The notes beneath the pieces are model-generated. The model was not told where the DNA came from, searched no databases, and was given only the letters and a program-made list of their open reading frames with translations. A stretch of 64,000 nt of DNA from Amoebophrya sp. A120 (lineage: Eukaryota > Protista > Dinoflagellata), in assembly GCA_905178155.1 (NCBI GenBank), contig CAJINV010000001.1, positions 16,395,166 to 16,459,165 of the forward strand. Reading direction: 5' to 3'. The translations under genes were made by a program, and so were the position numbers. This document shows positions 1 through 64,000 of the stretch, piece by piece; position 1 is the first letter of the stretch; each line of letters begins with the position of its first letter.

Positions 1-1
1 G

Positions 2-721
2 GCTGAAATTTTGGGGCAGAGCGCTGCCGACGAAGCAGGTGGTGGCGGCAACGGCGAATCTGATGATTGCTTTTCCCTGTTCCGCGACGACGTTCTCCAG
101 AGACTGTTTCAGGCCGGAGCGTATTTGTCGCAGTACTATGCGCAAAAAGACACATTTCTAGCAGAAGAGAAGGTGCAAAGGCTGCGAGAGGCGAAATCGC
201 TTCAGAAGGCAGCGGAAGTGGCGGATCAAGAATGTATGCGATGGTGTCATCCGTCACTGCCCGCAGGCTGCATCACAGAGCATGAAGCAGTTCCGCTTGT
301 GAGAAGGGATCACGGAGTATCGGGTGGGAAGAATGGAAGTGGAGCAGCAAGAACCGCGAAGTGGTATGCCTTTCTAGGATCCGGATATCGAGACAACCCA
401 GTTTACAAAACGGCACTAGACCAGGGGTTCGCTCGGAGATTCGATGACGGCGCAGGGGTGAAGTTGCTGCAAAATCGGTTGCTGGAGCTCAAGGTTGTCG
501 GCAAACACTCTGGACTGAGCAGCAGCAACCGCACTTCGGCAAACTGCGACACGAGGCTGTACACGCAACAAGTGTACCACAACGAAGAAGACTGCAATTT
601 GATTATCTTCGACAAGGAAGGAAATCACGAGAAGATAGCGCGTGAAGTTCAGCACGCGGGGCTCAAGTGGATCCCTGCATTCTCAGCAACGCCTGAACCA
701 GAGCAAGAGGAAAGCGCGTGA
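2..721 (+). CDS. 3' part of a hypothetical protein; C-terminus weakly resembles a RelE/ParE-like nuclease fold
   Basis: Frame is open from the window start to TGA at 719-721. The C-terminal pattern GVKLLQNRLLELKV...DTRLY...LIIFDKEGNH is a resemblance only. Confidence 0.5.
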   Translation, partial: AEILGQSAADEAGGGGNGESDDCFSLFRDDVLQRLFQAGAYLSQYYAQKDTFLAEEKVQRLREAKSLQKAAEVADQECMRWCHPSLPAGCITEHEAVPLVRRDHGVSGGKNGSGAARTAKWYAFLGSGYRDNPVYKTALDQGFARRFDDGAGVKLLQNRLLELKVVGKHSGLSSSNRTSANCDTRLYTQQVYHNEEDCNLIIFDKEGNHEKIAREVQHAGLKWIPAFSATPEPEQEESA

Positions 722-1103
722 CGGTGCTATCAAGAACACTACACTACGAAGGGCCAGCACTTGCTCGACTTACATACGCAACCTAACGAAGAAGTCATTG
801 GTCATCCCCGTCCCTCCATTTTTAAAACCTGAAAGATAAACAGCATTGGAAAAGTACAAGAACCCCATTCAAGCGAACAACTCATTGCCTCTTCAACGCT
901 CTACACAGCTACATACATTCATTCTCCGTACTGATGTGGCTGCCTCGATGAAGCGGTAAATTGAGCCGCTTGTCCAGCTGAGTATCCTGTTGGATACCTG
1001 TCCTCTCACGTCTTGCACGAAATTGATGTCTTACCGTTACCTGTGCAATCTTTTAGAAGTCTTTTAGAAGCATACACAATTGAAAAGTGTCGTCATTTCG
1101 TAT

Positions 1104-1168
1104 CCGTCTTAGTCTTTTCGTCAGCCGTACTGCATGCCAAGCCGTCTTAGTCTTTTCGTCAGCCGTAC
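1104..1168. repeat. 27-bp direct repeat
   Basis: CCGTCTTAGTCTTTTCGTCAGCCGTAC at 1104-1130 and 1142-1168. Confidence 0.9.
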
Positions 1169-1347
1169 AGAGGTGTGGCCTGAGCCGACCGCTGTTTGTG
1201 AGAACGAGAGCGATTCTGAGAGCCGTACTGCGTCGTGCAGGCAAAAAAAGGTGAAGATGCAGCGGGAATAATGGTTGATTTTTTAATGAAAGAAATGAAA
1301 GAGGAGGATGAGAAGATTGTGCACCCCCTAGAGTCCAGAAGATCAGT

Positions 1348-3274
1348 ATGTGGCGCGTCTTCGCCCAGCAGTTTGTGGACGACCGAGATGCGGTCCGCGT
1401 GGAGGATTTCGTCAGTGTATTTGGCGCTCCGTCCAGCAGCGCTGTACCAGCGCACCACACGCACGCCGAAGTTGCGTCGCGGCTCAAAACGGGCAGCATG
1501 GCGCAGACGCGAACGGCCGCGGCGAAGATTGCTGGCGGGGCCACGAAATCGAGCGGGACCCCGTCGGAGGCAGAAGCGAAGAAGGCTACGACGCTGCTAG
1601 AGGTGAGACCGAATTTTCAGCCACGACTGGTGTGATGATTTACAAGCAAATCTTCATTGCCACTTCGACTTCAGCAATCATACTTATTCCTCTGGTGCGT
1701 GGCGGCCGGACAGGCTTTCGTTATTTTGATTTTCCGCGCCATTCAAAAAAAGAAGCAAACTGAACAGGACACTGAGGACGCGCCGGATCCTGAGTTCGCG
1801 AGGAAATTGGAACTCGCACAGGAATGGGAACGCATACAGATGGAAAAACGCCAAAAGCAAGCGAAGCAGGCGCGGGAGGGCAGAACAAACAAGAAGTCCA
1901 CTGGTGTTCGACCGGAAAAAAAGCAGGGTGCTATTAACCCTTCTTCAGGGGAGAGCAAAGTGGCGCAGGAACATCTCCTTGCTCTTCCGCCTGCAGGTAG
2001 TCCGGACGGCAGCAACGCATCGCAACAGCTGGTGTGTCGGAGCTCGAGCAGTATGTTGGTCAAAAGAAAGAAGATGGCCACCGCAGAAGTAGTGAGCGAA
2101 ATGTCCAATTGCCGAGGCGACGGTGGACCGTGGGAAACGCGCGACGCGGAAGGGGAGAGGCCCGACTCACAGACCAAGGCTGGGGCAAACATCATGGTGG
2201 GAGAACCGGAGCACCGCCTTAGTACTATTGCCGCGACTGAAGAACCTGCATCTACAGATGCGATCATTGAGCCGACACAGGAACACGACGTTGCCTCTGG
2301 AAGCACCTTTCTGTTGACTGCTGTGCCGCTCGACAACGGGGGCGCACCTACGGCGTTGCGTGCCGGGGGCAAAGTATTTTCAACTTGCACAGACGGACAT
2401 TTGTATTTGATCTGAACTTTCACCATTTATTTTTCAAATTGATCCGTGAATGGCGTCACAGAGATTCAATCATTTTTCTTTTTCACAGGGACCAGAGCAA
2501 AATCCGGACAAAAGTGTTGCTGGTATTGCCCGCGCAGCGCAGAGTGCTTCTTCATCAGCCGCTGGTAGAGAAAAGCAGTGCAGAGCGCCGCTCCCTCCTG
2601 CCGAAGTCGCCCCAGAAAAGCGAAACTTTCGAGGGAGGCGCACCTTCGCTACACGTAACAAAGCGGCCCCGGGCGGTACTACACGAAGAGGCGATCGGAG
2701 CCAAGGTGCGGCTTCCGCACCTTCCGTATCGCGGCTTGCTAGGACGCCAGCTGTTGGGTCACCGCGAAGCCAGCATCCCAAAGAACCAACGGAAGACTAC
2801 GATGCTGTGCAGGAGGATCAGATTACCTCCGGCGAAGATTTCTACGCGTATTTGAAGGCGCGGTCTGCAGCAGCTGGGCTGCGGAATGCCATCGACCCAG
2901 CAAATGGCGGCACTTCTAAAGGGACGGAAATCGTGCCCGCGGCGCCGCAAGAAAGGCACAAGATGAACATGTATTCCAACCAGGTGGTTGCGCACGGCTA
3001 CTTTCCGCAAGCTCCCAGTAGCACCAAGCACAAACTGCGCATGGTGCAGAAGCGAATTCTAAATCAGGCAGCAGGTGCAGTCCGGGCGTATCGACACGAA
3101 GTTCGCGAGCAGCTGCAAAAGGTGTTACGCGTTAGCGAGTTGTCCTACGACGATGACCGCAGCAAGGAAATTCTAAAGACTACGACGTTCACGCGCCAGA
3201 TCCAGGAATGGAATCGAATCCGAGCCATAGGAATGAAAACGGAAAAGCGATTTCTGGTGCCGCTGGTTCGGTGA
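1348..3274 (+). CDS. hypothetical low-complexity protein, probably 3 exons
   Basis: ORFs 1348-1602, ~1756-2373 and 2489-3274 can be joined in frame by GT-AG introns (GTGAG...AAG; GTATT...CACAG). No family recognised; start uncertain. Confidence 0.45.
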
Positions 3275-4067
3275 TTTGGAGGTGGGACATGGGAAATCCA
3301 GGGCGCCGTAAAATCTAAAGAATTTAGTTCATCCCCAGAGAGGCTGCTTTCTCACTCGTGGAAAACGAGAGAGGCATGACCGTTTCGAATAAGTACCCTT
3401 GGATGTGGCGTGAAATTTTAATTTGTATGATATCATTGCGCGCGTGCCTCCAGTGGACGGACACATGACCTGAGCAACTTCAGCTTTAAAAAAAAATCTA
3501 AATACAGATCCCGCTTTCACTGCCATGTGAGCGCCCACGCAATCGGAAATGTGCAGGAAGAAATGAGATAGCCATTCCATCTCTTTGTTGGTTCTACACG
3601 TTCCGACTCTAAGTTTAGATCCTTAAACTGATATTTGGCTTTGATGAACCGAAGATCATCTTGAATAATTTTGCTTCCAGTATCGATCCTTGGAAATATG
3701 CAGTGTGGACTAAAGGATCTCTCGACGAGGATGGCATTAAATTAACGCTCGAAGATCATACCGTGATTGCGAGATCGTGTCAAAGATGAAAAAGATCTTG
3801 CCTGAAATTTAGATTACGCTGGTCCGGAAAAATCTTCCAAACAGAAAAAGTGGATCTGAAACACAGCTGTGGATCCTGTCAAATCGGAAGCCGATCCGTT
3901 GAGGCGCTGTCTTTGATCTGCAAAAGTGGAAGAGCTCGATGCTTGAGTTCGAACAAAAACTTGACTTTCCGATATCAACGCTCTTCTCCTCCTTTTTTTT
4001 CGCACAGGGAACCGTGAGGCTTTAGATTAGAGTCGGTTTACAGCACTGCAACACCTCTTTTGGCAAG

Positions 4068-4811
4068 ATGGGTCTGGTCACCGTGCGCACGCGCAAGTTC
4101 AAGAACAACCCGCTCTTGGGCCGCAAGCAGTTCGTCATCGATGTTGTCCACCCGGGTGCGGCTAACGTGTCCAAGAAGGACATCACCGACAAAATCGCCA
4201 CCATGTACAAGGTATCACAGGGAAGCGCTAATTTAGATTTTTTGGTTTGGTGCGATGCTTTGAAACGCCGTGGTCCCTGGAAACGTCATTGGGTTTTCAT
4301 GAAGTTTTTGTTTACCTGATGTTGCGCATGACGAGTCTGCAATCTAAATCAGAAAAAAAAGTTGGTGACACCGAGAGATCTTTTTTACTTTCGAAAAACA
4401 GGTGAAGGACTCCAAGCAGATCTCCGTCTTCGGATTCCACACTGCCTTCGGCGGTGGCCGCTCCTCCGGAATGGGACTCATCTACGACTCCCTGGACAAG
4501 GTCAAGCAGTTCGAGCCGAAGTATAATCTTGTTACAACTAGGATTTTTTGATAGAGACACTTGCTCATGTTTCACACCTGCTTACGCATCTCCGTTTTGC
4601 ATAGCGTCCTCTTCTAAAACCGCATCTCATCCTCTACTTAATTGTTCCAAAACCGTATCGCAGGTTCCGCTGCAAGCGTCACGGCGTCGAGAAGCCGCAG
4701 AAGCGCAAGCGCATTGGACGCCGCAACTTGAAGAAGATGAAGCTCAACCTGCTCAAGGCCCCGCGTGGCAAGAAGAAGACCGAGATCAAGAAGACCGCTG
4801 GTGCTTTGTAA
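4068..4811 (+). CDS. RPS24: 40S ribosomal protein S24 (eS24), 3 exons
   Basis: [27 protein letters not shown]...[22 protein letters not shown]...FEPKFR. Exons 4068-4211, 4402-4520, 4664-4811 with GTAT...CAG introns. Confidence 0.97.
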
Positions 4812-5831
4812 GGTGTTGAACCTTCCAGAACGTCACGAACACATCCGTTGTCATTGAACTCGTGATCTGAACCCATTTGAACACGTAGCAGAGGTATTGA
4901 CCGTCTCGACACGCCGACTCTAAAAAACGAAGGAAGTAGAACAATGCGACGACGCATTATGTTGTGACTGCTTGTTGTTACCAGTGTGTTCAAAAAGCTT
5001 TGACGTATTCTCGCTCGCCCATGAAAGAATGATCTGTAAAGGGATGTGCCGCACCTTCTCAATTACGAGTGCGTAGTTCTAGGGGTCTGCTTCAGTGTAT
5101 CAAAATGTTTGTGCATTGGGAACTTTTTTAGAGATGAGTGCGAGAGGAGAGATACCTGGGTACAGATAGGAAAAAAGACATCTTTGGGTCGGTTTTTTCA
5201 CTCTCCCCATTACTCTAGAAAACGATATTTCTCACAGATAATTACTTTGCGCCGCTCGGGGGCAACATTGATGACAACATTCCTAGTCCGCCTATACATA
5301 GTTCTCCATCTTCATTTTTCGTCATGCACGCCAGACATAAAGGCCCTTCGGTGGCATTGGGGTTCCGCAGTGGAGTCTAAATCAATTGCGTTATCGGATT
5401 TGCTTTTATCGCGTTGCGATGTCCTCACCATGTCAACATACCGAACCGTATCAATAGTGCTAGTAGCAAGCTTGTTGAGAGGACAAAGAGAGACACAGAA
5501 AGACTTTAGCCGTATAAGCTAAGCGAGAAGCCTCAAAAAATCAAAATGGGAGTCTTGAGCAAATCCGGTGCTTGGGTCAGTTCCAAGGGATTGGAGGCCA
5601 GCGTGGCCATGAAAGAGGGCGTCGTTAGCGAATTGGAACGATGCCAGAAAGCCATCGCCAGTCTGCTGAAGGTGCTTTATGGCAGCTTGCTTGGTTTTAG
5701 TTTTGCACCATGACCGAAATTTCGTGCTCATTTTCTTGCATAAAGATGCGGAATTTCTTGTGTAATCCGTTCGATGATCTCTTTTCTAGGACTCATAGAC
5801 ACGATTCCAGAGAATACGTCCATTTCAGGTG

Positions 5832-7521
5832 ATGCCGTCCTTTCCGTGTGATGCCGTCGCGTCTGCTTGCGCGTCAGTGAAGGCAATATTAGACAAGATT
5901 CAGGAGATCGAGGTACTTACTAGAGTTTCATGTGCGGAATGAATGACGTAGGCATGCTGACGAGTTCTGTGCTTGTTCAACCAAATGTCTTGTTCGCCCA
6001 CTCATGCTCATTCATGATCCACGCAACGTGGCACATCTTTTTTTTCCACGAATTTGGCAGGCCGTCGCGTGGTCCAAGGAGAAGCTGTACGGGCTGTACA
6101 TCCTGCTGATTGGATCCATCGAAAGCATCATCGGGTAGAGTAGTGTTTGCGAATTAGTTCTATGCCTCATGTTGCATCATCCGTGTCGACAACACCGTGC
6201 AACCTAAAGACGGTAATGTGGCAGTCCCAAGTTCAGTTGTACACGAAACTGCCCAACTAGGTCCATTTCCCCGTTCGTCGTGCAGCCGATGTTGTGGGTG
6301 AAAGACCAGCTGATTGGCGTGTGCATGACCCTGACTACCTTCTGCTACACGGTGTTTGGCAAGATCGATGACTCCCTCGTGACGCCGATCGTTATGGCGG
6401 GAACCAACACGGGTTATCAAAGTGAAAAATCCCCCATCCCCATATCGGAAACGGAAGATGCGCGAACTTGTGATGCTGTATTTGAGTACACAAATCGACT
6501 TGTATTGCTAGAAGGCCAAGAGACGAAGCTGCGGCCTAAATTGCAGGCAATCTGTCATGATGTTTCCCACTTCCATTTGCCTCCTGTCATCCTGGAGCTG
6601 CAAGGCCTTCCCACGCCAACCAGCACTGCAGTCCGCATCTTTTCCCTTCTAGCATGACAAAGCTGATTTGTGGCCACAAATCTGCATCACAGATTTCCGT
6701 TTTGATATGGGGAGGGGGCATTTTTCATGGTAATGCGGGTGTGTGCTTGTACACCACCGCCAAGGACATTACCTACACGCAGTACGCAATGGTCAAGGAC
6801 GGGCTCGTCATGCCAGTGGTCTCCACCGTCAACGCAGCTGTGGTAAGTTGTTTTTCGTCGTGTGCACAAAATTGGTCCACCACAGCCATTGTTTGGTTTC
6901 TACTACCTCCAAGATGCAGCTCGGCGCAGCTTGGCTTCTGTCTCGTTCTTTTCTCAGCGACAGCGTCATGGTAAACAAAAACCGCGATACTTTATTTCCC
7001 CAGGTCTCCCCAGCGTACAGTGCGGCGTCTTGCGTCGCAAAGGGTGCCACGTCAAAAGCCATCAACGTCAGTGCCTGGGTGGATTCCAAGCTCAGTCTGG
7101 TCAGCATGATGGCAGCCGTTGTGGAGAAGTCCAAGAAGTTGGATGAGTGTGTCACCTCCGGTACACGAGATAGACCTTTTTGTTTTTTATGTTGCACTTG
7201 CATACAAGCGCACGTGCGCGACAGGCCCTTCATTTTTTTCTAGACGTTCTTAGCATCGTGAAGTAGAAAGTCAGCAATAAGAACCGCATCGCAGGTGCGA
7301 TTGAGAAGAAGTTGGTCCGCCCGGCGCTGGCAACTGCGACCTCCTTGGATTCCAAGTACCTCGGCGGCAGCACGCAGGACCTGATTAGCTCCACGGTGGT
7401 GCAGTTTCAGGAGGCGAAGGGCGTCCCGGTCGTCCCGGCGGTCACGGTGAAGCCAGTTGCCAACAAAACCGCCGCCGGCGCGCCTACCATCTCGCGTCCG
7501 CAGGTCGTGCGCCAGCACTAA
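5832..7521 (+). CDS. hypothetical protein with hydrophobic/amphipathic helices, ~6 exons
   Basis: GC3-rich exons ~5832-5911, 6061-6134, 6261-6414, 6741-6842, 7004-7160, 7295-7521 join in frame. One junction is the TIR element 6415-6735. Confidence 0.65.
6415..6735. mobile_element. introner-like TIR element in exon (TSD CGGGT)
   Basis: CGGGT at 6410-6414 and 6736-6740. Imperfect TIR (TGAAAAATCCCCCATCCCATATC..AAACGGAA / TTCCGTTTTGATATGGGGAGGGGGCATTTTTCA). Internal GCATGACAA. Removal with one TSD gives in-frame NTG|VCLY. Confidence 0.8.
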
Positions 7522-9728
7522 ACTATTGCATCTTCCCTGAAAATTGACTTGTGTCAAAATGTCAATCTGCAATAAACCGTTTGTAGCTAGAGTAAAATTT
7601 GTGTTTTTGACAGGACCCCCGCTTCACGATAGGTTTGTTCAGACGAGGCAAAGCAATGAATCTATCCATCCTCGGATGTTGGATCGATCTAAATTTTTTT
7701 CCGAGCAGGGTACAAGATGACCGGTCGGAGGACCACTCTATCTTGCGAAATACAGTAAGCTTGTGCAGTGGCGGTGCAGGAGATGTAGTCACTGTAATTT
7801 GATGAGAGCCCTTTTTGTCTACTGCAAACATGGGCGGCACATCTGTGAGCTGTCGCGTGTTTGTGCTGGACAATCTAACGCCTCGAGCTCAACTGGTGGG
7901 GTGTCCAGTATCCACCTCCGCGCCCGACAGCTGCATCCTCCGTGAAACGATGGTGTAGCAGGGGGGCGAGGGGAAGTCGTAAAGTACAATTTTCCTTGTG
8001 CCCAATTTGCTCTACACAAACATAGGTGAGACATGGAACGTACACTACATTTGCTTTCGATAGAAACTATTTGGCTTCATACAAAACTAACAGAGCATGG
8101 TATTGCTTCCTGACACGCAATCTTCAAATTTGACAAAAACCTAAATTAGAATCTGAACAATGCAGTACTCCTAACCTTGATACGCAAAAAAATCTCAAAT
8201 AGGTGTTGTGCGATGCGTTATGTAAAAAGCTTGCATGATGCACTTGTACGAATTTCGTCGCTGCGGAGCAAGAAGCGGCCGAGAAATCGTTATGATATCG
8301 TATCTGTCGTTGTCCTAGAAGTACCGATGCTTATGAATAGCCTTCTCGCTGCGCTTCTTGGCTTTTTTTTTTTCGATACGGTTCGCGCTATCCGGGGGAC
8401 CCTGACCACCCATAATGTACTTACTAGGCGAGGATCTCGATGATCCCCTGAACAGTTTTGCAGAGGAACGCGCGTGAGCTGGTGTGGCGTACGTGTCCCT
8501 CAACAAGCTACACTGCTAGTTCAGGCTATCTGGCTACCCGATAATTTTCCTCTACGCGCAGGCATTTTATTCGCAGGAATGGAAACTATTTCGAAGATCC
8601 ATCGCAATTGCACTTCAAGCGCCAAAGTGGTCAAAGCGTCAGTTGTAGTGGAAGCTTCGCACGGTTACCATCTCCTCACGAAGCGAAATCTGTCGCGCCA
8701 TGCTCATGATGATGTTTACGTCTGCTATGCTCAATGTTATCATATTTTTTTTACCGAAAAGAACAACTTCAATCACAATTTTCCGGCCAAAATAAATCAC
8801 ATCTTCGAATTTCAACACAAAAAAAGCCTTTCCTCCACTCGATTTTGAACAGAGCCTCAGCCTGCTTATCTGAGCAGACTAGCGCTGAAAGTATACTAGC
8901 AAACAAGTTTCGATTTTTTGCTATGATGATTTTCCCTAAAGAATGTTTGCATTATGCCTACAAAAGTTAGTTTCGGAGGCAGCAATGTTGTGCAAAATAT
9001 CGGTCGACCGTAGAATGCAGATATGCAACATTCGCCGGGTCTGCAGGGGATGATTCTGCATGTTGGTCTTGCTTCATTCTTGCGAAGATGGGAGCTGAGT
9101 CGTGACCCTTTATTGGTAGCATTGTACAGTGCACGATACTGAAGAATGAAGACGAGAAATATAAAAATGTACGTGAAAATTTTCCTCTTCGTGCCAGTGA
9201 GGCGATGATGCTCGGTGGTCGGCACGAATTACCGTTGCACGCCAACTACACCGGTCTACGTTATGATTGGACTTTGACAGTAACGTTTCAAATAAGAAGC
9301 TGCGATTTTTTGTCCTGGTTCTGCGGGTTTGCGCTCCCAAGTCGCGGGTCTTCCGCCTTGAGACCAAGATATGTTCACAGTGGTGGTTGAAGGAAAAAGG
9401 TGTAGCTTCTCTTGTCAGCATGCGATTAGAAACCAAACGAGCAGCCCGTTTTCGTGGACTCGCATCACTTTGGAGGAGTGCTTGAGATAGCTGAGCGACA
9501 AGCAAAAAGCATTAAATTTTCCGTTCTCGAACGCTTCTTACAATTCACTAGAATATTTGTGTTGAACAAAGACATAAAGACGCGCGAACATCACCCGATG
9601 TGGCAGCGCCGATCTTCTTGAGACTTCAACATGGAGTAATGGCTAGGCGTGCATAGCTCTAAAGAACGGCTCCAGCTTCGCCCGAAATTCGATTTTGCGC
9701 GGAGCAACGAATACATTTCACACCCAAA

Positions 9729-12715
9729 ATGAAGACGTCGTCGTCTTTGCTCCCCGAAGACTCCTCTGCATCTAGCGACGTGAAAAAGCTTCCTTCCCGC
9801 CTCAGCGTCGACATGAATGCCGCCAGGAGAGGCACCACCAAGCCTATGGCTGTCGGTCCATCGCCCTCCACGTCGTCGTCGTCCTCCTCTTCTCGGGATC
9901 TGTGCAACGGCCTCGAAGCAATGCGGGCACGAATACGGAATTTGCACCAGCAATACGGAGATTCTCTGGAGGAGGTGGAGGCAAATCTGTCGCGCATGGA
10001 TTTTGCAGATGTGGAGTCGAGTCGCAGTCGCGAGCAGGGGAACCCCGGCACAGTTGCAGAAAAGGCCAACTTTTCGGCCGGCGGGTCTAGCGGAAGAGTA
10101 GCGGGTCTTGCAAATGACAAGCCTTTGGCAGCCACGCAGGCGGAGGTGGACAGGATGAACTCCCTTATCCGCGCCAGTCGCGAGAGCGATAGGAGCAGCC
10201 GAAGTGGCAACAAACCTGTAAGCGATTCTGGACACACGGATGTCGTACCGCGCAGCAGGGGCACTGGTGTCGGGCATATTACACCAGGTGCGGTCAGCGC
10301 GCAGCGGTCGTCCGGCGAGCTGCGTTTGAGTAATCAGAAGAGTGCCAGTTTTGCCAAGAGCAACGGGGACCTCCGCTCGCAAAACAACGCAGCGTCCAAC
10401 GGCGTTACTTCGCTGTTATCCTACCTGGACACGGTAGACCAAGAGAACCAGCAGGACCTGGCGGCAATCGACCGTCGCAGCGATTTGCGGCAGAGCAGCG
10501 CGGCAGAGGTTGTTGCAGACCGTCTTTCGCTTCTGGAAATCGAACTGACCGATAAGCGGGAAACGGTACAGAGACTCAGACAGGCCCTGGACAGGCAAAA
10601 AAAGGACGCTGCCGAACGGGATCTCCAACTGCAAAAGGTACATCTAATCTGCATGTTCTTTACTCCTCACCTCGTCGACGGACACCTGGCATGGAAATCG
10701 CAAAGTCACTTTCCCTTACTAGAGCACTTTTCGTGAATTTGGAATAAGAGTGTTTTTTTACCAACAGGCCTCTGCAGATCAGCTCGCGGCGCAAAAGAAG
10801 GAATGCGATGAGCAGGTGGAGCGGCAGTTGGTGCTATGCGACCGCTTGCTGAAGGAGAAAACGGACTTGACAAAGCGCATTTCGAGCTTGGCCGAGGAAC
10901 TCAAAACTGCAGAACGGAAATTTTCGAAAAAGGTTGAAGAGCTGCAGGAGGGTATGATTGTGTGTTTCGCTCTTCCTTCACCGGTATAGATTTCCTGATA
11001 GTGTCGATCGAAGTTAGCTCCGTGCGTCAGTGGCGAACTAGCACACAAAATCAAACAATGTCAAAGTATTCAAAAATCCTAAATTAACAGATCACGCGAA
11101 GGATGTCGCACGTCAAAAGCAGAACTGGGCAACGAGTGAGCGTTTGCGGCGGGAGAACTGGGAAAAGGAAAAGACAAAAGAGATCAAGGAGATCACTATC
11201 AAGGGATTGGAGCCCGAAATCGAGCGGATATTGAGCGCTCACAGGACGGAAAAGAAGCGCATCGAAGAGCAGCACCAAGTGGAAAAAACTGAATTGCAGT
11301 CCGATTTGGAACGAAGGTAGGTAGTGGAACCCAACAAGATTGTCCTCCTACTGTTTTTCTTTTTTACAATCTCTACAACGTGAGTATTGAGTACCACATC
11401 ATCTGCCGCAAACGGGTTTCCCACGCACAGAAAACATGATCAGAAGAGAACAAGAATCGATATTCAGGTATGAGCGTCGATTGCAGGAAGCTCGCGAAGC
11501 ATCGCGGCGGGAAACGGACCGGTTACTGGAAGCGGAGCAAGACCGGCAGCGGGCCAAACTGGACGAGAAGACGGGGCAAATCAGCAAGACGCACCAGGAC
11601 GAGCGCAAGCGGCACCTGGAAGACGTGCGGCAGATGCAGGAAACGTGCGACAAGCGGGTAAACGAGCTCCAGCTGCATTGGGAGAAGCAGCTGCGCGAGC
11701 TGCAACAGAAGTTCCGTTCGGAGCTGGACGCAAAAGACGCGGACCTGCAACAGCTCAAGCAGAAAGCGCGACAGGAATTCGAACAGGAAGAGAAGGAATT
11801 GCGAGAAAAGCTGCGGCTCGACGGTGAGGCGACGCGAACCAAATTAGAGGAGCAGTTCACCGCACGGGTAAAACAAGCCGAAGTGGACATTCGAGCGGAG
11901 GTACAAAAAAAGCGAGACTGGGAAATCGAGCAATTGACAACGAGGCTCGGAAAGGAGCAGCTGGACCTCGAGCGGCAGTTCGCCACGAAACTAGAGACGG
12001 AGAAGACCGTATCGAGGGAGAAAAATGTGGCGTGGTCATGCTGGAACTACTAATTATTCGACGAGCGCAAATAATATTTACGACCAAACAATCTTGATCA
12101 ATCTATCACCAACATCGGTAGGCGTAGTCTACCTTTGTTCCTGTTTCATTCACGCAACAATATTTTTCTCATGCATAGTCCGCATTGTGGGACAAGATGG
12201 CCGCGGAGCACGGCGCACTGTCCGCAAAGTTGACGGCCGCCATGGAGGCAACCGCCAGCGCGGAGGTCCGACTGCTGGAGGCAGAGAAGACGCGGAACGA
12301 CGCCGACACGAGCAAGGACTTGGTCACGACCGAGCTGGTGGATGTCAAGGACCGACTGGCGCACGCGCTGCGCAAGGCGGACCTGGCGGAGAGCCAGAAA
12401 CAGGAAGTAAACAAGCAGCAGCAAATGCAGGAAGTGCAGCATGACCGCGAGGTTCAACTCTTGACCGAGCAGTTGAAGTCGTCCCAAGCCGCTCTCGCGG
12501 ACGCGGAGCAGGCCAAAGCTCTCGGCGAGAAGGCGAGCGCCGAGCGCGAGGCCGAAAGCGCACGCGTGCTGGAGGAACGGGTCCGCAGCACGCTGGCGAA
12601 AAAGGACGGCACCATCGAAGACCTGAAGCGCCGACTCAGCTCGAAGGACAACCAAATCAAGGAATGCGAATTCATGTTGCAGAAACAACGCGAGGAGCTC
12701 CTTTCTGGGTTGTGA
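9729..12715 (+). CDS. CEP131: centrosomal protein CEP131 / AZI1-like coiled-coil protein
   Basis: LLSYLD motif and the exon ~11091-11316 reading KEIKEITIKGLEPEIERILSAH, which matches the CEP131 core. Long coiled coil. Introns near 10638, 10952, 11317 and 12009. Confidence 0.8.
12010..12177. mobile_element. decayed introner-like TIR element forming a CEP131 intron
   Basis: TAT...ATA termini; flanks GACCG/GTCCG (4/5). IR GAGAAAAAT..TGGCGTG / CACGCAACAATATTTTTCTC. Internal GTCATGCTG. Confidence 0.65.
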
Positions 12716-13546
12716 CTGCGAGAAATAAGTAGCGATTTCTGTACTTGTGCTGTTATGCAAATCGAGACAACATCTCTCAGTTGCAGTACTTACTCACACA
12801 ATGTTCCACTTCTGCCACCTCTGCAATTCGATGACGATGGGGTTCCATTTATCAACGATCCTATATCATTTGCAAAACGGCGCACACACAGAATTTGAAA
12901 ATTGAAAAAGCACGGCAACAGATCAGTGTTTAGAGAGCCTCGTTGTGTTCGTCAGAGATCGTCAAGCACAGAGACGGAACAATGCCTGAGCTAGAGCACA
13001 TTGAAAGTGCTTGGTCGATTTCGTCTCGTCGTGCTCGCAACCTCGATTTGCTTCCGATGCTCGCACTAGCCCTTCTCGTTCTGAGCGCCTGTTCCTTGTG
13101 GTGATTGCTGATATCTATGCTTCTTGGTTGTTTAAAACGATTACGATAAAGGTGACACCTCAACATGATTACAATGATTCAATCTCTTGCTCGTTAAAGG
13201 CGGAAGTTCTTGAAGGCAAGGTTTTTTTTGAAACATAAGCCTTTGTTTCTATTGAACCAGCACGTCGCTCGTCCTAGGAATAGACAACGCTAGAATTCTA
13301 CTCCGAATCAATCGGACGGGACGATAATCGAGCACCTGCTGTACTGCATAGTATCCGTCGAACCAACGACTCCCGCGAGAAACCTGCAGTGCGGCGACTT
13401 CGGTTGTGCCGAAGCGCTCATCGGGGGACTCCGCTTCCTCCAGCGGGCATAATGCGGCTGCAATCACTCTTCCCCCTGTGATTGTTTGCATGTTGAGGCA
13501 TCGATAACACGCCACGAACAAGCAGGAGTTCACAAGCACAGGCGAG

Positions 13547-16500
13547 ATGGCGGTGCAGCCCGCGGCGCACCTGAATCCGGACGTCTGCTTCGCAGTGCTC
13601 CATGAATGGGTGCGGCTGAGCATCGCCCCGAGCGCCACCTTTCAGCAGGTGAAGTCGGGAGAGCTGGCTCGCTACGTGTACAACCGACTTTCGGGGAAGA
13701 ACGCGGCTAGCCTGAAGGACTTGTGCTACGAGCTCGGTGACCAGGAAAATGTGCCGCGGGAAGCCGATTCCGAGGAGGAACGCAGTGCGAAAATCTTGCA
13801 GATTTGGAGCAACACGCTGAGCCTGGTGGTCACCGATTTCGACACGGAGGACGAGAAGTATTCCACCGAGGTACAGTCGTTGGACGACGAGAAACAGATC
13901 CTGTTGATGGACATGGTGGAGCCCTACCTCGAGAAGCAGGACGAGGAGAATCAAAATTACCAGGACGAGGAAAACGGAGATAACGAAATGGGAATACCGA
14001 TCCCACCACCAAAATTGCAGGCACAGGTGGTTCACACAAACACCTCCACGTCGACCACTGCTGTGGCAGACAACACGGGCAGGAATAATGGAAGAGAACC
14101 GGAGGACTTGCCCGACTTCGCGACTCCGGTGTCGGATTCCCACCGCATGCAGGTCTGCGGCGGTGCCGGGGTACTAGACAAAGAGATCAAAGCAACCGGC
14201 TTCTTTCGGGACGGCACAGAAGATCGCAAGAAGCAGCACGGCGGCGGGGGAGTGTTCAATCACGCCCCATTCGGTGATAATCAGGGAGCAGCAGGCTCTT
14301 GCCAGGACGAAGTCATGAGCGACCGCATTGGCGAGACCAATTTCGCAGGTCCGAGAACGTCTCCCAGAAGTAGGACGGCTACTTCCGGTTACAACAAGTT
14401 CCTCCAGCAACGCGACGAATTCGACGCCGGGCCACGAATGGCCGCCGGTGGCGTCCTTGTGGGAAATCAGCCGTCTGCTTCTTCGAAGTCCCCGCGAGCG
14501 CTTGTTCCCAGTCCGCATAGTACAAATTTGGCGACCGCGGAGGGCTCCGGATCCGCCACCGCACGGGAGCCGGCGCAGCAGCGGGCGAGCTTGAAGGAGA
14601 GGGACCTGCAAATCCAGTCGCTGCAAGCGGAGGTTGCGCGGCTAAAGAAGGACACCGCCGGGCGGACGCAAGCCGCCAACCTACTGATGGACGCGGAGTT
14701 TGACGGAGCCATTGAACGGCAGGAGCTAGCGCGCAATCTGCAGAGCGCCAAGGAAAAAATCAAATCCCTCGAGGACAAGTACATCGCCCTGGAAAAGGTG
14801 AACGCAACGCAGCTGGAAAAGCTGCAGGACCTTGACCGGCTGCGCGAAGTGGGCGAAGAAGCGGCTGCGAGCAAGAGAAAAGTGGAAAACTTGAACGCCA
14901 AGGTAGCGGAGCTCAATGCCGAAAGAGCGCAGTTTTTGACCGACCGACACAGGATTAAGCAGCTGGAAGTCGTATTGCATTGCTTTTTTCGTCGGCATTA
15001 ACTAGTGTTTGCATCAACGTTTAAGACTTGCATTTGGGGTGCTGAGCTTTCTCCTTCATAAAAAAGATCGAAATCAGCCACAAATAAAAGAGGATCTGAA
15101 CGCAATTGACATTGATAAACAGGAACTGCAAACGCTGTCGCAGGAGTATCAGAAGCTGCAGGAAAATGAAAAGATCGCGGACACCTTGCGGGAGAAAAAT
15201 GCTCATTCGCAGTCTACCGTCGCGCGATTGGAGGAACAGATACGGGCACTCGAGCAAAAGGCGAGAGACGCAGCGGAAGCGGCAGACCAAATGAAGCAGA
15301 TTAATGAGGAGACCACAGGAAGTACAAATAGAGCTCAATTTGTTACTTGTTGTTTCTTTTTTCGCATAGAAACGCAGCATCTCTAGCTTACGCGAACCTG
15401 AAGATGTCGTGTGAGCTTTCATATCACCTTGCAGAGACGCAGTGATGCTTTGTGAAAAATTTTCAAATTCGCCCTAGGTGTCCGCATGCTGCAATCAAGC
15501 AAGGAAGAGGAGTTGTTCGCCGCCGAAGGTCGGCGTCGCGAAGCCCTGGCGGAGCAGCGCGCGCGCTTCGAGGCGGACATCCGAAAGTTGGAGGAAAAAC
15601 TGAAGACCGTCGAGAAGGAGCACGCGGAGGAGGTGCAGCGCCTCGAGCAAAGCCACGTTGGGGAGCGGGACGCACTGAAGGACCATTTGGAAAAAAAGGA
15701 GAGTCTCATTCTCGAGCGGAAGCAGGCACTGTTGGACGCCGAAAACCACCATGCGCAGGAGATTCGGCGGCTGCAGACGGAACACCTGCAAGCTTGTGAT
15801 CGCCTTCGGAATGACCTAGGAAGAGACCAATCAAGCTCAGTAATTTTATACTCTTTGTTCCGCCGCACTGGCACACGTGCTTGAGAAACCTTATTTGTTC
15901 ACTAGTGTACTGTATTCTGTTTCTGCATCTGCTCTGTGAGTCTGACAACCGTTAACGTATCTCTTTCCCACAGGAAACGCGACTCCGCGAAGAGCTTGAA
16001 GAACGGCATGCGAAGGCGCTGAAGATCGCGGAGGACGGATTTGCGGCCGACCGTAGCCGTTTGGAAAAGCGCATAAAAGCCTTGGAGGAAAACATTGAAG
16101 CAGTCACAGCTGATCTGCAGGCCGAGCGGCGGAACCGAGCTCGCGAGGTGGACGAATTGCGCAATGAGGGCGACAAAAGCGAAAAGGAATTGATTGCGAC
16201 TTGGCAACAACGGGTTGACGATGCCAACCAGCGGCTGGAGAACGAGCAGGAGCGCATGCGGCAGGCGGAGAAAAACGTGGAACAGAAATGGAACGAACAA
16301 TGCATGAACCTGCGCAACCAGTACGCGCAGGATCTAGCAACCAATATAGCCGCGGCTCGCACGGAATGGGTGGAAAAAGAACGCAGCTTCAAGACGGAGG
16401 CGCAAGAAATTGTGGCCAAGGCCGAGGCCGAGTACCGGCGCTTGAAAGACGAAAACGAGAGGACTAAAGGTGAACTCACGGCGCAGCTGACAGCCGCGCT

Positions 16501-18256
16501 GGCGGAGGTGGAAAAAGTAAAACAGGAGCAGCACAACGAGCGCGACAAGCTGGTACTGAAACACCAACGCGATGCGCAAGATAATCGCAGTAAAGCGGAA
16601 GAAGTGCTCAAAGATCTAAAGGAGAGGCACCAAAAGGAGCTGGAAAGCCAGAAGAAGCAGCTAGAAAGCGAGCTGGGGAACCGGCAGCGCGTCGAAGTCG
16701 AGAAAGCCCGGGATGCTGAAAACGAAAAAATGCAAGACCTCCGGAAACAGCACGAAATCGATGTTGCCGAGCTGGTGGAAACAATTCAGGGTCTGCGCAC
16801 CCAGCTGACCGAGAAGGACCAGCGTCTCGTGCAAGCGGAGGTATTTCTGAACTTTTTTTCTGTTTTACTTTCTTTCAGTGCCTCGACTGCCCACACCAAA
16901 AGATTTAGATTGAAGTCGATCACTATGACTGATGGCATACATCTTTGCGCGAGTGAATTGAACCTGAAAGTAGAAACAAGAACTTACAAAACAGAAAGAG
17001 CATGCAGAGACGCGGAATTCGTTGGAGTTGCAGCAGAGCGAGGCGAGCAACAGTGCGTTTACCACGCTGCGAAGCAAGTGCGACTCTCTGAAAGAGGAGC
17101 TGAGTCAGAAGAAGGACGAAAACGCGCAACTCCAGCTGGATAACGAGGAGGCCAATCTGAAACTGAAGTGCGTCATGGAAACTAGTCAGAAGGAGAAGCA
17201 GCAGCTTCTAGCGGAAAGGGAGGACCTGGCGAGCAGACTCGCACACGCCGACGAGAAGGTTCTCCAGACCGAGGCACGGTGCCGACTGCAGCGGGAGCAG
17301 GCGCACGCGGCGAAGCACGGCATTCAAAGCATGCAGGTGTTGGACACGCTGCGCGGCCGGCAGCTCGCGGAGGCGCAAAGTGGCGCCACGGACTGGCAGG
17401 AAAAGTATCGAACCCTGCATGAGGCCTTTAAGGAGCTGTCCACTGCGTTCGAGCAAGACAAGGCCGCGCGGGAACGGCCTGCTCAGTTGGGCGACGTGGC
17501 TGCCATCAACCACGACCTGCTCGAGGAAAACATTCGGCTGAAAAAAGAAAAGAAAGATGTGGTATCGAGTGTTTTGGAAACGTGATGCGATTCACCTATT
17601 TTTCGTGGCTTCTAGTACCTTTTGATGCTTCGAAATTTTGCAACTTACACAAGACCTGGATTCCGAACCTCCGCAGCAGAAGTTTTCGAGTTTTTTGTTG
17701 CCCAAAAAATCTTCAGCTTGTGCGGCACGCCGCGCAGCTCCGGTCCCTTGGCGTGGCAGCGACAACAACTCCCGCGAGCGGAGCGAACACGCAGCTCCTT
17801 GAGGAACCGGACGACAAAACAAACCCAGCCGCCATGGATTGCGACGTTGCGGCGACCGGCTCTGCACCTGAAGGCACTTCTTCCGCTGCTCCGCGTGGTC
17901 GCAGTACTGCTGCGTCTAAAAATCTTCCCGGAAGTAGTGGATCTTCGTCCAGCGCCGGCGGAACTGGTTCCATCCTCAAAACAAACAAGGTCGTCGCGCT
18001 TTCCTCGAACACCGGCGGCGCGGACCTGCAAGAGCGAGAAATAAACAGCCACCAATACGAGTTCGAGCAGAAGGACGTGCCGAAGGTTTTGGAAGAGAAA
18101 AACTCACATAACGATATGCTCGGCTATCCGCCACGCGGCCTTCCGGTCAAGCGCGAACTCGGGGCTCACGAACGCACCGACAGTGCAGAAAAGAGGATGA
18201 AAATGACCACCGGTGCGCACAAAGAGGATGGCCAAGGACAGTGCGCGCAGCAATGA
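13547..18256 (+). CDS. long coiled-coil protein with HOOK-like N-terminal domain and C-terminal CaaX (QCAQQ)
   Basis: Six ORF segments joined by GT-AG introns near 14972, 15322, 15840, 16841 and 17562. N-terminal KYSTEVQSLDDEKQILLMDMVE resembles the end of the HOOK domain. Ends KRMK...GQCAQQ*. Confidence 0.7.
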
Positions 18257-19688
18257 CTCCTTATTCATTATCCTTTCTTCTTACCACCAAAAGTTATGCA
18301 AACTCTTACATAGACTTTACTTTTCGTTGAGAACCAAAAATGTCTTGTAATCAAAAAGCTCAAATTGATTATTCTTGTTTTTCCGAAATTGTAATTACGT
18401 GCTTCTAGAATTTAACTCAATCGTAGTCTCTCTTGTGATCATTCTAGTAAGTCTATGTTTCTGGAGTTGGTTGCTGCAGCGGACGGCCTGTCTGCCAGCA
18501 GCACTCTCCAAGCTGCAAATTTAGGTATCATTTTCTTGTTCCAAAATCAACTAAACTAAAACCTCAACGTTACTTTACTCATTAAACATTGTCAGCTTAC
18601 GCCTGCCCGGTGTTAAGACCCAAAAATCAATCTAATCGCGTGTTGCAAGACTTTAATCACCATCGCATTGGTGGCCATTGGTACGTTTATTCGCGCAGAC
18701 ATTTTGAGTGCTCCGACCCTCCGGTACGCAGGAGGACATGCAGTATTTGCAATCGTAGATGTTGGCTTACGTAGTAGCAATCGAATCTTCTGGTTGACGT
18801 CTTCAGCGCCGTATTGTAAAGAAAAATAAGGACCAGTGAATCAATTAGCGCAGTAAAGACGAAAAAGCAACTGTTTGCATTGAAATGATTCTGTTCGCAC
18901 AGAGATCCGCATGTTATTTTTCTTCGGATCACTCAAAGCGAAGGCGAACACGCTTTCGCTACTGCAGATGCAAGCTGGGGATCACGAAGTGAGTACAGTC
19001 TTGCTTGACCACAATATTAAGTTGCTGCGCGATCATTCTGTATAACACAGAGAATCTCAATCTTCCAACTCTAATGCCTTCCTTCCTTCTTAATTCTTCT
19101 CTGCTTTTCGTTCTGCATAGCAAGCTCCATTCCACAGGCAGTTTCTTACGTGCAAGGAAAACGCGATGTTTTAGATTTCTAAAAGCGATGTAGTATTTTT
19201 GTTTTTGTTTACTTCAAATGCAATTAAGATCGATCTGCACCCTGTCGGCAAACGGGGTGCAGGTTTAGGCCGGTGCTTAAGGCGATAGGTGAAGACGTAC
19301 ACCACCAGCAGACCGCAAGAGCCCAAACATGAAAAAACTCGCTCTCATTTTCGCTTATGCTTTTTCCTATGCAAATCTGTCACGCTATCTTGCCTCTCTG
19401 CACACAACTGACATCTCTTGCTTCTCGCTCTTGCCCTTTTTCACAATCACTTCCCGTTCCATTCCACAGGCCGAAGTTCATGAGCAAGGAGTTTTGATCT
19501 AAAAGCCGTATCAGATATAGATTAGCTATGTTTTTGTTGTTGTTTTAGTTTACTTCATATGCAGAATTGATGTATTTCTATCAAATCTCTATTCCAACTC
19601 TAAGTCGGATCCATTCAAATTTATGTTGTCGTGTAACCCTTTATTTGACTTCGGTGAGAAACATTACTAACGTTGACTTACGACTCCC

Positions 19689-22600
19689 ATGATGCCGTCG
19701 TCTTCCTCGTCATCGTCCTCAGCCCTCATGAAGCGGCCACGCCCCCAATTCAATGACATATTTTCCGACCCATTCTTCAACGACGAGACTGCGGGCGCAC
19801 CCAAGCGACACAAAACCATCGGGGAACAGCTTCGCCGCCCCGAGCGGTGGATTTTCCCGGGAAGAAGGGACCCGCGCGTGGAAACCGAAAAGGGCAGCCA
19901 CGACTTCGAAGCAGCCCGGGATGGTTATCATGCGAGTGATGCCAAGGGAGAAGTGCTCGCGCGCTACGGTTTCAACCTCGCGCTACGATGCCACCCGCAT
20001 CCCTGCGCCATCTCGGAGACCCGCACCACGCACGTGGCGATTCCGGAGGACTTCGAGCTGCGTGTCCCTCGGGAATTGATGGAGCGCGGGGTTTTGTCGT
20101 CCACACAGATCGAGACCATCACCCTAGCGGCGCTACGGACGGCGGACGTAAAGGCGCCCGCGAGCACTGCTGTCGTGCTGTCCAACGGGAGCGACGCGGG
20201 CAATAAAGTTATGGTTTGTGTGATGAGGAGGCAACACGGGCCTAGCGAAGCGGCCCGGGGTGCCGAGGAGGGAACACAAAGCGGATTTTTATATAAATAG
20301 TATGCTCTGCCTCCGTCTGTCGCCACGGTCCCGGGAAGACCTTAAACTCGAGGCCATTCAGTTCACATTTTCAAGCTTTCATCTAGGCCTGCTGCCGTTT
20401 CGACACTCTTCACTTCAATCTTTCAGCTCGTCCAGCCTGGCTGGCCAACAATGTACCGCCCGTTTTCATGGCTGGCCAATGTACTGGCTGGTATCGGTTT
20501 CTGCCCGTTTTTCAGGGTATCAGTTTCTGCCCGTTTCAGGGTATCAGCTCCTGCCCGTTTCAGGGTGTCAGTTTCTGCCCGTTTCAGGGTATCAGTTTGT
20601 TTCTGCCCGTTGCAGGGCATCATTTTGTTTCTGCCCGTTATCAGGGTATCAGTTTCTGCCCGTTTCCGGGTATCAGTTTCTGCCCGTTTCAGGGTGTCAG
20701 TTTCTGCCCGTTTCAGGGTATCAGTTTGTTTCTGCCCGTTGCAGGGCATCAGCTTGTTTCTGCCCGTTTCAGGGTGTGAGTTTCTACCCGTTTCGGGGTA
20801 TCAGTTTCTGCCCGTTTCAGGGTGTCAGTTCCTGCCCGTTTCAGGGTATCAGTTTGCTTTTGCCCGTTGCAGGGCATCAGTATGTTTCTACCCGTTTCAG
20901 GGTATGAGTTTTCTACCCTTTTCAGGGCATTAGTTTGTTTTTGCCCGTTTCAGGGTATCAGTTTCATCTGCCCTTTTCAGGGTATAGACTTCTGCCTGCT
21001 TCAGGGTTATCACTCAGTTTCCGCTCGTCTCAGGGACCGACCTCTGCCCATTTCAGGGTATTGGCTTGTGCTCGCGTGAGGATATCTTTTTCGGCCCGTT
21101 TCTGGGGCCAGTTTTCTGCCCGAGTCAGGGTATCGTATCGGGCTTCTGTTCATCTTGTCGGGCTTGGGGAGCGCCTTCTGTTCATCTTGTCGGGCTTGCA
21201 GTAGCCGCACACAAATGCGCTACGTCTTTCAATGCCTTCCGAAGCCCCTTGCGATTGCTGACGCTGGCCTGCTGCTAGTCTGTAAATGTATCAATGGTCA
21301 AACTACCCCCCCTGCGGGCGTCTGAACTCGAGCCATTGGCAAGGCTCTACGGTACGAGTCTGCTTGCGTCTGCTCACCAGGCAGTATGAAAGACGCCTGG
21401 CGGATTCTCTTCACGTTCGATACTCGTCACGACGCCGGCCTCTGTGTGGGTCCTGTGTTTGCTGCTGCGGCACAAATACGGCGACCACCATTGGATGGTG
21501 TAGTGACAGCTCGTTCGCATTCCTCGTCTGCGCCGGCCTCAACATTTTCCACGCGGATCGTGTTGCGCAGCGAAGGTTTTTGCAGCATAGTGCAACACCT
21601 GCGCACTACATTTTGTTTCGTGTGGCCTGGGCTGTTCGATACTTTTGCCCTGAGGTTTTGAAGTTTCTTGCTTCGTGCCTGGTTCTATTGCCGTTGGTGG
21701 GCCTCGCTGCGGGCGCTTGCATCTAGTTGATGACCTTCGCGGAAATTGGGTATCTGCACCGTCTTGCCTGTTGATGTAGCGCCTGTGCGCCGTCTCTTGG
21801 AGGCCTGTTACCGACAGCATTCTTGTTGCTGTTCGTTCTATCACATTTCCTTTGGGTGTGTTTTTTTTTTTCAAGTTGTTAATGCTAGCATTCGCACACC
21901 CGTACCTGCGCTGACGCTGACCGAGGGCTTTATACACGTAGCCCGCGTCTGGTCCTGAAAAGCCCCTGTGGGTATTTCTGTCTCTCCCGTCGCCTGTGTG
22001 CAGATCATCAAATGGTCTTTCCTACCTTCATCTAGTGTCACACGGCTGCGGATGCGCTTGCCGCTTACCTGCTCCAGAGCCTGTTTCTCTTGTAAATTCT
22101 TTGGAAAGTTCCGTAGTGCGCGACGGGCCCTCAAATCTATTCCTCTTTTCTTTTTCTTTGTGCTTCTGTTGCTCCGTATTAAAGCGAAGTGATGCTTCTT
22201 TACTGCTATACATGTCGCAACCCGCGCTGTGGGCGCTCTTCGCTTTCATACTGCGCAACCTCGCACCAACGGGCCTCTCTTGCTCCGCCATCGGGGTTGT
22301 CAGCTTTTTCGGTCTGGCGACCCGCGTTCGCTAGCTCGGCCCGTTGTTGTCTCCGACAGATTATGTTATAAAGGCGCCCGCGAGCACTGCTGTCGTGCTG
22401 TCCAACGGGAGCGACGCGGGCAATAAACAAGTGGGTAAGCACAAGGGGCCGCTACAGATACAGCAAAAGTTACCTGCGACCGACACCCCGCGAGACAAAA
22501 ACTACACCAAAGGCTTTTTAATTGGCGAGGGCACGGGCTGCGGTAAAGGCCGCATGATTGTCGGAGTGATGCTGCACTACTGGAATCACGGACACCGGAG

Positions 22601-25600
22601 GCACGTGTGGGTCAGCAAGAACCTGCCACTGTACCAGGACGCGCTTCGGGACATGAAAGACATGCAGGCCCCGGAGCAAATGCGATTGATCCCAGCGGCC
22701 GAGTTCCGACGCATCCAGCGTAATCATGACTGTGGCGATGGTGTGGTGTTTGTGAGTTACCAATGGCTCACGAAGAAGGACAACAAGGTACTCCTTTCTG
22801 AATGGTTCAACAGGAATCACAGGCACTCCGGCGGAGCTAGTGCGAAGGGGGCGCAGTCCAACCAGCCGTCTTCAAAAGCAGCTTCCGGGAGCTCCTTGCT
22901 CGACCCTTCGAAAGGCGCCCGGGAAACGATACTTCCCTCGCAAGACGAACAAGGAACTTTTTTTGGCCGCGGCGTCCTCGCCTTTGATGAGGGTCACGCA
23001 GCGAAAAACTTACGCCTTCAATACCTGGGAACAAGCGAGATAGACGAGTTGCGGAGTTCGAAGAATGGTACGGATTTCTGTCGCTGAAAAGCTCCTTTGA
23101 CGAGGACACGAAAACCAAATTATTTTTTGTACGCGTATGATTCAACGACGACATGCATGATAATGCTTCATAATCATTTTCCCTAAGGTATTGCGGTGTA
23201 CGAAATCCAGATGTCTCTGCTGCAGGGCGCGCGGGTGTTATACGTGTCTGCAACGGCAGCGACAGAGGTGCATGATCTGGCCTACATGCCGCGACTCGGG
23301 GCCTGGGACAACGCAGGCTTCAACACGTTGACCAACCTGCTCGACGGCCAGGGCCTGCCGGCGATGCAAGCGTTGAACTGGCAGCTTCGTGCGAGCGGCG
23401 CGGCGAGCTTCCGTCGGCTCAGCCTGGATGGAATTAACTTCGACCTCGTTGGCGCCGACGGGGCAGCGGGAACCACCTTGTCGAGAGAGTTGTATGGCAA
23501 GTGCGTGACCCTGATCGAAGACACCTGGAGCCTGTTTCTGCTGTTTTTCCAGGCGAATTCCGAGGCGTACGTGGCTAAGGCCATGCACCGCAACCCGATG
23601 CGGTTCCGGTTGCTGAAGGAGGGCTTTGCGGAGGTGCTGCTGACGGAGTACAAGGCGATGTGGGCCGGCTGCAAGCAACGGTTCTGGAAGCAGTTCGTCG
23701 TGTGCGACAAGCTGCCCACCGCGGTTGCCCTGGCAAAGAGGCTGCTTGCGGAAAAGAAGCAGGTGGTCATTTCCCTGTGGGCCACGGGGGAGGCCGCCGC
23801 TGAAACGGCGCGACAGCTGCTAGCGTCGTCTTCCTCGGGGGAGGGAGGCGCAACCGAAGACGAGGTAGATGACGACGCAGCTTCTTCGCGGCCCAGTCTA
23901 CCCGCCGATGACGAGGAGGACGACGGGTTTCTGGAGGCTTTTCAAGACCCCACCCGACCCTTTTCTCTCTGCGAGGCCGCGATGTGCAACTTTCTGCGCA
24001 ACCATTGCTTCGATTCCTTCGATTTGGAAACGGGAGAGTCCGGGTTGATAAACGAGCAAAACGTCCGGAGTCAGAAGGACCTGATGGAAAGGTGGCGGGC
24101 CTTACAGCTTCCGCAGAACGCACTGGACCAGATCGTCAACGAGTTCGGTCCCGACAATATAGCGGAAATCTCTGGTCGCCGGCGGCGCTTCATCAAGCAA
24201 CTCGACGCGGATGGGGAGAGGATTGTGTACAGGCGCGAAGAGCGCGCCGCTCCTGACCAAGCAAACCTTAGCGGCATTAAGGAATTCCAGGATGGCACGA
24301 GGAAAATCGCAACTATCACGGATGCCGGCTCCACGGGTGTCTCTTTGCACGCAGCGGGCCGAGATGCCGCTCCGCGACACATGATCATTCTCGAATTTCC
24401 CTGGGCGGCCGATAAGTTTACGCAACAAATCGGACGCATTCACCGCTCTGGCCAGAATAGGCTGCCGTCGTACACGCTGGTGAAGTCGCAGTACGCTATC
24501 GTGGATGCGCGGTTCGTTTCGGCGCTCGCGCGGCGGGCAAAGTCGCTGGGAGCCATCACGAGGGGACAAACTGAATTCGGTCCGTCCAAGCTGGATGCGC
24601 TGCTGGAGGAGAACAACTTTGCACACGAATTTGGCGAACGCGCGGTAGAGAAGTTGGTTGAGGAGCTAAAAGGCACGTACCCGGATATGAAGCAGTCCTG
24701 CGACGTGAGATCCAAGCCGGGAAATAGGGCGAGAAGCAGGGTGACCCGATTTTTCAACATGTTGCCCTCCTACCCACTCACGGAACAGGAGGAAATTTAT
24801 CAGCGCTTTCTGGCGATCCTGGCATCGCTCGAGTCCGCCCCGATGCTGAACCACGACGGCACAAAAACGCTCACGTCGCCGAAGAAATGCAAAAACCAAG
24901 TTGCGGATCTATCACCCCCGCGGCCACTGGCTGCGGCCCAGAGCAGCAGCAGTGGCGAGAGTGACCTAGAAAAGGTCCGCGCAGATCTTGCGAAAAAGAG
25001 CAAGGGCGTCCTGAAAATTAAACGACGGGAAAGAGTGGCAGAGGAACTTGCTCCATTAAGCTATGTCGCTTCAGTAGTTTGCGATGAACCCCTGCTGGAA
25101 CAAGCGCCGGACTTCAAACTTGGGGGAGAACACGCCCAACAACCCGCAGAGAAGAACCCGTCCCCTGTCACACCTCCAAATAAGCCTGATGCTGCGGCCG
25201 CGCCGTCACAACTTCGCGCACCGGATCTCAGTGCGTTGATCCAGGGTGCCACGACCATTTTTACAAAAAGTGACGCGCCACACGCCTACTGGTCTGAAAG
25301 CAAGAATAACGAGACCGGGGCGACGGTGTACGAGGCAAAGTTGCTCTGCGGCTGTTTTCTTCCATTTTTCGTCGACATCTACCGCGCCCTCTGCGAAATC
25401 CCGAATTTTGAAGTGCGGTATTGCCGCTTTCGCGACACGGTCACCACCGGCGCCACGCACTGCTACGAGTACGGACTTCTGCTGCCCACCTCGTGGACCC
25501 TGGATACGGTACGAGGCGTGATGGAAACCGCAAAGAGCCGGAAGACGGGCGTGGTCGAGGAGAAGTTGGCGGGCACGCGGGCGCACCGCGCCCGGATGGA

Positions 25601-26246
25601 CGGCGACCAGAAGCAACTGCTCTCCGCAGAGCTGGACGGCATCAAGCAGGCCGGGGGTCTATTCATTGAAGAGGACTTAGTTGAGATTCTGGAGGCGGAC
25701 GGAAAAACAGTGGACTCTGCGTACGTGGGGATAACCTGCAAGGTCGTGCAGGGATCTACGCCCGGGAACTGGAGCAGTCCGATCAAGGTGCGGATTGGGA
25801 ACCTGAGCGCCGATGGCTCGGTGCCGATGGCGGTGGACAAATCGCCAAAGATGCTGCGACTCTGCAGGAACGGCTTTGGCGAGAGGCTCGGGACAAGAGC
25901 AGCTGCCGCCGGTGGGAATGGCCTTACTGCCAAACAGCCGGATTTTGTGGCGAAGGCGCCGCGCGGAGTGAGTGCGGTGCTGTTCACTCCGCTGAACGTG
26001 CGCTTCTTCCGTGTGGTGCAAACGCTTTGCTACAGGGAGCAAGACCTGAAAAACAACCCACCCGTGATAACGAACCAAATCTGGAAGCAGCTGATGGAGT
26101 CTGATCAGTACTTTGAAGGCCGCACCGCGGACCAGATGCGACAGACGTGGCGGACAATCTCCAAGATAGAGGCAAAAACGAATAATTGGGAAAAATTTTG
26201 TCTGCAGAAATCCAGACCTGGACTGAAGGCCAGTATCAAAACGTGA
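19689..26246 (+). CDS. SBNO: strawberry notch (SBNO) family SF2 helicase-like protein, interrupted by a 2.2-kb insertion
   Basis: LSSTQIETITLA, GFLIGEGTGCGKGR (Walker A), DEGHAAKN, ARVLYVSATAATE, IAEISGR, DAGSTGVSLHA, LEFPWAADKFTQQIGRIHRSGQ. Confidence 0.9.
20208..22368. mobile_element. 2161-bp non-coding insertion flanked by a 59-bp duplication of SBNO coding sequence
   Basis: Identical 59-bp direct repeat at 20149-20207 and 22369-22427. Imperfect subterminal IR (GGAGGCAACACGGGCCTAGCGAAGCGG vs reverse complement GGAGACAACAACGGGCCGAGCTAGCGAACGCGG). Right end ...TATGTTA. Confidence 0.85.
20498..21060. repeat. 24/28-bp minisatellite with ~128-bp higher-order repeat
   Basis: About 20+ copies of TTTCTGCCCGTTTCAGGGTATCAG. 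The GTTGCAGGGCATC variant recurs at ~20609, 20738 and 20866. Confidence 0.95.
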
Positions 26247-26791
26247 GCGGCGAGAGCAATTACTTCTACGAAGATTTTTCGCTAGAAGACGCGACATTGA
26301 AGTACAGATCCATCGTACTTAAACAAGACTGCTAGAGAAAACATGAAATTCAAGTCTCTCGTGATGCATCAAAGTTCTTCATCGCTGTCACCAAGATAAG
26401 TGGCTGCACTACCGTTTTCCCCGCGACAAACAGCATGACGCAAATCAATTTCATATCATCGTGCCACGAACTGACACTACCACAAATTTTTCACTGCGTT
26501 TAAGCTGCGTTCCTCGGATCGCCGTGTGAGTATACCAACGATACTCCGCTTGGTTAATCAAGCGGACAAGTCTTCGTCACAACCCATTTTACGCGGAGTG
26601 CTGACAGAAAGAATTCTCTGTCGCTTTTTGCGGCGCTGTGGTGGTGTCGTCACGAGAGAAATCTGGTGTAGCCAGTATGACGAGATACGAGTCGTGAGGA
26701 CGTGTGTAACACAACCTTTTCTACTGTCCCTTGCAGAGATATGAAGAGCTCATTAGCCGTCATTAATCATTCCAAAACTAGTACACACAAG

Positions 26792-28946
26792 ATGTTCTTC
26801 TCGCCCGCTTCCTCCGCTCGCGCCGGGGTTCGGCAGTGGACAGCGTCGCGGCCGGCTGCCCGGAGTTTCCGCAACTTCCAAACCGGAGGAAGTTCATCTT
26901 CCACTGCAAGTGTGATACAGTGTCGTCCCTGTGCAGCGCATCCCGCACGCGTAGATACTGCAACGGGAGATAGAAGAAGCGTTCCATGCTCCGTACCACA
27001 TGCGAAATTTTTCTCTTCCACGAGCACAACTGGACCGGGCGAGCAGAACAAGGGGCGCGGCTCGCTGAGCCTTCCCGAGGATTTCGTCCGCAAGGACTCC
27101 AAGGTGCGAACCCGGGCGCACATCGACCGGAAGGAGTTCATCCGGAAACACAGCAGCCAGCTGGATTCTGAGTATTCGTTTTCCAGCGAACTCGGTGCGG
27201 GAGGCTTTGCGAATGTGTTTCTGGTGACACACAAACTCACCGGCCAACTTCGTGCGGCCAAGCGAATTCACAAGAGCAAACTGAAAGGAAACTGGGAAAT
27301 GCTGGAGAACGAGGTATTCATGAAATAATCTTTGAAACAGTTCCACTGGGTGCCGAAGCTGCAAGCGTAGCCAAATGTTATCCTTTTGTCTCGCCCCCAA
27401 CTCTTGCAGGTAAAAGCGATGCAAGACCTGGATCACCCGCACATTTGCAAACTCTACGAGCATTTCGAGGAGGAGGAGTATGTTTACCTGATTCTCGAGT
27501 ACCTGCAGGGCGTTGACCTCTTCGAGCACATGCTGAACGTTTTCTCCGACGAAACCCACGAGCCCCAGGGCCGCTTCAACGAATACGAGGCCGCGGTGCT
27601 GATGCGGCACATGCTCAAGGCGGTTTTCTGTTGTCACAGTTCGAACATTGTGCACCGTGACATCAAGCCCGAAAATTTCATGTTCGCGAACAAGGTTTTC
27701 TTTTGATTTTTCGCGTGATTTTGCTTCACACACAAGCAATGCATGCGTTCCTCTACCAAGTTTGTATGGCAGACACATGAGAAACAAAAAAAATCGCTGC
27801 AACCAAGGTTGATGCCACTCCAGACCTGCGGATGATCGATTTGGGCTTGTCGAAACGGGACCAGCAAGCTGGCGATGGCAACATCACTGGGGTTGAGGGA
27901 ACCCTGGCCTATATGGCGCCGGAAATGCTGCGCGGAGAGCCGTACAACCGGAAGTGCGATGTGTGGCCGCTGGGTGCGATTTGCTACATCATGCTGTGCG
28001 GGGAGCCGCTGTTTACTTTAACTGACGATAACGCAGCAGTGCAGGAAATTCAGAATGGCAATTTCGTAAAGCGGAAGCTGCAGGAAAAGCGCCGGATTTT
28101 GAGTCCTGACGCCATGTCCTTTCTCAAGGCAACTCTTGCATTCGATCCGTCGAGACGTTTGTCCGCGAAACACGCCCTTTGCCACCCGTTCGTGATGAAA
28201 ACTTACATGGAGGATGGTCTGGTTTCCGAACGCGATCCGGAAAAACTGAAGAAAAGTATTTTGTTAGTTGTCACACCTATTTCCTACTGATTTTTCCATA
28301 GATCTGTCCTCTCGCTCGGCCAAAACACAGTGAAAATTTTCAATTTTTTTTCCCTAACTTCGCCGCAACATGAACGTTTTCTCGGACGAAATAATCAGTT
28401 CTCTCGATGGGCGAGGTGCTGGAGCGCATGCGACGGTTTTCGGAGCTTAGCACGCTGAAGCGGTCGAGTTTGATTGTTCTGGCGCACATGATCGGCACCA
28501 GCGCCGACGAAATGGAGGCCTACCGGCTGACGTTCCGCCAGCTGGACACGGACGGAAGCGGGTCGCTCTCCCTCGAGGAGTTCAAGGAGGGCATCCAGCG
28601 GGAGTCGCTGCGCTTGGACCAGAAGCCGATCGAGTTTCCGGCGAACTTCAACGATGAGATCTGGCCGGCGGTGGACCTCAACGAGAGCGACGATATCAAT
28701 TTTACCGAATTTTTAGCCGCCTGCCTCAGCTCCGACCAGTACAACGAAAGCCACTGGCGGGCGGTCTTCCAGGTGCTGGACGTTAACAAGAACGGGCACT
28801 TGAGCGCGGAAGATTTTCGAGAACTGTTTCACGACAACGAAGAGAAGGAAGTCCTGGACATCTGGCACGAAATTTGCGACAAAGACGATGGCACGCTCTC
28901 CGCCGAGCAGTACATTCATTTTATGCAAAACGAGGTACCGGCGTAA
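26792..28946 (+). CDS. calcium-dependent protein kinase (CDPK) with N-terminal extension
   Basis: LGAGGFANV, AAKRI, HRDIKPEN, DLG, GTLAYMAPE, then EF-hands (DTDGSGSLSLEE, DLNESDDINFTE, DVNKNGHLSAED). Introns near 27314, 27695 and 28256. Confidence 0.92.
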
Positions 28947-30193
28947 CGACATTCGAAGTTCAGTTTTGAAGCGTTCAGCACAGAAACTGTCCTTCCGGAC
29001 TTGTAGCTGAAATAAAAAAGATTAGCAACACAGAGGGAGAGGATGCTCTCAGTGTATCGACCTTTTATTTCACAAATGGTGCGCGGCCAAGTTTATTGGC
29101 GTAAGTACATTTTCTGTCATTTTCCAGCGTTCTTCTTTACGGCACTCCAACAAACAGAATGACTTTTGCAATTATGTCTCCCCGACGAGATTAACACCCA
29201 GAAATCGCAGCAAAAAAACTATTGCGCACTCCCGTAGAACGTTTCGCCACAAAAAGAGAACAGGTACACGTGATCAGCTCAATTTTGAAGCAAAGTACAC
29301 AAGTTAGTTTAGTTTCCGTTTCAGACAAGAATTGAAGAATTTTTTTGGTGACAAGGAAGAAAGCAGTATGGAAAAATGCAGTGAGGCTGAGGAGCCGAAG
29401 TATGTACTGAATGTCTCTTTCCTACTAATTCCGGATGTAGAGTAAAACAACGCACACTGGAAACACATCGATCCGCTGCTGTTGAAGATGTAAGTAGAAC
29501 TACGCACCAAAATAAGTCACCCGGCTGCTGTCGGTCTCGAAAGAAAAAACAGACACACTACTTTTCGGTTTCGTCCCATCAAGTGCGCAGATTCGGACAT
29601 GAACAGAAGCAAGACTCGGTTGTCTTTTTTTCGTACGAAGCAACCAGGTCGGTCGTAGTCGTTCCGCTGTGAAAATTTTTTGCTCATCGTCCTCCGTGCA
29701 AAGAGAAACTGAGTCGTGCGTCACCTGCGTTTGTTATCCACTTGTAGTGCCGCACATACATTGTAGAAAGACCACTGTAGACGATCATCAACAGCCTCGG
29801 AAATACATCTATTCATGGATTCGAGCGAACAAATGAAACAACTTTTTCCCTCTTTCTGCCCCTCAGGTCCCCGCGAAATTGCACTATTGTGCGAGTCTTG
29901 CGGGACGACGCCAAACCTAATTGAGTAGTTGTTTCATCACTAGTAGAAGCGGAACACGCAAGTGTGTGTTTTGGTGCTGAGTACTTGTACAATCATCCAC
30001 GACCCACACGACCGAAACTTTTTACACTAGTATATCACTCATTGTGATTTCTTGTACGATCACCCCCGACATCAACCCTTCGCGAAGTGAAAATTACCGA
30101 CATAAGGACACACCTCCGTGGATTGAGTCGATCTGCATCAAGATTAGGCGGAATTATAAATCGGAGTAGTTCTTACTTTTTTTAATAGAGTCG

Positions 30194-33100
30194 ATGGTGT
30201 TGTCGACGCTGCGCGCGTCGCGGAGTGCCGCGCGCCGCGTGGCGGCGCAGAACGCGCAGCCCAGCAGTTCCGCGTCCTCGAGAGCTCCTTTTCGCTCGCA
30301 AGTCAGATGTTTCTCGGAAAGCAAGGACCACCTCCCGGTGGCCGACCGGCTCGCCTTCTTCGACCGGACGAGAAGTGGGCACTTTATCCCGCTCAAGCCG
30401 GACCCGAACCTGCACGCGGAACTGGAAACCTTCGACCATCCCACGATTCCGAAGAAGAAGTTCGTGAAGGGAATTCGGCCGCCGGCGGGGCTGTACGAGG
30501 CGATGTACGGAGTTCTGAAAGACGAGCTGAAGGCCATGGAGGACATTAGTAAGTACGACCAAGGCATCAGCGAAATGTTGACCGAAACCGAACAGAAGGG
30601 CTACCTCGATTCCCTCCTTGCGAACTTACTTTTCCCAAAAGTCGTCGCACCGCGCGCACAAATGGCCACAAAAAAGACGATGTTGTTCCCCGCTTCCATC
30701 TACTCGCATATGCCAATCGGGATGGGAAACTACTGCATGCAGAAGATGGGCGGAAGTTTTGAGGAGAGTTATCGCTACGTCACCTACTATCGTTCCGGGC
30801 TCATGATGGAAGAGTACTTATTTCGTTTTGCTGAATTTTCACCGTCGAGTCAAATGAAACAAATGGGCAACATAGCTCTGCAACACAAAGAACAAAGCTA
30901 TTTGCACGAGGTGGCGCTTCTGTACTCGTACACGAATTTTTCAATCTTCCATCGTAGATCTGTCACAACATCATAACTGCTTATGCTTACACATCTATCA
31001 AACAGGTTGTACCGCATTGGGTACACGCAGGACGAAGCCATCAAGATGATCTATGGCGTTCTCAAACGTTACATTCTCAACTGTTACATGGATTTGTGAT
31101 GCAAGAATGGCAAAAGTCAAAGGGGTGACCTTGCGCGTCTAGCATGACAAATTTGGCACAGATTCTCAGCCTGTTTGGCTGTTCGAGAATTTGTCATGCG
31201 AAGCAGCTTGATCGTATCAATTCTAATTGTGATTTTGCATGACAAATCATGTAACAGTTGAGAATGTAACGTTTGAGAACGCCATATGATCGCGAAAGAG
31301 CACTTCATGCAGTACTGGTCCGGCGACCCCTTCGGCCCGAAGCGCGACCCGCACATCTATAACCCCTTCAAGCGGACCTTTTACCCGCCGCTGTCGCCGA
31401 TCTCCGAGGGGTCCACGGATCTGGGTCGTGACCACGAGCTGGAGACCGCCCGCCTGTTCGCCGCCGGCTTCGAGGGGATGACACCGCCAGTGACCATTCT
31501 CTCGTCCGGTGACACGGGTATGTTCACCGACGGTGCCCTGAATTCCATCCAGCACCTGGTCGAGGCCTCGGAGCGCGGCTTCAAAATGCCACTGGTGTAC
31601 CAGGTCTGCATGAACAATTCCGCCATCAGTACGCGGTACGACAAGGGCAGGGATTACGGTGTGGATGACTTGGATGTGTGCTTGATGAAATTGGAGAACC
31701 GCTTCGCGCAGTATGAGGGCCTGATCGACCCCGGGTTCGTCTCCCGTGCGGGCGATGTCAAGGACGGCATGGACTGCATGCGGAAAGCAGTCGACCAGGT
31801 ACAAAGGGGTAGATTGTTGCTTGATGTTGCGTCAGTAGACGATACGAAAACTACTAGGCAAATCTTGTTCCGTTCGCAACAACGGAACGCACATGAGAAA
31901 TGAAATTTTTCACCTCACATACGACTTCACCTTGCATACGAAATGACCAGGTGCTGGAAACCGGTCGGCCGACGTACGTGATCAGTTCCTTCCCGTTCCG
32001 TCCGGGTGGCCACGCGGCGGATGCCAACCCGTCCCCCGAGCCGATCATTCTGGATCAGTTCAAGAAGACGCGCGACATCTTCCTGAGCCAGCTGTGCGCC
32101 GCTGCGCCCAAGGGCACCACCGGCCCGCAGCTCGCGAGCATGATGGAGGAATTCCATGACAAGGTCTACGAGGAGGTGGAACTCGCGATTCGCGGCAAGA
32201 ACATCCTGACCCGCGAGCAGGCCCGCGAAATTTCGCAGCCGGGGATCACCACGACCTTGGCCAACGAACCGGGTCAGATCGTAAACATCGACATTGACTA
32301 CATGCTGGCCAAGAACCAAACCGAGTTCGCGGGGATGGGGTCGGATATCTACGGCCGAGCCATCAACAACCAGTTCGACAAGTGCGAAGCCGAAGGCCGG
32401 ACAGTCAGGTATTGTAGTAAAGCGCCAAAGCAATAGCAAACTGCTGGTTTTGTAGCATGAGTGCATGGCTTAGGCAACACTCCACCCTTCGCCCGTGCTA
32501 GAGGTAAGCGGGTCGCTTAGGAAGACAATGTAAAGGTTGTTGCGCGCCGGCAGCATTTGCTTTTCCGGACTCGCATTATAATCTCCTAGTGTTGATATCG
32601 TACAATTATTTCCGCCTTTATTTCAGATACGTCCATCAAGAGAACCACTATGCGGGCGAGCACGATTCTCGCGGTGGCGTCTACGGCGAACTGAACGCTG
32701 TGCAGGGGAAGCACACCAAGAAGTTCGTGTCCATCTTTCCGCAGGAGGCCCAAGTGATGCAGGTCGGTATGGCCATGCGCTCCGTGCTGCCGGATAACAA
32801 TCTGGTTTTCGTCAAGGGACCGCACACCATCTTCAACGAGCATGCCCGGGACATCATGAAGTACGCCGCTTTCCTGGTTTGCGATAGGGGGTTGAAGGGG
32901 AACTGCATTTACTTCTTCGATGGCGGAAGTATTGCAGATAAGGACAACTTCAAGTACAAGGACGCCGAAACTGGGGAGGAGGTATTCTGAAGTGCTTTTT
33001 TTCTCTCTTCGTTTCCACTCTGAAAGTGTCTAGTGTAGTGAAGTTCATCGAACAAAATTGATTTGAAACCACCACAAATCTCATGATCTGATCAGATCCA

Positions 33101-35623
33101 ACGCGACTTGTGGCTCGCGGGCGTCGGTGAGCACCACAACACCCCGGAGTACTCTTCCTACGCGGCCGACGCAAACACGGTGATGGCCGTTCCCTGCGAC
33201 ATGAACGTGTTGTCTGCGTGCATGACCGAGATGGTCCGCCTCTACGACATGGGCCGTTTCATCACTGCGGTTGCGCCCACCAAGGCCTTCCAGGTCCTCC
33301 ACCCCAAATTCGCGTGCTTGCCGGAGGGCCAGGGCTTCACGATTAACGACATCCTGAAGGTCGACTTCAAGGACAAGGGCAAGGTCGCCCCGAAGACCGG
33401 CCGTCCCCTCATCGTGCTGTCTTACGGGCCGGACGCGAAGCTCGTCGCAAAAACCATCGCGGACCACGGCGTATTAATTTTTGCCTTAAGAGCGACTAAT
33501 TCCAATTTCTGTCTTCAAACTTTGTATCATCGATGAACTGCACGCAGATTTTGGTCTCATAATTGTGCTTTCGGGCGAATAATCACAGGTGCAATGCGAA
33601 ATGTTCGTCTTCAACTTCAACCGCGTTCCGAACTCTTTGGTGAGCTACCTGCAATCTCGGTTGAGCGAAGACCTGGATATCCTGCTGGTTGACCAGAATT
33701 GCGACGCGGCCCTCTTTGGTCCCGTCGTCACGGATCTGAAGCAGAAGCTCGGCAACCCGCGCAACTTCTTCTTCGCGGAGTGCACCATCCCGAAAACGTT
33801 TATCCCGTACGGCTTCGGTGAGCCGCTCCTGCAAGACAAGGACATCACTGCCAGCCTCGCGGAAATCGGCGTCATCGACGGTGCTGCCGCGCCGAAGGTA
33901 TGTTTTTGCTTTACTTCTTCTTTTCAGAAACAGTGGCCGCTTCTACGAAAAAGAAAATCTAGAGGCGCAGCTCCCACTTACCCCTTCAAAAAGTTATGTG
34001 TCTGATGTATCTCTGTGTTTCATTCGATTTACAACAGGCATCCGCACCGAAAGCCGCTGCGGCACCCGCAGCCGCCCCTGCTGCCGCACCCGCGGCGAGC
34101 GCCCCGTCCGGCGGTGGTGCCGCTGTCAAGGTCAATGCGCCGATGGACGGAGAGGGCGTGTACCTGACCTTCCACAAGAAGGTGGGCGATTCGGTATCCA
34201 AGGGCGACATCGTCGTCGAAGTTGAGTCCGACAAGGCCACCATCGAGGTCGCTGCCACCACTGACGGTAAAGAAAAGTTAGTTTTTTTCTATCGTCCTCG
34301 ACCTGCTGCGAGGCACATTTCACTTCAATTTTGCCTGCTTGCGCCGAAGAAAATCACGCCATTTTCTTCATCAATACTTCAGGTGTGATCGCGGAGTTCT
34401 TCGCTGAGGAGCAAGAAGAGATGGACGTGGGCCCAGACACTGCGCTCTTTAGCATCGAGCCTGCTGGTGGAGCGGGTGGTGCTGCCCCCGCGGCGGCCCC
34501 GGCCGCACCCGCAGCGGCTGCCCCGGCCAGCGGTGGCGGCGAGGTGGTCAACGTGAACGCACCGATGGATGGCGAAGGTATTTTTTTGATGCTGGCCAGA
34601 ATTGTTTAGCCTGCTTTTGATTGAACAAGACAACAGATCTACATCACCTTGCGGAGTACTAAATTCAGTTATCCCCTGCTCAAACCTTGACACCATTATC
34701 GCAAAACAAACCTCTCTAAAATCGCATCAGGTGTTTACCTGACCTTCCACAAGAAGGTCGGTGATTCCGTTTCCAAGGGCGACATCGTCGTCGAAGTTGA
34801 GTCCGACAAGGCGACGATCGAAGTGGCCGCGCCCGCGGACGGTGTGATCAAGGAATTTTTCGCTGAAGAGCAAGAGGAGATGGACGTGGGTCCCGATACT
34901 AAGCTGTTCTCCATGGAGAAGGGCGGCGGTGGCGGTGCTGCTCCGGCGGCGGCCGCTGCGCCCGCTGCTGCTGCTCCGGCGGCCGCCGCTGCGCCCGCAG
35001 CTGCGGGTGCTGACGGCGTGAAGGAGGTCGCCCTGTCGCGGGTGGAGCAGGCGATGGTGAAGGCTATGACGATCACGCTGGAGGATACCCGCACGTTCAG
35101 TCAGTTCGACTCGCTGGACTTCAACAAGGTCCGGGCCATCGGGAAGGAGGCCGGCGTCACCCCACCGATTGTGATGGTCAAGTACCTGGGCGAAGCCGCC
35201 AAGAAGCACAACCTGAACAAAAAGCTGTCCAAGGACCGAAAGTCCATGCTGTTCCGGGACCAGGTCGACATCGGTATCGCGGTGGATGTCGGCTCCGGGC
35301 TGCGCACGTGCGTGATCCGGGACGTGACCAACAAGACTCTGCAGCAAATCAACGCGGACGTGCAAGGCTTCGTCGCTGCGGGCGGAAAGTTGTCCCCGCA
35401 GGACACCGATTTGACTACAGTTTCCTACACCGTCACCTCCATTGGGAAGAACGCGGCGAAATTTGCAGTTTCCGTTTTGCCGCCCAAGACCGCCGGTATT
35501 CTGTCTATCGGCCGCATGGCGAAAGATGGTGAGGCCTACCTCTCCTTGGCTATGTGCCACGCGACCTTGACCGGAGTTGAGGGTATGACCTTGCTGGGTG
35601 AGGTCAGAGACAGCCTGTCCTAA
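30194..35623 (+). CDS. fused 2-oxoacid (pyruvate/branched-chain-type) dehydrogenase E1alpha-E1beta-2x lipoyl-E2 polyprotein with mitochondrial-type presequence (~1330 aa, 10 exons)
   Basis: TPP motif GDTG...MNN and FRPGGHA (E1alpha); QE...GGVYG...PQEAQ and GEHH (E1beta); two VEVESDKATIEV lipoyl domains; acyltransferase domain with DIGIAVD...CHATLTG. No stop codon between domains after splicing. Confidence 0.88.
31052..31286. mobile_element. young introner-like TIR element in E1alpha exon (TSD TGATC)
   Basis: Perfect 39-bp TIR TATGGCGTTCTCAAACGTTACATTCTCAACTGTTACATG (31052-31090 / 31248-31286). TGATC at 31047-31051 and 31287-31291. Internal GCATGACAAAT motifs. In-frame stop inside. Confidence 0.95.
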
Positions 35624-36968
35624 GCACTTCAGTGGTCGAGTAGTTTTTTGATAGTTCTGTGGTCGAGTGGCAACCTTGTAATTCACTTGCTAGAAAATTT
35701 TCCAGACTTGGTGTCCACGAGTCACAGGCCACGATCTCGCTGTACTCTGTCAGACTACTACTGCGCCATTTCGTGACGTCGTCGCCCTAGTTATTTTCTC
35801 TCACTTTTCTGAGAGGAACGAATTAGGCAAGCGAACACAATTTTTGTTCTCTCTTGCAAAAGAGATGATGAAACTATTGCGCCAGACGTTTCTTCGTGAC
35901 AGAATAGGCAATTTTTACTCGTTTCCGCATCACCTCATCTTTTTTCGGTTTCGCGTTTCTCAGATTCTATGGAAAACAAGCAGACAAGCACTTCTATTTC
36001 ACTTTAGTCTTGGAATATAATCCTTGCAAAATCCTATACACGCATTTGACAGCCATTGGAAACTCAGAAACATTACATCCGTAAGATTCTTGTCGTCGAT
36101 GATATGTTAAACAAAACTATGTGGCGTTGCCTCCGTCCGTCTCCGACTAGTACAGCGGACACGGCTAATGATACGTACCAAATGCAAAATATGTAGCTCC
36201 GTTCAACACCGGTGGTCTTGTACATCTGATGCACAGGACACACTGGGGAAATTAAAAAGTAAACTTTTTAACAACAACGAACTACTGGATCAATAGACGT
36301 AGTCAGGCGCGTATTGTACAAAAAAAATTGTAAATTTTCCACACAGACGAGCAACTACAATCGACATGGCTTACCATTAGCATACTCACCATAAGCGCAT
36401 AGTACTCGCCAGATACATGGGTGCAAGCTAGTCACCACGACATCTGTGATCGCGCTGTTTGAACACATCAACAACACAAAGCAGCAAGGGACAACAACTG
36501 ACCTCCATCAGTTCTAAGCTGCTCTTATGCGTGGCACTTGCTTCGAATAGATAAAAAAAGAAACACGACAAAAACATGAATCCGTCATCGATCTACTTTT
36601 TTTCTGGATTGCTAGGCTGTTTTAGAGTGACAAAAGAGCTCCAATCCGCGCGGCGTGTTCCCCTTGTCGCTTTCACCGAGGTCGAGATCACCCAAAAAAT
36701 TGCGAAAGCTTACCCGGGTGCATAGGCCAAATCAAATATTACCCCTCCTACTATCTTCAGCCACTAGATGGTGACACCAAGGACGTAACAAGAACAACCG
36801 CCAATTGTGATATTATAGAAAAAGACTTCTGGTCTTGTTGGTTAGTGGCTTCGGTTGATTTGTTTCTTGGAAGTCGTTTCACAAAGAGGTTCAGCACCTG
36901 GAAGTCCATGTACTTACAGATCCTAAGTCTGAAATCAGTTTCGCGTTCATTTTGCACTAGTGCAAAGG

Positions 36969-37513
36969 ATGGCAGCTGTGGCTGAAGCGGCACCCTCACC
37001 CGCACCGGACAAGCGCTTCGAGGTGAAGTCATGGAATGCTGTGGCTTTGTGGGCGTGGGACATTCTGGTCGACAACTGTGCAATTTGCCGAAATAACCTG
37101 ATGGAGCCCTCGATTGAGTACCAGGCGAATCCAGCGCTAGCCGGGCCGGACCATGCTGGTCTGCAGATCGCGTTCGGGTGCTGCGGGCACGTTTTTCATT
37201 TGGATTGCATTCAGCGATGGCTCAAGACGCGAAATGTCTATCACATGGGAGATCATCGTGGGCGAAATCAAAATTTTCATGAAATGAACTAGTTCGCACC
37301 AGGTCATGACGTTTTTGCAAAATGAAGAGAGATCGAAGGATCTTTCTTGTTTCTATGCATTATTCAGCACACTGCACCCTCCAACTCTGATTTGGCTCAC
37401 GATTTTCTTCCGATAGTGCCTGTCCGTTGTGCAACCGAGACTGGGAGTTTTCCAAGATAGAGTCGATCGGTCGGGGCAACTTCGACCGCCTGGGTTTCCA
37501 CGCGCAGTCATAA
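36969..37513 (+). CDS. RBX1: RING-box protein 1 (SCF E3 ligase subunit)
   Basis: [28 protein letters not shown]...[21 protein letters not shown]|[11 protein letters not shown]. Confidence 0.95.
37239..37415. mobile_element. introner-like TIR element forming the only RBX1 intron
   Basis: TATC...GATA termini. IR ATCGTGGGCGAAATCA / TGATTTGGCTCACGAT. Flanks ATGTC/GTGCC (3/5). Confidence 0.8.
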
Positions 37514-38168
37514 GCGTTTCATCTCGCGCCCCTTTGCTGCAGAAGTTGAAGAAGAACCTTGTCACCGGCTATTTTTTTTAGCAAGCGGTCCCATTTTTTT
37601 GTTGTAAAAACACTACACACGCCTTCAATTGAGCTGGTTGCGAAGGTGAACTAATTTTACTGGTCTTGTATCAGAGTGGTTGGCGTTTCTCTTTCCTCGT
37701 AGACAAGAAATTGAATTCATTTGAGTGGCGTCCTGTTTCGACGATACGCAAGAACGACAGCTGTGGTACTAAATGATGACGAAATGTATGAAAAACAAGT
37801 TTGTTTTGATTGGACTGGCACTAGTGGTTGTATACAACCCGTGCATACCGCAACGCATGCTCATAGGTGGGAGTCAGTTGAAAAAAAACAAGAGCCGCGT
37901 CGAGCTCTCAGCGACGCAGGGCGGCATACGACTATTTTCGTGTTTTTCATCGTATTTCCCTTTAAAAGCGTATCCACCGTGTACCGGTAAGAGCGTGAGA
38001 GAAAGAAGAGCGACCACCGGGTACTAGGTGCAACATCGGGAGGCGACTTTTTTCCACATCACCCGAAAAGTTTTCGTTCTAGCTGCCTGACGACTCACTG
38101 ACCATGCGTCCAGGAGACCCGGCCATGGACCTCACGTCGCATTGAAACCTCCTCGGCCATCGTCAGCC

Positions 38169-41100
38169 ATGGCGATGGAGCTTGAGCACGCGATCGGGTG
38201 CAATGTGGGTTTCACGGAAATCGCGCATTGCCACCCGAACGGCTCCCACTACGTCTACGCGATCGGCGCCCAGGTCGTTGCCAGCAGCATCGAAGATCAC
38301 CACGACCAAAAGTTCTTCCACGGCCACGATGATTTCGTGACGTGTGTAGCGGTAAGCCACGATGGGCGCATGATTGCGAGCGGGCAACAGGGGAAAAGCG
38401 CCGATGTGCTCCTATGGGATTTCCGCACCCCAGGGGACCAGCCACTGTTCCGCTTCCAGGAGCACGACTATGGAATTACGTACTTCGAGTTTTCATGACA
38501 TTTTTGTTGAGCATTTGCATTCCTCAGTGACGAGTAGGAATAAAAGCGCAAGACATCTTACCCAAACTCCATCACAGGCGAGTTGCATTTTCCCACGACG
38601 ACACGCTCCTCCTGTCTATGGGGTTTCGTGATGACGGGCGCCTTTTCGCATGGGACACACATACCGGGCTGATTGTCGCATGGGTGTCGCTGGAAACCAA
38701 CCCCCTCGTTTGTACAGTTTGCTTTAAGCTTTCCTGTCGATCAAATTTTTTTTGATAGTCTTGTATAGGCATAGGAGATTGCGTCAATTGAAAACCGATC
38801 CTCACACACTGATTTTCGCACCGCTTTTTCTGAGCGGGCGCAATTATTCTGAAACAGCTTGCCTGCTGCAGGGGCAGTTCGTACGAGACATCAAGCGCAG
38901 GGACACGCCGTTGTACCAGTTTGCGTCATGCGGAGCGCAAATTGTCACTGTCTGGAACGTCGACACCGGCAACGGGGCCTTCCACCAAAATAACGTGCAT
39001 GCAGCAGGTGCGATACTTCAACTTCTTCGTACTTGGAGGAGGCGGCAGAAACGAAATGAAGTCGCTTTCATATGGAAGGATCGATGTCATGCTGCGAAAG
39101 ATTCTCCACAACTTGAAACGCCAGTAAGTTTGCATTGATTTTCAAAATTTTTCAGATAAGACGCGGCGCGAATACACGGCCCTGACGTTCTCGTCAGACT
39201 TCGAGTACTTGTACGCGGGCACGACGACGGGCGACATTGCGTGCATTTTGATGAAAAGCAGGGTGATCCAGAAGTACATTACGGCCGTTTCAAACGTGTC
39301 CGCAATCCGCTCCCTGGCCACGATCACCACACCCGATAGCGCGAGCGAGACTCTTTTGGTCGGCGGAACCAGTGGTGCGCTCACGCTCTTCACCGGTGCA
39401 ACGTGGAGCGACCTAATCGATACGGATCAGATAAGACTGGACTCAGCTGTTTCATCCGTCCGTGCCTGTGCAAGCACATCATCTAGTAGCGCGGCCGCAG
39501 ACGACGCTGTGAGCAGAGCGGACGAGGCCCTCGTGACCACCGTGACTGGGAGCATCTTCCGTGTTATCCTGAGTAAAAACGTACCCACACCAGAGTCAGG
39601 ATGGGGAATCTGCTAGACAAATCAGCCAGCTTTGGTTGTTTGGCATGACAAGTTTGTCCGCGTAGTGTAGTGCTGTTTGAGCTAGTTTGGCAGCATTACA
39701 GATTGGAGCATGACAAATTTCAAAACCGCACTAGAAAATGCTTCTCATGGGGCTCCGCATGAGAAACATTTTAAGCATGCAGAGACAGATGCATGACAAC
39801 TACGGTGTGGGTACGTTTTTACTCAGGATACGTGTGAAGACGAAGTCGCTAGCCTTCTCTACCTACGCGCATAACCCCGCCGGGGCGCTGACCCACGTCA
39901 CTTTTCCGTTCTCGAGTTGCGATAGGATACTAACGTGTTGCGCGGACGGCAACGTCATTTTATGGGACCTGAACGACTACACGGCACAAGTGAGATGCAC
40001 GGAGAGGTAAGCTAGCTGCTCCTTCGCACTAGGTGTGAAAAAGATCTTCTTTTGCCGACACAACTCGAAAGCTAAGTCAAAGCTGTGCTTGGTGTCCGTT
40101 GAGCCACTGTGTTATCAGAGAATGTGTTGCATGTTAGGCTTGAGTTTATTTTTTCCAGGAAATATAGATGACAAAAATGCGAAAACAGGGCCTCTCCGGT
40201 GCCGACGTGTGGTGTTGGGTCTGCGGACATCATTGTTGCTGGCTACGAAGACGGCAAAATAAAAGGATTCGATGCTGTGCAGGGAGCGGGGCTCTGGAAG
40301 GTGCCAGTTTGTTGCTGATAAGCGTTTCTAGTCGAAGTTTGCAAAAGCGAACCTGTTCTACATATTCCTAGATTATTGCAACCATATCTTTATCTTTTCA
40401 GTCCTTAGAGTTGCTTTTCGTAAACAGATCGACAACACGCACAAGAAGGGTGTTTCCACCTTAGCTCTCGCACGGAACATGCGGTTCGTGGTCTCTGGAG
40501 GAGTGGAAGGCGATCTGCGGGTGTGGCTATCGCACAGAAGATTACCAGGCTGGATGCCCACGTTGTTTGCGAAATGCTGAGAGTGAAAGCAAATTCAACA
40601 CAAAAAAATTCTCTATCGCGCGATCTCATAATTTATTGCATAGCATGGTACGTATGGATTTCTTCTCGTATCTATTGGCTTATACCTGAGAAATGAAATC
40701 ACGCATGTGTAATCTTCAGTATGATAGTAGGAAACCAAAACCAAGGAGATGATCACGCACATGAAGGAGCACGTTGGGCGCATCAATCAAACGGAGCTTT
40801 TTACCAACGACCAATACGCCATATCATGCAGGTGCCATCGTCTGTTTGCTTTCTTGACTTCGTAATGAATCCTTAATTTTCCTTTGCACAACCCGTGTTT
40901 TTCTTGCGCCGGCGAGGCAACGGTAATCAACGCCGACACCTGAAAAAAGAAAATCCACTCAACAGCCGTGATCGTTGTCTGCTCACCTGGGATCTTCGCG
41001 CCGAGCGCCGGCTGACCATGCACCGCGAGAAGCATGGAGGACTAAACGGGTTGGTCATGGCATCCGACCAAACCACGGTGGTGACGGCCGGAATGGAAAA

Positions 41101-42678
41101 AACCATGACATTCTGGGATCTGAGGCAACAGGACGCCTCCTACTACATCGACGTTCCGGACGAGGAGCTTCTGGCACTAGACATGAGCCACAACGAAAAA
41201 TATTTGGTCACGGGAGGTAGAAGATTTCTTGACCTTTCACGTCGAATATCTCTCGGTGCAGAAGCACTTGTTCGCAGCAATGCAAATGATGCTGAAGATG
41301 CAGTACGAGGATAGAGAAGGCCGCAATCACAATGCATATCAGAATTTTACCAAATCCAAAGGTACTGGCCATACAGTGAAGCTTTGGGATCTGCGCAACG
41401 TCCAGCAGGGTCCGTTGAGCGTCGGCAGCGGACACAGCCGCGATATTGTCAGCGTGAAATTCGCGGAGGACGACAAGCAAGCGATTTCCGCCGCGAAAGA
41501 CCATTCGATCCTCGTACTAAGTGGAAAAATGTCTGCAGCAAAAAAAATCAAAATTTTTGGTAGTGCAGTTTGTGCCCTTCTCTTCTCGCCCGGACTGCAG
41601 CGCGCTGGTGCGTGCCGTGGCCTCCATGCTGGGGAACTTGACCGAGGTGCTGTACTCCATTCCTGCTGCGTCGTTTGGTCGAAGCTCCCGCGCGAGCTTG
41701 AAGGCCCCCTAGTAGTCAGCCCAAGCGTTCGTCCTCATCCTTCTCGTTCTGGAAGTAAGTAGTTCCTTTGCCCATGCTCCTGTCCAGCATGCCGCAACCC
41801 TCAGCCAGGTATTTGGGCGTGAAGCCCCTCCCGCCAAAAGTGGCAATTTGTAATGCGCGTTTCGCATTACAAATGGCCATCTTTTGTGACCCGTCTTGGG
41901 CTCGCTCTCCGGGCCGGGTCACAAATCTGAGCCCCTGCATCAGCAGAATTGGGTGCTGTGAAGGTTCAGATTTGTGATGCCAAAAGAGGCTCCGCCAAAA
42001 ACGTCTGCACCTCGACTATGAGGTCCCCAAGTGGAGGCGCAGACGTTTTTGGCGAGGGGGGGGGAAAGTGAGGCTGATAGCCCGCGTTTGTCTGCGCCGC
42101 CAAAAACGTCTGCACCTCCGAAATTGGCCTCCAGATGAGGTGTCTTCGGACACCTCTTCGGAGTCCTCCCGAGTCGCGGACCTTCGGGGCGACAAATTGC
42201 GGCCGCCCTTTTCGCAGGGCCCCGACCTGTATCGGGCTGAATTTGCAGGCAAAAGCCTGCGATTTGAGCTCATCCCCGAGTCGGCCTCCTCCGAGGCCGC
42301 GAGGTTTGAACCAAAAGCGAGCCTCTTGGTCAGCAAATTCAACCCATTCTCAAACAAGACATGTACGCGGTAAATCGTCAGGAATCAGGAGGGGGTGTGG
42401 GAACTTGAAGAACTACAACTGCGAACCCGGGTGGACGACGCCCACCGATACCGACGTACCTAGTCCCCCGGTGGCTGAGTTGTCTCCTCTGCTTCGTCCG
42501 CCGAGGCCTTGCCGGAATACCTGGCCTACCCATTTCCTTGATTTTGTTTCATTGTGAAAAAAAATAAACATACAAGCAGGCGCCCGAAAAGGTAGGATAC
42601 AAAAATTTTGATTTTTTTAGCTGCAGACATTTTTCAGTTTAGTACCTCGTGTGGAACATTTACGACAAGTCAGCGTGA
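38169..42678 (+). CDS. cilia/flagella WD40 protein, CFAP52 (WDR16)-like
   Basis: MELEHAIG start, FFHGHDDFVTCVAVSHDGRMIASGQ, YLYAGTTTGD, multiple WD repeats, C-terminal DHSILVWNIY. About 11 exons, three of the junctions being TIR elements. Confidence 0.8.
39565..39830. mobile_element. introner-like TIR element in exon (TSD CGTGT)
   Basis: Perfect 27-bp TIR TATCCTGAGTAAAAACGTACCCACACC. CGTGT at 39560-39564 and 39831-39835. Several GCATGACAA motifs. Removal restores FRVKTK. Confidence 0.95.
40528..40726. mobile_element. introner-like TIR element in a WD motif
   Basis: TATCGCACAGAAGATTAC / GTAATCTTCAGTATGATA. Flanks GTGGC/GTAGG are each one change from GTGGG. Removal restores LRVWETK. Confidence 0.8.
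41515..42644. mobile_element. 1.13-kb non-autonomous TIR element in the last coding region of the WD40 gene (TSD CCTCG)
   Basis: ~44-bp TIR TACTAAGTGGAAAAATGTCTGCAGCAAAAAAAATCAAAATTTT / AAAATTTTGATTTTTTTAGCTGCAGACATTTTTCAGTTTAGTA. CCTCG at 41510-41514 and 42645-42649. Internal CGCCAAAAACGTCTGCACCTC repeats. Confidence 0.92.
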
Positions 42679-42749
42679 AATTCGCGGAGGACGACAAGCA
42701 AGCGATTTCCGCCGCGAAAGACCATTCCATCCTTGTTTGGAACATTTAC

Positions 42750-43682
42750 TTCAAAAAAGAAAATTTAAGAGCAGGACGATAATTCAGTTTTTTGGGTGTG
42801 TGTCCACAGCGAGCCAGCTAGCCAAAAAAACGGGCGAGAACCCGCACCATACGCGACCAACATGCCGCGAGTCGTGCCTCCTCGCAAAGTCGCGATCGAC
42901 CGACGCACAGCTCACAGTGAGGGAGGGGGGGGCGCCCATTCACCGCTTGAAGGGGCGCAAGGGGCTCCCGGTAGAGTAAGTCGCGTCGCAGTATCGTTGG
43001 CCCAAATGTGGCGAGCGTCACAGCCGGCAACTTTGATCGCGCGGCCTGCAGGTCTCGGCTCAGGACCAGGAGTCTCCTTTCACCCTTTGCCGCGCAAAGG
43101 GTGAAAAGGGACTGTGGATAGCAAGGCACGACGCAGTACCTTGAGCCAAAAGTGCTCAAGGTCTGCGTCCGCGACTTCGATCGAGTGGTCCACAAGTCTC
43201 AACTCCGGGCTTTTTCTCCCCTTTGCCTCGCGAAGGGTGAAAAGGGACTCAGGATAGGAAGTCACGACGCAGTACCTTGAGCCAAAAGCGCTCAAGGTCC
43301 ACGTGTGTGACATTGGTCGATTGGCACACAAGTCTCAATTAGGAGCCTCCTTGCTTTCTTTTCCCCGCGAAGGGTGAAAAGGGACTCCAGGTAGCAAGTA
43401 GCGGCGTAGTACCTTGAGCCAATTGTGCTACGCTGCGCGACCCGCATCGTTGTGCGCTTGATCCACAAGTCTCAATTAAGTACTTTCGCAAGAAATCGTC
43501 TGCCTTCTCCAGCATTCCGTGGTGAGTAAAGTTCTACAGCTAGTATTTTGAATCAGGTGAACTAGATCTGTAGAACGTTAAACACCATGGCGCGCTGCGC
43601 CTGGCGCTTTTGCAGCGCCATCACTTGCAATAAAATCCTCGCGGTTGGCGTGGGCGCCGATCGCGATGATTTTCTGGTGACC
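42750..43682. mobile_element. 933-bp insertion carrying SL-like tandem units, flanked by a 76-bp duplication of the WD40 gene 3' end
   Basis: Identical 76-bp repeat at 42674-42749 and 43683-43758. Three ~136-bp internal units. No clear TIR. Confidence 0.75.
43104..43475 (-). ncRNA. three tandem spliced-leader (DinoSL)-like RNA gene units
   Basis: Minus-strand leaders ACCTTGAGCACTTTTGGCTCAAG, ACCTTGAGCGCTTTTGGCTCAAG and AGCGTAGCACAATTGGCTCAAG, each followed by a 32-nt segment starting GTAC and then TTTT. Compare DinoSL DCCGTAGCCATTTTGGCTCAAG. Expression not shown. Confidence 0.65.
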
Positions 43683-44641
43683 CGTGAAATTCGCGGAGGA
43701 CGACAAGCAAGCGATTTCCGCCGCGAAAGACCATTCCATCCTTGTTTGGAACATTTACGACACGTAAAGTCCGAGGCGGTCGGAATCTGGATGGCGCTCG
43801 CAGTCTCGCAACGATAATCTGTAGCTCGAAAGAGTCTTCTCAGTCTTCTTTTTCAATTCAAAAGCACGTAGTGGGTAGCTCAACAACAAAGTTTTAATCA
43901 GATCAAACTAGTATACGAAGAGATTCTTGTACTTGTAGTGGATATTTACGTAGCACATTATTACCTGGCTCGATGTAGAAGGACCAGGCGAGGACTTTCG
44001 CGTTCAGCTAGAAATGCCTGGACATCATTTTCATTTTGTTACTAGAGCCTTGCACAAGGAGCAGACTGTCTTCCTGGACCGATTCTCAAGTGCTCATCGA
44101 ATAGATGAAGAAGGATGTCAGTTGTTTTTTGCACTTGCAGTTGCACGACAGACGAAAACACAATGCGCGGGAAAAGATGAGACTGCAGCACCACACAAAT
44201 GTCCAACTTTTCGATTGCTATCGATCTAGTTGCGAGCCGGTCGCTGCAGGAAGGTGGTCTGGTGTTTTGATTTCTTTGCTTTTGTACAGCATGCAAGGTT
44301 CGAGCTCGCAGAGCCAGAAGCAGCGTAGCAGGTAGAGGATCACTTGGTCTTCCTGTTTCCGACGGCTTTAAAGCTGCCCGTACCATAGCAAAGCCTATTT
44401 AGCTACCCTGAGTAGAAGCAGAGTTTTTTTCCCAATTTGTTTTCATGAAAACAGAATTTTTGGTAAGTTGTTGCAGCGAAGGCACAAGAATAATGGTTCG
44501 CGGCGTGCGGTGAGCTACTTTTCATTTGCCAGACAGACCAACCGCGACATCATGCCGTCGGCGGGGGCCGTCGCTCTGCTTGGCGCACCTCGAGGCCCCA
44601 TTGCAGTACGTATCTGACTAGCCTTCTAGGTCGTCATCGCC

Positions 44642-47010
44642 ATGGAGGGCCTCAAGGACCCATGTGGTGACCGGGTGGTGAAAAGCCTGCCACCCCCACC
44701 TGCAAAGCCGCTGGACGAAGCTTTGCTTTATCCGGAAAACGGAGACAAAAAGAAACCTGATGTTGCAGTGTTGAAAAAGCACCTGCTGAGGGAGGGCAAG
44801 CTCTCCAAGCAAACGCTTTTGGATATAATAGCCCGGGTTACCGAGATCTACAGGAGCGAACCGACGTTGGTATCATTTTGGTTCCATCGACCCAGATACT
44901 TCTGCCGCTCAAGTGAACCTGGACCTGCTTCGTGTCTTTGAGCAGATCGCGTGCATGTCTTGCCTACACCCACATTGTTTTCCGATGAAGTACTTAACAA
45001 ACAAACTGCAGACTCAAATTCTTTTGCCCCCAAGGTGAAAGTCCGAGACCCGATAACAGTTGTTGGGGACATTCATGGACAATTTTACGACTTTGTCAAA
45101 ATGCTGGACGTTGGCGGCGATCCTATGACGACGCAGACCCAGTACCTGTTTCTCGGTACATGCCTACTAGCAGAACTGCTGTTGAAGTAGTTGAATTCAT
45201 TCATTGCTTTGTTAGCATGGTTTGCCTTCCACGAAACACGCCTGGTGCCGCGGTTCAAAGCAATCCTTCTGCAAGAAAATCATCCAAAAAGGTGACTACG
45301 TCGATCGCGGTTCCTACGCAATAGAGGTGCTCATGGTGCTGTTTTGCACGAAGATTACCCACCCGAAACGAATATGGATGTTGCGGGGCAATCACGAATG
45401 CAGGCAGATGTCGGCGTTTTTCAACTTTCGGGACGAGTGCGAGTACGCTTTTTTTGCGACGATTTTATTAGTACAAAACTGTATCTTTATTATTCTATTC
45501 TTTAGAAGTTTTGCTCATGCGCATCCATAGTATCCTTTTTGCTGCAACATCGCTACCGCTACATTCAGGTCGAAGTATGACACGACCGTCTACAATGCGT
45601 TCATGGAATGTTTCGACGCCCTCCCGCTCGCGTGCTTGATAAATGGCAAGTTTCTGGGCGTGCACGGGGGGATTTCGCCCGATCTCGTTTCCCTGAAGCA
45701 GCTTGACCGCGTGGATCGGTTTGCGGAGCCGCCCAGGGAAGGAGTGCTGTGCGACTTGATTTGGGCCGACCCCATGGACGAAGCCAACGAACCGAATGCC
45801 AAGGACGTGTTTGTTAAAAACGAAGTCCGCGGCTGCAGCTGGTTCTTTACTTACGAGGCGGCCACGCAGTTCCTGTACAAAAACAGTCTGCTCAGCGTCA
45901 TAAGAGCGCACGAAGCGCAGATAGAAGGGTAAGCACGTTTCACTTTCAGACGCTCGTAATAAAACCGTCTGTGCACCCTCGATGCACTTCTTGTTTTGCT
46001 GTGTCAAGCACTTCTTCTAAAGAATTGTTTTTCGTTTGCACGATTATCAGGTACAAGATGCACAAGACGAATCAAGCGACCGGCTTCCCGACGGTGATCA
46101 CGATTTTCAGTGCTCCGAACTATTGCGACGTGTACAACAACAAGGGCGCTATACTGAAATTCGACAACAACACACTGAATATCCTGCAGTTCAACTTTAG
46201 CCAGCATCCGTATCACCTACCGAACTTCATGGACGTGTTCACCTGGTCGCTGCCCTTTGTGGTCGAAAAGGTCACGGAAATGCTGTACTACATGCTGCAG
46301 CCCAGTAGCGACCAGGAAGCAGAGCGCGAAATCGACGAGAAAGAGCTGCCGCCGGCGGTACACAAGATCGTGCGAGACAGCCTGTCGATGGAGCAGAACG
46401 AAGCAGTAAATATCTTTGATACTTGTTTGTCATGTGGCTCTTCCAGTGCCGCACAACTTCGAATCAAAAACAGTGTGCACCTCTAGCTCCTTGCGGCATT
46501 GCATCTCGAAAGGATAAGTTTTGAAAAAGTAGCAGTCTATCACAAAAATCTCAGATCAACCTCGCCGCGCGCCTGGCAGAGGGCCTGGAGGGCCATGACG
46601 CATCGCCAGGAGGCACGAAAAAGGCTGTCATGCCAACAAACGAGCAACTGGATGCGAGCGAAAGGCACGACCGGTTGCGCAAGAAAGTGAAGACGATAGC
46701 AAGGATGGCGAGTACGATGATTTTGTTGCACTTTTTCAACACAGAAGATCATGGACCACGAGTGATCAGATTCGTTCCTACTTGTTCATCAAAAATTTTC
46801 AACGCTTCTCCAAAAAATTATATAACAGGGATGTTCAAGACGCTACGACAGGAGAATGAGGCTGTGATTCGCTTGAAAGGCGTTTGCCCTGGGCACAGGC
46901 TGCCGCCCGGACTGCTACTGGCTGGGAAGAGCGGACTGGCGACAGAACTGGAGAGGTTCGATCACGCAAGATCGGTCGATTTGCGCAACGAACTGCGTCC
47001 TGACACCTAG
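44642..47010 (+). CDS. CNA: calcineurin (PP2B) catalytic subunit A
   Basis: [68 protein letters not shown]-terminal autoinhibitory [15 protein letters not shown]. Six GT-AG introns. Confidence 0.97.
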
Positions 47011-47016
47011 AATAAG

Positions 47017-48042
47017 CTAACATAGAATCTCGACGTGACCGGGCCGGTCACGTCCGCCCGGCCGGCCGGGCGGCCGGACCGTGACCGGGGGTTGTCCCTG
47101 GTCAGCCCACATCCTGGAGCCAGTCGCTCGTGGGGGTAGGAGGTGACGGCACTGCACCTTGAGCCAAAGTTGTGCAGTGGTAGAATGCACCTCGCGGCAC
47201 CTTGGAGCCCTAGGCCTTAATATGTAACGCGCCCGAGCGCGAGCGCATGCCCATAGAGATGGACCTGCTGCAGCAAGTAGCAGTGACTTGAAGTCTGCAT
47301 CGAGGGCGCAACGCCGTGACTTGCTACCCTCCGTCCCTTTTTACCCCTCGCGCGCACGCAGAGTGAAAAGTTAGTGGGAGGATGGAGTCGCGGCACTGTG
47401 CCTTGAGCCAAAGTCGTCCAGTGGTACAGTGCGGCTCACTGAACCTCGGAGCCACGACTTCGTTCTGGGCTCAATTGCACAGCGCCGTGACTACAGGCCT
47501 CAATATGCACCTGAAAGCCACAGGTCTCAATATGCGACGCGTCGTCCGAGCTCAGGCGGATCCAAGTGGCAACGCCACGAAGTCTGCAGCGAGACACTTT
47601 TGGCCCAAGGTGCAACGCGGTGAATTGCTGGCCCCAGCTCCTTTTCTCCGTTTGCGCGCAAGCAGAGTCGGGGAAACGGACGGGGGCGCAGGAGTCGCAG
47701 CCACGTGCGTGGGGGTTGGGTTGGGGTGGGTGGGCGGGGTGTTTCGAGCGGTTGCCAGCGGTGTCTCGCTGCTGTAGCTACTGCTACTGCATAAATAAGT
47801 CCGCCCCCGCAATGCTAGCTACTTTGCAGGAGCGTGAGGCCCAGCCAGGCTTTCGATTGTAGGCACTGCGGGTGGAGCTGGAGCCGGAGCGGCTCTGCTC
47901 CGCGCACCACATAAAACTAACATCTGGCGCAGCCCGCGCCCGGATAGCAGCCGCGGGACATAGTCTACCCCCGGTCACGGTCCGGCCGGCCGGCCGGCCG
48001 GGTGGACGTGACCTCCCCGGTCACGTCGAGATTCTCTGTTAG
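47017..48042. mobile_element. ~1.03-kb TIR element with SL-like units, flanked by a 68-bp duplication of the calcineurin 3' end
   Basis: ~76-bp TIRs at 47017-47092 and 47967-48042 (CTAACATAGAATCTCGACGTGACCGGG... / ...CCGGTCACGTCGAGATTCTCTGTTAG). Identical 68-bp repeat at 46943-47010 and 48050-48117, including the stop codon. Confidence 0.92.
47126..47645. ncRNA. three diverged SL-like units (two on the minus strand, one on the plus strand)
   Basis: Minus: CTTTGGCTCAAG|GTGC ending at 47158 and CTTTGGCTCAAG|GCAC ending at 47402. Plus: AGCGAGACACTTTTGGCCCAAG|GTGC at 47588-47609. The latter two keep the 32-nt spacing to TTTT. Confidence 0.55.
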
Positions 48043-48773
48043 AACCTCTCAGAACTGGAGAGGTTCGATCACGCAAGATCGGTCGATTTGCGCAACGAAC
48101 TGCGTCCTGACACCTAGTCGGGAGCGGGAAGCAGCGGCGTCTGCTTCGAGTAGGAGTTCTGCGTGATATCGCTGATTTTTAGTGCCCTCAACGTGAAACC
48201 AACCACGGTGTTACGCTTTTTGATTTTACCAACCACGCAACTGAGCGTTGTTCAATATCAATTCATCTATTACTTACAAGAACAGCAAAGTAGGCTTGAA
48301 AGTCGAGTATAGTAGAGTTCTTTGTCATTTTTCCAAATATTACCAACAGAATTTTTTACTTGTATTTCGTCCAGAACAGACAAAGATGTGCTTTCCTCCT
48401 TGTCAATTGACAAGAAACATGAAGAAACAAGTCATGCTGGCCTAAGTGCCATTTCCGGCGAGCCAGTCGTGACAATATTGTGCCACATAACATCATAGGT
48501 TCTTGTTTCGTCGTGATAGCTGTTCGCCTAGTAACAGAGCTTGTGTTTGTAGTTTCGCGGTAATGTTATGTTTGCGTTTTGGCAGATAATTGTTGCCATT
48601 TTTTCAAAGTTGTCTGTGTTCAGGGAGGAGTTATTTTTTTGTCGTGTCTAGCAATGCAAATCGAGCGCGAGTGATCAGAGCGACCTTCAGCTTTTCCAGC
48701 CTTGAAGTGGGTCGTCGCAAAAGTTTCCTCATAGAGTCTGACTTTCAACTAGTATGCTCGCATCGATCCATTC

Positions 48774-51700
48774 ATGCGTGGCAGCGCTGATGGGTGTCGG
48801 CATTTCGCTGTGAGTGGTGGTCCACACGGCAACGGGGGTGTGCAGCGGCGGCCATGGTCCGCACGGGGGCTTGTCTTGCTCGACAGCAGTGTGGTCGGAC
48901 GCTTGCACGGAGAGGCAGACCACGTGGCGCAACCCTCCGTCCCCTCCGGGACGTCGCGTGAAGAGCCTATGTCCCCGCACCATCCGAGCATACTTGTGCC
49001 ACCACCTGCATCGGACCCTGCTACTGGTAGCTTCGCCGTCCACCCACCCGACCTCCAAGCTATGGAGCTAGACAAGACGGGCACGCCGTCTGCAATCGGA
49101 AATGGAGATAGCACCACTCCAAGGACGGGCCTGTATTTTCACGGACGAAGGAAAACCGAGGCCGGGTTCCGCCTGACGCCGCCACCGGTCGTGGAGAAGC
49201 CGATGGCCTTCCATGGGGTGCTGCCGAGCGCATCCCGCGCTGCCAACTCGCCGCCCCTTGCTGCTCCTGCCAGTGAAAAGCGACCCGAGGCCGAGCACAA
49301 CGGAACAACGCACTCAGCAGGGAGTATGCTAGAGCGGGACCAAGGAGCCAGCAATGCCTACACGACGCAGGACCGCAGCGTCGCTGCCACCGACTCGCGG
49401 GCCTCTTTGCGGAAGCGGGCGATTAATCCGTGCGTCTGCGAGAACGGCACGCCTTTTCCTTAGTATTCGCGCGAAAATGTGGGTCGAGATAAACGATGCA
49501 GCATCTAGCTGCGTTAATTTGAAAGTAGCTTTCCACAAAAATAGCATACAGCATTTTTCCATGCTGCGGACGAGTAAGACGCCACATCATTTTTTATGCC
49601 GCAGCAGATTTCTATCGATTCCTTTTTATTAGAGGTAGTAGAGCTACACTGACTGGTGATTTAGATTTTGGCCGCATACTCGATCCCTGATTTTCGTTCA
49701 ATATCATCGGTGCTTGGTGCAATGGTGTGCTACCAGACGTGACGCGGTGCGCTTCCTGCAACCAAGGCTGGCATCGTCAAGATGATTTCGACAAGCCGAA
49801 TTGGTTGTCCTGCCAGCCGAACACATGCGTTTGCGAAGACGGAGACGGTGCGAGCATCGGCACGCCCGCCACAGGATATTTTTGTCCCGAGAACGGCGGA
49901 AATTTCTGCTCCGCGTGCGTCACTGGGCGCCACGTGCATGACACCTTGGGCGAGAATTTTCTTAAATGCATTTGGAATGAATGCACCTGCAGCAACGGCG
50001 ACGCGGCCACGAAGGCAGCGTGTACAGCGCACGGACTCGAAAGGTGCGGAGTATGTCATACCGGGTACGTTCTGGACGACGGGCTCTGCGGGAAGGAAGG
50101 TTACAAGTGCAAGTGCGACACTGGAACGACCGTTCCGAAGGGGGACGCGCGGTGTCCCAGCAACGGCGCTGTTTATTGCACCGCCTGCAACAACGGCTAC
50201 TACCTGCAGGGGAACCAGTGCAAGCTCAACCACTGCACGTGCGACAACGGGGACGCAACGACCGGAACGGACTGTCCAAGCAACGGCGCCCAGCGGTGCA
50301 AAATTGACGAGTGCCACGCCGGGTACCATTTCCAAGGCGATTTTGCAGTAAAGGATCCTCCTTGGGGGACCTGCCAGCCGACAACCTGCACATGCCCACA
50401 CGGGACTGGGGCAACCGGCGCCGCGTGTGTGACGCATTTGTCGCTGCAGTGCGAAACGTGTAAAAAAGGCTACAGCCTGCAGGATAAATCCTGCGTTGCC
50501 AATATCTGCAAGTGCCCGAACGGGACGCCGTTTCCGCCTGGAAGCGAGTGGTGCGGCGAACATATCATGATGATGAAAGAAAAAAGTCGCTTGGAGCGAA
50601 TGCGCTCTTGCATTTTGCGGTTCGCATTGAACAGTAGTACTACCTAGTGCTGCAAATACATTACACCGAAATCCTAGTCAATGTCCGTTGTAGTTCTGTT
50701 TGCTGAAAACTGTCAAACTAAGGAATATTTGGTGAATATCTATGTGGAACCAGCAGAGACGAGAAGCAACAGTAGCAAAAACGAAATAGAGCACGAGCAC
50801 CAGCACGTGCATGAACAGCAGGTGACGACAGGCATTACGCTCTGCAATATCCCACGACGGAACCTCCTGCGAGTCTTGCGAGCAGGGGTGGCACCGGCAG
50901 GACAACCCCGACGAGCCCGGATGGCTTTCCTGCGTCGAGAATGTCTGCACTTGTGCAAATGGGCAAGTCGCGACCGGGCCATTCTGTTCTGAACACGATC
51001 CAGACAACCCCAAAACCGCGTGCAGCTCTTGTAATGATGGCCTGCACGTTCATGACGTCATGGGCCCAGATTTCCTTAAATGTGTGACGAACCAGTGCAC
51101 CTGTGCGCAGGGGACGCCGGCCGTGGGTACCGCCTGCCCCGTGCACCAGACCGAAAAGTGTGTCGAGCCATGCAACGGCGGCTACGTATTCGAAACTGTG
51201 AGTGGGCACGGCATGTGCAATCCCGAGGTTGGTAAGCAGTGTGTCTGCGGGAACGGAGTCCCCGTGGCCAAGGGTAGCTCGCTGTGTAAAAACGAGGGCG
51301 ATGTCGTTTGCGCGTCGTGCTATCGCGGCTTCCGAGGTTTGACCTGCGAAGAGAATGTGTGCCCCTGCGCGCACGGGACGCCTTACAAGGGTAAGGACTG
51401 CAAAGACGGCGATCCCCTGGTGCTGTGTTGCGAGACAGAGGGGATCACGAGGTGTAAATCCTGCGAGAGCGGTTACCGCATTCAAGATGACTTCAACAAG
51501 CCCGACGTGTTCAGTTGCCAGCCCATGCAGTGCGAGTGCGAAAACGGTTTTGGCGCAAGTGGCCCACCGGCGTGCCTGTCGGAGGGTGATCATGCGTGCA
51601 GCATGTGCAACATCGGCTTCGAGAAGAGCTCAGAAACTTGTCATGCTGAGCCAGCATCTGTAGCCTCATCATGAGACGCCACCCAGCATCACAAGTTTCC

Positions 51701-54700
51701 AGACCCAGACATTTTTACATTTGATATCGCGGCAAGAACATCCTGACCCGCGAGCAGGCCCGCGAAATTTCGCAGCCTGGGATCACCACGACCTTGGCTA
51801 ACGAACCGGGTCAGATCGTCAACATCGACATTGACTACATGCTGGCCAAGAACCAAACCGAGTTCGCGGGCATGGGATCTGATATCTACGGCCGAGCCAT
51901 CAACAACCAGTTCGACAAGTGCGAAGCTGAAGGCCGGGCAGTCAGGTATTGTAGTAGAGCGCCAAAGCATAGGCGACTGCTGGTTTTGTAGCATAAGTGC
52001 ATGGCTTAGGCAACACTCCACCCTTCGCCCGTGCTAGAGGCAAGCAGATCGTTTAGGAAGACAATGCAAAGGTTGTTGCGCGCCGGCAGCATTTGCTTGT
52101 CCGGACTCGCACATTAGAATCTCCTAGTGTTGATATCGTACAATTATTTCCGCCTTTTCAGGTACGTCCATCAAGAGAACCACTATGCGGGCGAGCACGA
52201 TTCCCGTGGCGGCGTCTACGGTGAACTGAACGCTGTGCACGGGAAGCACACCAAGAAGTTCGTCTCCATCTTTCCGCAGGAAGCCCAGGTAATGCAGGTC
52301 GGTATGGCCATGCGCTCCGTGCTGCCGGATAACAATCTGGTCTTCGTCAAGGGACCGCACACCATCTTCAACGAGCATGCCCGGGATATCATGAAGTACG
52401 CCGCTTTCCTGGTTTGCGATAGGGGATTGAAGGGGAACTGCATCTACTTCTTCGATGGCGGAAGTATTGCAGATAAGGACAACTTCAAGTACAAGGACGC
52501 CGAAACTGGGGAGGAGGTATTGTTCTGAAGTGCTTTTTTTCTCTCTTCGTTTCCACCCTGAAAGTTTCTAGCGTAGTGAAGTGCATCGAACAAAATTGAT
52601 GTGAAACCACCACAAATCTCATGATCTTATCAGATCCAACGCGACATGTGGCTCGCGGGCGTCGGTGAGCACCACAACACCCCGGAGTATTCTTCCTACG
52701 CGGCCGACGCGAACACGGTGATGGCCGTTCCCTGCGACATGAACGTGTTGTCCGCGTGCATGACCGAGATGGTCCGCCTCTACGACATGGGCCGTTTCAT
52801 CACTGCGGTTGCGCCCACCAAGGCCTTCCAGATCCTGCACCCGAAATTCGCGGCCTTGCCGGAGGGCCAGGGCTTCACGATTAACGACATCCTGAAGGTC
52901 GACTTCAAGGACAAGGGCAAGGTCGCCCCGAAGACCGGCCGACCCCTCATCGTGCTGTCTTACGGGCCGGACTCGAAGCTCGTCGCAAAAACCATCGCGG
53001 ACCACGGCGTATTGATTTAAATTTTTGCCTTGCGTGCAGCATGTGCACATCGTGCAGCAAGTCGGAGGGTGATCATGCGTGCAGCATGTGCAACATCGGC
53101 TTCAAGAAGAACTCGGACAATAGGTGCGAGCAAATGACGGAGGTGCTAGTCTGCGTGTGTCCCAACGGCACCCCATTCCCTGCCGCCAGCGAGTTCTGCC
53201 CGGCAAACGGCGCAACAGCCTGCGCCTCATGCGACGACGGGTATATGAGACAAAATGACCCCGCACTTGAGAACTGGCTTTCGTGCTTGGAAATCGTTGA
53301 ATATACCTGTATATCAATCGCGAGGGAGTCTGGGTTTGAAACGCGGAGCCAATTCTGCATTTCTGAACATGGGATACTTTTCTAGAGGGAACTTATTGAT
53401 CATCACAATTAATTTCGTGTTTGTGATCAACCCTCCTGTAGCATCACAGATAATAGACATTTCCGCTCTTGCAAACCAAGCAATGTTTGCAGTGCAAAAT
53501 CTGTTTGCGAGAACGGGACGCCGGTGCCGCCCTCGAGCGGGTTCTGTCCAAGCGAGGGCGCCAACGTATGCGGCCCCTGCGATTCGGGATACCACAAGGA
53601 CGGGTTCGTGTGTGCCGAGAATGTTTGCATCTGCCCCAAAGGCGGTCTCGGGACGAAAGGGCGGGAAAAGTTTCCAGACGGAAAGTCGAAGTGCTCGAAA
53701 GACGGTGACACTGCCTGCGCAAGCTGCACCGCGGGTAAGCACGTGCACGAAGAGTTCGATGAAAATTTTTTGCAGTGCGTTGACAACGTCTGTGTGTGCA
53801 AGACCGGCGATCCGGCTACGGGCACCGCTTGTGAAAGACACGGCGAATTCAGGTACGACAGACTAGCTGAGCTTGAGTAATTTTCCGAAATCAATAGTGC
53901 CACACCTACATAACTTCGCTCTACCTGTACTGTTTGGTGCTCTTTCTGTACAAATCAACTTAGCGCTGCAATATGACTAAGAGCGATGCTAATCTTGGTT
54001 CTGGGTCCTGTTTCCCAGTCCCAGCGAGTCGCGGACCAACAAAATCCTACGCAAAAACATCGGCGTCAGGTGTGCCGATCAGAGTGCTCCGTGCATTTGC
54101 CCAGGGGGACAGGCCGCCACCGGGAAAGATTGCTACTCGGCGGGAGCGAACGCGTGCTCCCCGCAGACGCAGTGTGCACCAACGGCCGAGTTCGTGGCAA
54201 AGGTTATGCCCCGAGGCGTGGATGGTGGTGACACGGTGACGCGCTGCGTTCGAAAATGCAGCTCGCTCGGTAGCGCTTCCTCTTATTCTTTTTTGGACGT
54301 CGGGAATAAAAAACAACAGGATCAAAGCAGCGAAAAATCCGCGGGACAAGAAAACAGAAGTCCTCTCCCACGACTAAGGCGGGAGCCGCAAACATTGCCT
54401 GAGGCGGAGGAGAGACAATTGTGGAGGCAGCACGATGAAAAATCGCGGACACAAACCAGTACCCTGGTGCGCCGTTCCTCGTCCGACCGCATTGTCCACG
54501 ACGGCCGAGAAGGCAAGTCGCGCAACTCTACCTTTTCTACTTCTCGAGATGTAACACACTCCGATTTATTTCGGCGCGGCGGACAAACTCGTGCTGGGCT
54601 TGCGCTCGGGGCCAGCTCCTTCGCAGAGCGCCGACAGCGCGCAGAGGCAGAAAACATCTGCAAGATCGAGGACAATTGGATTCTTCGGGACTTCTCGGAC

Positions 54701-55303
54701 GTACCAGACATGGACATCCCGACCTGCGCCGGGCCGGTCTGCGAAGCAAAAGTAGACAGCGAGGCTTGCTGTGCGCGACTCTGTCGCTCAATGGAGGAAG
54801 ACACCTGCCAGGGCTACGAGCCGACTTCGTTCATCTCTCGTCGCTCGATAGAGAGCAGCGCCAGGGAAAATCAGGCGACTCTCACCGCCGCCGATGATAC
54901 CGACGATGTTTCGACTGAGACTGGTGGAGACACTGGAGACTCTGGTAGGACCGCTACAACTACCGTCGCGGAAGATGTCTTCGACGAAATCATTCTTGAT
55001 AAGTTCCGTCCGTGCGATCCGCCTCTGGAGTGCCTCAAAGAGGTTTGTTGCGTTCCTAAGAGCCAGGAAACCGCAGAACCAGAGGAGATCGCACTATCGA
55101 TGACTGACGACGAAGGGGAAGAGGGGGCAACCAATGATACAAACAGCACCGTGCCGGAAGGAGGTTTCGCAATCGCAAGTGGCGTTCTTGCCGCTGCTGG
55201 TATTGCCGTCGCTGCTGTTGCCGCTAATCCGGAGCTTATGGCAGATAGAAAAGCGCGCCCATGGTTGACAAAGTTTGTTTTTCGCTCGGGGTTTGTCATG
55301 TAA
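48774..55303 (+). CDS. cysteine-rich repeat (furin/EGF-like CxC..CxxC) surface protein with C-terminal TM helix; interrupted, possibly a pseudogene
   Basis: Many CxCxNGTP...C...CxxCxxGY units across ORFs 49727, 51060, 53041 and 53524. Hydrophobic GGFAIASGVLAAAGIAVAAVAA near the end. A 1.4-kb insertion at 51635-53060; some junctions unresolved. Confidence 0.7.
49464..49703. mobile_element. decayed introner-like TIR element
   Basis: TATT..CGAAAATGTGGGTCGAG / CTCGATCCCTGATTTTCG..AATA. Removing the element plus 5 bp restores frame (GTPFPxGAWC). TSD not recognisable. Confidence 0.6.
51727..53031 (+). pseudogene. captured genomic fragment (with introns) of the fused dehydrogenase gene, corresponding to 32190-33487
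   Basis: Near-identical to 32190-33487 including two full introns. Mostly synonymous differences. Truncated at both ends. Confidence 0.95.
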
Positions 55304-56229
55304 GAGACGCTTGCGCATTTCTACGCGTTGCTATGGGCCACGCTTTCACCTCAGTGCAAGTTCGTGTCTTGCACTTAAAATATCTGTATGAGATGAACTG
55401 AGTCTCTTTGCTACGCGACACGGGCGCGCGTTTCCGTCGGATAGGTTTTGCGGCTGGTGTGTTGGCTGTTAGGTGACGCCGTGAATACGCTACCGAAGGC
55501 TTGGGGCGGAGGCATGGAATCTTTGTCCTATCACATGATGGGAGAAGTGCTCGACTCCGTGAAAATGCTTTCAGAGTAGGCCAGTGAGAAAAATACCGCA
55601 ATACCTATGCGAAGTGCAAAGCGTTGCTTGACTTCGTTCACGTTTAGCACTGACTGTTGACTTGGTTACAGTGTCAGTCGGTCCATGTAGAGTCGATTCG
55701 AGTTCAGCGACCGCATTTCTCTGTCGTCTGTGCCGTTGCTACTTTCCGTTTTTTGAATATGGCAAACGATCTTGACAAGGTGAAGATCTCCGATCGCACG
55801 CACTTCTCTGTGGGTCTCTCTGGAATACCGGATCCGAAAATATGGCTTGCGCACACATGTCTTGACGCAGCAGCCTGAACGACATCGCTTATTCTCCTGC
55901 TTGAGCACTGAAAACCGTTCACAGGCAGCCAGCTCCGTTATGCATGCGAACCGTTCAAACGAATCGGGATCGGCGCATTATTTCCGTTCCGAGGCAACCA
56001 ACGGCAATGTTCCGGATTCGTACAAATTGCTCCAGATGATCGCATTCGCTGGATCAATGAATAGGACAGTGGAGCCTCTTCAACTTCATGCTTTTTCTAC
56101 GGAGTCGACTCGTTTTTTGCGTACTCTCAGGTCGCGAACCTGCAAGCAGGAGCTGTTTGTTTGTTATCTTTAGTACTTTTTCTTAGCCCTAGGTCGGTGC
56201 AGGCGAACGCACCACGAAAGATTCATATC

Positions 56230-57568
56230 ATGCCGTCCGCAGAATCAGTTTCCGTCCAGCTTCATCTCGCGAACGGGAACCCGATCGAAAATTTGACTCT
56301 GCAAGTAGTTCCTGGTGTCACGACGGTGCACGATGTCAAATCGTCCCTTCCAGCAACGGCCTTCCCCGCAACCGTTCCTGCTCACAGCGGGCATCACGTG
56401 AAGCCACCGCTGAGTATGATCCACATCGCTTGTGGCGACCAGCTGCTCGAGGACGACAGTTTTCTTGTTGGTGAACGGAAGACAGACGGCGCTCAATCAG
56501 AAGACATAGCTTGTGAGAGCGATTTTCCCACAGTAGATGGACAGCCGATCTACTACCTGCTCAATACCTGCGGAGACGCGGACGCGCACGTCGCACCTTT
56601 CGTCGATCACTGGCTGCGTGACTGGCAAAAATTGGTCGGCGATCGGGTCAGACCACATGTGCCGATTGATCCGGGCGGCTCGGTCAGCAGCTACACACAC
56701 GTGTGCAGGGGAACTTCGCCGGTTAATCTGAATTCACTCGATGCTACGCAGATCGAAGCTTCTACCATGCCGGGCCGCAGCGATGTTTGTCTTGCTACGA
56801 CGAGTCTTGAACGAGAGAAATCTCGGCTGCGACTTCTCTCTCTGTTTATTTTGCGAACTTGTGTGAAGACTGGCCTGCAGAGAATGCAAACTGGAAAGAG
56901 TTCTGCGTTGTTTCGATTCGCAATAACTCTTGTAGTGCGAGAGCTTGAATTACTGCCACATTATTAGCAAGACAAGCACCATTTGCGGCGCAGGTACAGA
57001 AGCTCGGTTTACCTCGATAAATGTTGCAGAAGCCTTTGAAACCTTGATGACGGAGGAGTTGTGCGACAGTGCCTACCCCGGTGCGCGGGACGCCTTTCTT
57101 TCCTTCGCATATCTGTGCTCCCTTGAGGGCGACGCTCGAGCGGAGACTGACCATGACAGCGCGGCGTCACACGTCGCGGGCGCTGAGAGCACTGACCTCC
57201 CGCCTCGAGGGCGCATTCGGGAGAAGTATTTTGAACGGCAGCCGCGCATAGGGTCAAAAAACCTGGAACAGAAAAGCAACTACGGATCGGGACAGACGCA
57301 AGAGGCTAAAAATCAGTTCAATCATGGGCGTTGGATCGAGACAGTCGTGGATGCGTTTGGATTTGACAACGGTCCGTGGACAATAGGTCCGGATGTGTCG
57401 GTACTAGAGCTCGTCCCGCCCTCTTGGACTGAAGGGCTGCAAGACCTGTTTCCAGGCCTGGCCGAAAATCTTGAGCCGTGGTCGTGGTTGGGCCTCAGTG
57501 CTCGGACGAAAAGCAAGCGCGAAGATTACCAGGAAGCTTTGCGCGAATTGAATGAGGATTCGGACTAA
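56230..57568 (+). CDS. hypothetical protein, N-terminus ubiquitin-like in pattern
   Basis: Two overlapping ORFs (56161-56967 and 56945-57568), junction unresolved. VSVQLHLANG...TTVHDVKS...IACGDQLLEDDSFL. Confidence 0.45.
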
Positions 57569-58066
57569 TGGCGCCGCGATGGCTCGCACTTTCTCCATGT
57601 GCGGTTGATGTGTATAATATTTGATGATGATGAACTGCGAAGCAGTAGTCGAAGCTGCTTCCCAGACGGGGCGTTGCAGAATAAACCCAGTAGCTTTCGC
57701 TCCACGATGTAAAATAACATATGAACAGCAAGCGTCGACGACGGTCGGCGCAGCTTTCTCTTTCTCAAAGCAAAGAACCAGGGGCCACAACTGAAATCCA
57801 TTATGACGCCTCCTGCTTGGAGTAGTCTCTTCGAAAAACACAAAAAAGAACTTCTCTTGAAAAGTAGGCGTTGAAAGCGAGTGCTTTCGATAGACGCATC
57901 GGTCTGCCGCTGCGGGCCACCACTCTGGACCAAAGTCGCACGCTTCGAGATCCGCTAGAGTCTGAGTTTGCGCAAGCGTCTTCAATTCCTATTCGTTTCT
58001 TCGATTGAAATACACTCTTGCTGAATTTTAATTTTCGACGTCGGAAGCAACCTGCAGGACCAAGAA

Positions 58067-59347
58067 GTGGAGCAAAACTCAGCCTCCAGCCGCCTTCCAG
58101 CCGAGTCAATAAAGTCACCCGATCTTGGTGTAACCAGCAGCTACAGGAGTACCTCAAATACCACTTCGCTCTTCCTGCAGGCACAGGCCCTGTTCCGGCA
58201 CGTGCAGGATGTTTTCTTTCGGAGTCGCATCAACCGTTTCACCTTCGCAGCTGACCAGCTCGCCTGGTTTCCGGGCTTTGCGCACGACAGCGGTTTCTGG
58301 GCCAGTGTATCCCCAACGGAGCAGTCCATGATTCGCCAGTTTCGCCGGGAGGGCTTCCTACAAATCGAGCACTGGGACTCCCTGCCGTGGCCGGACGGAG
58401 TAGACGCAATCTCTTTGATGGCAGAGCCACCCCCACGACGCGAAGACTCTTCCGGGCGATCGGGTGACCTGAGCAGTGCCACGGCTGAAACTGCGGCCCC
58501 TTACCGGTGTATAAAGGAATCGCTTTGCTGTCGGGAAATTTTATCGAGTAGCATAATGCATGATCCAAACGTGGTTTTCTGTAGAATAAGCATTCCATCG
58601 CCGTGTGAGCACTACATGTTTATTTTCGGTTTGTTGTTAATCTGGCAATGTCAGCATCGTCAGTGGATGAGCAAAGTTTGCACATTTTCCATTCTGAGAA
58701 CGTCAAGCCGAAAAGAAAACTCGAAATGCAGGGACGATCGGGCAGACAGGTCTTCGCACGGGCAGGACACTGCAGGTGTGCGGAGGAAAACACCAAGTTC
58801 GTCCGCCGCTTCTTCTACCTCGAACGCCACGGCCCGGCACATTTCCGGCATCCTGCCGCACCGCTACCTGGTAAACCAGTTGTTGGCGCAGCCCACGTCC
58901 CTGCTGCGCAAGCTGGTGCACGGGTATCTCGGCGATGTGGATGTTTCCTACCACGGAATCCAGTGCCACCAGCTGAAAGAGGATTGGGAGCCCTCCGACT
59001 ACAACAACGGGGTCTGGCACCACGACGGGTGCGGCCGCCGGCTGAAGGCCTTTATCTACCTGGAGGATGTCCCGCTCACCAGTCGGCCGACGAAGCTGTT
59101 GCGGGGATCGCATCGGCTGGACTGGTTTCCCGCGACTCACACTTTCGGCAACGCGGGCTATCTGAAAAACCTCGCGGACGGGGAAGTGGAAGCTGCTTTG
59201 GGAAAGGAAGACACTGTGCTGATGACGGGAAAGAAGTACGGAGGATTCATTTTTGACACCAACATGCTGCACGGTGCGCACATGCACGTGTTTCCGCGAA
59301 AAATCCGCAATACCCGGCGAGTCTTCATCCTGGACTTTGCATTATGA
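58067..59347 (+). CDS. phytanoyl-CoA dioxygenase (PhyH)-family Fe(II)/2-oxoglutarate oxygenase
   Basis: WHHD, LKAFIYLEDV, PTKLLRGSH, FDTNMLHG, RRVFILDF. Start and a probable internal intron are uncertain. Confidence 0.75.
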   Translation: MEQNSASSRLPAESIKSPDLGVTSSYRSTSNTTSLFLQAQALFRHVQDVFFRSRINRFTFAADQLAWFPGFAHDSGFWASVSPTEQSMIRQFRREGFLQIEHWDSLPWPDGVDAISLMAEPPPRREDSSGRSGDLSSATAETAAPYRCIKESLCCREILSSSIMHDPNVVFCRISIPSPCEHYMFIFGLLLIWQCQHRQWMSKVCTFSILRTSSRKENSKCRDDRADRSSHGQDTAGVRRKTPSSSAASSTSNATARHISGILPHRYLVNQLLAQPTSLLRKLVHGYLGDVDVSYHGIQCHQLKEDWEPSDYNNGVWHHDGCGRRLKAFIYLEDVPLTSRPTKLLRGSHRLDWFPATHTFGNAGYLKNLADGEVEAALGKEDTVLMTGKKYGGFIFDTNMLHGAHMHVFPRKIRNTRRVFILDFAL

Positions 59348-60343
59348 AACTGCTGTAGAGAGGACGGGTTCCGTGGACGAACGATGGTTTGCGCGTGATT
59401 TTTGTCAGAAACAGGCTATGCTCATGCGGTTTCCAACATATTCAGTTTGTGTCATTGTTTTTGGATTTTTTTTTTCATGCAGCATAGATCTCAATCGATC
59501 GGAACTTGTGCGCGCGATGTGATATGGAATCAAGGATATTTTCACAAAAAGTCAGTGGCTCAAGATCCCTTTCAAATTCTCGCCTCACCAATAAATCGGT
59601 GGGGTGGGGGGGTCTTCGAGTTTTTACTCTTACCACAGCGACACCGTGTAGAGGTAGTTGACATTTTACTGAGTGAGAGACGTAGAATTCAACCACAATT
59701 TACACCGCACTAGAAACAAGTTGGTAGATTGAGTAGGCTACGACAAACCACAATGCAAACAAAACACTTTTATTAAAAAACTACAACCATTATACTTTAC
59801 TATTTAGAAACAAACAAACCTAGAAATACACTAACAAAAAAAAGCAAAAACTCAACTCATGCGCGCAATTCCAACGGGGAGAACGAGAAGCCTTGAGTCG
59901 TACCAAGACGAGCGGAACAGAGAAAGAAGCAGAAACTAAGCTGCCAGACCAGCATCTTTGGCGCTAAGAAATTGCAGACCTCGCACACGCATCTAGTTCA
60001 GAAATCCGCGACCGCTTCTTGCAACAACTTTTCTCGTGCGCTGTGCAATGACAAGAGCAGACAGTGCGAGACTTCACGAAAGGAAAAGCGAAAAGTGAGG
60101 ACCGGCCACAAAGCGATCGCAACACCGGACGCATTGCGGTTGAGCTTACCTTGCGGATATTTTTCCCGAGATGTGAAGCCAGCGAGACCGAAGTAACAGT
60201 AAGAGGGGCGCGTTGATACTGAACAGAAGAAAGGCAGCTGCGAGCTACTGACTGAAGCAGGATGAGATGGCAGTAACTGGAACAATAAAAGTTCCGCCCC
60301 TTATAGTGAAGACGGACAAAAGATGCGGAGCAAATCCTCAGCA

Positions 60344-60477
60344 AGCCGCTTGCTACTTTGCTTAGCCCACCATAAATCATCCGGGGGCGACTTCATGAGG
60401 ATTGGAGACAGCTTTGTGATATTTCATCGAGCCGCTTGCTACTTTGCTTAGCCCACCATAAATTTTCGGGGGCGACT
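60344..60477. repeat. ~34-50-bp direct repeat
   Basis: AGCCGCTTGCTACTTTGCTTAGCCCACCATAAAT at 60344 and 60430, each followed by GGGGGCGACT. Confidence 0.9.
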
Positions 60478-60552
60478 CAATGAGAAGGACATAGCGAAAA
60501 CATCTTCACTATATTTTAACCCCTTGTTGGGTATTCTATCTATCTATCTAAC

Positions 60553-62023
60553 TTTACGTAAAAATGTAGTAACACTAGTGCAGACATTGCTGTCGATCTT
60601 TTCACTCTAGCACCAACTGAACAGATCGGTACAGGAAGTGACTAGACATCTGTGTTTTTTTTGTTGTGCTGGTGCAAGAACAATCTTCGGTCACTCTTTC
60701 TTTGTTCCTGCAATACAAGTTTTTTTTTCGTTTTTGGCGGAAGCATACGAATTCCCTTTTTCTTGCTGTCGAGGCTCCTTTTCTTCATTTCGTTCACTTG
60801 TATATGGCTGTCGCCATATACACTATGTATCTCCAGAACCAGTTTACAATGTAAAGACCACATCTAAGTAGCTGCACTTGACTGAGTTAGTTTCACAAAT
60901 GTAGAAATATTTTCATCTTGTTCCTACTTACGCAAGGGCAAACGAAGCTATCCTCAAATAACACGTAGAGAAGCCATATCCAAAAGGTCCAGCTCATTTT
61001 TGGTTTGGCTTCCTTGTTCGTCCCGATCGAAGATTATGACAATTTCAAGTAATGAAGGAACAGCTTGGCATCTCTCCTTTCTGTCATCTTCAGACCCTCA
61101 GATGTACAATGTGAGCCTGCCATTGCACTGACAATGAGGCTAGTGAAATCCGATTAGGCTAGAAATTTCCCAAAAGAGCGTGTCACATCAGCGCCGAAAA
61201 GCAACTTCGCAGATTTTCAATTTCAGTTATTCCATTGTCGCACCCAGAGGACGCGTAGTGAACGGCAATGGCTTCTTCCCGTGTGGTTCGATAGAGAATG
61301 GCACACGCAGCGAAACAAGAGCCCTTGATCATACGCGGGCTTAATATTAGGAGTAGTGCTTTCGGTCGCTCCCTGTCCCTCCCAGGTAAAGTAGATAGAT
61401 TACCCAGGAAGGGGCTGAATCAAGTAAAGCTAAGAGACAATTTTTGCACTACTTGCGACTAAGGATTCATGGGAACGAACGCTTTTTCTGCGTCGCTTTA
61501 ACGGCCTGCTGGGATGAGAGATAGAGGGAGAGAGGTGCTAGAGCACATAGATCAAATGAAGGCGCGAAGGAGTAAGGACCTTTGGGTAAAAACCTCATGG
61601 TCAGTTACTCATCATCAAAGTACTGGGCCGTATTTTTTTCTTGAGTTGCCTTGCGGACTGGCTGCTGGAAAAGAACCTTTTGAATTGAAGAGTTTCGATG
61701 TTTCCTTGCTTCCTCATCTCCAGCACAAAGTCTAGTAGCTTTGCCCCTGCCGTGCATGCGATAGGAGCATTAAACTATTTTACGTAAAAGTGTAGTAACA
61801 GTAGTGCAGACATTGCTGTCGTTCTTTTCACTCTAGCACCAACTGAACAGATCGGTACAGGAAGTGACTAGACATCTGTGTTTTTTTTTGTTGTGCTGGT
61901 GCAAGAACAATCTTCGGTCACTCTTTCTTTGTTCCTGCAATACAAGATTTTTTTTCGTTTTTGGCGGAAGCATACGAATTCCCTTTTTCTTGCTGTCGAG
62001 GCTCCTTTTCTTCATTTCGTTCA
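60553..62023. repeat. ~245-bp direct repeats flanking ~980 bp of unique non-coding DNA
   Basis: 60553-60796 and 61779-62023 differ at only a few positions. Confidence 0.9.
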
Positions 62024-62253
62024 TTGCAATGAAGCACATGTGGAACAAAGATAGAGTAGTTTAGGCACGCCTGTTAGCAAATATTATTGGGATGTAGAAG
62101 CGAGAGCGACGAGACATGCGCAAAGAAATCACACAGGAGCACCTTTTCCATTTTACACCTTTTCGGCACACATAAAAGTCGCTCACTTATTCGCTTTTTG
62201 TCCAGAGGACCAGATCACAAATCACTTGCAAAAAACGGCAAAGCACAGCGAAA

Positions 62254-63876
62254 ATGTTGAGCTCCAACCCGGCAGGTGAGATTGAGCCTACAGCCTCGCG
62301 CGCCACCTCTGTCGCAAGTGCTGCGGAGGCGCCTGCAACTTTCGGACTGGAGGTCCTGGACTTGCGTGGGAAGCAGCTATGTCTCGAACCGCGCTCGTGG
62401 ATCGCTGCAACAACTACGAAGAAGCAAGTAAAGCAGGCCATTGCAAAGGCTTGGCTGCTCTCCGAACGCAATACGGAAAAGAAGCGTAGCTGTTTTTGGG
62501 GGCGCGTTTTCGTCTTCCCCACGGGCGCTGAAATGGCTCAGCAGTGCAGCGTAGGAAGTCTCGACGTAGTGCAGGACGAGGAAAACTTCGCCGATTGGTG
62601 GCAGGGCCTGCAGGAGGAGGACAAGGAAGAGCAGACGACAAAGCCATCCCTCACATTCTTCGTACGCTACCGCAAAACCTTCGGGAGCCGCGAGGAACTA
62701 GATGTTGCGCTCCGTCCTTATTTGGAGGAAGGAAACGGCGACGGAACCCGAAGTGCGGAGCAACAGGCGAAAATTGAAGAAAGCGAGCAAGTCTATGGAA
62801 AGATCATTACGTGGGACGTAAGTGGTGTGAAAAATTTGCGGGAATTGTTTCAATATCAGACCGAGTTTAATCTTGACATCCGCGGTTGGGACGTTTCCGG
62901 TGCGGAATGTATGAGATATATGTTCTACGACGCGTGCCGATTCAACCAGCCGGTAGAGGATTGGGATGTTGGCAACGTGGAAGACATGACCGGAATGTTC
63001 TGCGGTGCGGAGGATTTCAACCAGCCCCTCGCCTCTTGGAACGTCAGCAACGTGGAAGACATGCGCTGGATGTTTTCGCTCGCGCTAACGTTCAACCAGC
63101 CGCTCGCATCTTGGGACGTCAGCAACGTGAAAGACATGTCGGGGATGTTCAACAGCGCACGGAATTTCAACGAGCCCCTCGCCTCTTGGAACGTCAGCAA
63201 CGTGCGCAGCATGGGGTCGATGCTCTATGGTGCGCTGAATTTCAACCAGCCCCTCGCCTCTTGGAACGTCAGCAACGTGCGCGACATGAGTTCGATGCTC
63301 AGTCAAGCACTGAATTTCAACCAGCCCCTCGCCTCTTGGAATGTCAGCGGCGTGGAAGACATGGAGTTCATGTTTGTGAGCGCGCAAAGGTTCAGCCAGC
63401 CACTTGCATCTTGGAACGTCAGCAACGTGCGCAGCATGAGGTATATGTTCCAAGGCGCCACAGAGTTCAGCTATCCGCTGGACAGCTGGCAGGTGCAGGC
63501 GGGTACCAATCTCGACGGCATCACTTGCGGCGCCTCCTCCTACACACACGGGCTGCCGCAGAGGGTCCTTGACGATGCTGGCAACATCATCACCGAGGCA
63601 GTGCAAGTGGATTCGGATAGCGATTTTGAAGCCGAGGACGAGGGCACCAGCGACAGCGACGGCGATTCAGGTATGTCTGAGCTTTGGTTGCCCTGCTTCA
63701 TCATGGCTCCAGAGCCAAAATCTAATGAAGGCTTGCAATCAGTAGTTTCTCTTCTCTGCAGATATCATTTCGATGAAATTTTCGCAGGTAGTCATGTCGA
63801 CGGCGATGAAGAGGAGGAAGATGCCGAATCCCACTTAGATTCCGAGGGGCTGCAGGAAGATGCTGGACTTGAGTAG
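62254..63876 (+). CDS. DUF285 / BspA-like 25-aa repeat protein
   Basis: About 9 repeats of WDVSNVxDMxxMF..AxxFNQPL with an acidic tail. A small intron near 63671 is possible. Confidence 0.88.
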   Translation: MLSSNPAGEIEPTASRATSVASAAEAPATFGLEVLDLRGKQLCLEPRSWIAATTTKKQVKQAIAKAWLLSERNTEKKRSCFWGRVFVFPTGAEMAQQCSVGSLDVVQDEENFADWWQGLQEEDKEEQTTKPSLTFFVRYRKTFGSREELDVALRPYLEEGNGDGTRSAEQQAKIEESEQVYGKIITWDVSGVKNLRELFQYQTEFNLDIRGWDVSGAECMRYMFYDACRFNQPVEDWDVGNVEDMTGMFCGAEDFNQPLASWNVSNVEDMRWMFSLALTFNQPLASWDVSNVKDMSGMFNSARNFNEPLASWNVSNVRSMGSMLYGALNFNQPLASWNVSNVRDMSSMLSQALNFNQPLASWNVSGVEDMEFMFVSAQRFSQPLASWNVSNVRSMRYMFQGATEFSYPLDSWQVQAGTNLDGITCGASSYTHGLPQRVLDDAGNIITEAVQVDSDSDFEAEDEGTSDSDGDSGMSELWLPCFIMAPEPKSNEGLQSVVSLLCRYHFDEIFAGSHVDGDEEEEDAESHLDSEGLQEDAGLE

Positions 63877-64000
63877 GATTCCAATCGCGAGGAACAAAAC
63901 AGAGTCAGGATTTCACACGTGGGCCTTCTTGTCACAGCAAACGTTCAGAATGGCCGCTCTATTTGATAGGAGGGCACCAAGAGGGCGTCTTGCGTTGAAG

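What the first reader, a model, noticed from the sequence alone, without database searches (positions are those of the whole stretch)
6410..49708. Family of TA...TA TIR introners with 5-bp TSD; a single splice rule explains all members
Seen: eight elements of 168-1130 bp (6415, 12010, 31052, 37239, 39565, 40528, 41515, 49464) sit inside coding exons of six genes. They start TAT/TAC, mostly end ATA/GTA, have mutually different TIRs and 5-bp TSDs ranging from perfect to eroded, and several share internal GCATGACAA boxes. Removing the element plus 5 bp restores frame each time. Inference: cutting after the 4th TSD base fits all eight and gives intron starts GTAT, GTAC, CTAT or TTAT. The TIR thus supplies positions +2 to +4 of the GTAT/GTAC donor common in this window's ordinary introns, while the 3' end lies 4 nt past the stem regardless of AG. 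This suggests stem-guided acceptor choice. Known: IR/DR-bounded non-canonical introners are reported in Amoebophrya. The positional rule is my inference.
Basis: partly seen in the sequence, partly recalled or inferred. Interest (0 to 1): 0.8.

Follow-up and report, generated by a model that had tools for sequence, protein, structure and literature searches.

The report
Amoebophrya hairpin introns, one cut rule
These are the already published hairpin-ended mobile introns of the marine parasite Amoebophrya A120; every junction here that can be placed fits a cut one base before and four bases after the element, even where a normal AG intron end lies closer, which likely means a loosened spliceosome measures the exit point from the hairpin.

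Summary
All eight elements are real. The genome is Amoebophrya sp. A120, and the elements are its published introners: TAT ends, short direct repeats, and 5-bp TSD with TA/TA termini are all in print. Transcript-like contigs or annotated proteins lack each element plus 5 nt; DNA-like contigs show no such joint for the two tested. The four copies with drifted TSDs share only one register, the predicted cut after the 4th TSD base. At 12010 an in-frame GT-AG intron is ignored; at 37239 an AG next to the hairpin is ignored. A ninth element (42992-43816) is cut 4 nt past its right end, but its donor lies 212 nt upstream of its stem, so the two cuts are separable. A simulated sliding aligner reproduces published splice-site spectra (n=11,578, r=0.99), so their 'diversity' is likely an annotation effect that neither supports nor refutes the rule. 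Best reading: a relaxed spliceosome reads N-UA as donor and places the acceptor by position (0.55). Five informative junctions, one RNA study, no lariat data. The rule was not found in print; this scan noted it before in other windows of this genome.

The parts
6415..6735 (+). Introner, perfect 5-bp TSD, ends ATG; young high-copy family; intron 6414-6739 under the rule
   Evidence: Joint 6409>6736, both=5, in X1, X3, X4, none in X5; X5 summed depth up to 79,376 against 42.5 in flanks; another copy's flank joins at 6415
12010..12177 (+). Introner, TSD 4/5; intron 12009-12181 (GT..CC); in-frame GT-AG alternative 12009-12178 not seen
   Evidence: Joint 12006>12180 skips 173, both=3, in X1, X3, X4; X5 depth flat at 42.5
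31052..31286 (+). Introner, perfect TSD, 39-nt perfect TIR, three GCATGACAA boxes; host gene has a 2-oxoacid dehydrogenase E2 domain at its end
   Evidence: X4 contig piece resumes at 31286 (table 8); register not resolvable
37239..37415 (+). Introner in the RING-H2 domain of RBX1, TSD 3/5; intron 37238-37419 (CT..GC); AG directly after the element not used
   Evidence: X4 piece resumes at 37420 (table 8); annotated protein P0003 has N-V at the junction; Pfam zf-rbx1 split at position 49/55
39565..39830 (+). Introner in WD40 gene, perfect TSD, three GCATGACAA boxes
   Evidence: Joint 39559>39831, both=5
40528..40726 (+). Introner in WD40 gene, TSD 3/5; intron 40527-40730 (CT..AG)
   Evidence: Joint 40525>40730, both=1, i.e. 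k=3 or 4
41515..42644 (+). 1130-bp introner in last WD40 exon, perfect TSD, 46-nt TIR, no Pfam hit in 5 ORFs tested
   Evidence: Joint 41509>42645, both=6; element-free copies of the site at 42669-42749 and 43683-43758
49464..49703 (+). Old introner in a Cys-rich gene, TSD 0/5; intron 49463-49707 (GT..AT)
   Evidence: Annotated protein P0001 reads P-Y-G, given by k=4 only; joint not among the rows shown
42992..43816 (+).
   Evidence: Joint 42778>43821, both=0, one X4 contig at depth 87.3; 8-bp terminal stem, pair probability 0.75-0.98
42779..42783 (+). Off-stem non-GT donor (A-TAAT) joined to the ninth element's acceptor, 212 nt upstream of the element's own G-TATC end
   Evidence: own donor predicted to be buried by 4 extra base pairs, P 0.91-0.97
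47018..48041 (+). Candidate tenth element (TAAC..GTTA, 76-nt IR) after the stop of a calcineurin-like phosphatase gene; predicted joint 47016>48046
   Evidence: X4 depth 1 in bin 47300-47963 against 35 and 98 beside it; joint not seen
20210..22370 (+). Candidate element (TATG..TATA) in a Strawberry-notch-like helicase gene, flanked by a 59-bp direct repeat; removal under the rule would leave an in-frame 19-aa duplication
   Evidence: not tested with RNA
51635..51726 (+). Right half of an introner (reverse GCATGACAA box, T5-N7-ATA end) at the head of a captured 1.3-kb gene fragment
   Evidence: sequence only

Best explanation
These non-autonomous TA...TA transposons with a 5-bp target duplication are missing from transcript-like sequence with one fixed register, one base before the left end and four bases after the right end, and they are likely removed by a relaxed U2-type spliceosome that would read N-UA as the donor and would place the acceptor by distance from the hairpin rather than at AG. 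Shown: removal of element + 5 nt; the common register at five informative 3' cuts and four informative 5' cuts; two bypassed AGs; one donor off the stem. Inferred: insertion by a DDE transposase in trans, with GCATGACAA as its binding site; spliceosomal chemistry; the stem as the ruler. Because 1 + 4 = 5, a new insertion into an exon is removed without a scar, and this would explain the spread of the class. My odds that the register is general for TA...TA elements of this genome are about 0.85; the confidence below is for the whole mechanism.
For: Register: k=2-5 (12010), k>=4 (37239), k=3-4 (40528), k=4 (49464), and +4 exactly at 43820 in a UTR with no frame constraint. With k drawn at random from 0-5, k=4 fits all four exonic copies in 16 of 1296 cases, about 3% after dropping outcomes with stops (my arithmetic); the 43820 cut adds about 1 in 6. 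AG bypass: at 12010 a GT-AG intron 3 nt shorter is in frame but absent from X1, X3, X4; at 37239 the AG at k=1 is not used. Donor likeness: T-A at +2/+3 matches 16 of 19 canonical donors; the off-stem donor at 42779 is also N-TA. Separable ends are typical of spliceosomes (own knowledge). A120 has nearly all spliceosomal proteins and U2/U4/U5/U6, with U1 snRNA not detected (PMC7789003 section 10). A25 IRs start TTA and its nine top classes start TT, which also reads N-TA (inference, open to the same aligner bias). End pairing persists in all eight, including old copies.
Against: Only five informative junctions. RNA evidence is contigs of one study, recorded only as 'RNA?', and may share data with the annotation behind P0001/P0003; contigs drop rare forms, so minor AG use is not excluded. 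The off-stem donor rests on one contig of one run, with 14 joints hidden. In-register terminal pairs are predicted at about 0 for 6415 and 12010 and 0.18 for 49464. Canonical acceptors do not share the 3' signal (TA at -6/-5 in 3 of 19, counted). Model spliceosomes need G+1 and AG for the second step (own knowledge). Published annotated acceptors are 27% AG and 20% AC, far above a pure k=4 model; I explain this by aligner sliding, using a scoring rule recalled from BLAT, and a machine that truly slides would give the same counts. No lariat, branch point or factor was observed.
Confidence: 0.55

Rival explanations
1. A second, spliceosome-independent route like that proposed for Euglena nonconventional introns cuts at fixed spacers (1 and 4 nt) from a paired motif and ligates the exons.
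For: Euglena code N3-CDG / CH'G-N5-6 with paired ends and circular products (PMC12501133 abstract and Discussion). No canonical base is needed at +1, -1 or -2 here, and an in-frame GT-AG is ignored at 12010. U1 snRNA not detected in A120.
Against: The ninth element's acceptor is joined to a donor 212 nt outside its stem, which a cut-both-sides-of-the-hairpin enzyme should not do. Element starts match the canonical donor at +2 to +4.
Confidence: 0.2
2. The spliceosome reads both ends as linear sequence (N-UA donor; U-run, then R-U-A four bases before the cut, perhaps with that A as a branch point at fixed distance), and the hairpin is only a by-product of the TIRs.
For: Poor in-register pairing at 6415, 12010, 49464 despite exact removal; donor separable from stem; fixed branch-to-acceptor distances exist in some protists (recalled, no call).
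Against: 6415 has G, not A, at -5; the ninth element has a strong stem but no U-run; a TA motif is too short to pick one site in 1 kb; end pairing exceeds that of all 19 canonical introns even in old copies.
Confidence: 0.18
3. There is no fixed register: a tolerant machine slides within the TSD to the most canonical-looking ends, and the agreement on k=4 is chance.
For: Published spectra (n=11,578) fit a sliding model (total variation 0.066) far better than fixed k=4 (0.375); the original paper calls the sites variable.
Against: At 37239 sliding to k=1 would gain an AG and is not seen; at 12010 GT-AG is not used; five of five informative 3' cuts agree. The published positions come from BLAT alignments.
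Confidence: 0.05
4. The joints are not splicing: reverse-transcriptase template switching across hairpins with direct repeats, or element-free DNA alleles.
For: Strong hairpins flanked by direct repeats favour template switching (recalled); X1, X3, X4 are RNA only by guess.
Against: Retention gives stops in all eight, including RBX1; joints at 43820 (both=0) and 49464 have no repeat; X5 is flat at 42.5 across 12010 and shows none of these joints; the same contigs skip GT-AG introns.
Confidence: 0.02

Closest known systems
Introner elements / non-canonical introns of Amoebophrya sp. A120 (Farhat et al. 2021, PMC7789003; read: abstract, sections 10, 11, 12, 16, 25, supplement legends S19-S25 and part 3 of 5; figures not seen)
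   Same: Same organism; IR starting TAT + 7 nt + A-run; 3-5-nt direct repeats at the boundaries; hairpin; RNA-supported non-GT-AG ends; no transposase. [quoted passage not shown]
   Different: The paper calls the sites variable relative to the hairpin and the border unknown. No fixed 1/4 register, AG bypass, off-stem donor or sliding explanation in the text I read; Figs 3 and S19-S23 might show more.
A120 introner families in Gozashti et al. 2025 (PMC12130899; read: passages, all 58 A120 rows of supplementary file 8; file 14 not searched)
   Same: TIR DNA elements; family 38 is noted '5-bp TSD, TA/TA Termini'; many families 'co-opt both' sites.
   Different: Mechanism labels and TSD lengths (2-6 bp for most) vary by family and rest on annotated ends. 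Some families differ (fam65: GG/CC termini, 8-9-bp TSD), so the rule need not cover all A120 introners.
Euglena nonconventional introns (Nomura et al. 2025, PMC12501133; read: abstract, passages, Discussion)
   Same: Likely MITE origin, paired ends, cuts at fixed spacers from the paired motif, code hidden by 'slidable' repeats. This is what the system works like.
   Different: Motif CDG/CH'G with spacers 3 and 5-6 and a purine exon start, against TA/TA with 1 and 4; unrelated lineage; hybrids rare there, while here an off-stem donor joins a stem acceptor.
Fritillaria borealis non-canonical introns (PMC13326754 abstract and passages; PMC11282704 passages)
   Same: TIR/TSD-derived introns handled by a U2 spliceosome that tolerates non-GT/AG ends.
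   Different: Preferred ends AG-AC/AG-AT; duplicated divergent U2AF; U1 conserved; the terms hairpin, stem and inverted repeat do not occur in PMC13326754.
IS3EU/GingerRoot DNA transposons (PMC10045372, PMC12730594; passages)
   Same: TA..TA (TAY..RTA) termini, integrase-like DDE transposase, as hinted for A120 family 38.
   Different: TSD usually 6 bp, here 5; no transposase in this window, so only a lead for the autonomous partner.

Membership tests
Amoebophrya A120 introner elements | Lies in the A120 genome | tested here: met
   Two window genes match proteins named Amoebophrya sp. A120 at 100%
Amoebophrya A120 introner elements | Removed from transcripts at non-GT-AG ends | tested here: met
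   8 of 8 (5 listed joints, 2 contig piece starts, 1 annotated protein only); none is GT-AG at k=4
Amoebophrya A120 introner elements | 8-20-nt inverted repeats joining the ends | tested here: met
   eroded at 12010, 37239, 49464
Amoebophrya A120 introner elements | 3-5-nt direct repeat at the boundaries | tested here: met
   At least 3 of 5 bases in 7 of 8; 0 of 5 at 49464
Amoebophrya A120 introner elements | IR reads TAT + 7 nt + at least three A | tested here: met
   Exact in 4 of 8 (one with TAC), shifted 1-2 nt in 2, absent in 2
Amoebophrya A120 introner elements | Repeated in the genome | tested here: inconclusive
Amoebophrya A120 introner elements | No transposase gene | tested here: met
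   0 Pfam hits in the 14 ORFs tested, of 60 listed over four long elements; the seven short elements were not scanned
Canonical U2 introns | GT (GC) donor and AG acceptor | tested here: not met
   At k=4: GT in 3 of 8, AG in 1 of 8, both in 0 of 8
Canonical U2 introns | Lariat with branch adenosine | not testable with these tools
   Only contigs covered the genes; raw-read runs gave 2, 2 and 4 reads
Euglena nonconventional introns | N3-CDG at the 5' end, CH'G-N5-6 at the 3' end, purine exon start | tested here: not met
   Ends printed read N-TAY and mostly RTA-N4; next exon starts with a pyrimidine in 5 of 8
Euglena nonconventional introns | Fixed spacers between paired motif and cuts | tested here: met
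   1 and 4 nt in four exonic copies; 3' spacer only in the ninth
IS3EU/GingerRoot | TA..TA termini | tested here: met
   7 of 8 (definition)
IS3EU/GingerRoot | 6-bp TSD | tested here: not met
   Skips equal element + 5; intact TSDs are 5 bp
IS3EU/GingerRoot | IS3-like DDE transposase in the autonomous partner | not testable with these tools
   No genome held; none in the ORFs tested

The most novel reading that the evidence does not exclude
The 'unprecedented splice-site diversity' of Amoebophrya A120 hides one simple code, N-UA ... UA-N4: a spliceosome that has dropped the G+1 and AG requirements reads the donor by sequence and finds the acceptor by counting four bases from a transposon hairpin, so any 5-bp-TSD, TA-ended insertion becomes a scarless intron, and hairpin acceptors can be mixed with donors elsewhere.
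Probability: 0.45. Interest if true: 0.8.

Novelty: already known. Interest (0 to 1): 0.5.

Why it matters
About 65% of RNA-supported A120 introns are non-canonical and how they are removed has been open since 2021. The elements are known. A fixed register turns an unexplained scatter of splice sites into one testable code, gives exact ends for lariat or circle mapping and for minigenes, and would allow re-annotation of tens of thousands of introns. The bypassed GT-AG at 12010 and the off-stem donor at 42779 are natural mutants that separate the rival mechanisms. A spliceosome that finds its acceptor by a structural ruler with no AG would surprise splicing specialists. The label 'already known' is for the system; I did not find the rule in print.

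Tried and rejected
Raw RNA runs X8-X10 gave 2, 2 and 4 reads on 30700-50600 and say nothing; no RNA holder was listed on record. One metagenome scan with a 22-nt end of the 6415 element found 0 loci. Rfam found 0 matches in the window. The protein search for the Strawberry-notch-like gene returned only a 31% relative, so the 20210 insert is untested. I first took Table S4 (all nine top A120 classes start N-T) as support for the rule and dropped this: a sliding aligner gives the same classes. I first read the 42779-43820 joint as a stem-less intron; folding showed an element starting at 42992, so the '42780' rows do not describe an element, and the '20209' row is off by one base and is not used. 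Branch A at -5 shared with canonical introns: A in 9 of 19 there, but neighbouring positions are as A-rich, rejected as unspecific. Protein conservation alone cannot fix the RBX1 junction: 40 of 120 relatives carry the residues that k=0 would give. A 6-bp TSD does not fit. Supplement file 3 of PMC12130899 held nothing useful; one search returned only unrelated papers; bioRxiv 10.1101/2020.10.14.339549 does not mention Amoebophrya (term count only).
Full report
Identity. No genome is held for the window. Two window exons match proteins named Amoebophrya sp. A120 at 100%. Farhat et al. 2021 (PMC7789003) describe for this strain introns with 8-20-nt inverted repeats that start TAT, seven variable bases and an A-run, and 3-5-nt direct repeats. 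[quoted passage not shown] Gozashti et al. 2025 note '5-bp TSD, TA/TA Termini' for A120 family 38. The elements are therefore a published class in the same genome.

Anatomy. Four have perfect 5-bp TSDs; the others match 4, 3, 3 and 0 of 5. Their ends pair better (-20.9 to -53.4 kcal/mol) than those of 19 RNA-confirmed GT-AG introns (-3.3 to -15.2). GCATGACAA occurs 8 times against 0.75 expected, 7 times inside three elements, on both strands. Both orientations suggest a double-stranded DNA site such as a transposase box (inference). Unspliced reading hits a stop in all eight; removal of element + 5 nt leaves an open frame. Element-free copies of the 41515 site lie at 42669-42749 and 43683-43758 and carry one target copy.

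RNA test. I noted the predictions before laying reads. Raw-read runs X8-X10 gave almost no cover. Contig sets X1, X3 and X4 (one study, two samples, RNA by guess) skip GT-AG introns and the elements; X5 is flat across introns and shows none of these joints in 5400-13200. With k = left-TSD bases kept: 12010 gives k=2-5; 40528 gives k=3-4; for 37239 the contig resumes at 37420, so k is at least 4, and the annotated RBX1 agrees; for 49464 the annotated protein fits k=4 only. The only shared value is 4. Chance of k=4 fitting all four is 16 of 1296, about 3% once outcomes with stops are removed. The perfect-TSD copies (6415, 31052, 39565, 41515) are removed but cannot be placed. One search hid 14 joints; those of 31052, 37239 and 49464 were not shown. 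The annotated proteins were built from transcript alignments and may not be independent of these contigs.

AG is ignored. At 12010 the intron starts GT and an AG follows the hairpin at once. That GT-AG intron (170 nt) would keep the frame, yet all three contig sets skip 173 nt and end at CC. At 37239 an AG stands in the same place and the cut gives CT..GC. Contigs drop rare forms, so minor use of these AGs remains possible.

A ninth element. The joint 42778>43821 (both=0, depth 87.3, one X4 contig) was not predicted. Folding shows an 825-bp element at 42992-43816 with an 8-bp terminal stem. The 3' cut is exactly 4 nt past its right end, in a UTR with no frame constraint. The donor is not its own left end (G-TATC at 42991) but A-TAAT 212 nt upstream. 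Four extra base pairs are predicted to cover its own donor (P 0.91-0.97). Binned depth leaves almost no room for RNA between 42779 and 42990 (16.8 against about 16.6 expected from the exon alone; my arithmetic). So the 3' cut follows the element and the 5' cut can be any N-TA site. This favours a modular machine over hairpin excision, on one observation.

Published splice-site diversity. Annotated A120 families have 27% AG and 20% AC acceptors, which a fixed k=4 does not predict. The gene models rest on BLAT alignments. I simulated TA...TA insertions with perfect 5-bp TSDs in window coding DNA and let an aligner slide to the most canonical-looking ends (scoring recalled from BLAT). Against the three families with full spectra (fam1, fam2, fam18; n=11,578), the nine sliding variants gave total variation 0.066-0.204 (best r=0.989, chosen after the fact); fixed k=4 gave 0.375, fixed k=1 0.433, a half-and-half mix 0.169, random 0.373. 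An earlier run against 12 families with partial counts (n=9,626, those with n of 90 or more) agreed. Because TA ends give T at +2 for k=4 and A at -2 for k=1, sliding yields the NT-AN classes of Table S4. The counts thus support the TA/5-bp anatomy across thousands of introns but cannot test the register; only drifted copies can.

Mechanism. Shown: removal, register, AG bypass, separable donor. Inferred: a transposase in trans makes the 5-bp duplication; a relaxed U2 spliceosome takes N-UA as donor (T-A at +2/+3 in 16 of 19 canonical introns) and docks the acceptor four bases past the hairpin, so 1 + 4 bases restore the target (0.55). Against: in-register terminal pairs are not predicted for 6415 and 12010 and weakly for 49464; canonical acceptors lack the 3' signal; no lariat data. 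Rivals: a Euglena-like separate route (0.2; PMC12501133), linear 3' motif with the stem as by-product (0.18), sliding machine (0.05), artefact (0.02).

Novelty. The system is already known. I did not find the fixed register, AG bypass, off-stem donor or sliding explanation in searches or in passages of PMC11282704, PMC12005148, PMC11453091, PMC13326754 and PMC12621601. Figures of Farhat et al. and subscription papers such as Roy et al. 2023 were not seen and may bear on this. Earlier notes of this scan report the same 1/4 register in other windows of this genome; they are unreviewed, came after my tests, and are not counted as support. Interest 0.5: known elements, but a concrete code and two natural test cases for an open question.

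Noticed in passing
window 51578-53117: A 1.4-kb insert with 57-bp flanking direct repeats splits a Cys-rich gene. It holds the right half of an introner and a 1.3-kb, 95%-identical, intron-containing copy of 32190-33487; the main copy has no element at that site.
   Followed up: partly
window 20149-22427 and 46943-48117: Long TA-ended inserts sit between 59-bp and 68-bp perfect direct repeats of host sequence instead of 5-bp TSDs; the first would leave an in-frame 19-aa duplication in a Strawberry-notch-like helicase.
   Followed up: partly
window 41448-43758: The last WD40 exon occurs three times; the third copy lies inside the 42992-43816 element near its right end, like a captured host fragment. 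That element shares internal repeats with the 47018 element.
   Followed up: partly
window 59701-60045: Possible further element (TAC..GTG, flanks 4/5 alike), score 17.5, but terminal pairing probability 0.01; no RNA test.
   Followed up: partly
window 30191-35622: One long spliced gene ends in a 2-oxoacid dehydrogenase E2 domain after repeated lipoyl-like units and a long N-terminal part, possibly an E1-E2 fusion; only the E2 hit was obtained.
   Followed up: no
19 canonical introns in 5400-13200 and 30700-50600: Acceptors are often A-rich with no clear polypyrimidine tract, and GTAC is the commonest donor (8 of 19).
   Followed up: partly
window 20490-21134, 43070-43429, 62972-63449: Tandem arrays of 24, 136 and 75 bp; the first two lie inside long inserts, the last is coding.
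   Followed up: no
window 60553-60796 and 61779-62023: 245-bp duplication, 98% identical, in non-coding DNA.
   Followed up: no
window 7294-9306: Transcript contigs run about 1.8 kb past the stop of the gene at 5547-7518.
   Followed up: no
runs X8-X10: Three RNA runs with the same species label as X5 give almost no reads on well-covered genes, so they likely hold another strain or little parasite RNA.
   Followed up: no

What the first reader, a model, noticed from the sequence alone, without database searches (positions are those of the whole stretch)
20149..53117. Recurrent insertions flanked by long (43-76 bp) duplications of host coding sequence
Seen: four unrelated cargoes, each bracketed by a long direct repeat of the target. 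These are 59 bp (20149/22369, SBNO), 76 bp (42674/43683, WD40 3' end), 68 bp (46943/48050, calcineurin 3' end) and 43 bp exact or 57 bp with 3 mismatches (51578/53061, Cys-rich gene). Some junctions have short filler (6-7 nt at calcineurin; scrambled partial re-copies at 53031-53060). Known: DDE TSDs are usually 2-11 bp, and templated fillers are typical of polymerase-theta-type end joining. Inference: a frequent pathway of widely staggered nicks plus templated capture, independent of cargo.
Basis: partly seen in the sequence, partly recalled or inferred. Interest (0 to 1): 0.75.

Follow-up and report, generated by a model that had tools for sequence, protein, structure and literature searches.

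The report
Repair scars that capture divergent alleles
In the marine parasite Amoebophrya, pieces of mobile DNA and of a neighbouring gene sit between two 43-76-base copies of the target site; they are likely scars of sloppy chromosome-break repair that at times copied a differently mutated version of the gene, which would be a trace of a sexual stage not yet seen in this group.

Summary
All four long direct repeats are present as described (chance maximum 16 bp); short-read contigs branch as real duplications should. The window matches Amoebophrya sp. A120. Cargoes are not wholly unrelated: three are multi-copy elements (two share a repeat unit); the fourth is half an introner plus an intron-containing gene fragment. 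That fragment differs from the gene 19.5 kb away at 26 silent and 7 replacement sites and carries an introner the gene lacks, so its donor was a working, divergent allele or paralogue. An extra, cargo-free duplication joins an introner-bearing WD40 end to an introner-free version with three silent changes. Fillers are templated from the repeat. A related genome shows eight similar pairs at six loci, three with templated fillers. No poly(A), no target consensus. Best reading (0.5): a break end is extended on a sister or homologue, then end-joined through captured DNA, polymerase-theta style; staggered nicks, half-finished transposition and retro-insertion remain rivals. One cargo is spliced from RNA. 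The scan noted this class before on other pieces of this genome; I found it in no paper searched. New variant of known repair scars; interest 0.55.

The parts
20149..20207 (+). SBNO target copy 1 (59 bp)
   Evidence: SBNO label from Pfam AAA_34/Helicase_C_4 and P0001 matching both sides of the insert
20208..22368 (.). Cargo 1: 2161-bp non-coding element, internal 24-28-bp tandem repeats, single-copy interior but multi-copy ends, weak subterminal inverted repeat; family ends overlap the repeat by 2-4 nt
22369..22427 (+). SBNO target copy 2
32190..33487 (+). Present-day homologue of cargo 4, part of a likely 2-oxoacid dehydrogenase-complex gene; lacks the introner that the cargo carries
   Evidence: 95% over 1309 bp; label from Pfam hits of the downstream exon 34691-35620 only
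41448..42667 (+). WD40 3' end copy 1 (85 bp without its introner), three silent differences from copies 2 and 3; the copy used in RNA
41515..42644 (.). Ordinary introner, TA...TA ends, 5-bp target duplication, removed from RNA (joint 41509>42645 in X3 and X6)
42669..42749 (+). WD40 copy 2 (introner-free version) after a 1-nt filler; 42674-42749 is the 76-bp repeat
42750..43682 (.). Cargo 2: 933-bp multi-copy element with 136-bp internal units related to cargo 3; most of it and copy 3 skipped by RNA joint 42778>43821 (X3 only)
43683..43758 (+). WD40 copy 3, followed by the original stop
46943..47010 (+). Calcineurin A target copy 1, ending at the stop codon
   Evidence: calcineurin label from recalled motifs, no family hit
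47011..48049 (.). Cargo 3: multi-copy element with 76-bp terminal inverted repeats (47017-48042), 6-nt left filler, 7-nt right filler that is a snap-back copy of the repeat; a 5-bp repeat also brackets it
48050..48117 (+). Calcineurin target copy 2, now in the 3' UTR
51578..51620 (+). Cys-rich gene target copy 1 (43 bp exact)
   Evidence: protein P0015
51626..51726 (.). Cargo 4a: right 100 bp of a very high-copy 250-270-bp introner
51727..53030 (+). Cargo 4b: genomic, intron-retaining fragment of a divergent functional copy of the gene at 32190-33487
53031..53060 (+). 30-nt patchwork filler, 17 nt of it copied from the repeat
   Evidence: 0 of 5000 shuffles
53061..53103 (+). Cys-rich target copy 2, followed by the rest of the Cys-rich frame
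60553..62023 (.). Likely fifth, older event: 245-bp repeat (98%) around 982 bp of non-coding DNA; no LTR-type short duplication

Best explanation
These are insertions in the Amoebophrya A120 genome, each flanked by a 43-76-bp duplicate of the target, likely made when one end of a chromosome break is extended by copying a sister or homologous chromosome and is then joined by polymerase-theta-type end joining through a captured piece of DNA instead of re-annealing. Shown: the duplications, microhomology or templated filler at the junctions, mixed cargo, no tail, no target motif, and two cases where the copied DNA is a different version of a local gene. Inferred: the break, the short (40-85 nt) extension, the template switch to a nearby gene or capture of free transposon DNA, and the enzyme. 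The break may itself be a transposase half-reaction where the cargo is a whole element. The scars likely persist because they fall at 3' ends or stay in frame and because this lineage's permissive splicing can cut the cargo out while leaving the duplicate in the RNA.
For: Fillers copied from the repeat: 17 of 30 nt at the Cys site (0 of 5000 shuffles), 7 of 7 nt snap-back at calcineurin (14 of 5000), and 13, 14 and 19 nt at L009, L036, L024 of a related genome (0 of 5000 each). Cargo 4 against the gene 19.5 kb away: 26 silent, 7 replacement differences in 316 codons, no stop, dS 0.135, dN/dS 0.07; neutral decay would predict about 46 replacements (P about 1e-12); it carries an introner the gene lacks, and X1 depth gives two copies only (85.7 against about 43). 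WD40 copy 1 against copies 2/3: introner present/absent and three silent changes, 1-nt filler, no cargo. Four cargo types, cargo 4 retains introns. No boundary consensus in 9 sites (36 of 60 random sets score as high) and no A/T tail in 13 events. Eight similar pairs at six loci in about 0.6 Mb of a related assembly, including an intact introner with a 75-bp duplication whose family otherwise has 5 bp (L026; 3 of the 4 other complete copies). Worm tandem duplications arise by end joining of failed strand-annealing intermediates with templated insertions (PMC8654963, passages).
Against: The four cargo-bearing repeats are identical pairs, so they do not by themselves tell extension from staggered nicks. 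The left calcineurin filler is not templated from the repeat (5000 of 5000 shuffles as good). Whole elements joined at their natural ends (cargo 1, L026) fit a transposase or retro step as well, and 5-bp repeats around cargoes 1 and 3 fit insertion into an earlier duplication. Worm duplications are longer (100 bp-10 kb) and cargo-free. The divergent donor could be the ancestral neighbour on the same chromosome, later replaced by a crossover, or a lost paralogue. The three WD40 changes cluster within 10 bp of the introner, so local mutagenesis is possible. POLQ presence untested; no empty allele seen.
Confidence: 0.5

Rival explanations
1. One-ended transposition: the introner transposase joins one element end, and host repair joins the other some tens of bases away.
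For: L026 has one blunt clean end and a 2-nt filler at the other; cargoes 1-3 end at or near family ends; retroviruses do this when one end fails (PMC7912079, one passage); about 30,000 introners in A120 (PMC7789003 section 11).
Against: Cargo 4 has no element end at either junction; the WD40 copy 1/2 duplication has no cargo; only 1 of 552 inverted-repeat candidates had a long host duplication abutting it. It is a possible trigger of the best explanation rather than a full alternative.
Confidence: 0.17
2. Widely staggered nicks on one duplex, fill-in, and capture.
For: Identical repeat pairs, lengths clustered at 35-76 bp, fillers copied from the repeat need it single-stranded; staggered breaks are invoked for Daphnia intron gains (PMC4202315, passages).
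Against: Cannot give copies of different allelic state (WD40 copy 1 against 2); no nick-site motif; Daphnia repeats are 4-12 bp.
Confidence: 0.12
3. Target-primed reverse transcription by a non-LTR element with a wide stagger, acting in trans on element RNAs, excised introns and pre-mRNA.
For: Cargo-independent by nature; A120 has non-LTR elements (PMC7789003 section 5); cargo 4 is 5'-truncated with microhomology; cargo 1 family has A-rich right flanks and a head-to-tail junction at depth 216.
Against: No tail and no target consensus; cargo 4 keeps its introns and ends inside one; patchwork fillers; cargo-free duplication unexplained.
Confidence: 0.1
4. Two steps: a small tandem duplication first, then an ordinary 5-bp-duplication element inserts at its junction.
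For: A 5-bp repeat brackets cargo 3 and cargo 1; summed contig depths at calcineurin fit RNA keeping both copies plus a short filler (47,100 observed; 48,700-50,200 for two copies; 16,300 for one).
Against: Needs repeated hits on a 10-bp junction; no such 5-bp repeat at cargo 2, cargo 4 or L026.
Confidence: 0.08
5. Assembly or haplotype-merge artefact.
For: No spanning long read seen; one junction (Cys copy 1 to cargo) not displayed in X1; divergent versions side by side.
Against: Uniform single depth and no variant letters in flanks, contig breaks at repeat borders, RNA contig running copy 2 into cargo 2; same anatomy in an independent assembly.
Confidence: 0.03

Closest known systems
Tandem duplications by polymerase-theta end joining of failed synthesis-dependent strand annealing (C. 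elegans helq-1, brc-1; PMC8654963, passages read)
   Same: Direct duplication of target DNA, microhomology and patchwork templated filler at the junction
   Different: Here 35-85 bp (rarely 245-303) not 100 bp-10 kb, usually with 0.3-2 kb cargo between the copies, in a wild genome, sometimes from a divergent allele
Amoebophrya A120 introners / non-canonical introns (PMC7789003, sections 5, 10, 11, 12, 16 and passages read; PMC12130899, passages)
   Same: Same genome; several cargoes are such elements or pieces of them; at least one is spliced out at non-GT-AG ends
   Different: Described repeats are 3-5 nt (83 of 90 full copies of one family have 5 bp); here 43-76 bp with fillers and non-element cargo
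HERV-K long target duplications and one-ended retroviral integration (PMC5488345, passages; PMC7912079, one passage)
   Same: Element flanked by 61-450-bp host duplication; host enzymes can join the second end
   Different: Rare exceptions of one element class; here frequent, mixed cargo, and also cargo-free
Daphnia intron gain by break repair (PMC4202315, passages)
   Same: New spliceable insert flanked by a repeat of exon sequence, attributed to break repair
   Different: Repeats 4-12 bp there, donors mostly unknown; here ten times longer with identifiable donors

Membership tests
Polymerase-theta-type repair duplication | Microhomology or templated insertion at junctions | tested here: met
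   one of six fillers tested was not templated
Polymerase-theta-type repair duplication | Dependence on POLQ | not testable with these tools
Polymerase-theta-type repair duplication | POLQ gene present in the genome | not tested
   protein searches spent elsewhere; PMC6680887 passages list Ku70/80 and LIG4 in core dinoflagellates and do not mention POLQ
Polymerase-theta-type repair duplication | Head-to-tail copies without kilobase cargo, about 1 kb long | tested here: not met
   only WD40 copy 1/2 is cargo-free; lengths 43-85 bp
A120 introner (TIR element) | 3-5-bp target duplication only | tested here: not met
   43-76 bp; family norm 5 bp
A120 introner (TIR element) | Terminal inverted repeats | tested here: inconclusive
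   cargo 3 yes (76 bp), cargo 1 weak subterminal, cargoes 2 and 4 no
A120 introner (TIR element) | Multi-copy in the genome | tested here: met
   cargo 1 ends, cargo 2, cargo 3 and the introner half of cargo 4 have variant or high-depth contigs in X1
A120 introner (TIR element) | Removed from mRNA | tested here: inconclusive
   joint displayed for cargo 2 in one run; cargoes 1, 3, 4 only inferred from contig geometry; cargo 4 letters occur in RNA
Non-LTR retro-insertion (TPRT) | Poly(A) or simple tail at the 3' junction | tested here: not met
   longest A-run 3, T-run 5 in 13 events
Non-LTR retro-insertion (TPRT) | Copy of spliced RNA | tested here: not met
   cargo 4 keeps two GT-AG introns and part of a third; pre-mRNA copy not excluded
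Non-LTR retro-insertion (TPRT) | Endonuclease target preference | tested here: not met
   9 sites only
Non-LTR retro-insertion (TPRT) | Reverse transcriptase encoded in the cargo | tested here: inconclusive
   no Pfam hit in three cargo 1 frames and one cargo 3 frame; cargo 2 frames not scanned; action in trans untested
LTR/TRIM element | Repeats belong to the element and have their own short target duplication | tested here: not met
   repeats are in-frame host coding sequence, two-copy

The most novel reading that the evidence does not exclude
Amoebophrya has a routine repair route, active when two divergent haplotypes share a nucleus (a hidden sexual stage), that copies 35-85 bp from the other allele, captures nearby DNA of that allele or free introners, and seals it by templated end joining; because its splicing cuts at a fixed distance from TA...TA ends even without a hairpin, such scars become instant introns, giving transposase-independent intron gain and short peptide duplications.
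Probability: 0.3. Interest if true: 0.78.

Novelty: new variant of a known kind. Interest (0 to 1): 0.55.

Why it matters
Scars that elsewhere mark repair-deficient mutants occur here six times in 64 kb of a wild genome and again in a relative, so this lineage may run error-prone repair as its norm. Cargo and duplicates taken from a functional allele about 13% divergent at silent sites would be sequence evidence for haplotype mixing in a group whose sexual cycle is described as unknown (PMC13693241, passages). The inserts also give natural test substrates for the unexplained non-canonical splicing of Amoebophrya.

Tried and rejected
Pattern scans for the cargo 3 terminus in metagenomes and fetched loci (0 of 130) and for the cargo 1 end in viral contigs found nothing, so the true family ends and normal duplication length of cargo 3 stay open. 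Rfam on 19500-64000 gave one chance hit (E 0.3): no ribozyme. No A120 gene model of this SBNO came up in two searches. The published Cys-rich model stops inside cargo 4. No listed run was on record as RNA; X3, X4, X6 are taken as RNA from their GT-AG joints, all one sample; X5 laid nothing; X9 matched only an introner end. Lack of RNA cover inside cargoes 1 and 3 is not used as evidence. An RNA contig piece stopping at 51577 with 250 letters left looks like an empty-site join, but a 43-bp repeat exceeds the contig word length, so I do not count it. The SBNO RNA record of 82 nt implies the repeat end joined back into the repeat; its geometry gives a 52-nt duplicate (frameshift), whereas GT-AG or the fixed-register rule gives 54 nt (in frame); unresolved. 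Census rows dropped: L003 (tandem paralogues), a 32-bp low-complexity pair and tandem repeats in L068, and all high-copy introner ends; 52 of 130 loci under 1500 nt were not scanned. In one search, 12 of 13 'long' rows were nested elements or paralogues and 214 of 552 candidates had no duplication (many probably false pairings). LTR reading of the 245-bp pair rejected (no short flanking duplication). The primary paper on one-ended integration was not held. Supplements of PMC7789003 were not read and could mention long repeats.
Full report
Observation. The four repeats are present at the stated places: 59, 76 and 68 bp exact, and 43 bp exact (57 with three mismatches). In 40 simulated windows the longest exact repeat within 3 kb was 16 bp. 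Flanks beyond the repeats are unrelated, so these are not tandem paralogues.

Organism and context. The Cys-rich protein is 100% identical to a protein that its source names Amoebophrya sp. A120. The window holds ordinary introners with TA...TA ends and 5-bp duplications (3 clear cases plus one doubtful), as described for A120 with repeats of 3-5 nt (PMC7789003 section 11). In loci of a related assembly found through a shared introner end (taxon not established), 83 of 90 full copies of one family have 5 bp. The long repeats are thus about ten times the local norm.

Not an artefact, as far as contigs tell. DNA run X1 covers the flanks without variant letters at one depth and breaks at the repeat borders, which is what a sequence with two entries and exits does. 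An RNA contig runs from WD40 copy 2 into cargo 2. X1 may be the source sample, and no long read was seen.

Anatomy. SBNO: cargo 1 has a single-copy interior and multi-copy ends; other family copies match from 20205-20206 and up to 22370-22372, so the element's own ends overlap the repeat by 2-4 nt, and the family's right and left ends occur joined head to tail at about five-fold depth. WD40: copy 1 carries an introner and three silent differences, then one filler base, then introner-free copy 2, cargo 2 and copy 3. Calcineurin (label from recalled motifs): the repeat ends at the stop codon; cargo 3 has 76-bp inverted ends, and the 7-nt right filler is a snap-back copy of the repeat. Cargoes 2 and 3 share an internal unit. 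Cys-rich gene: cargo 4 is the right 100 bp of an introner followed by 1.3 kb of an intron-containing gene and a patchwork filler.

The donor of cargo 4. It matches 32190-33487, 19.5 kb away, at 95%. In 316 codons there are 26 silent and 7 replacement differences and no stop (dS 0.135, dN/dS 0.07); neutral decay over half the divergence would give about 46 replacements. It has an introner where the present gene has none, and depth allows only two copies. The donor was therefore a working copy that is not now in this genome: most simply another allele. Capture across homologues, capture in cis followed by a later crossover, and a lost paralogue all remain possible; the first two need haplotype mixing. 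WD40 copy 1 against copy 2 tells the same story with only three changes, clustered at the introner.

Recurrence. Scanning 78 of 130 loci (about 0.6 Mb) for low-copy repeats of at least 30 bp gave eight pairs at six loci (35-75 bp, one 303 bp) after dropping a paralogue pair and low-complexity rows. Three have fillers copied from the repeat (0 of 5000 shuffles each). L026 is an intact introner with a 75-bp duplication, one clean end and a 2-nt filler. This is sparser than the window, but that assembly is fragmented and the loci were chosen by an introner motif. Earlier unreviewed notes of this scan report the same class on other pieces of this genome; they are leads, not support.

Mechanism. 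No tail and no boundary motif were found. Mixed cargo, templated fillers and a cargo-free case from a different allelic version fit extension of a break end on another molecule followed by end joining, the route shown for worm tandem duplications (PMC8654963, passages), with capture of DNA in between (0.5). One-ended transposition finished by the host (0.17) may be the trigger for whole-element cargoes. Staggered nicks (0.12) give the same intermediate but not non-identical copies. Retro-insertion in trans (0.1) and duplication-then-insertion (0.08) are not excluded. Break, enzyme and order of steps are inferred; POLQ was not looked for.

Tolerance. Displayed RNA joints remove the WD40 introner (X3, X6) and most of cargo 2 with copy 3 (X3 only, letters between not known). 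The second joint has TA one base inside its start and TA four bases before its end without an inverted repeat, the same register as an introner joint at 40527-40730 (the rule came from earlier scan notes). At calcineurin, RNA contigs cover the UTR beyond copy 2, and summed depths fit both copies being kept; this is a weak inference. At SBNO the joint is unresolved between 52 and 54 nt kept. Cargo 4 letters appear in RNA and the published model ends in it, so that gene is likely split.

Literature. Searches for Amoebophrya with direct repeats, target duplications and introners and for long target duplications gave no description of this class; I read sections 5, 10, 11, 12, 16 and passages of PMC7789003 and passages of PMC12130899, PMC5488345, PMC4202315, PMC8654963, PMC7912079, PMC13693241 and PMC6680887, no supplements; other hits were seen as listings only. 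Verdict: real, recurrent, a new variant of known repair scars, most interesting for the divergent-allele donors; interest 0.55.

Noticed in passing
window 42779-43820: A 1042-nt RNA skip without inverted repeat has TA at +1 and TA four bases before its end, the introner register; suggests the splicer can use cryptic TA...TA ends.
   Followed up: partly
window 20205-20260 and 22283-22372: Cargo 1 family has its right and left ends joined head to tail at about five-fold depth in X1, as in circle junctions or internal complementary regions of tyrosine-recombinase retroelements (recalled) or tandem retro-copies.
   Followed up: no
window 30170-35623: Long multi-exon gene ending in lipoyl and 2-oxoacid dehydrogenase acyltransferase domains, possibly an E1-E2 fusion; upstream exons have no Pfam hit.
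   Followed up: no
window 31052-31286, 39565-39830, 6412-6740, 40528-40726: Ordinary introners; families shared with the related assembly. The one at 40528 has lost its duplication and ends in AG.
   Followed up: partly
window 1104-1168 and 60338-60484: Smaller repeats: 27 bp with 11-nt spacer, and 49-62 bp with short spacer; possible cargo-free members of the same class.
   Followed up: no
window 62176-63876: DUF285 (BspA-like) repeat protein with 75-bp units.
   Followed up: no
L009 1181-3746; L024 13428-14923: Three copies of one target with two different inserts, like the WD40 site: repeated hits at one place.
   Followed up: partly
window 36980-37510: Small RING protein resembling RBX1 (recalled motif, no family call).
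   Followed up: no

Follow-up and report, generated by a model that had tools for sequence, protein, structure and literature searches.

Does the genome of Amoebophrya sp. A120 carry spliced-leader (SL) RNA genes in its mobile DNA, and do such genes supply new trans-splicing donors? This question is raised by a 64-kb stretch of DNA (64,000 nt, hereafter the window), in which the motif TTGGCYCAAGG was observed six times against 0.09 expected, a number reached in 0 of 100 shuffles. A sequence-only reading had described six units of the same architecture in two insertions, and the coordinates and the motif count agreed with that description. Five motif sites are on the minus strand (43139, 43275, 43412, 47157 and 47401) and one is on the plus strand (47600), and all six SL units are located within two insertions, each flanked by a perfect direct duplication. 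With a probability of roughly 60%, we favor the account that the units are paralogues of an SL gene carried as passengers in retroposed insertions and that they do not provide a noticeable supply of leaders.

Insertion 1 (42750-43682, 933 nt) lies between two copies of a 76-nt duplication (42674-42749 and 43683-43758, 100% identical). Repeat comparison and a profile search showed that it contains a minus-strand tandem array of four SL-gene units, with periods of 136 and 137 nt and unit-to-unit identities of 85% and 70%. No terminal inverted repeats (TIRs) were found for it in the repeat comparison of the window, and only one further copy was located genome-wide, at C1:1854404-1855335 with 98% identity. 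Three units were placed by the profile search and a base-by-base check. Unit A3 (43377-43475) comprises a box (43463-43475), a 28-nt spacer, an exon (43413-43434), a GT donor and a TTTT tract (43377-43380); unit A2 (43240-43338) has its box at 43326-43338 (ending in GTGT), its exon at 43276-43297, a GT donor and TTTT at 43240-43243; and unit A1 (43104-43202) has its box at 43190-43202, its exon at 43140-43161, a GT donor and TTTT at 43104-43107. The A3 exon is identical to DinoSL at 17/22 positions, as previously noted, and the A2 and A1 exons at 16/22 each. In A1, the first 8 bases of the exon pair with its last 7 bases and the first intron base, and a hairpin with 20-nt arms (43071-43113, 90% complementary) covers the T-run, the partner being a remnant of a convergent unit. 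The fourth unit, A0 (42959-43055, minus strand; E 1e-4), is decayed, with its donor and T-run lost. A second RNA contig lacks 42779-43820 and with it most of insertion 1; this gap has AT..CT ends when read on the plus strand (AG..AT on the minus strand), and CGATAAT is repeated at both of its borders. The contig depth, from poly(A)-type RNA, was 4-5x over the insertion, compared to 223-363x in the flanks.

Insertion 2 (47011-48049, plus strand, 1039 nt) adjoins a PPP-family (calcineurin-like) phosphatase gene (44642-47010, plus strand) with 7 exons and 6 GT..AG introns, the latter confirmed by an RNA contig. Its perfect 68-nt flank duplication has a left copy (46943-47010) formed by the end of the phosphatase reading frame (68 nt, with the stop codon) and a right copy at 48050-48117. 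TIRs of 76 nt (47017-47092 and 47967-48042, 93% complementary) are common to dozens of 410-490-bp elements, and the interior, resolved by repeat comparison and profile search, is made of SL-gene units in alternating orientation. Unit C3 (47131-47221, minus strand) has an exon (47158-47179, 14/22 identical to DinoSL), a GT donor and a degenerate box (47208-47220, TTAAGGCCTAGGG); its intron is truncated on the 3' side and there is no T-run. The profile search and base check placed unit C2 (47357-47461, minus strand; exon 47402-47423, 14/22; GC donor; TTTT 47366-47369) and unit C4 (47553-47655, plus strand; exon 47588-47609, 15/22, TTGGCCCAAG; GT donor; TTTT 47642-47645), both with decayed boxes. 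The profile search and inverted-repeat pairs also revealed a plus-strand remnant (47274-47351) in which the intron and T-run were kept and the leader was deleted; this remnant and A0 are two dead units in addition to the six. In the phosphatase mRNA contig there is a gap of 47017-48047 (joint 47016 to 48048, ambiguous by 2 nt, ends CT..CT; one contig, depth 187), and the depth was 0 across 47088-48022. In this one assembled contig, insertion 2 behaves as a non-canonical intron, spliced at its inverted-repeat ends like an introner and bordered by a short direct repeat.

What kind of gene the units derive from can be judged from their parts. Five window units have a GT donor (GTA in A1-A3, GTG in C3 and C4) and C2 has GC, and over 32 units the tally is 28 GT and 4 GC. 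A full 22-nt match to DinoSL (DCCGTAGCCATTTTGGCTCAAG) is absent in all window units (14-17/22 identical); the last 10 or 11 exon bases are kept in five of them and 10/11 in C4, and bases 1-11 have diverged. The Sm-like position, AUUUUGG in DinoSL, reads CTTTTGG in A1, A2 and C4, AATTGG in A3 and CTTTGG in C2 and C3. Base by base, TTTT was confirmed to begin 32 nt after the donor in five of the six units, the exception being C3, which has no T-run; the same distance was found in 16 units overall. The box of A1-A3, TTGAGACTTGTG(G/T), ends 50 nt before the donor, and the positions given earlier for these three boxes and for the degenerate one at 47208 were correct. Other copies maintain this spacing as well: for all 19 units with a TTGAGACTTGTGG box, the distance from the end of the box to the donor is exactly 50 nt. 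The box has 30 matches in the genome compared to 2 for a control, and 22 of the 30 are at SL-like units.

One of the 19 box-bearing units is the canonical SL gene on a contig from a relative. In the A120 genome (115.5 Mb), the exact DinoSL exon followed by GT has a single site, C11:2800775, and a single SL gene per genome in Amoebophrya was reported by Farhat et al. 2021 (PMC7789003). The C11 gene lacks an upstream box; its intron closely matches the introns of the window units, and the C-TTTT-C tract 32 nt after the donor is common to both. The relative's contig (about 88-89% identical in alignable spacers) holds the SSU, 5.8S and LSU rRNA genes and two 5S genes, then a box (ATTGAGACTAGTGG), 28 nt and the canonical exon. 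Its canonical gene is 100% identical to the C11 gene over a 69-nt stretch, including the exon and intron, and the flanks do not align; to the window units, it has 82-87% identity over 55-66 nt (blastn). On sequence comparison, the window units can thus be identified as diverged paralogues of the one canonical DinoSL gene in this genome. The shared intron confirms that they are SL-RNA-gene units and not chance motifs, and the equal distance of the box from the canonical gene in the relative strengthens the proposal that the box is a promoter.

Across the genome we counted at least 56 units or fragments at at least 16 loci, in three repeat families (A, B and C, with insertion 1 in A and insertion 2 in C). 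Over 10 unit types, identity was 0.64 in the box, 0.39 in the spacer, 0.42 in exon bases 1-11, 0.96 in exon bases 12-22, 0.66-0.81 in the intron and 0.44 downstream. In the family B units, the density of variable sites was 6.2%, not clearly lower than the 8.4% elsewhere in the element, and CG dinucleotides account for several of the changes. A comparison of secondary structures revealed no conserved RNA fold among the units. The 5' halves of A1, A2, A3 and C3 pair with their own donor regions beyond shuffles (p 0.002-0.03; combined p 0.004 over 10 unit types), an observation that counts against a passenger-only account.

The units follow the layout of a whole gene: an upstream box between -41 and -29, 28 nt of spacer, an exon of 22 nt in which the final 11 nt match the 3' half of DinoSL, a G|GT donor, the intron of the SL gene and a C-TTTT-C tract, where an RNA of about 58 nt would end. 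As the units diverged, selection retained the box, its spacing, the intron and the exon's 3' half, whereas the first 11 exon bases were released. Because these parts were kept, the lineage was probably once made up of transcription-competent SL-like genes, which A1-A3, as intact units, may be even today. The units are carried as passengers within two insertions of repeat families, and insertion 2, at least, is removed from its host mRNA like an introner. Both insertions are very young. Two further points count against this account: the modular conservation implies long-term selection, which is more in keeping with a real function than with passengers alone, and, because the canonical C11 gene has no box, the genes with the better promoters in this strain might be the box-bearing units.

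The strongest alternative, although an unlikely one, is that the units are working, diversified SL RNA genes, that the variant leaders are trans-spliced to mRNAs and that the mobile elements spread new donors. The complete gene architecture with exact spacing is consistent with it, and conservation of the box, exon 3' half, donor and intron with exon bases 1-11 left free is the pattern to be expected if trans-splicing needs only the Sm-like site, the donor and the intron. The hairpins that some units form by pairing their variable 5' half with the donor region, the single assembled canonical gene without a box and the diversified leaders of the sister group Perkinsozoa (PMC9399869) point the same way. 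However, the relict leaders in the genome (about 33 full and 9 truncated, about 42 in all) are all canonical and none is a variant, which, as a proxy for mRNA 5' ends, bounds variant use at roughly <7%. The earlier suggestion of a mobile supply of donors thus left no trace, and the variant units do not appear to be a noticeable source of mRNA leaders. The variability of family B units, the lack of a conserved structure and the decayed boxes of insertion 2 also argue against working genes, and the same arrays hold dead and exon-less units; many copies are decaying, those of insertion 2 especially. Moreover, the canonical supply may be ample, because the relative's gene adjoins the rRNA operon, which is often collapsed in assemblies, and canonical copies may therefore be under-assembled. 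It is likewise doubtful that the variant units are live genes through which mobile introns spread their own SL-derived small RNAs. If this were true, the promoter, Sm-like site, donor and intron would be maintained by selection and the 11-nt 5' end would be free to vary; in a parasite without a detected U1 snRNA, the RNAs could either be trans-spliced as alternative leaders or assist splicing in an element-specific way.

How the carriers spread bears on the passenger account, which we prefer. In family C, flank duplications of 22-68 nt and filler bases were found in 6/6 SL-bearing copies; the 3' end is near-constant (one copy is about 20 nt short), and the 5' ends are at query positions 1, 1, 1, 145, 241 and 376. 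Family B has duplications of 30-42 nt in 4/6 copies, 5'-truncated copies and an end made of a 20-nt tandem repeat; families A and C have no tail, and no poly(A) tail was found on the carriers of any of the three families. In families B and C we therefore see the variable-length duplications, 5' truncation and constant 3' end of retroposition, and the six SL-bearing family C copies do not have the short target duplication of fixed length that defines TIR transposons and MITEs. Because of the 22-76-nt target duplications, filler bases and 5'-truncated copies, we infer that the carriers probably spread by a retroposition-like route and not by TIR cut-and-paste. A non-autonomous TIR transposon had been proposed as the carrier. 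The DNA is indeed mobile or duplicated, but insertion 1 has no TIRs, and in the family of insertion 2 the SL-bearing copies show long duplications and 5' truncation instead of 3 bp. Motif and TIR occur together in the SL-bearing copies of the insertion 2 family, but not in its short TIR members, insertion 1 or family B. Taken as a whole, the original interpretation is partly supported.

A less probable alternative is that the SL-like modules serve the elements, as internal promoters or terminators of a retroposition template or as Sm-binding or donor-like aids to splicing out. Units occur in three unrelated carrier families, their conservation over a long divergence agrees with selection acting on the element, and in the TIR family the SL-bearing copies have long duplications whereas the short SL-free relatives have 3-bp ones. 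Insertion 2 is removed from mRNA, and U1 snRNA was undetected according to Farhat et al. 2021. However, the units do not define the 5' end of the template, because element copies begin well upstream of any unit and the units occur on both strands; removal of insertion 2 took place at the inverted-repeat ends and not at SL donors; no complementarity of the variable leaders to intron borders was seen by eye; and long-duplication insertions without SL units exist, for example at 20208-22368 in the window. It is very improbable that the motif is only a subterminal repeat bound by a transposase or that it resembles DinoSL by chance, although units are repeated within a TIR element, partly as palindromes, since this is contradicted by the homology to the canonical gene over the exon, donor, about 45 nt of intron and T-run, and by the box that precedes the canonical gene beside 5S and rRNA genes in the relative, by insertion 1 and family B having no such TIRs and by the many short TIR-family members without the motif.

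Passenger SL paralogues share much with the SL genes of dinoflagellates and Perkinsozoa. As in DinoSL genes (Zhang et al. 2007, 2009, 2011, PMC3101222; PMC9399869), the exon has 22 nt and ends in TTTTGGCTCAAG; the donor is G|GTA, the intron is short and ends in a C-T4 tract, with a predicted RNA of about 58 nt, and the units form short tandem repeats (136-137 nt here), with 5S linkage in the relative. A G|GTA donor and a poly-T tract (C-T4-7) are known in Dinozoa SL genes (PMC9399869), and variation in the SL intron of Amoebophrya has already been noted (PMC3101222). In contrast to these genes, the window units have their first 11 exon bases replaced, are found on both strands within mobile insertions and introns rather than in arrays of their own, and show no sign of leader use in the genomic relict census. 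No description of an upstream box at a fixed 28-nt distance was found in the SL-gene literature examined.

Introner elements with inverted and direct repeats have been described in Amoebophrya by Farhat et al. 2021 (PMC7789003; see also Gozashti et al. 2022/2025, PMC9860276, PMC12130899). Insertion 2 is like them in its TIRs, in the non-canonical borders, marked by a 2-nt direct repeat, at which it is removed from the mRNA and in its lack of coding capacity. It differs in that it carries SL-gene units, has a 68-nt duplication compared to 3-8 nt, and lies just past a stop codon instead of between coding exons.

In the literature searched, we found no case of a mobile element derived from SL RNA. 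Small-RNA genes do occur in retroelements, such as Cassandra TRIMs with 5S in their LTRs and SINEs derived from tRNA, 5S, 7SL and snRNA, and retro-pseudogenes of U6 and other snRNAs are small-RNA gene copies made via retroelements. As in those systems (for U6, PMC4476161), a small non-coding RNA gene has been multiplied through mobile DNA, and the target duplications of variable length and the 5' truncation suggest that reverse transcriptase was involved. Here, unlike there, the box and spacer were copied along with the RNA-coding part, and the units ride in the interior of the element, in either orientation, instead of forming its 5' head. A link of SL RNA genes with retroelements is also present in trypanosomatids, in which the retrotransposons SLACS, CZAR and CRE1 insert into SL genes; here the relation is the reverse, with the SL-gene units sitting within the elements.

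The motif TTGGCYCAAGG occurs six times in the 64 kb (C1:16395166-16459165, on contig CAJINV010000001.1), against 0.09 expected, and all six occurrences lie inside two insertions; genome-wide searches covered the 115,520,608-base assembly. Units of a single, spliced leader (SL) RNA-like architecture had been proposed here from the sequence alone, and this description was borne out, with coordinates and spacings verified at each base. The exons of the six window units are 22 nt long; they end in TTGGCTCAAG in five and in TTGGCCCAAG in the remaining one, and the donor is GT in five and GC in one. The reported 32 nt between donor and TTTT held for all but one of the six. As had been claimed, each of the three insertion 1 units has a box TTGAGACTTGTG(G/T) whose end lies 50 nt ahead of the donor, and a degenerate box lies at 47208-47220 in insertion 2. 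The best exon identity to DinoSL, the canonical 22-nt dinoflagellate leader, is likewise the 17/22 noted before, in one unit. A profile built from all units recovered the six together with two dead units. One of these is the decayed fourth unit in the array of insertion 1 (42959-43055), and the other, in insertion 2 (47274-47351), has no exon. The boxes of the insertion 2 units are decayed, and one unit has no T-run and one no exon.

An Rfam scan of 42000-48600 with E values up to 10 returned no SL family, only weak unrelated matches. At 42000-42131, where the Rfam matches were weak and microRNA-like only, there are direct repeats and an inverted repeat with 22-nt arms (42033-42054 and 42098-42119, 95% complementary). 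This stretch looks like another fold-back, introner-type element.

The DinoSL 21-mer has more than 50 exact copies in the genome, and ten of these were inspected with their flanks. None of the ten was followed by GT or by an SL intron, and they are therefore relict leaders on retroposed RNAs. Only once in the genome, at C11:2800775 (hereafter the C11 gene), was an exact canonical exon found to be followed by a GT donor and the SL intron. Its intron starts with GTACCATATCGTGACTTGCTAC and ends with CAGTCCCTTTTCACCC, and the introns of the window units are this same intron with substitutions. The shared intron makes the units homologues of the SL RNA gene from exon and donor through the intron to the T-run, and homology over this whole span rules out that they are look-alike motifs. 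This comparison identifies the units as paralogues of the SL RNA gene, with a putative promoter box and terminator included. Around the C11 gene (C11:2799275-2802292, minus strand, at about 900-1650) there are tRNA-like repeats with the T-loop motif GGTTCGAATCC and terminal T-runs. No tRNA was called by ARAGORN at the canonical locus, these repeats included. Part of another unit precedes the C11 gene, and upstream of the gene is a chimera in which a tRNA-like 5' half is joined to an SL unit's 3' end.

Genome-wide, TTGAGACTTGTGK had 30 matches, compared to 2 for the reversed control; 22 of the 30 were at SL-like units and eight were outside known units. The distance from box end to donor was exactly 50 nt in all 19 units with a recognisable box. 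The C11 gene has no box. A first scan of the metagenome collection with a box and exon pattern gave no matches, and a second one yielded two contigs, JACKZZ010011090.1, from a relative, and an unrelated one. The source of JACKZZ010011090.1 is 88-89% identical to the A120 genome, as measured over aligned spacer regions only. At 573-7170 on the minus strand, this contig carries, all on one strand, the SSU, 5.8S and LSU rRNA genes, two 5S genes, ATTGAGACTAGTGG, a 28-nt spacer, and the canonical exon and intron. A tandem array of about 60-nt repeats follows the canonical SL gene. A 69-nt stretch is 100% identical between the relative's SL gene and the C11 gene, and the flanks do not align. From this arrangement, the box (-41 to -29) is part of a bona fide canonical SL gene in the relative, which is the best support at hand for the box as a promoter. 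We thus regard it as a candidate SL promoter element, fixed 28 nt ahead of the start. As for a general snRNA promoter, an Rfam search for U2 found nothing among the 47 of 1665 candidates that were scored, and the control genomes were likewise empty.

Because the relative's gene adjoins the rRNA operon and 5S genes, canonical copies may be under-assembled in A120, and the canonical supply therefore need not be limiting. Regions linked to rRNA and 5S genes usually consist of tandem repeats that assemblers collapse, and this may explain the reports of one complete DinoSL gene per Amoebophrya genome (PMC7789003).

We aligned ten unit types without gaps, anchored on the donor, and calculated mean pairwise identities. 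Exon positions 12-22 reached 0.96, compared to 0.42 for positions 1-11; the identity was 0.64 in the box, 0.39 in the spacer, 0.66, 0.70 and 0.81 in three successive segments of the intron, and 0.44 downstream. Neutral decay of captured genes cannot alter 6-9 of the exon's 11 leading bases and yet spare almost all of the next 11 together with the indel-free distances, so the lineage that produced the units must have been under selection. What this selection preserved was the box, the spacing, the Sm-like site, the donor and the intron, and not the identity of the 5' half of the leader. Purifying selection within family B, one of three carrier families, was not convincing: variable sites numbered 14/226 in its units and 65/770 in the shared region, and their density of 6.2% in units was not clearly lower than the 8.4% elsewhere.

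The variable half paired with the unit's own donor region above shuffled sequences in units A1, A2 and A3 of insertion 1 and C3 of insertion 2 (p 0.002-0.03), with a combined p of 0.004 for the ten types. No consensus structure was obtained for 14 units (RNAalifold -0.1), and single-sequence folds had a mean z-score of -0.3, with no common fold. For the idea of a guide RNA, in which the variable leader would pair with the borders of the element's own intron, nothing was seen in a comparison by eye.

Relict leaders on retroposed mRNAs are a genomic record of the leaders in use, and they served as a proxy test for use of the variant ones. The pattern N11-TTTGGCTCAAG followed by a non-G base had 80 matches in the genome, compared to 41 for the control. 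Among the 80 were about 33 full canonical leaders and about 9 canonical leaders with a 5' truncation; variant 5' halves were absent from these matches. Targeted variant-leader patterns followed by a non-G base gave 0 matches in the genome apart from one unrelated match. With 0 variants in about 42, the variant fraction f on retroposed RNAs is below about 7% (95% confidence). The proposal that the variant units supply trans-splicing donors is not supported by this genomic record, the one test at hand, though it may yet be true.

The first base of the relict canonical leaders was T in about 19, C in about 7 and A in about 6, and the sole assembled canonical gene has A at position 1. Either canonical genes missing from the assembly or misreading of the first base at the cap during reverse transcription could account for this mismatch. 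One leader-headed retroposed family (stretches L002, L005, L007 and L022) has the full DinoSL joined to (A/G)CTTT and then TTGTTGCCTGAGATCC; L003 and L004 have another leader-headed body in common.

By profile, at least 56 units or fragments were counted at 16 loci in three carrier families. The census and the readings drawn from it exclude C38 (5S region), C3:9790010-9790406, C6:4751601-4751905, C2:1445847, C2:7077442 and the eight non-unit box matches. Insertion 1 (42750-43682) lies between the copies of a perfect 76-nt direct duplication and has no terminal inverted repeats; with one copy at C1:1854404, 98% identical and without a flank duplication, it makes up family A. Family B is at least 1.5 kb long, with two divergent units and at least six copies of about 96% identity. 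Flank duplications of 30-42 nt occur in four of six copies, the 5' truncations fall at differing points, and the common 3' end is a 20-nt tandem repeat. Upstream of its SL unit pair lies a palindrome (L029 805-1036) with 111-nt arms, made up of two nested fold-back repeats. Insertion 2 (47011-48049), of family C, has a perfect 68-nt duplication, equal to the terminal 68 nt of a PPP-family (calcineurin-like) phosphatase gene, and 76-nt terminal inverted repeats. All six family C copies have flank duplications (22-68 nt), with 0-34 nt of filler. Their 3' end is the right inverted-repeat terminus in five, and one is about 20 nt short; their 5' ends lie at query positions 1, 1, 1, 145, 241 and 376.

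That the units lie on mobile, or at least duplicated, DNA is upheld. The type of carrier that the sequence-only reading had named, a transposon with terminal inverted repeats, does not fit: insertion 1 has no such repeats, and the SL-bearing family C copies have the long duplications and, in part, 5' truncations. The inverted repeats of insertion 2 also bound dozens of 410-490-bp elements, and all five that were inspected lack an SL motif and have target duplications of 3 bp. Given this difference in duplication length, the SL-bearing copies did not move as ordinary transposons of this kind. Variable long duplications, filler, 5' truncation and a fixed 3' end are features of target-primed reverse transcription. 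Since families A and C have no 3' tail, we infer a mechanism that is termed only retroposition-like. The full-length family C template starts and stops at the element termini, and we speculate that excised intron RNA could have been reverse-transcribed into full-length copies. A box-bearing unit as the 5' end of the element was rejected, because the copies start far upstream of any unit. Seven filler nucleotides (AACCTCT, 48043-48049) separate the right end of insertion 2 from the duplicated target. Their reverse complement, AGAGGTT, occurs in the target nine bases farther downstream, which suggests that snap-back templated synthesis may have occurred at the junction. A 2161-nt insertion without an SL motif, with 24-28-nt tandem repeats inside, is flanked by a perfect 59-nt duplication (20149-20207 and 22369-22427) and belongs to the same long-duplication class as insertions 1 and 2. 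Long-duplication insertions without SL units therefore exist.

The phosphatase gene has six GT..AG introns, all of them absent from the contigs of run X3, which are therefore derived from RNA. One of these contigs joins 47016 to 48048 (CT..CT, 2 nt ambiguous); in this phosphatase mRNA both copies of the 68-nt duplication are kept and the inverted-repeat element is exactly lost. Read depth was 0 within the element, compared to 120-390 in the flanks. A second contig joins 42778 to 43821, with CGATAAT at both borders and most of insertion 1 gone. The depth of 4-5x over the insertion 1 units is uninformative on small RNAs. The units are located in young long-duplication insertions, one of which is spliced out as an introner. 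In the raw runs X10-X12 (2026 RNA-seq with the same species label), there were 0 reads on 5.6 kb including the well-expressed phosphatase gene, and these runs probably came from a different strain or species.

The literature searched contained no account of SL-gene units within mobile elements. The arrangement ties together three oddities of the genome, namely SL trans-splicing, introners, and a class of insertions whose target duplications measure 22-76 nt. The single SL gene reported per genome (PMC7789003) contrasts with the many units and fragments in the three repeat families. If the variant units were expressed, mobile DNA would be spreading RNA-processing genes; if not, they would document SL-gene turnover as a dated fossil record and serve as useful markers of introner movement. 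The box at its fixed 28 nt, present at the canonical gene of a relative, is a candidate for an SL promoter element.

In Amoebophrya, U1 snRNA was not detected and many introns are non-canonical; a subset of these are introner elements, which have inverted repeats as termini and borders spanned by short direct repeats (PMC7789003). The loss of insertion 2 from mRNA matches the behaviour described for these introners. The units themselves resemble the SL genes of Dinozoa, whose hallmarks are a G|GTA boundary and a C-T4-7 tract ending the intron (PMC9399869).
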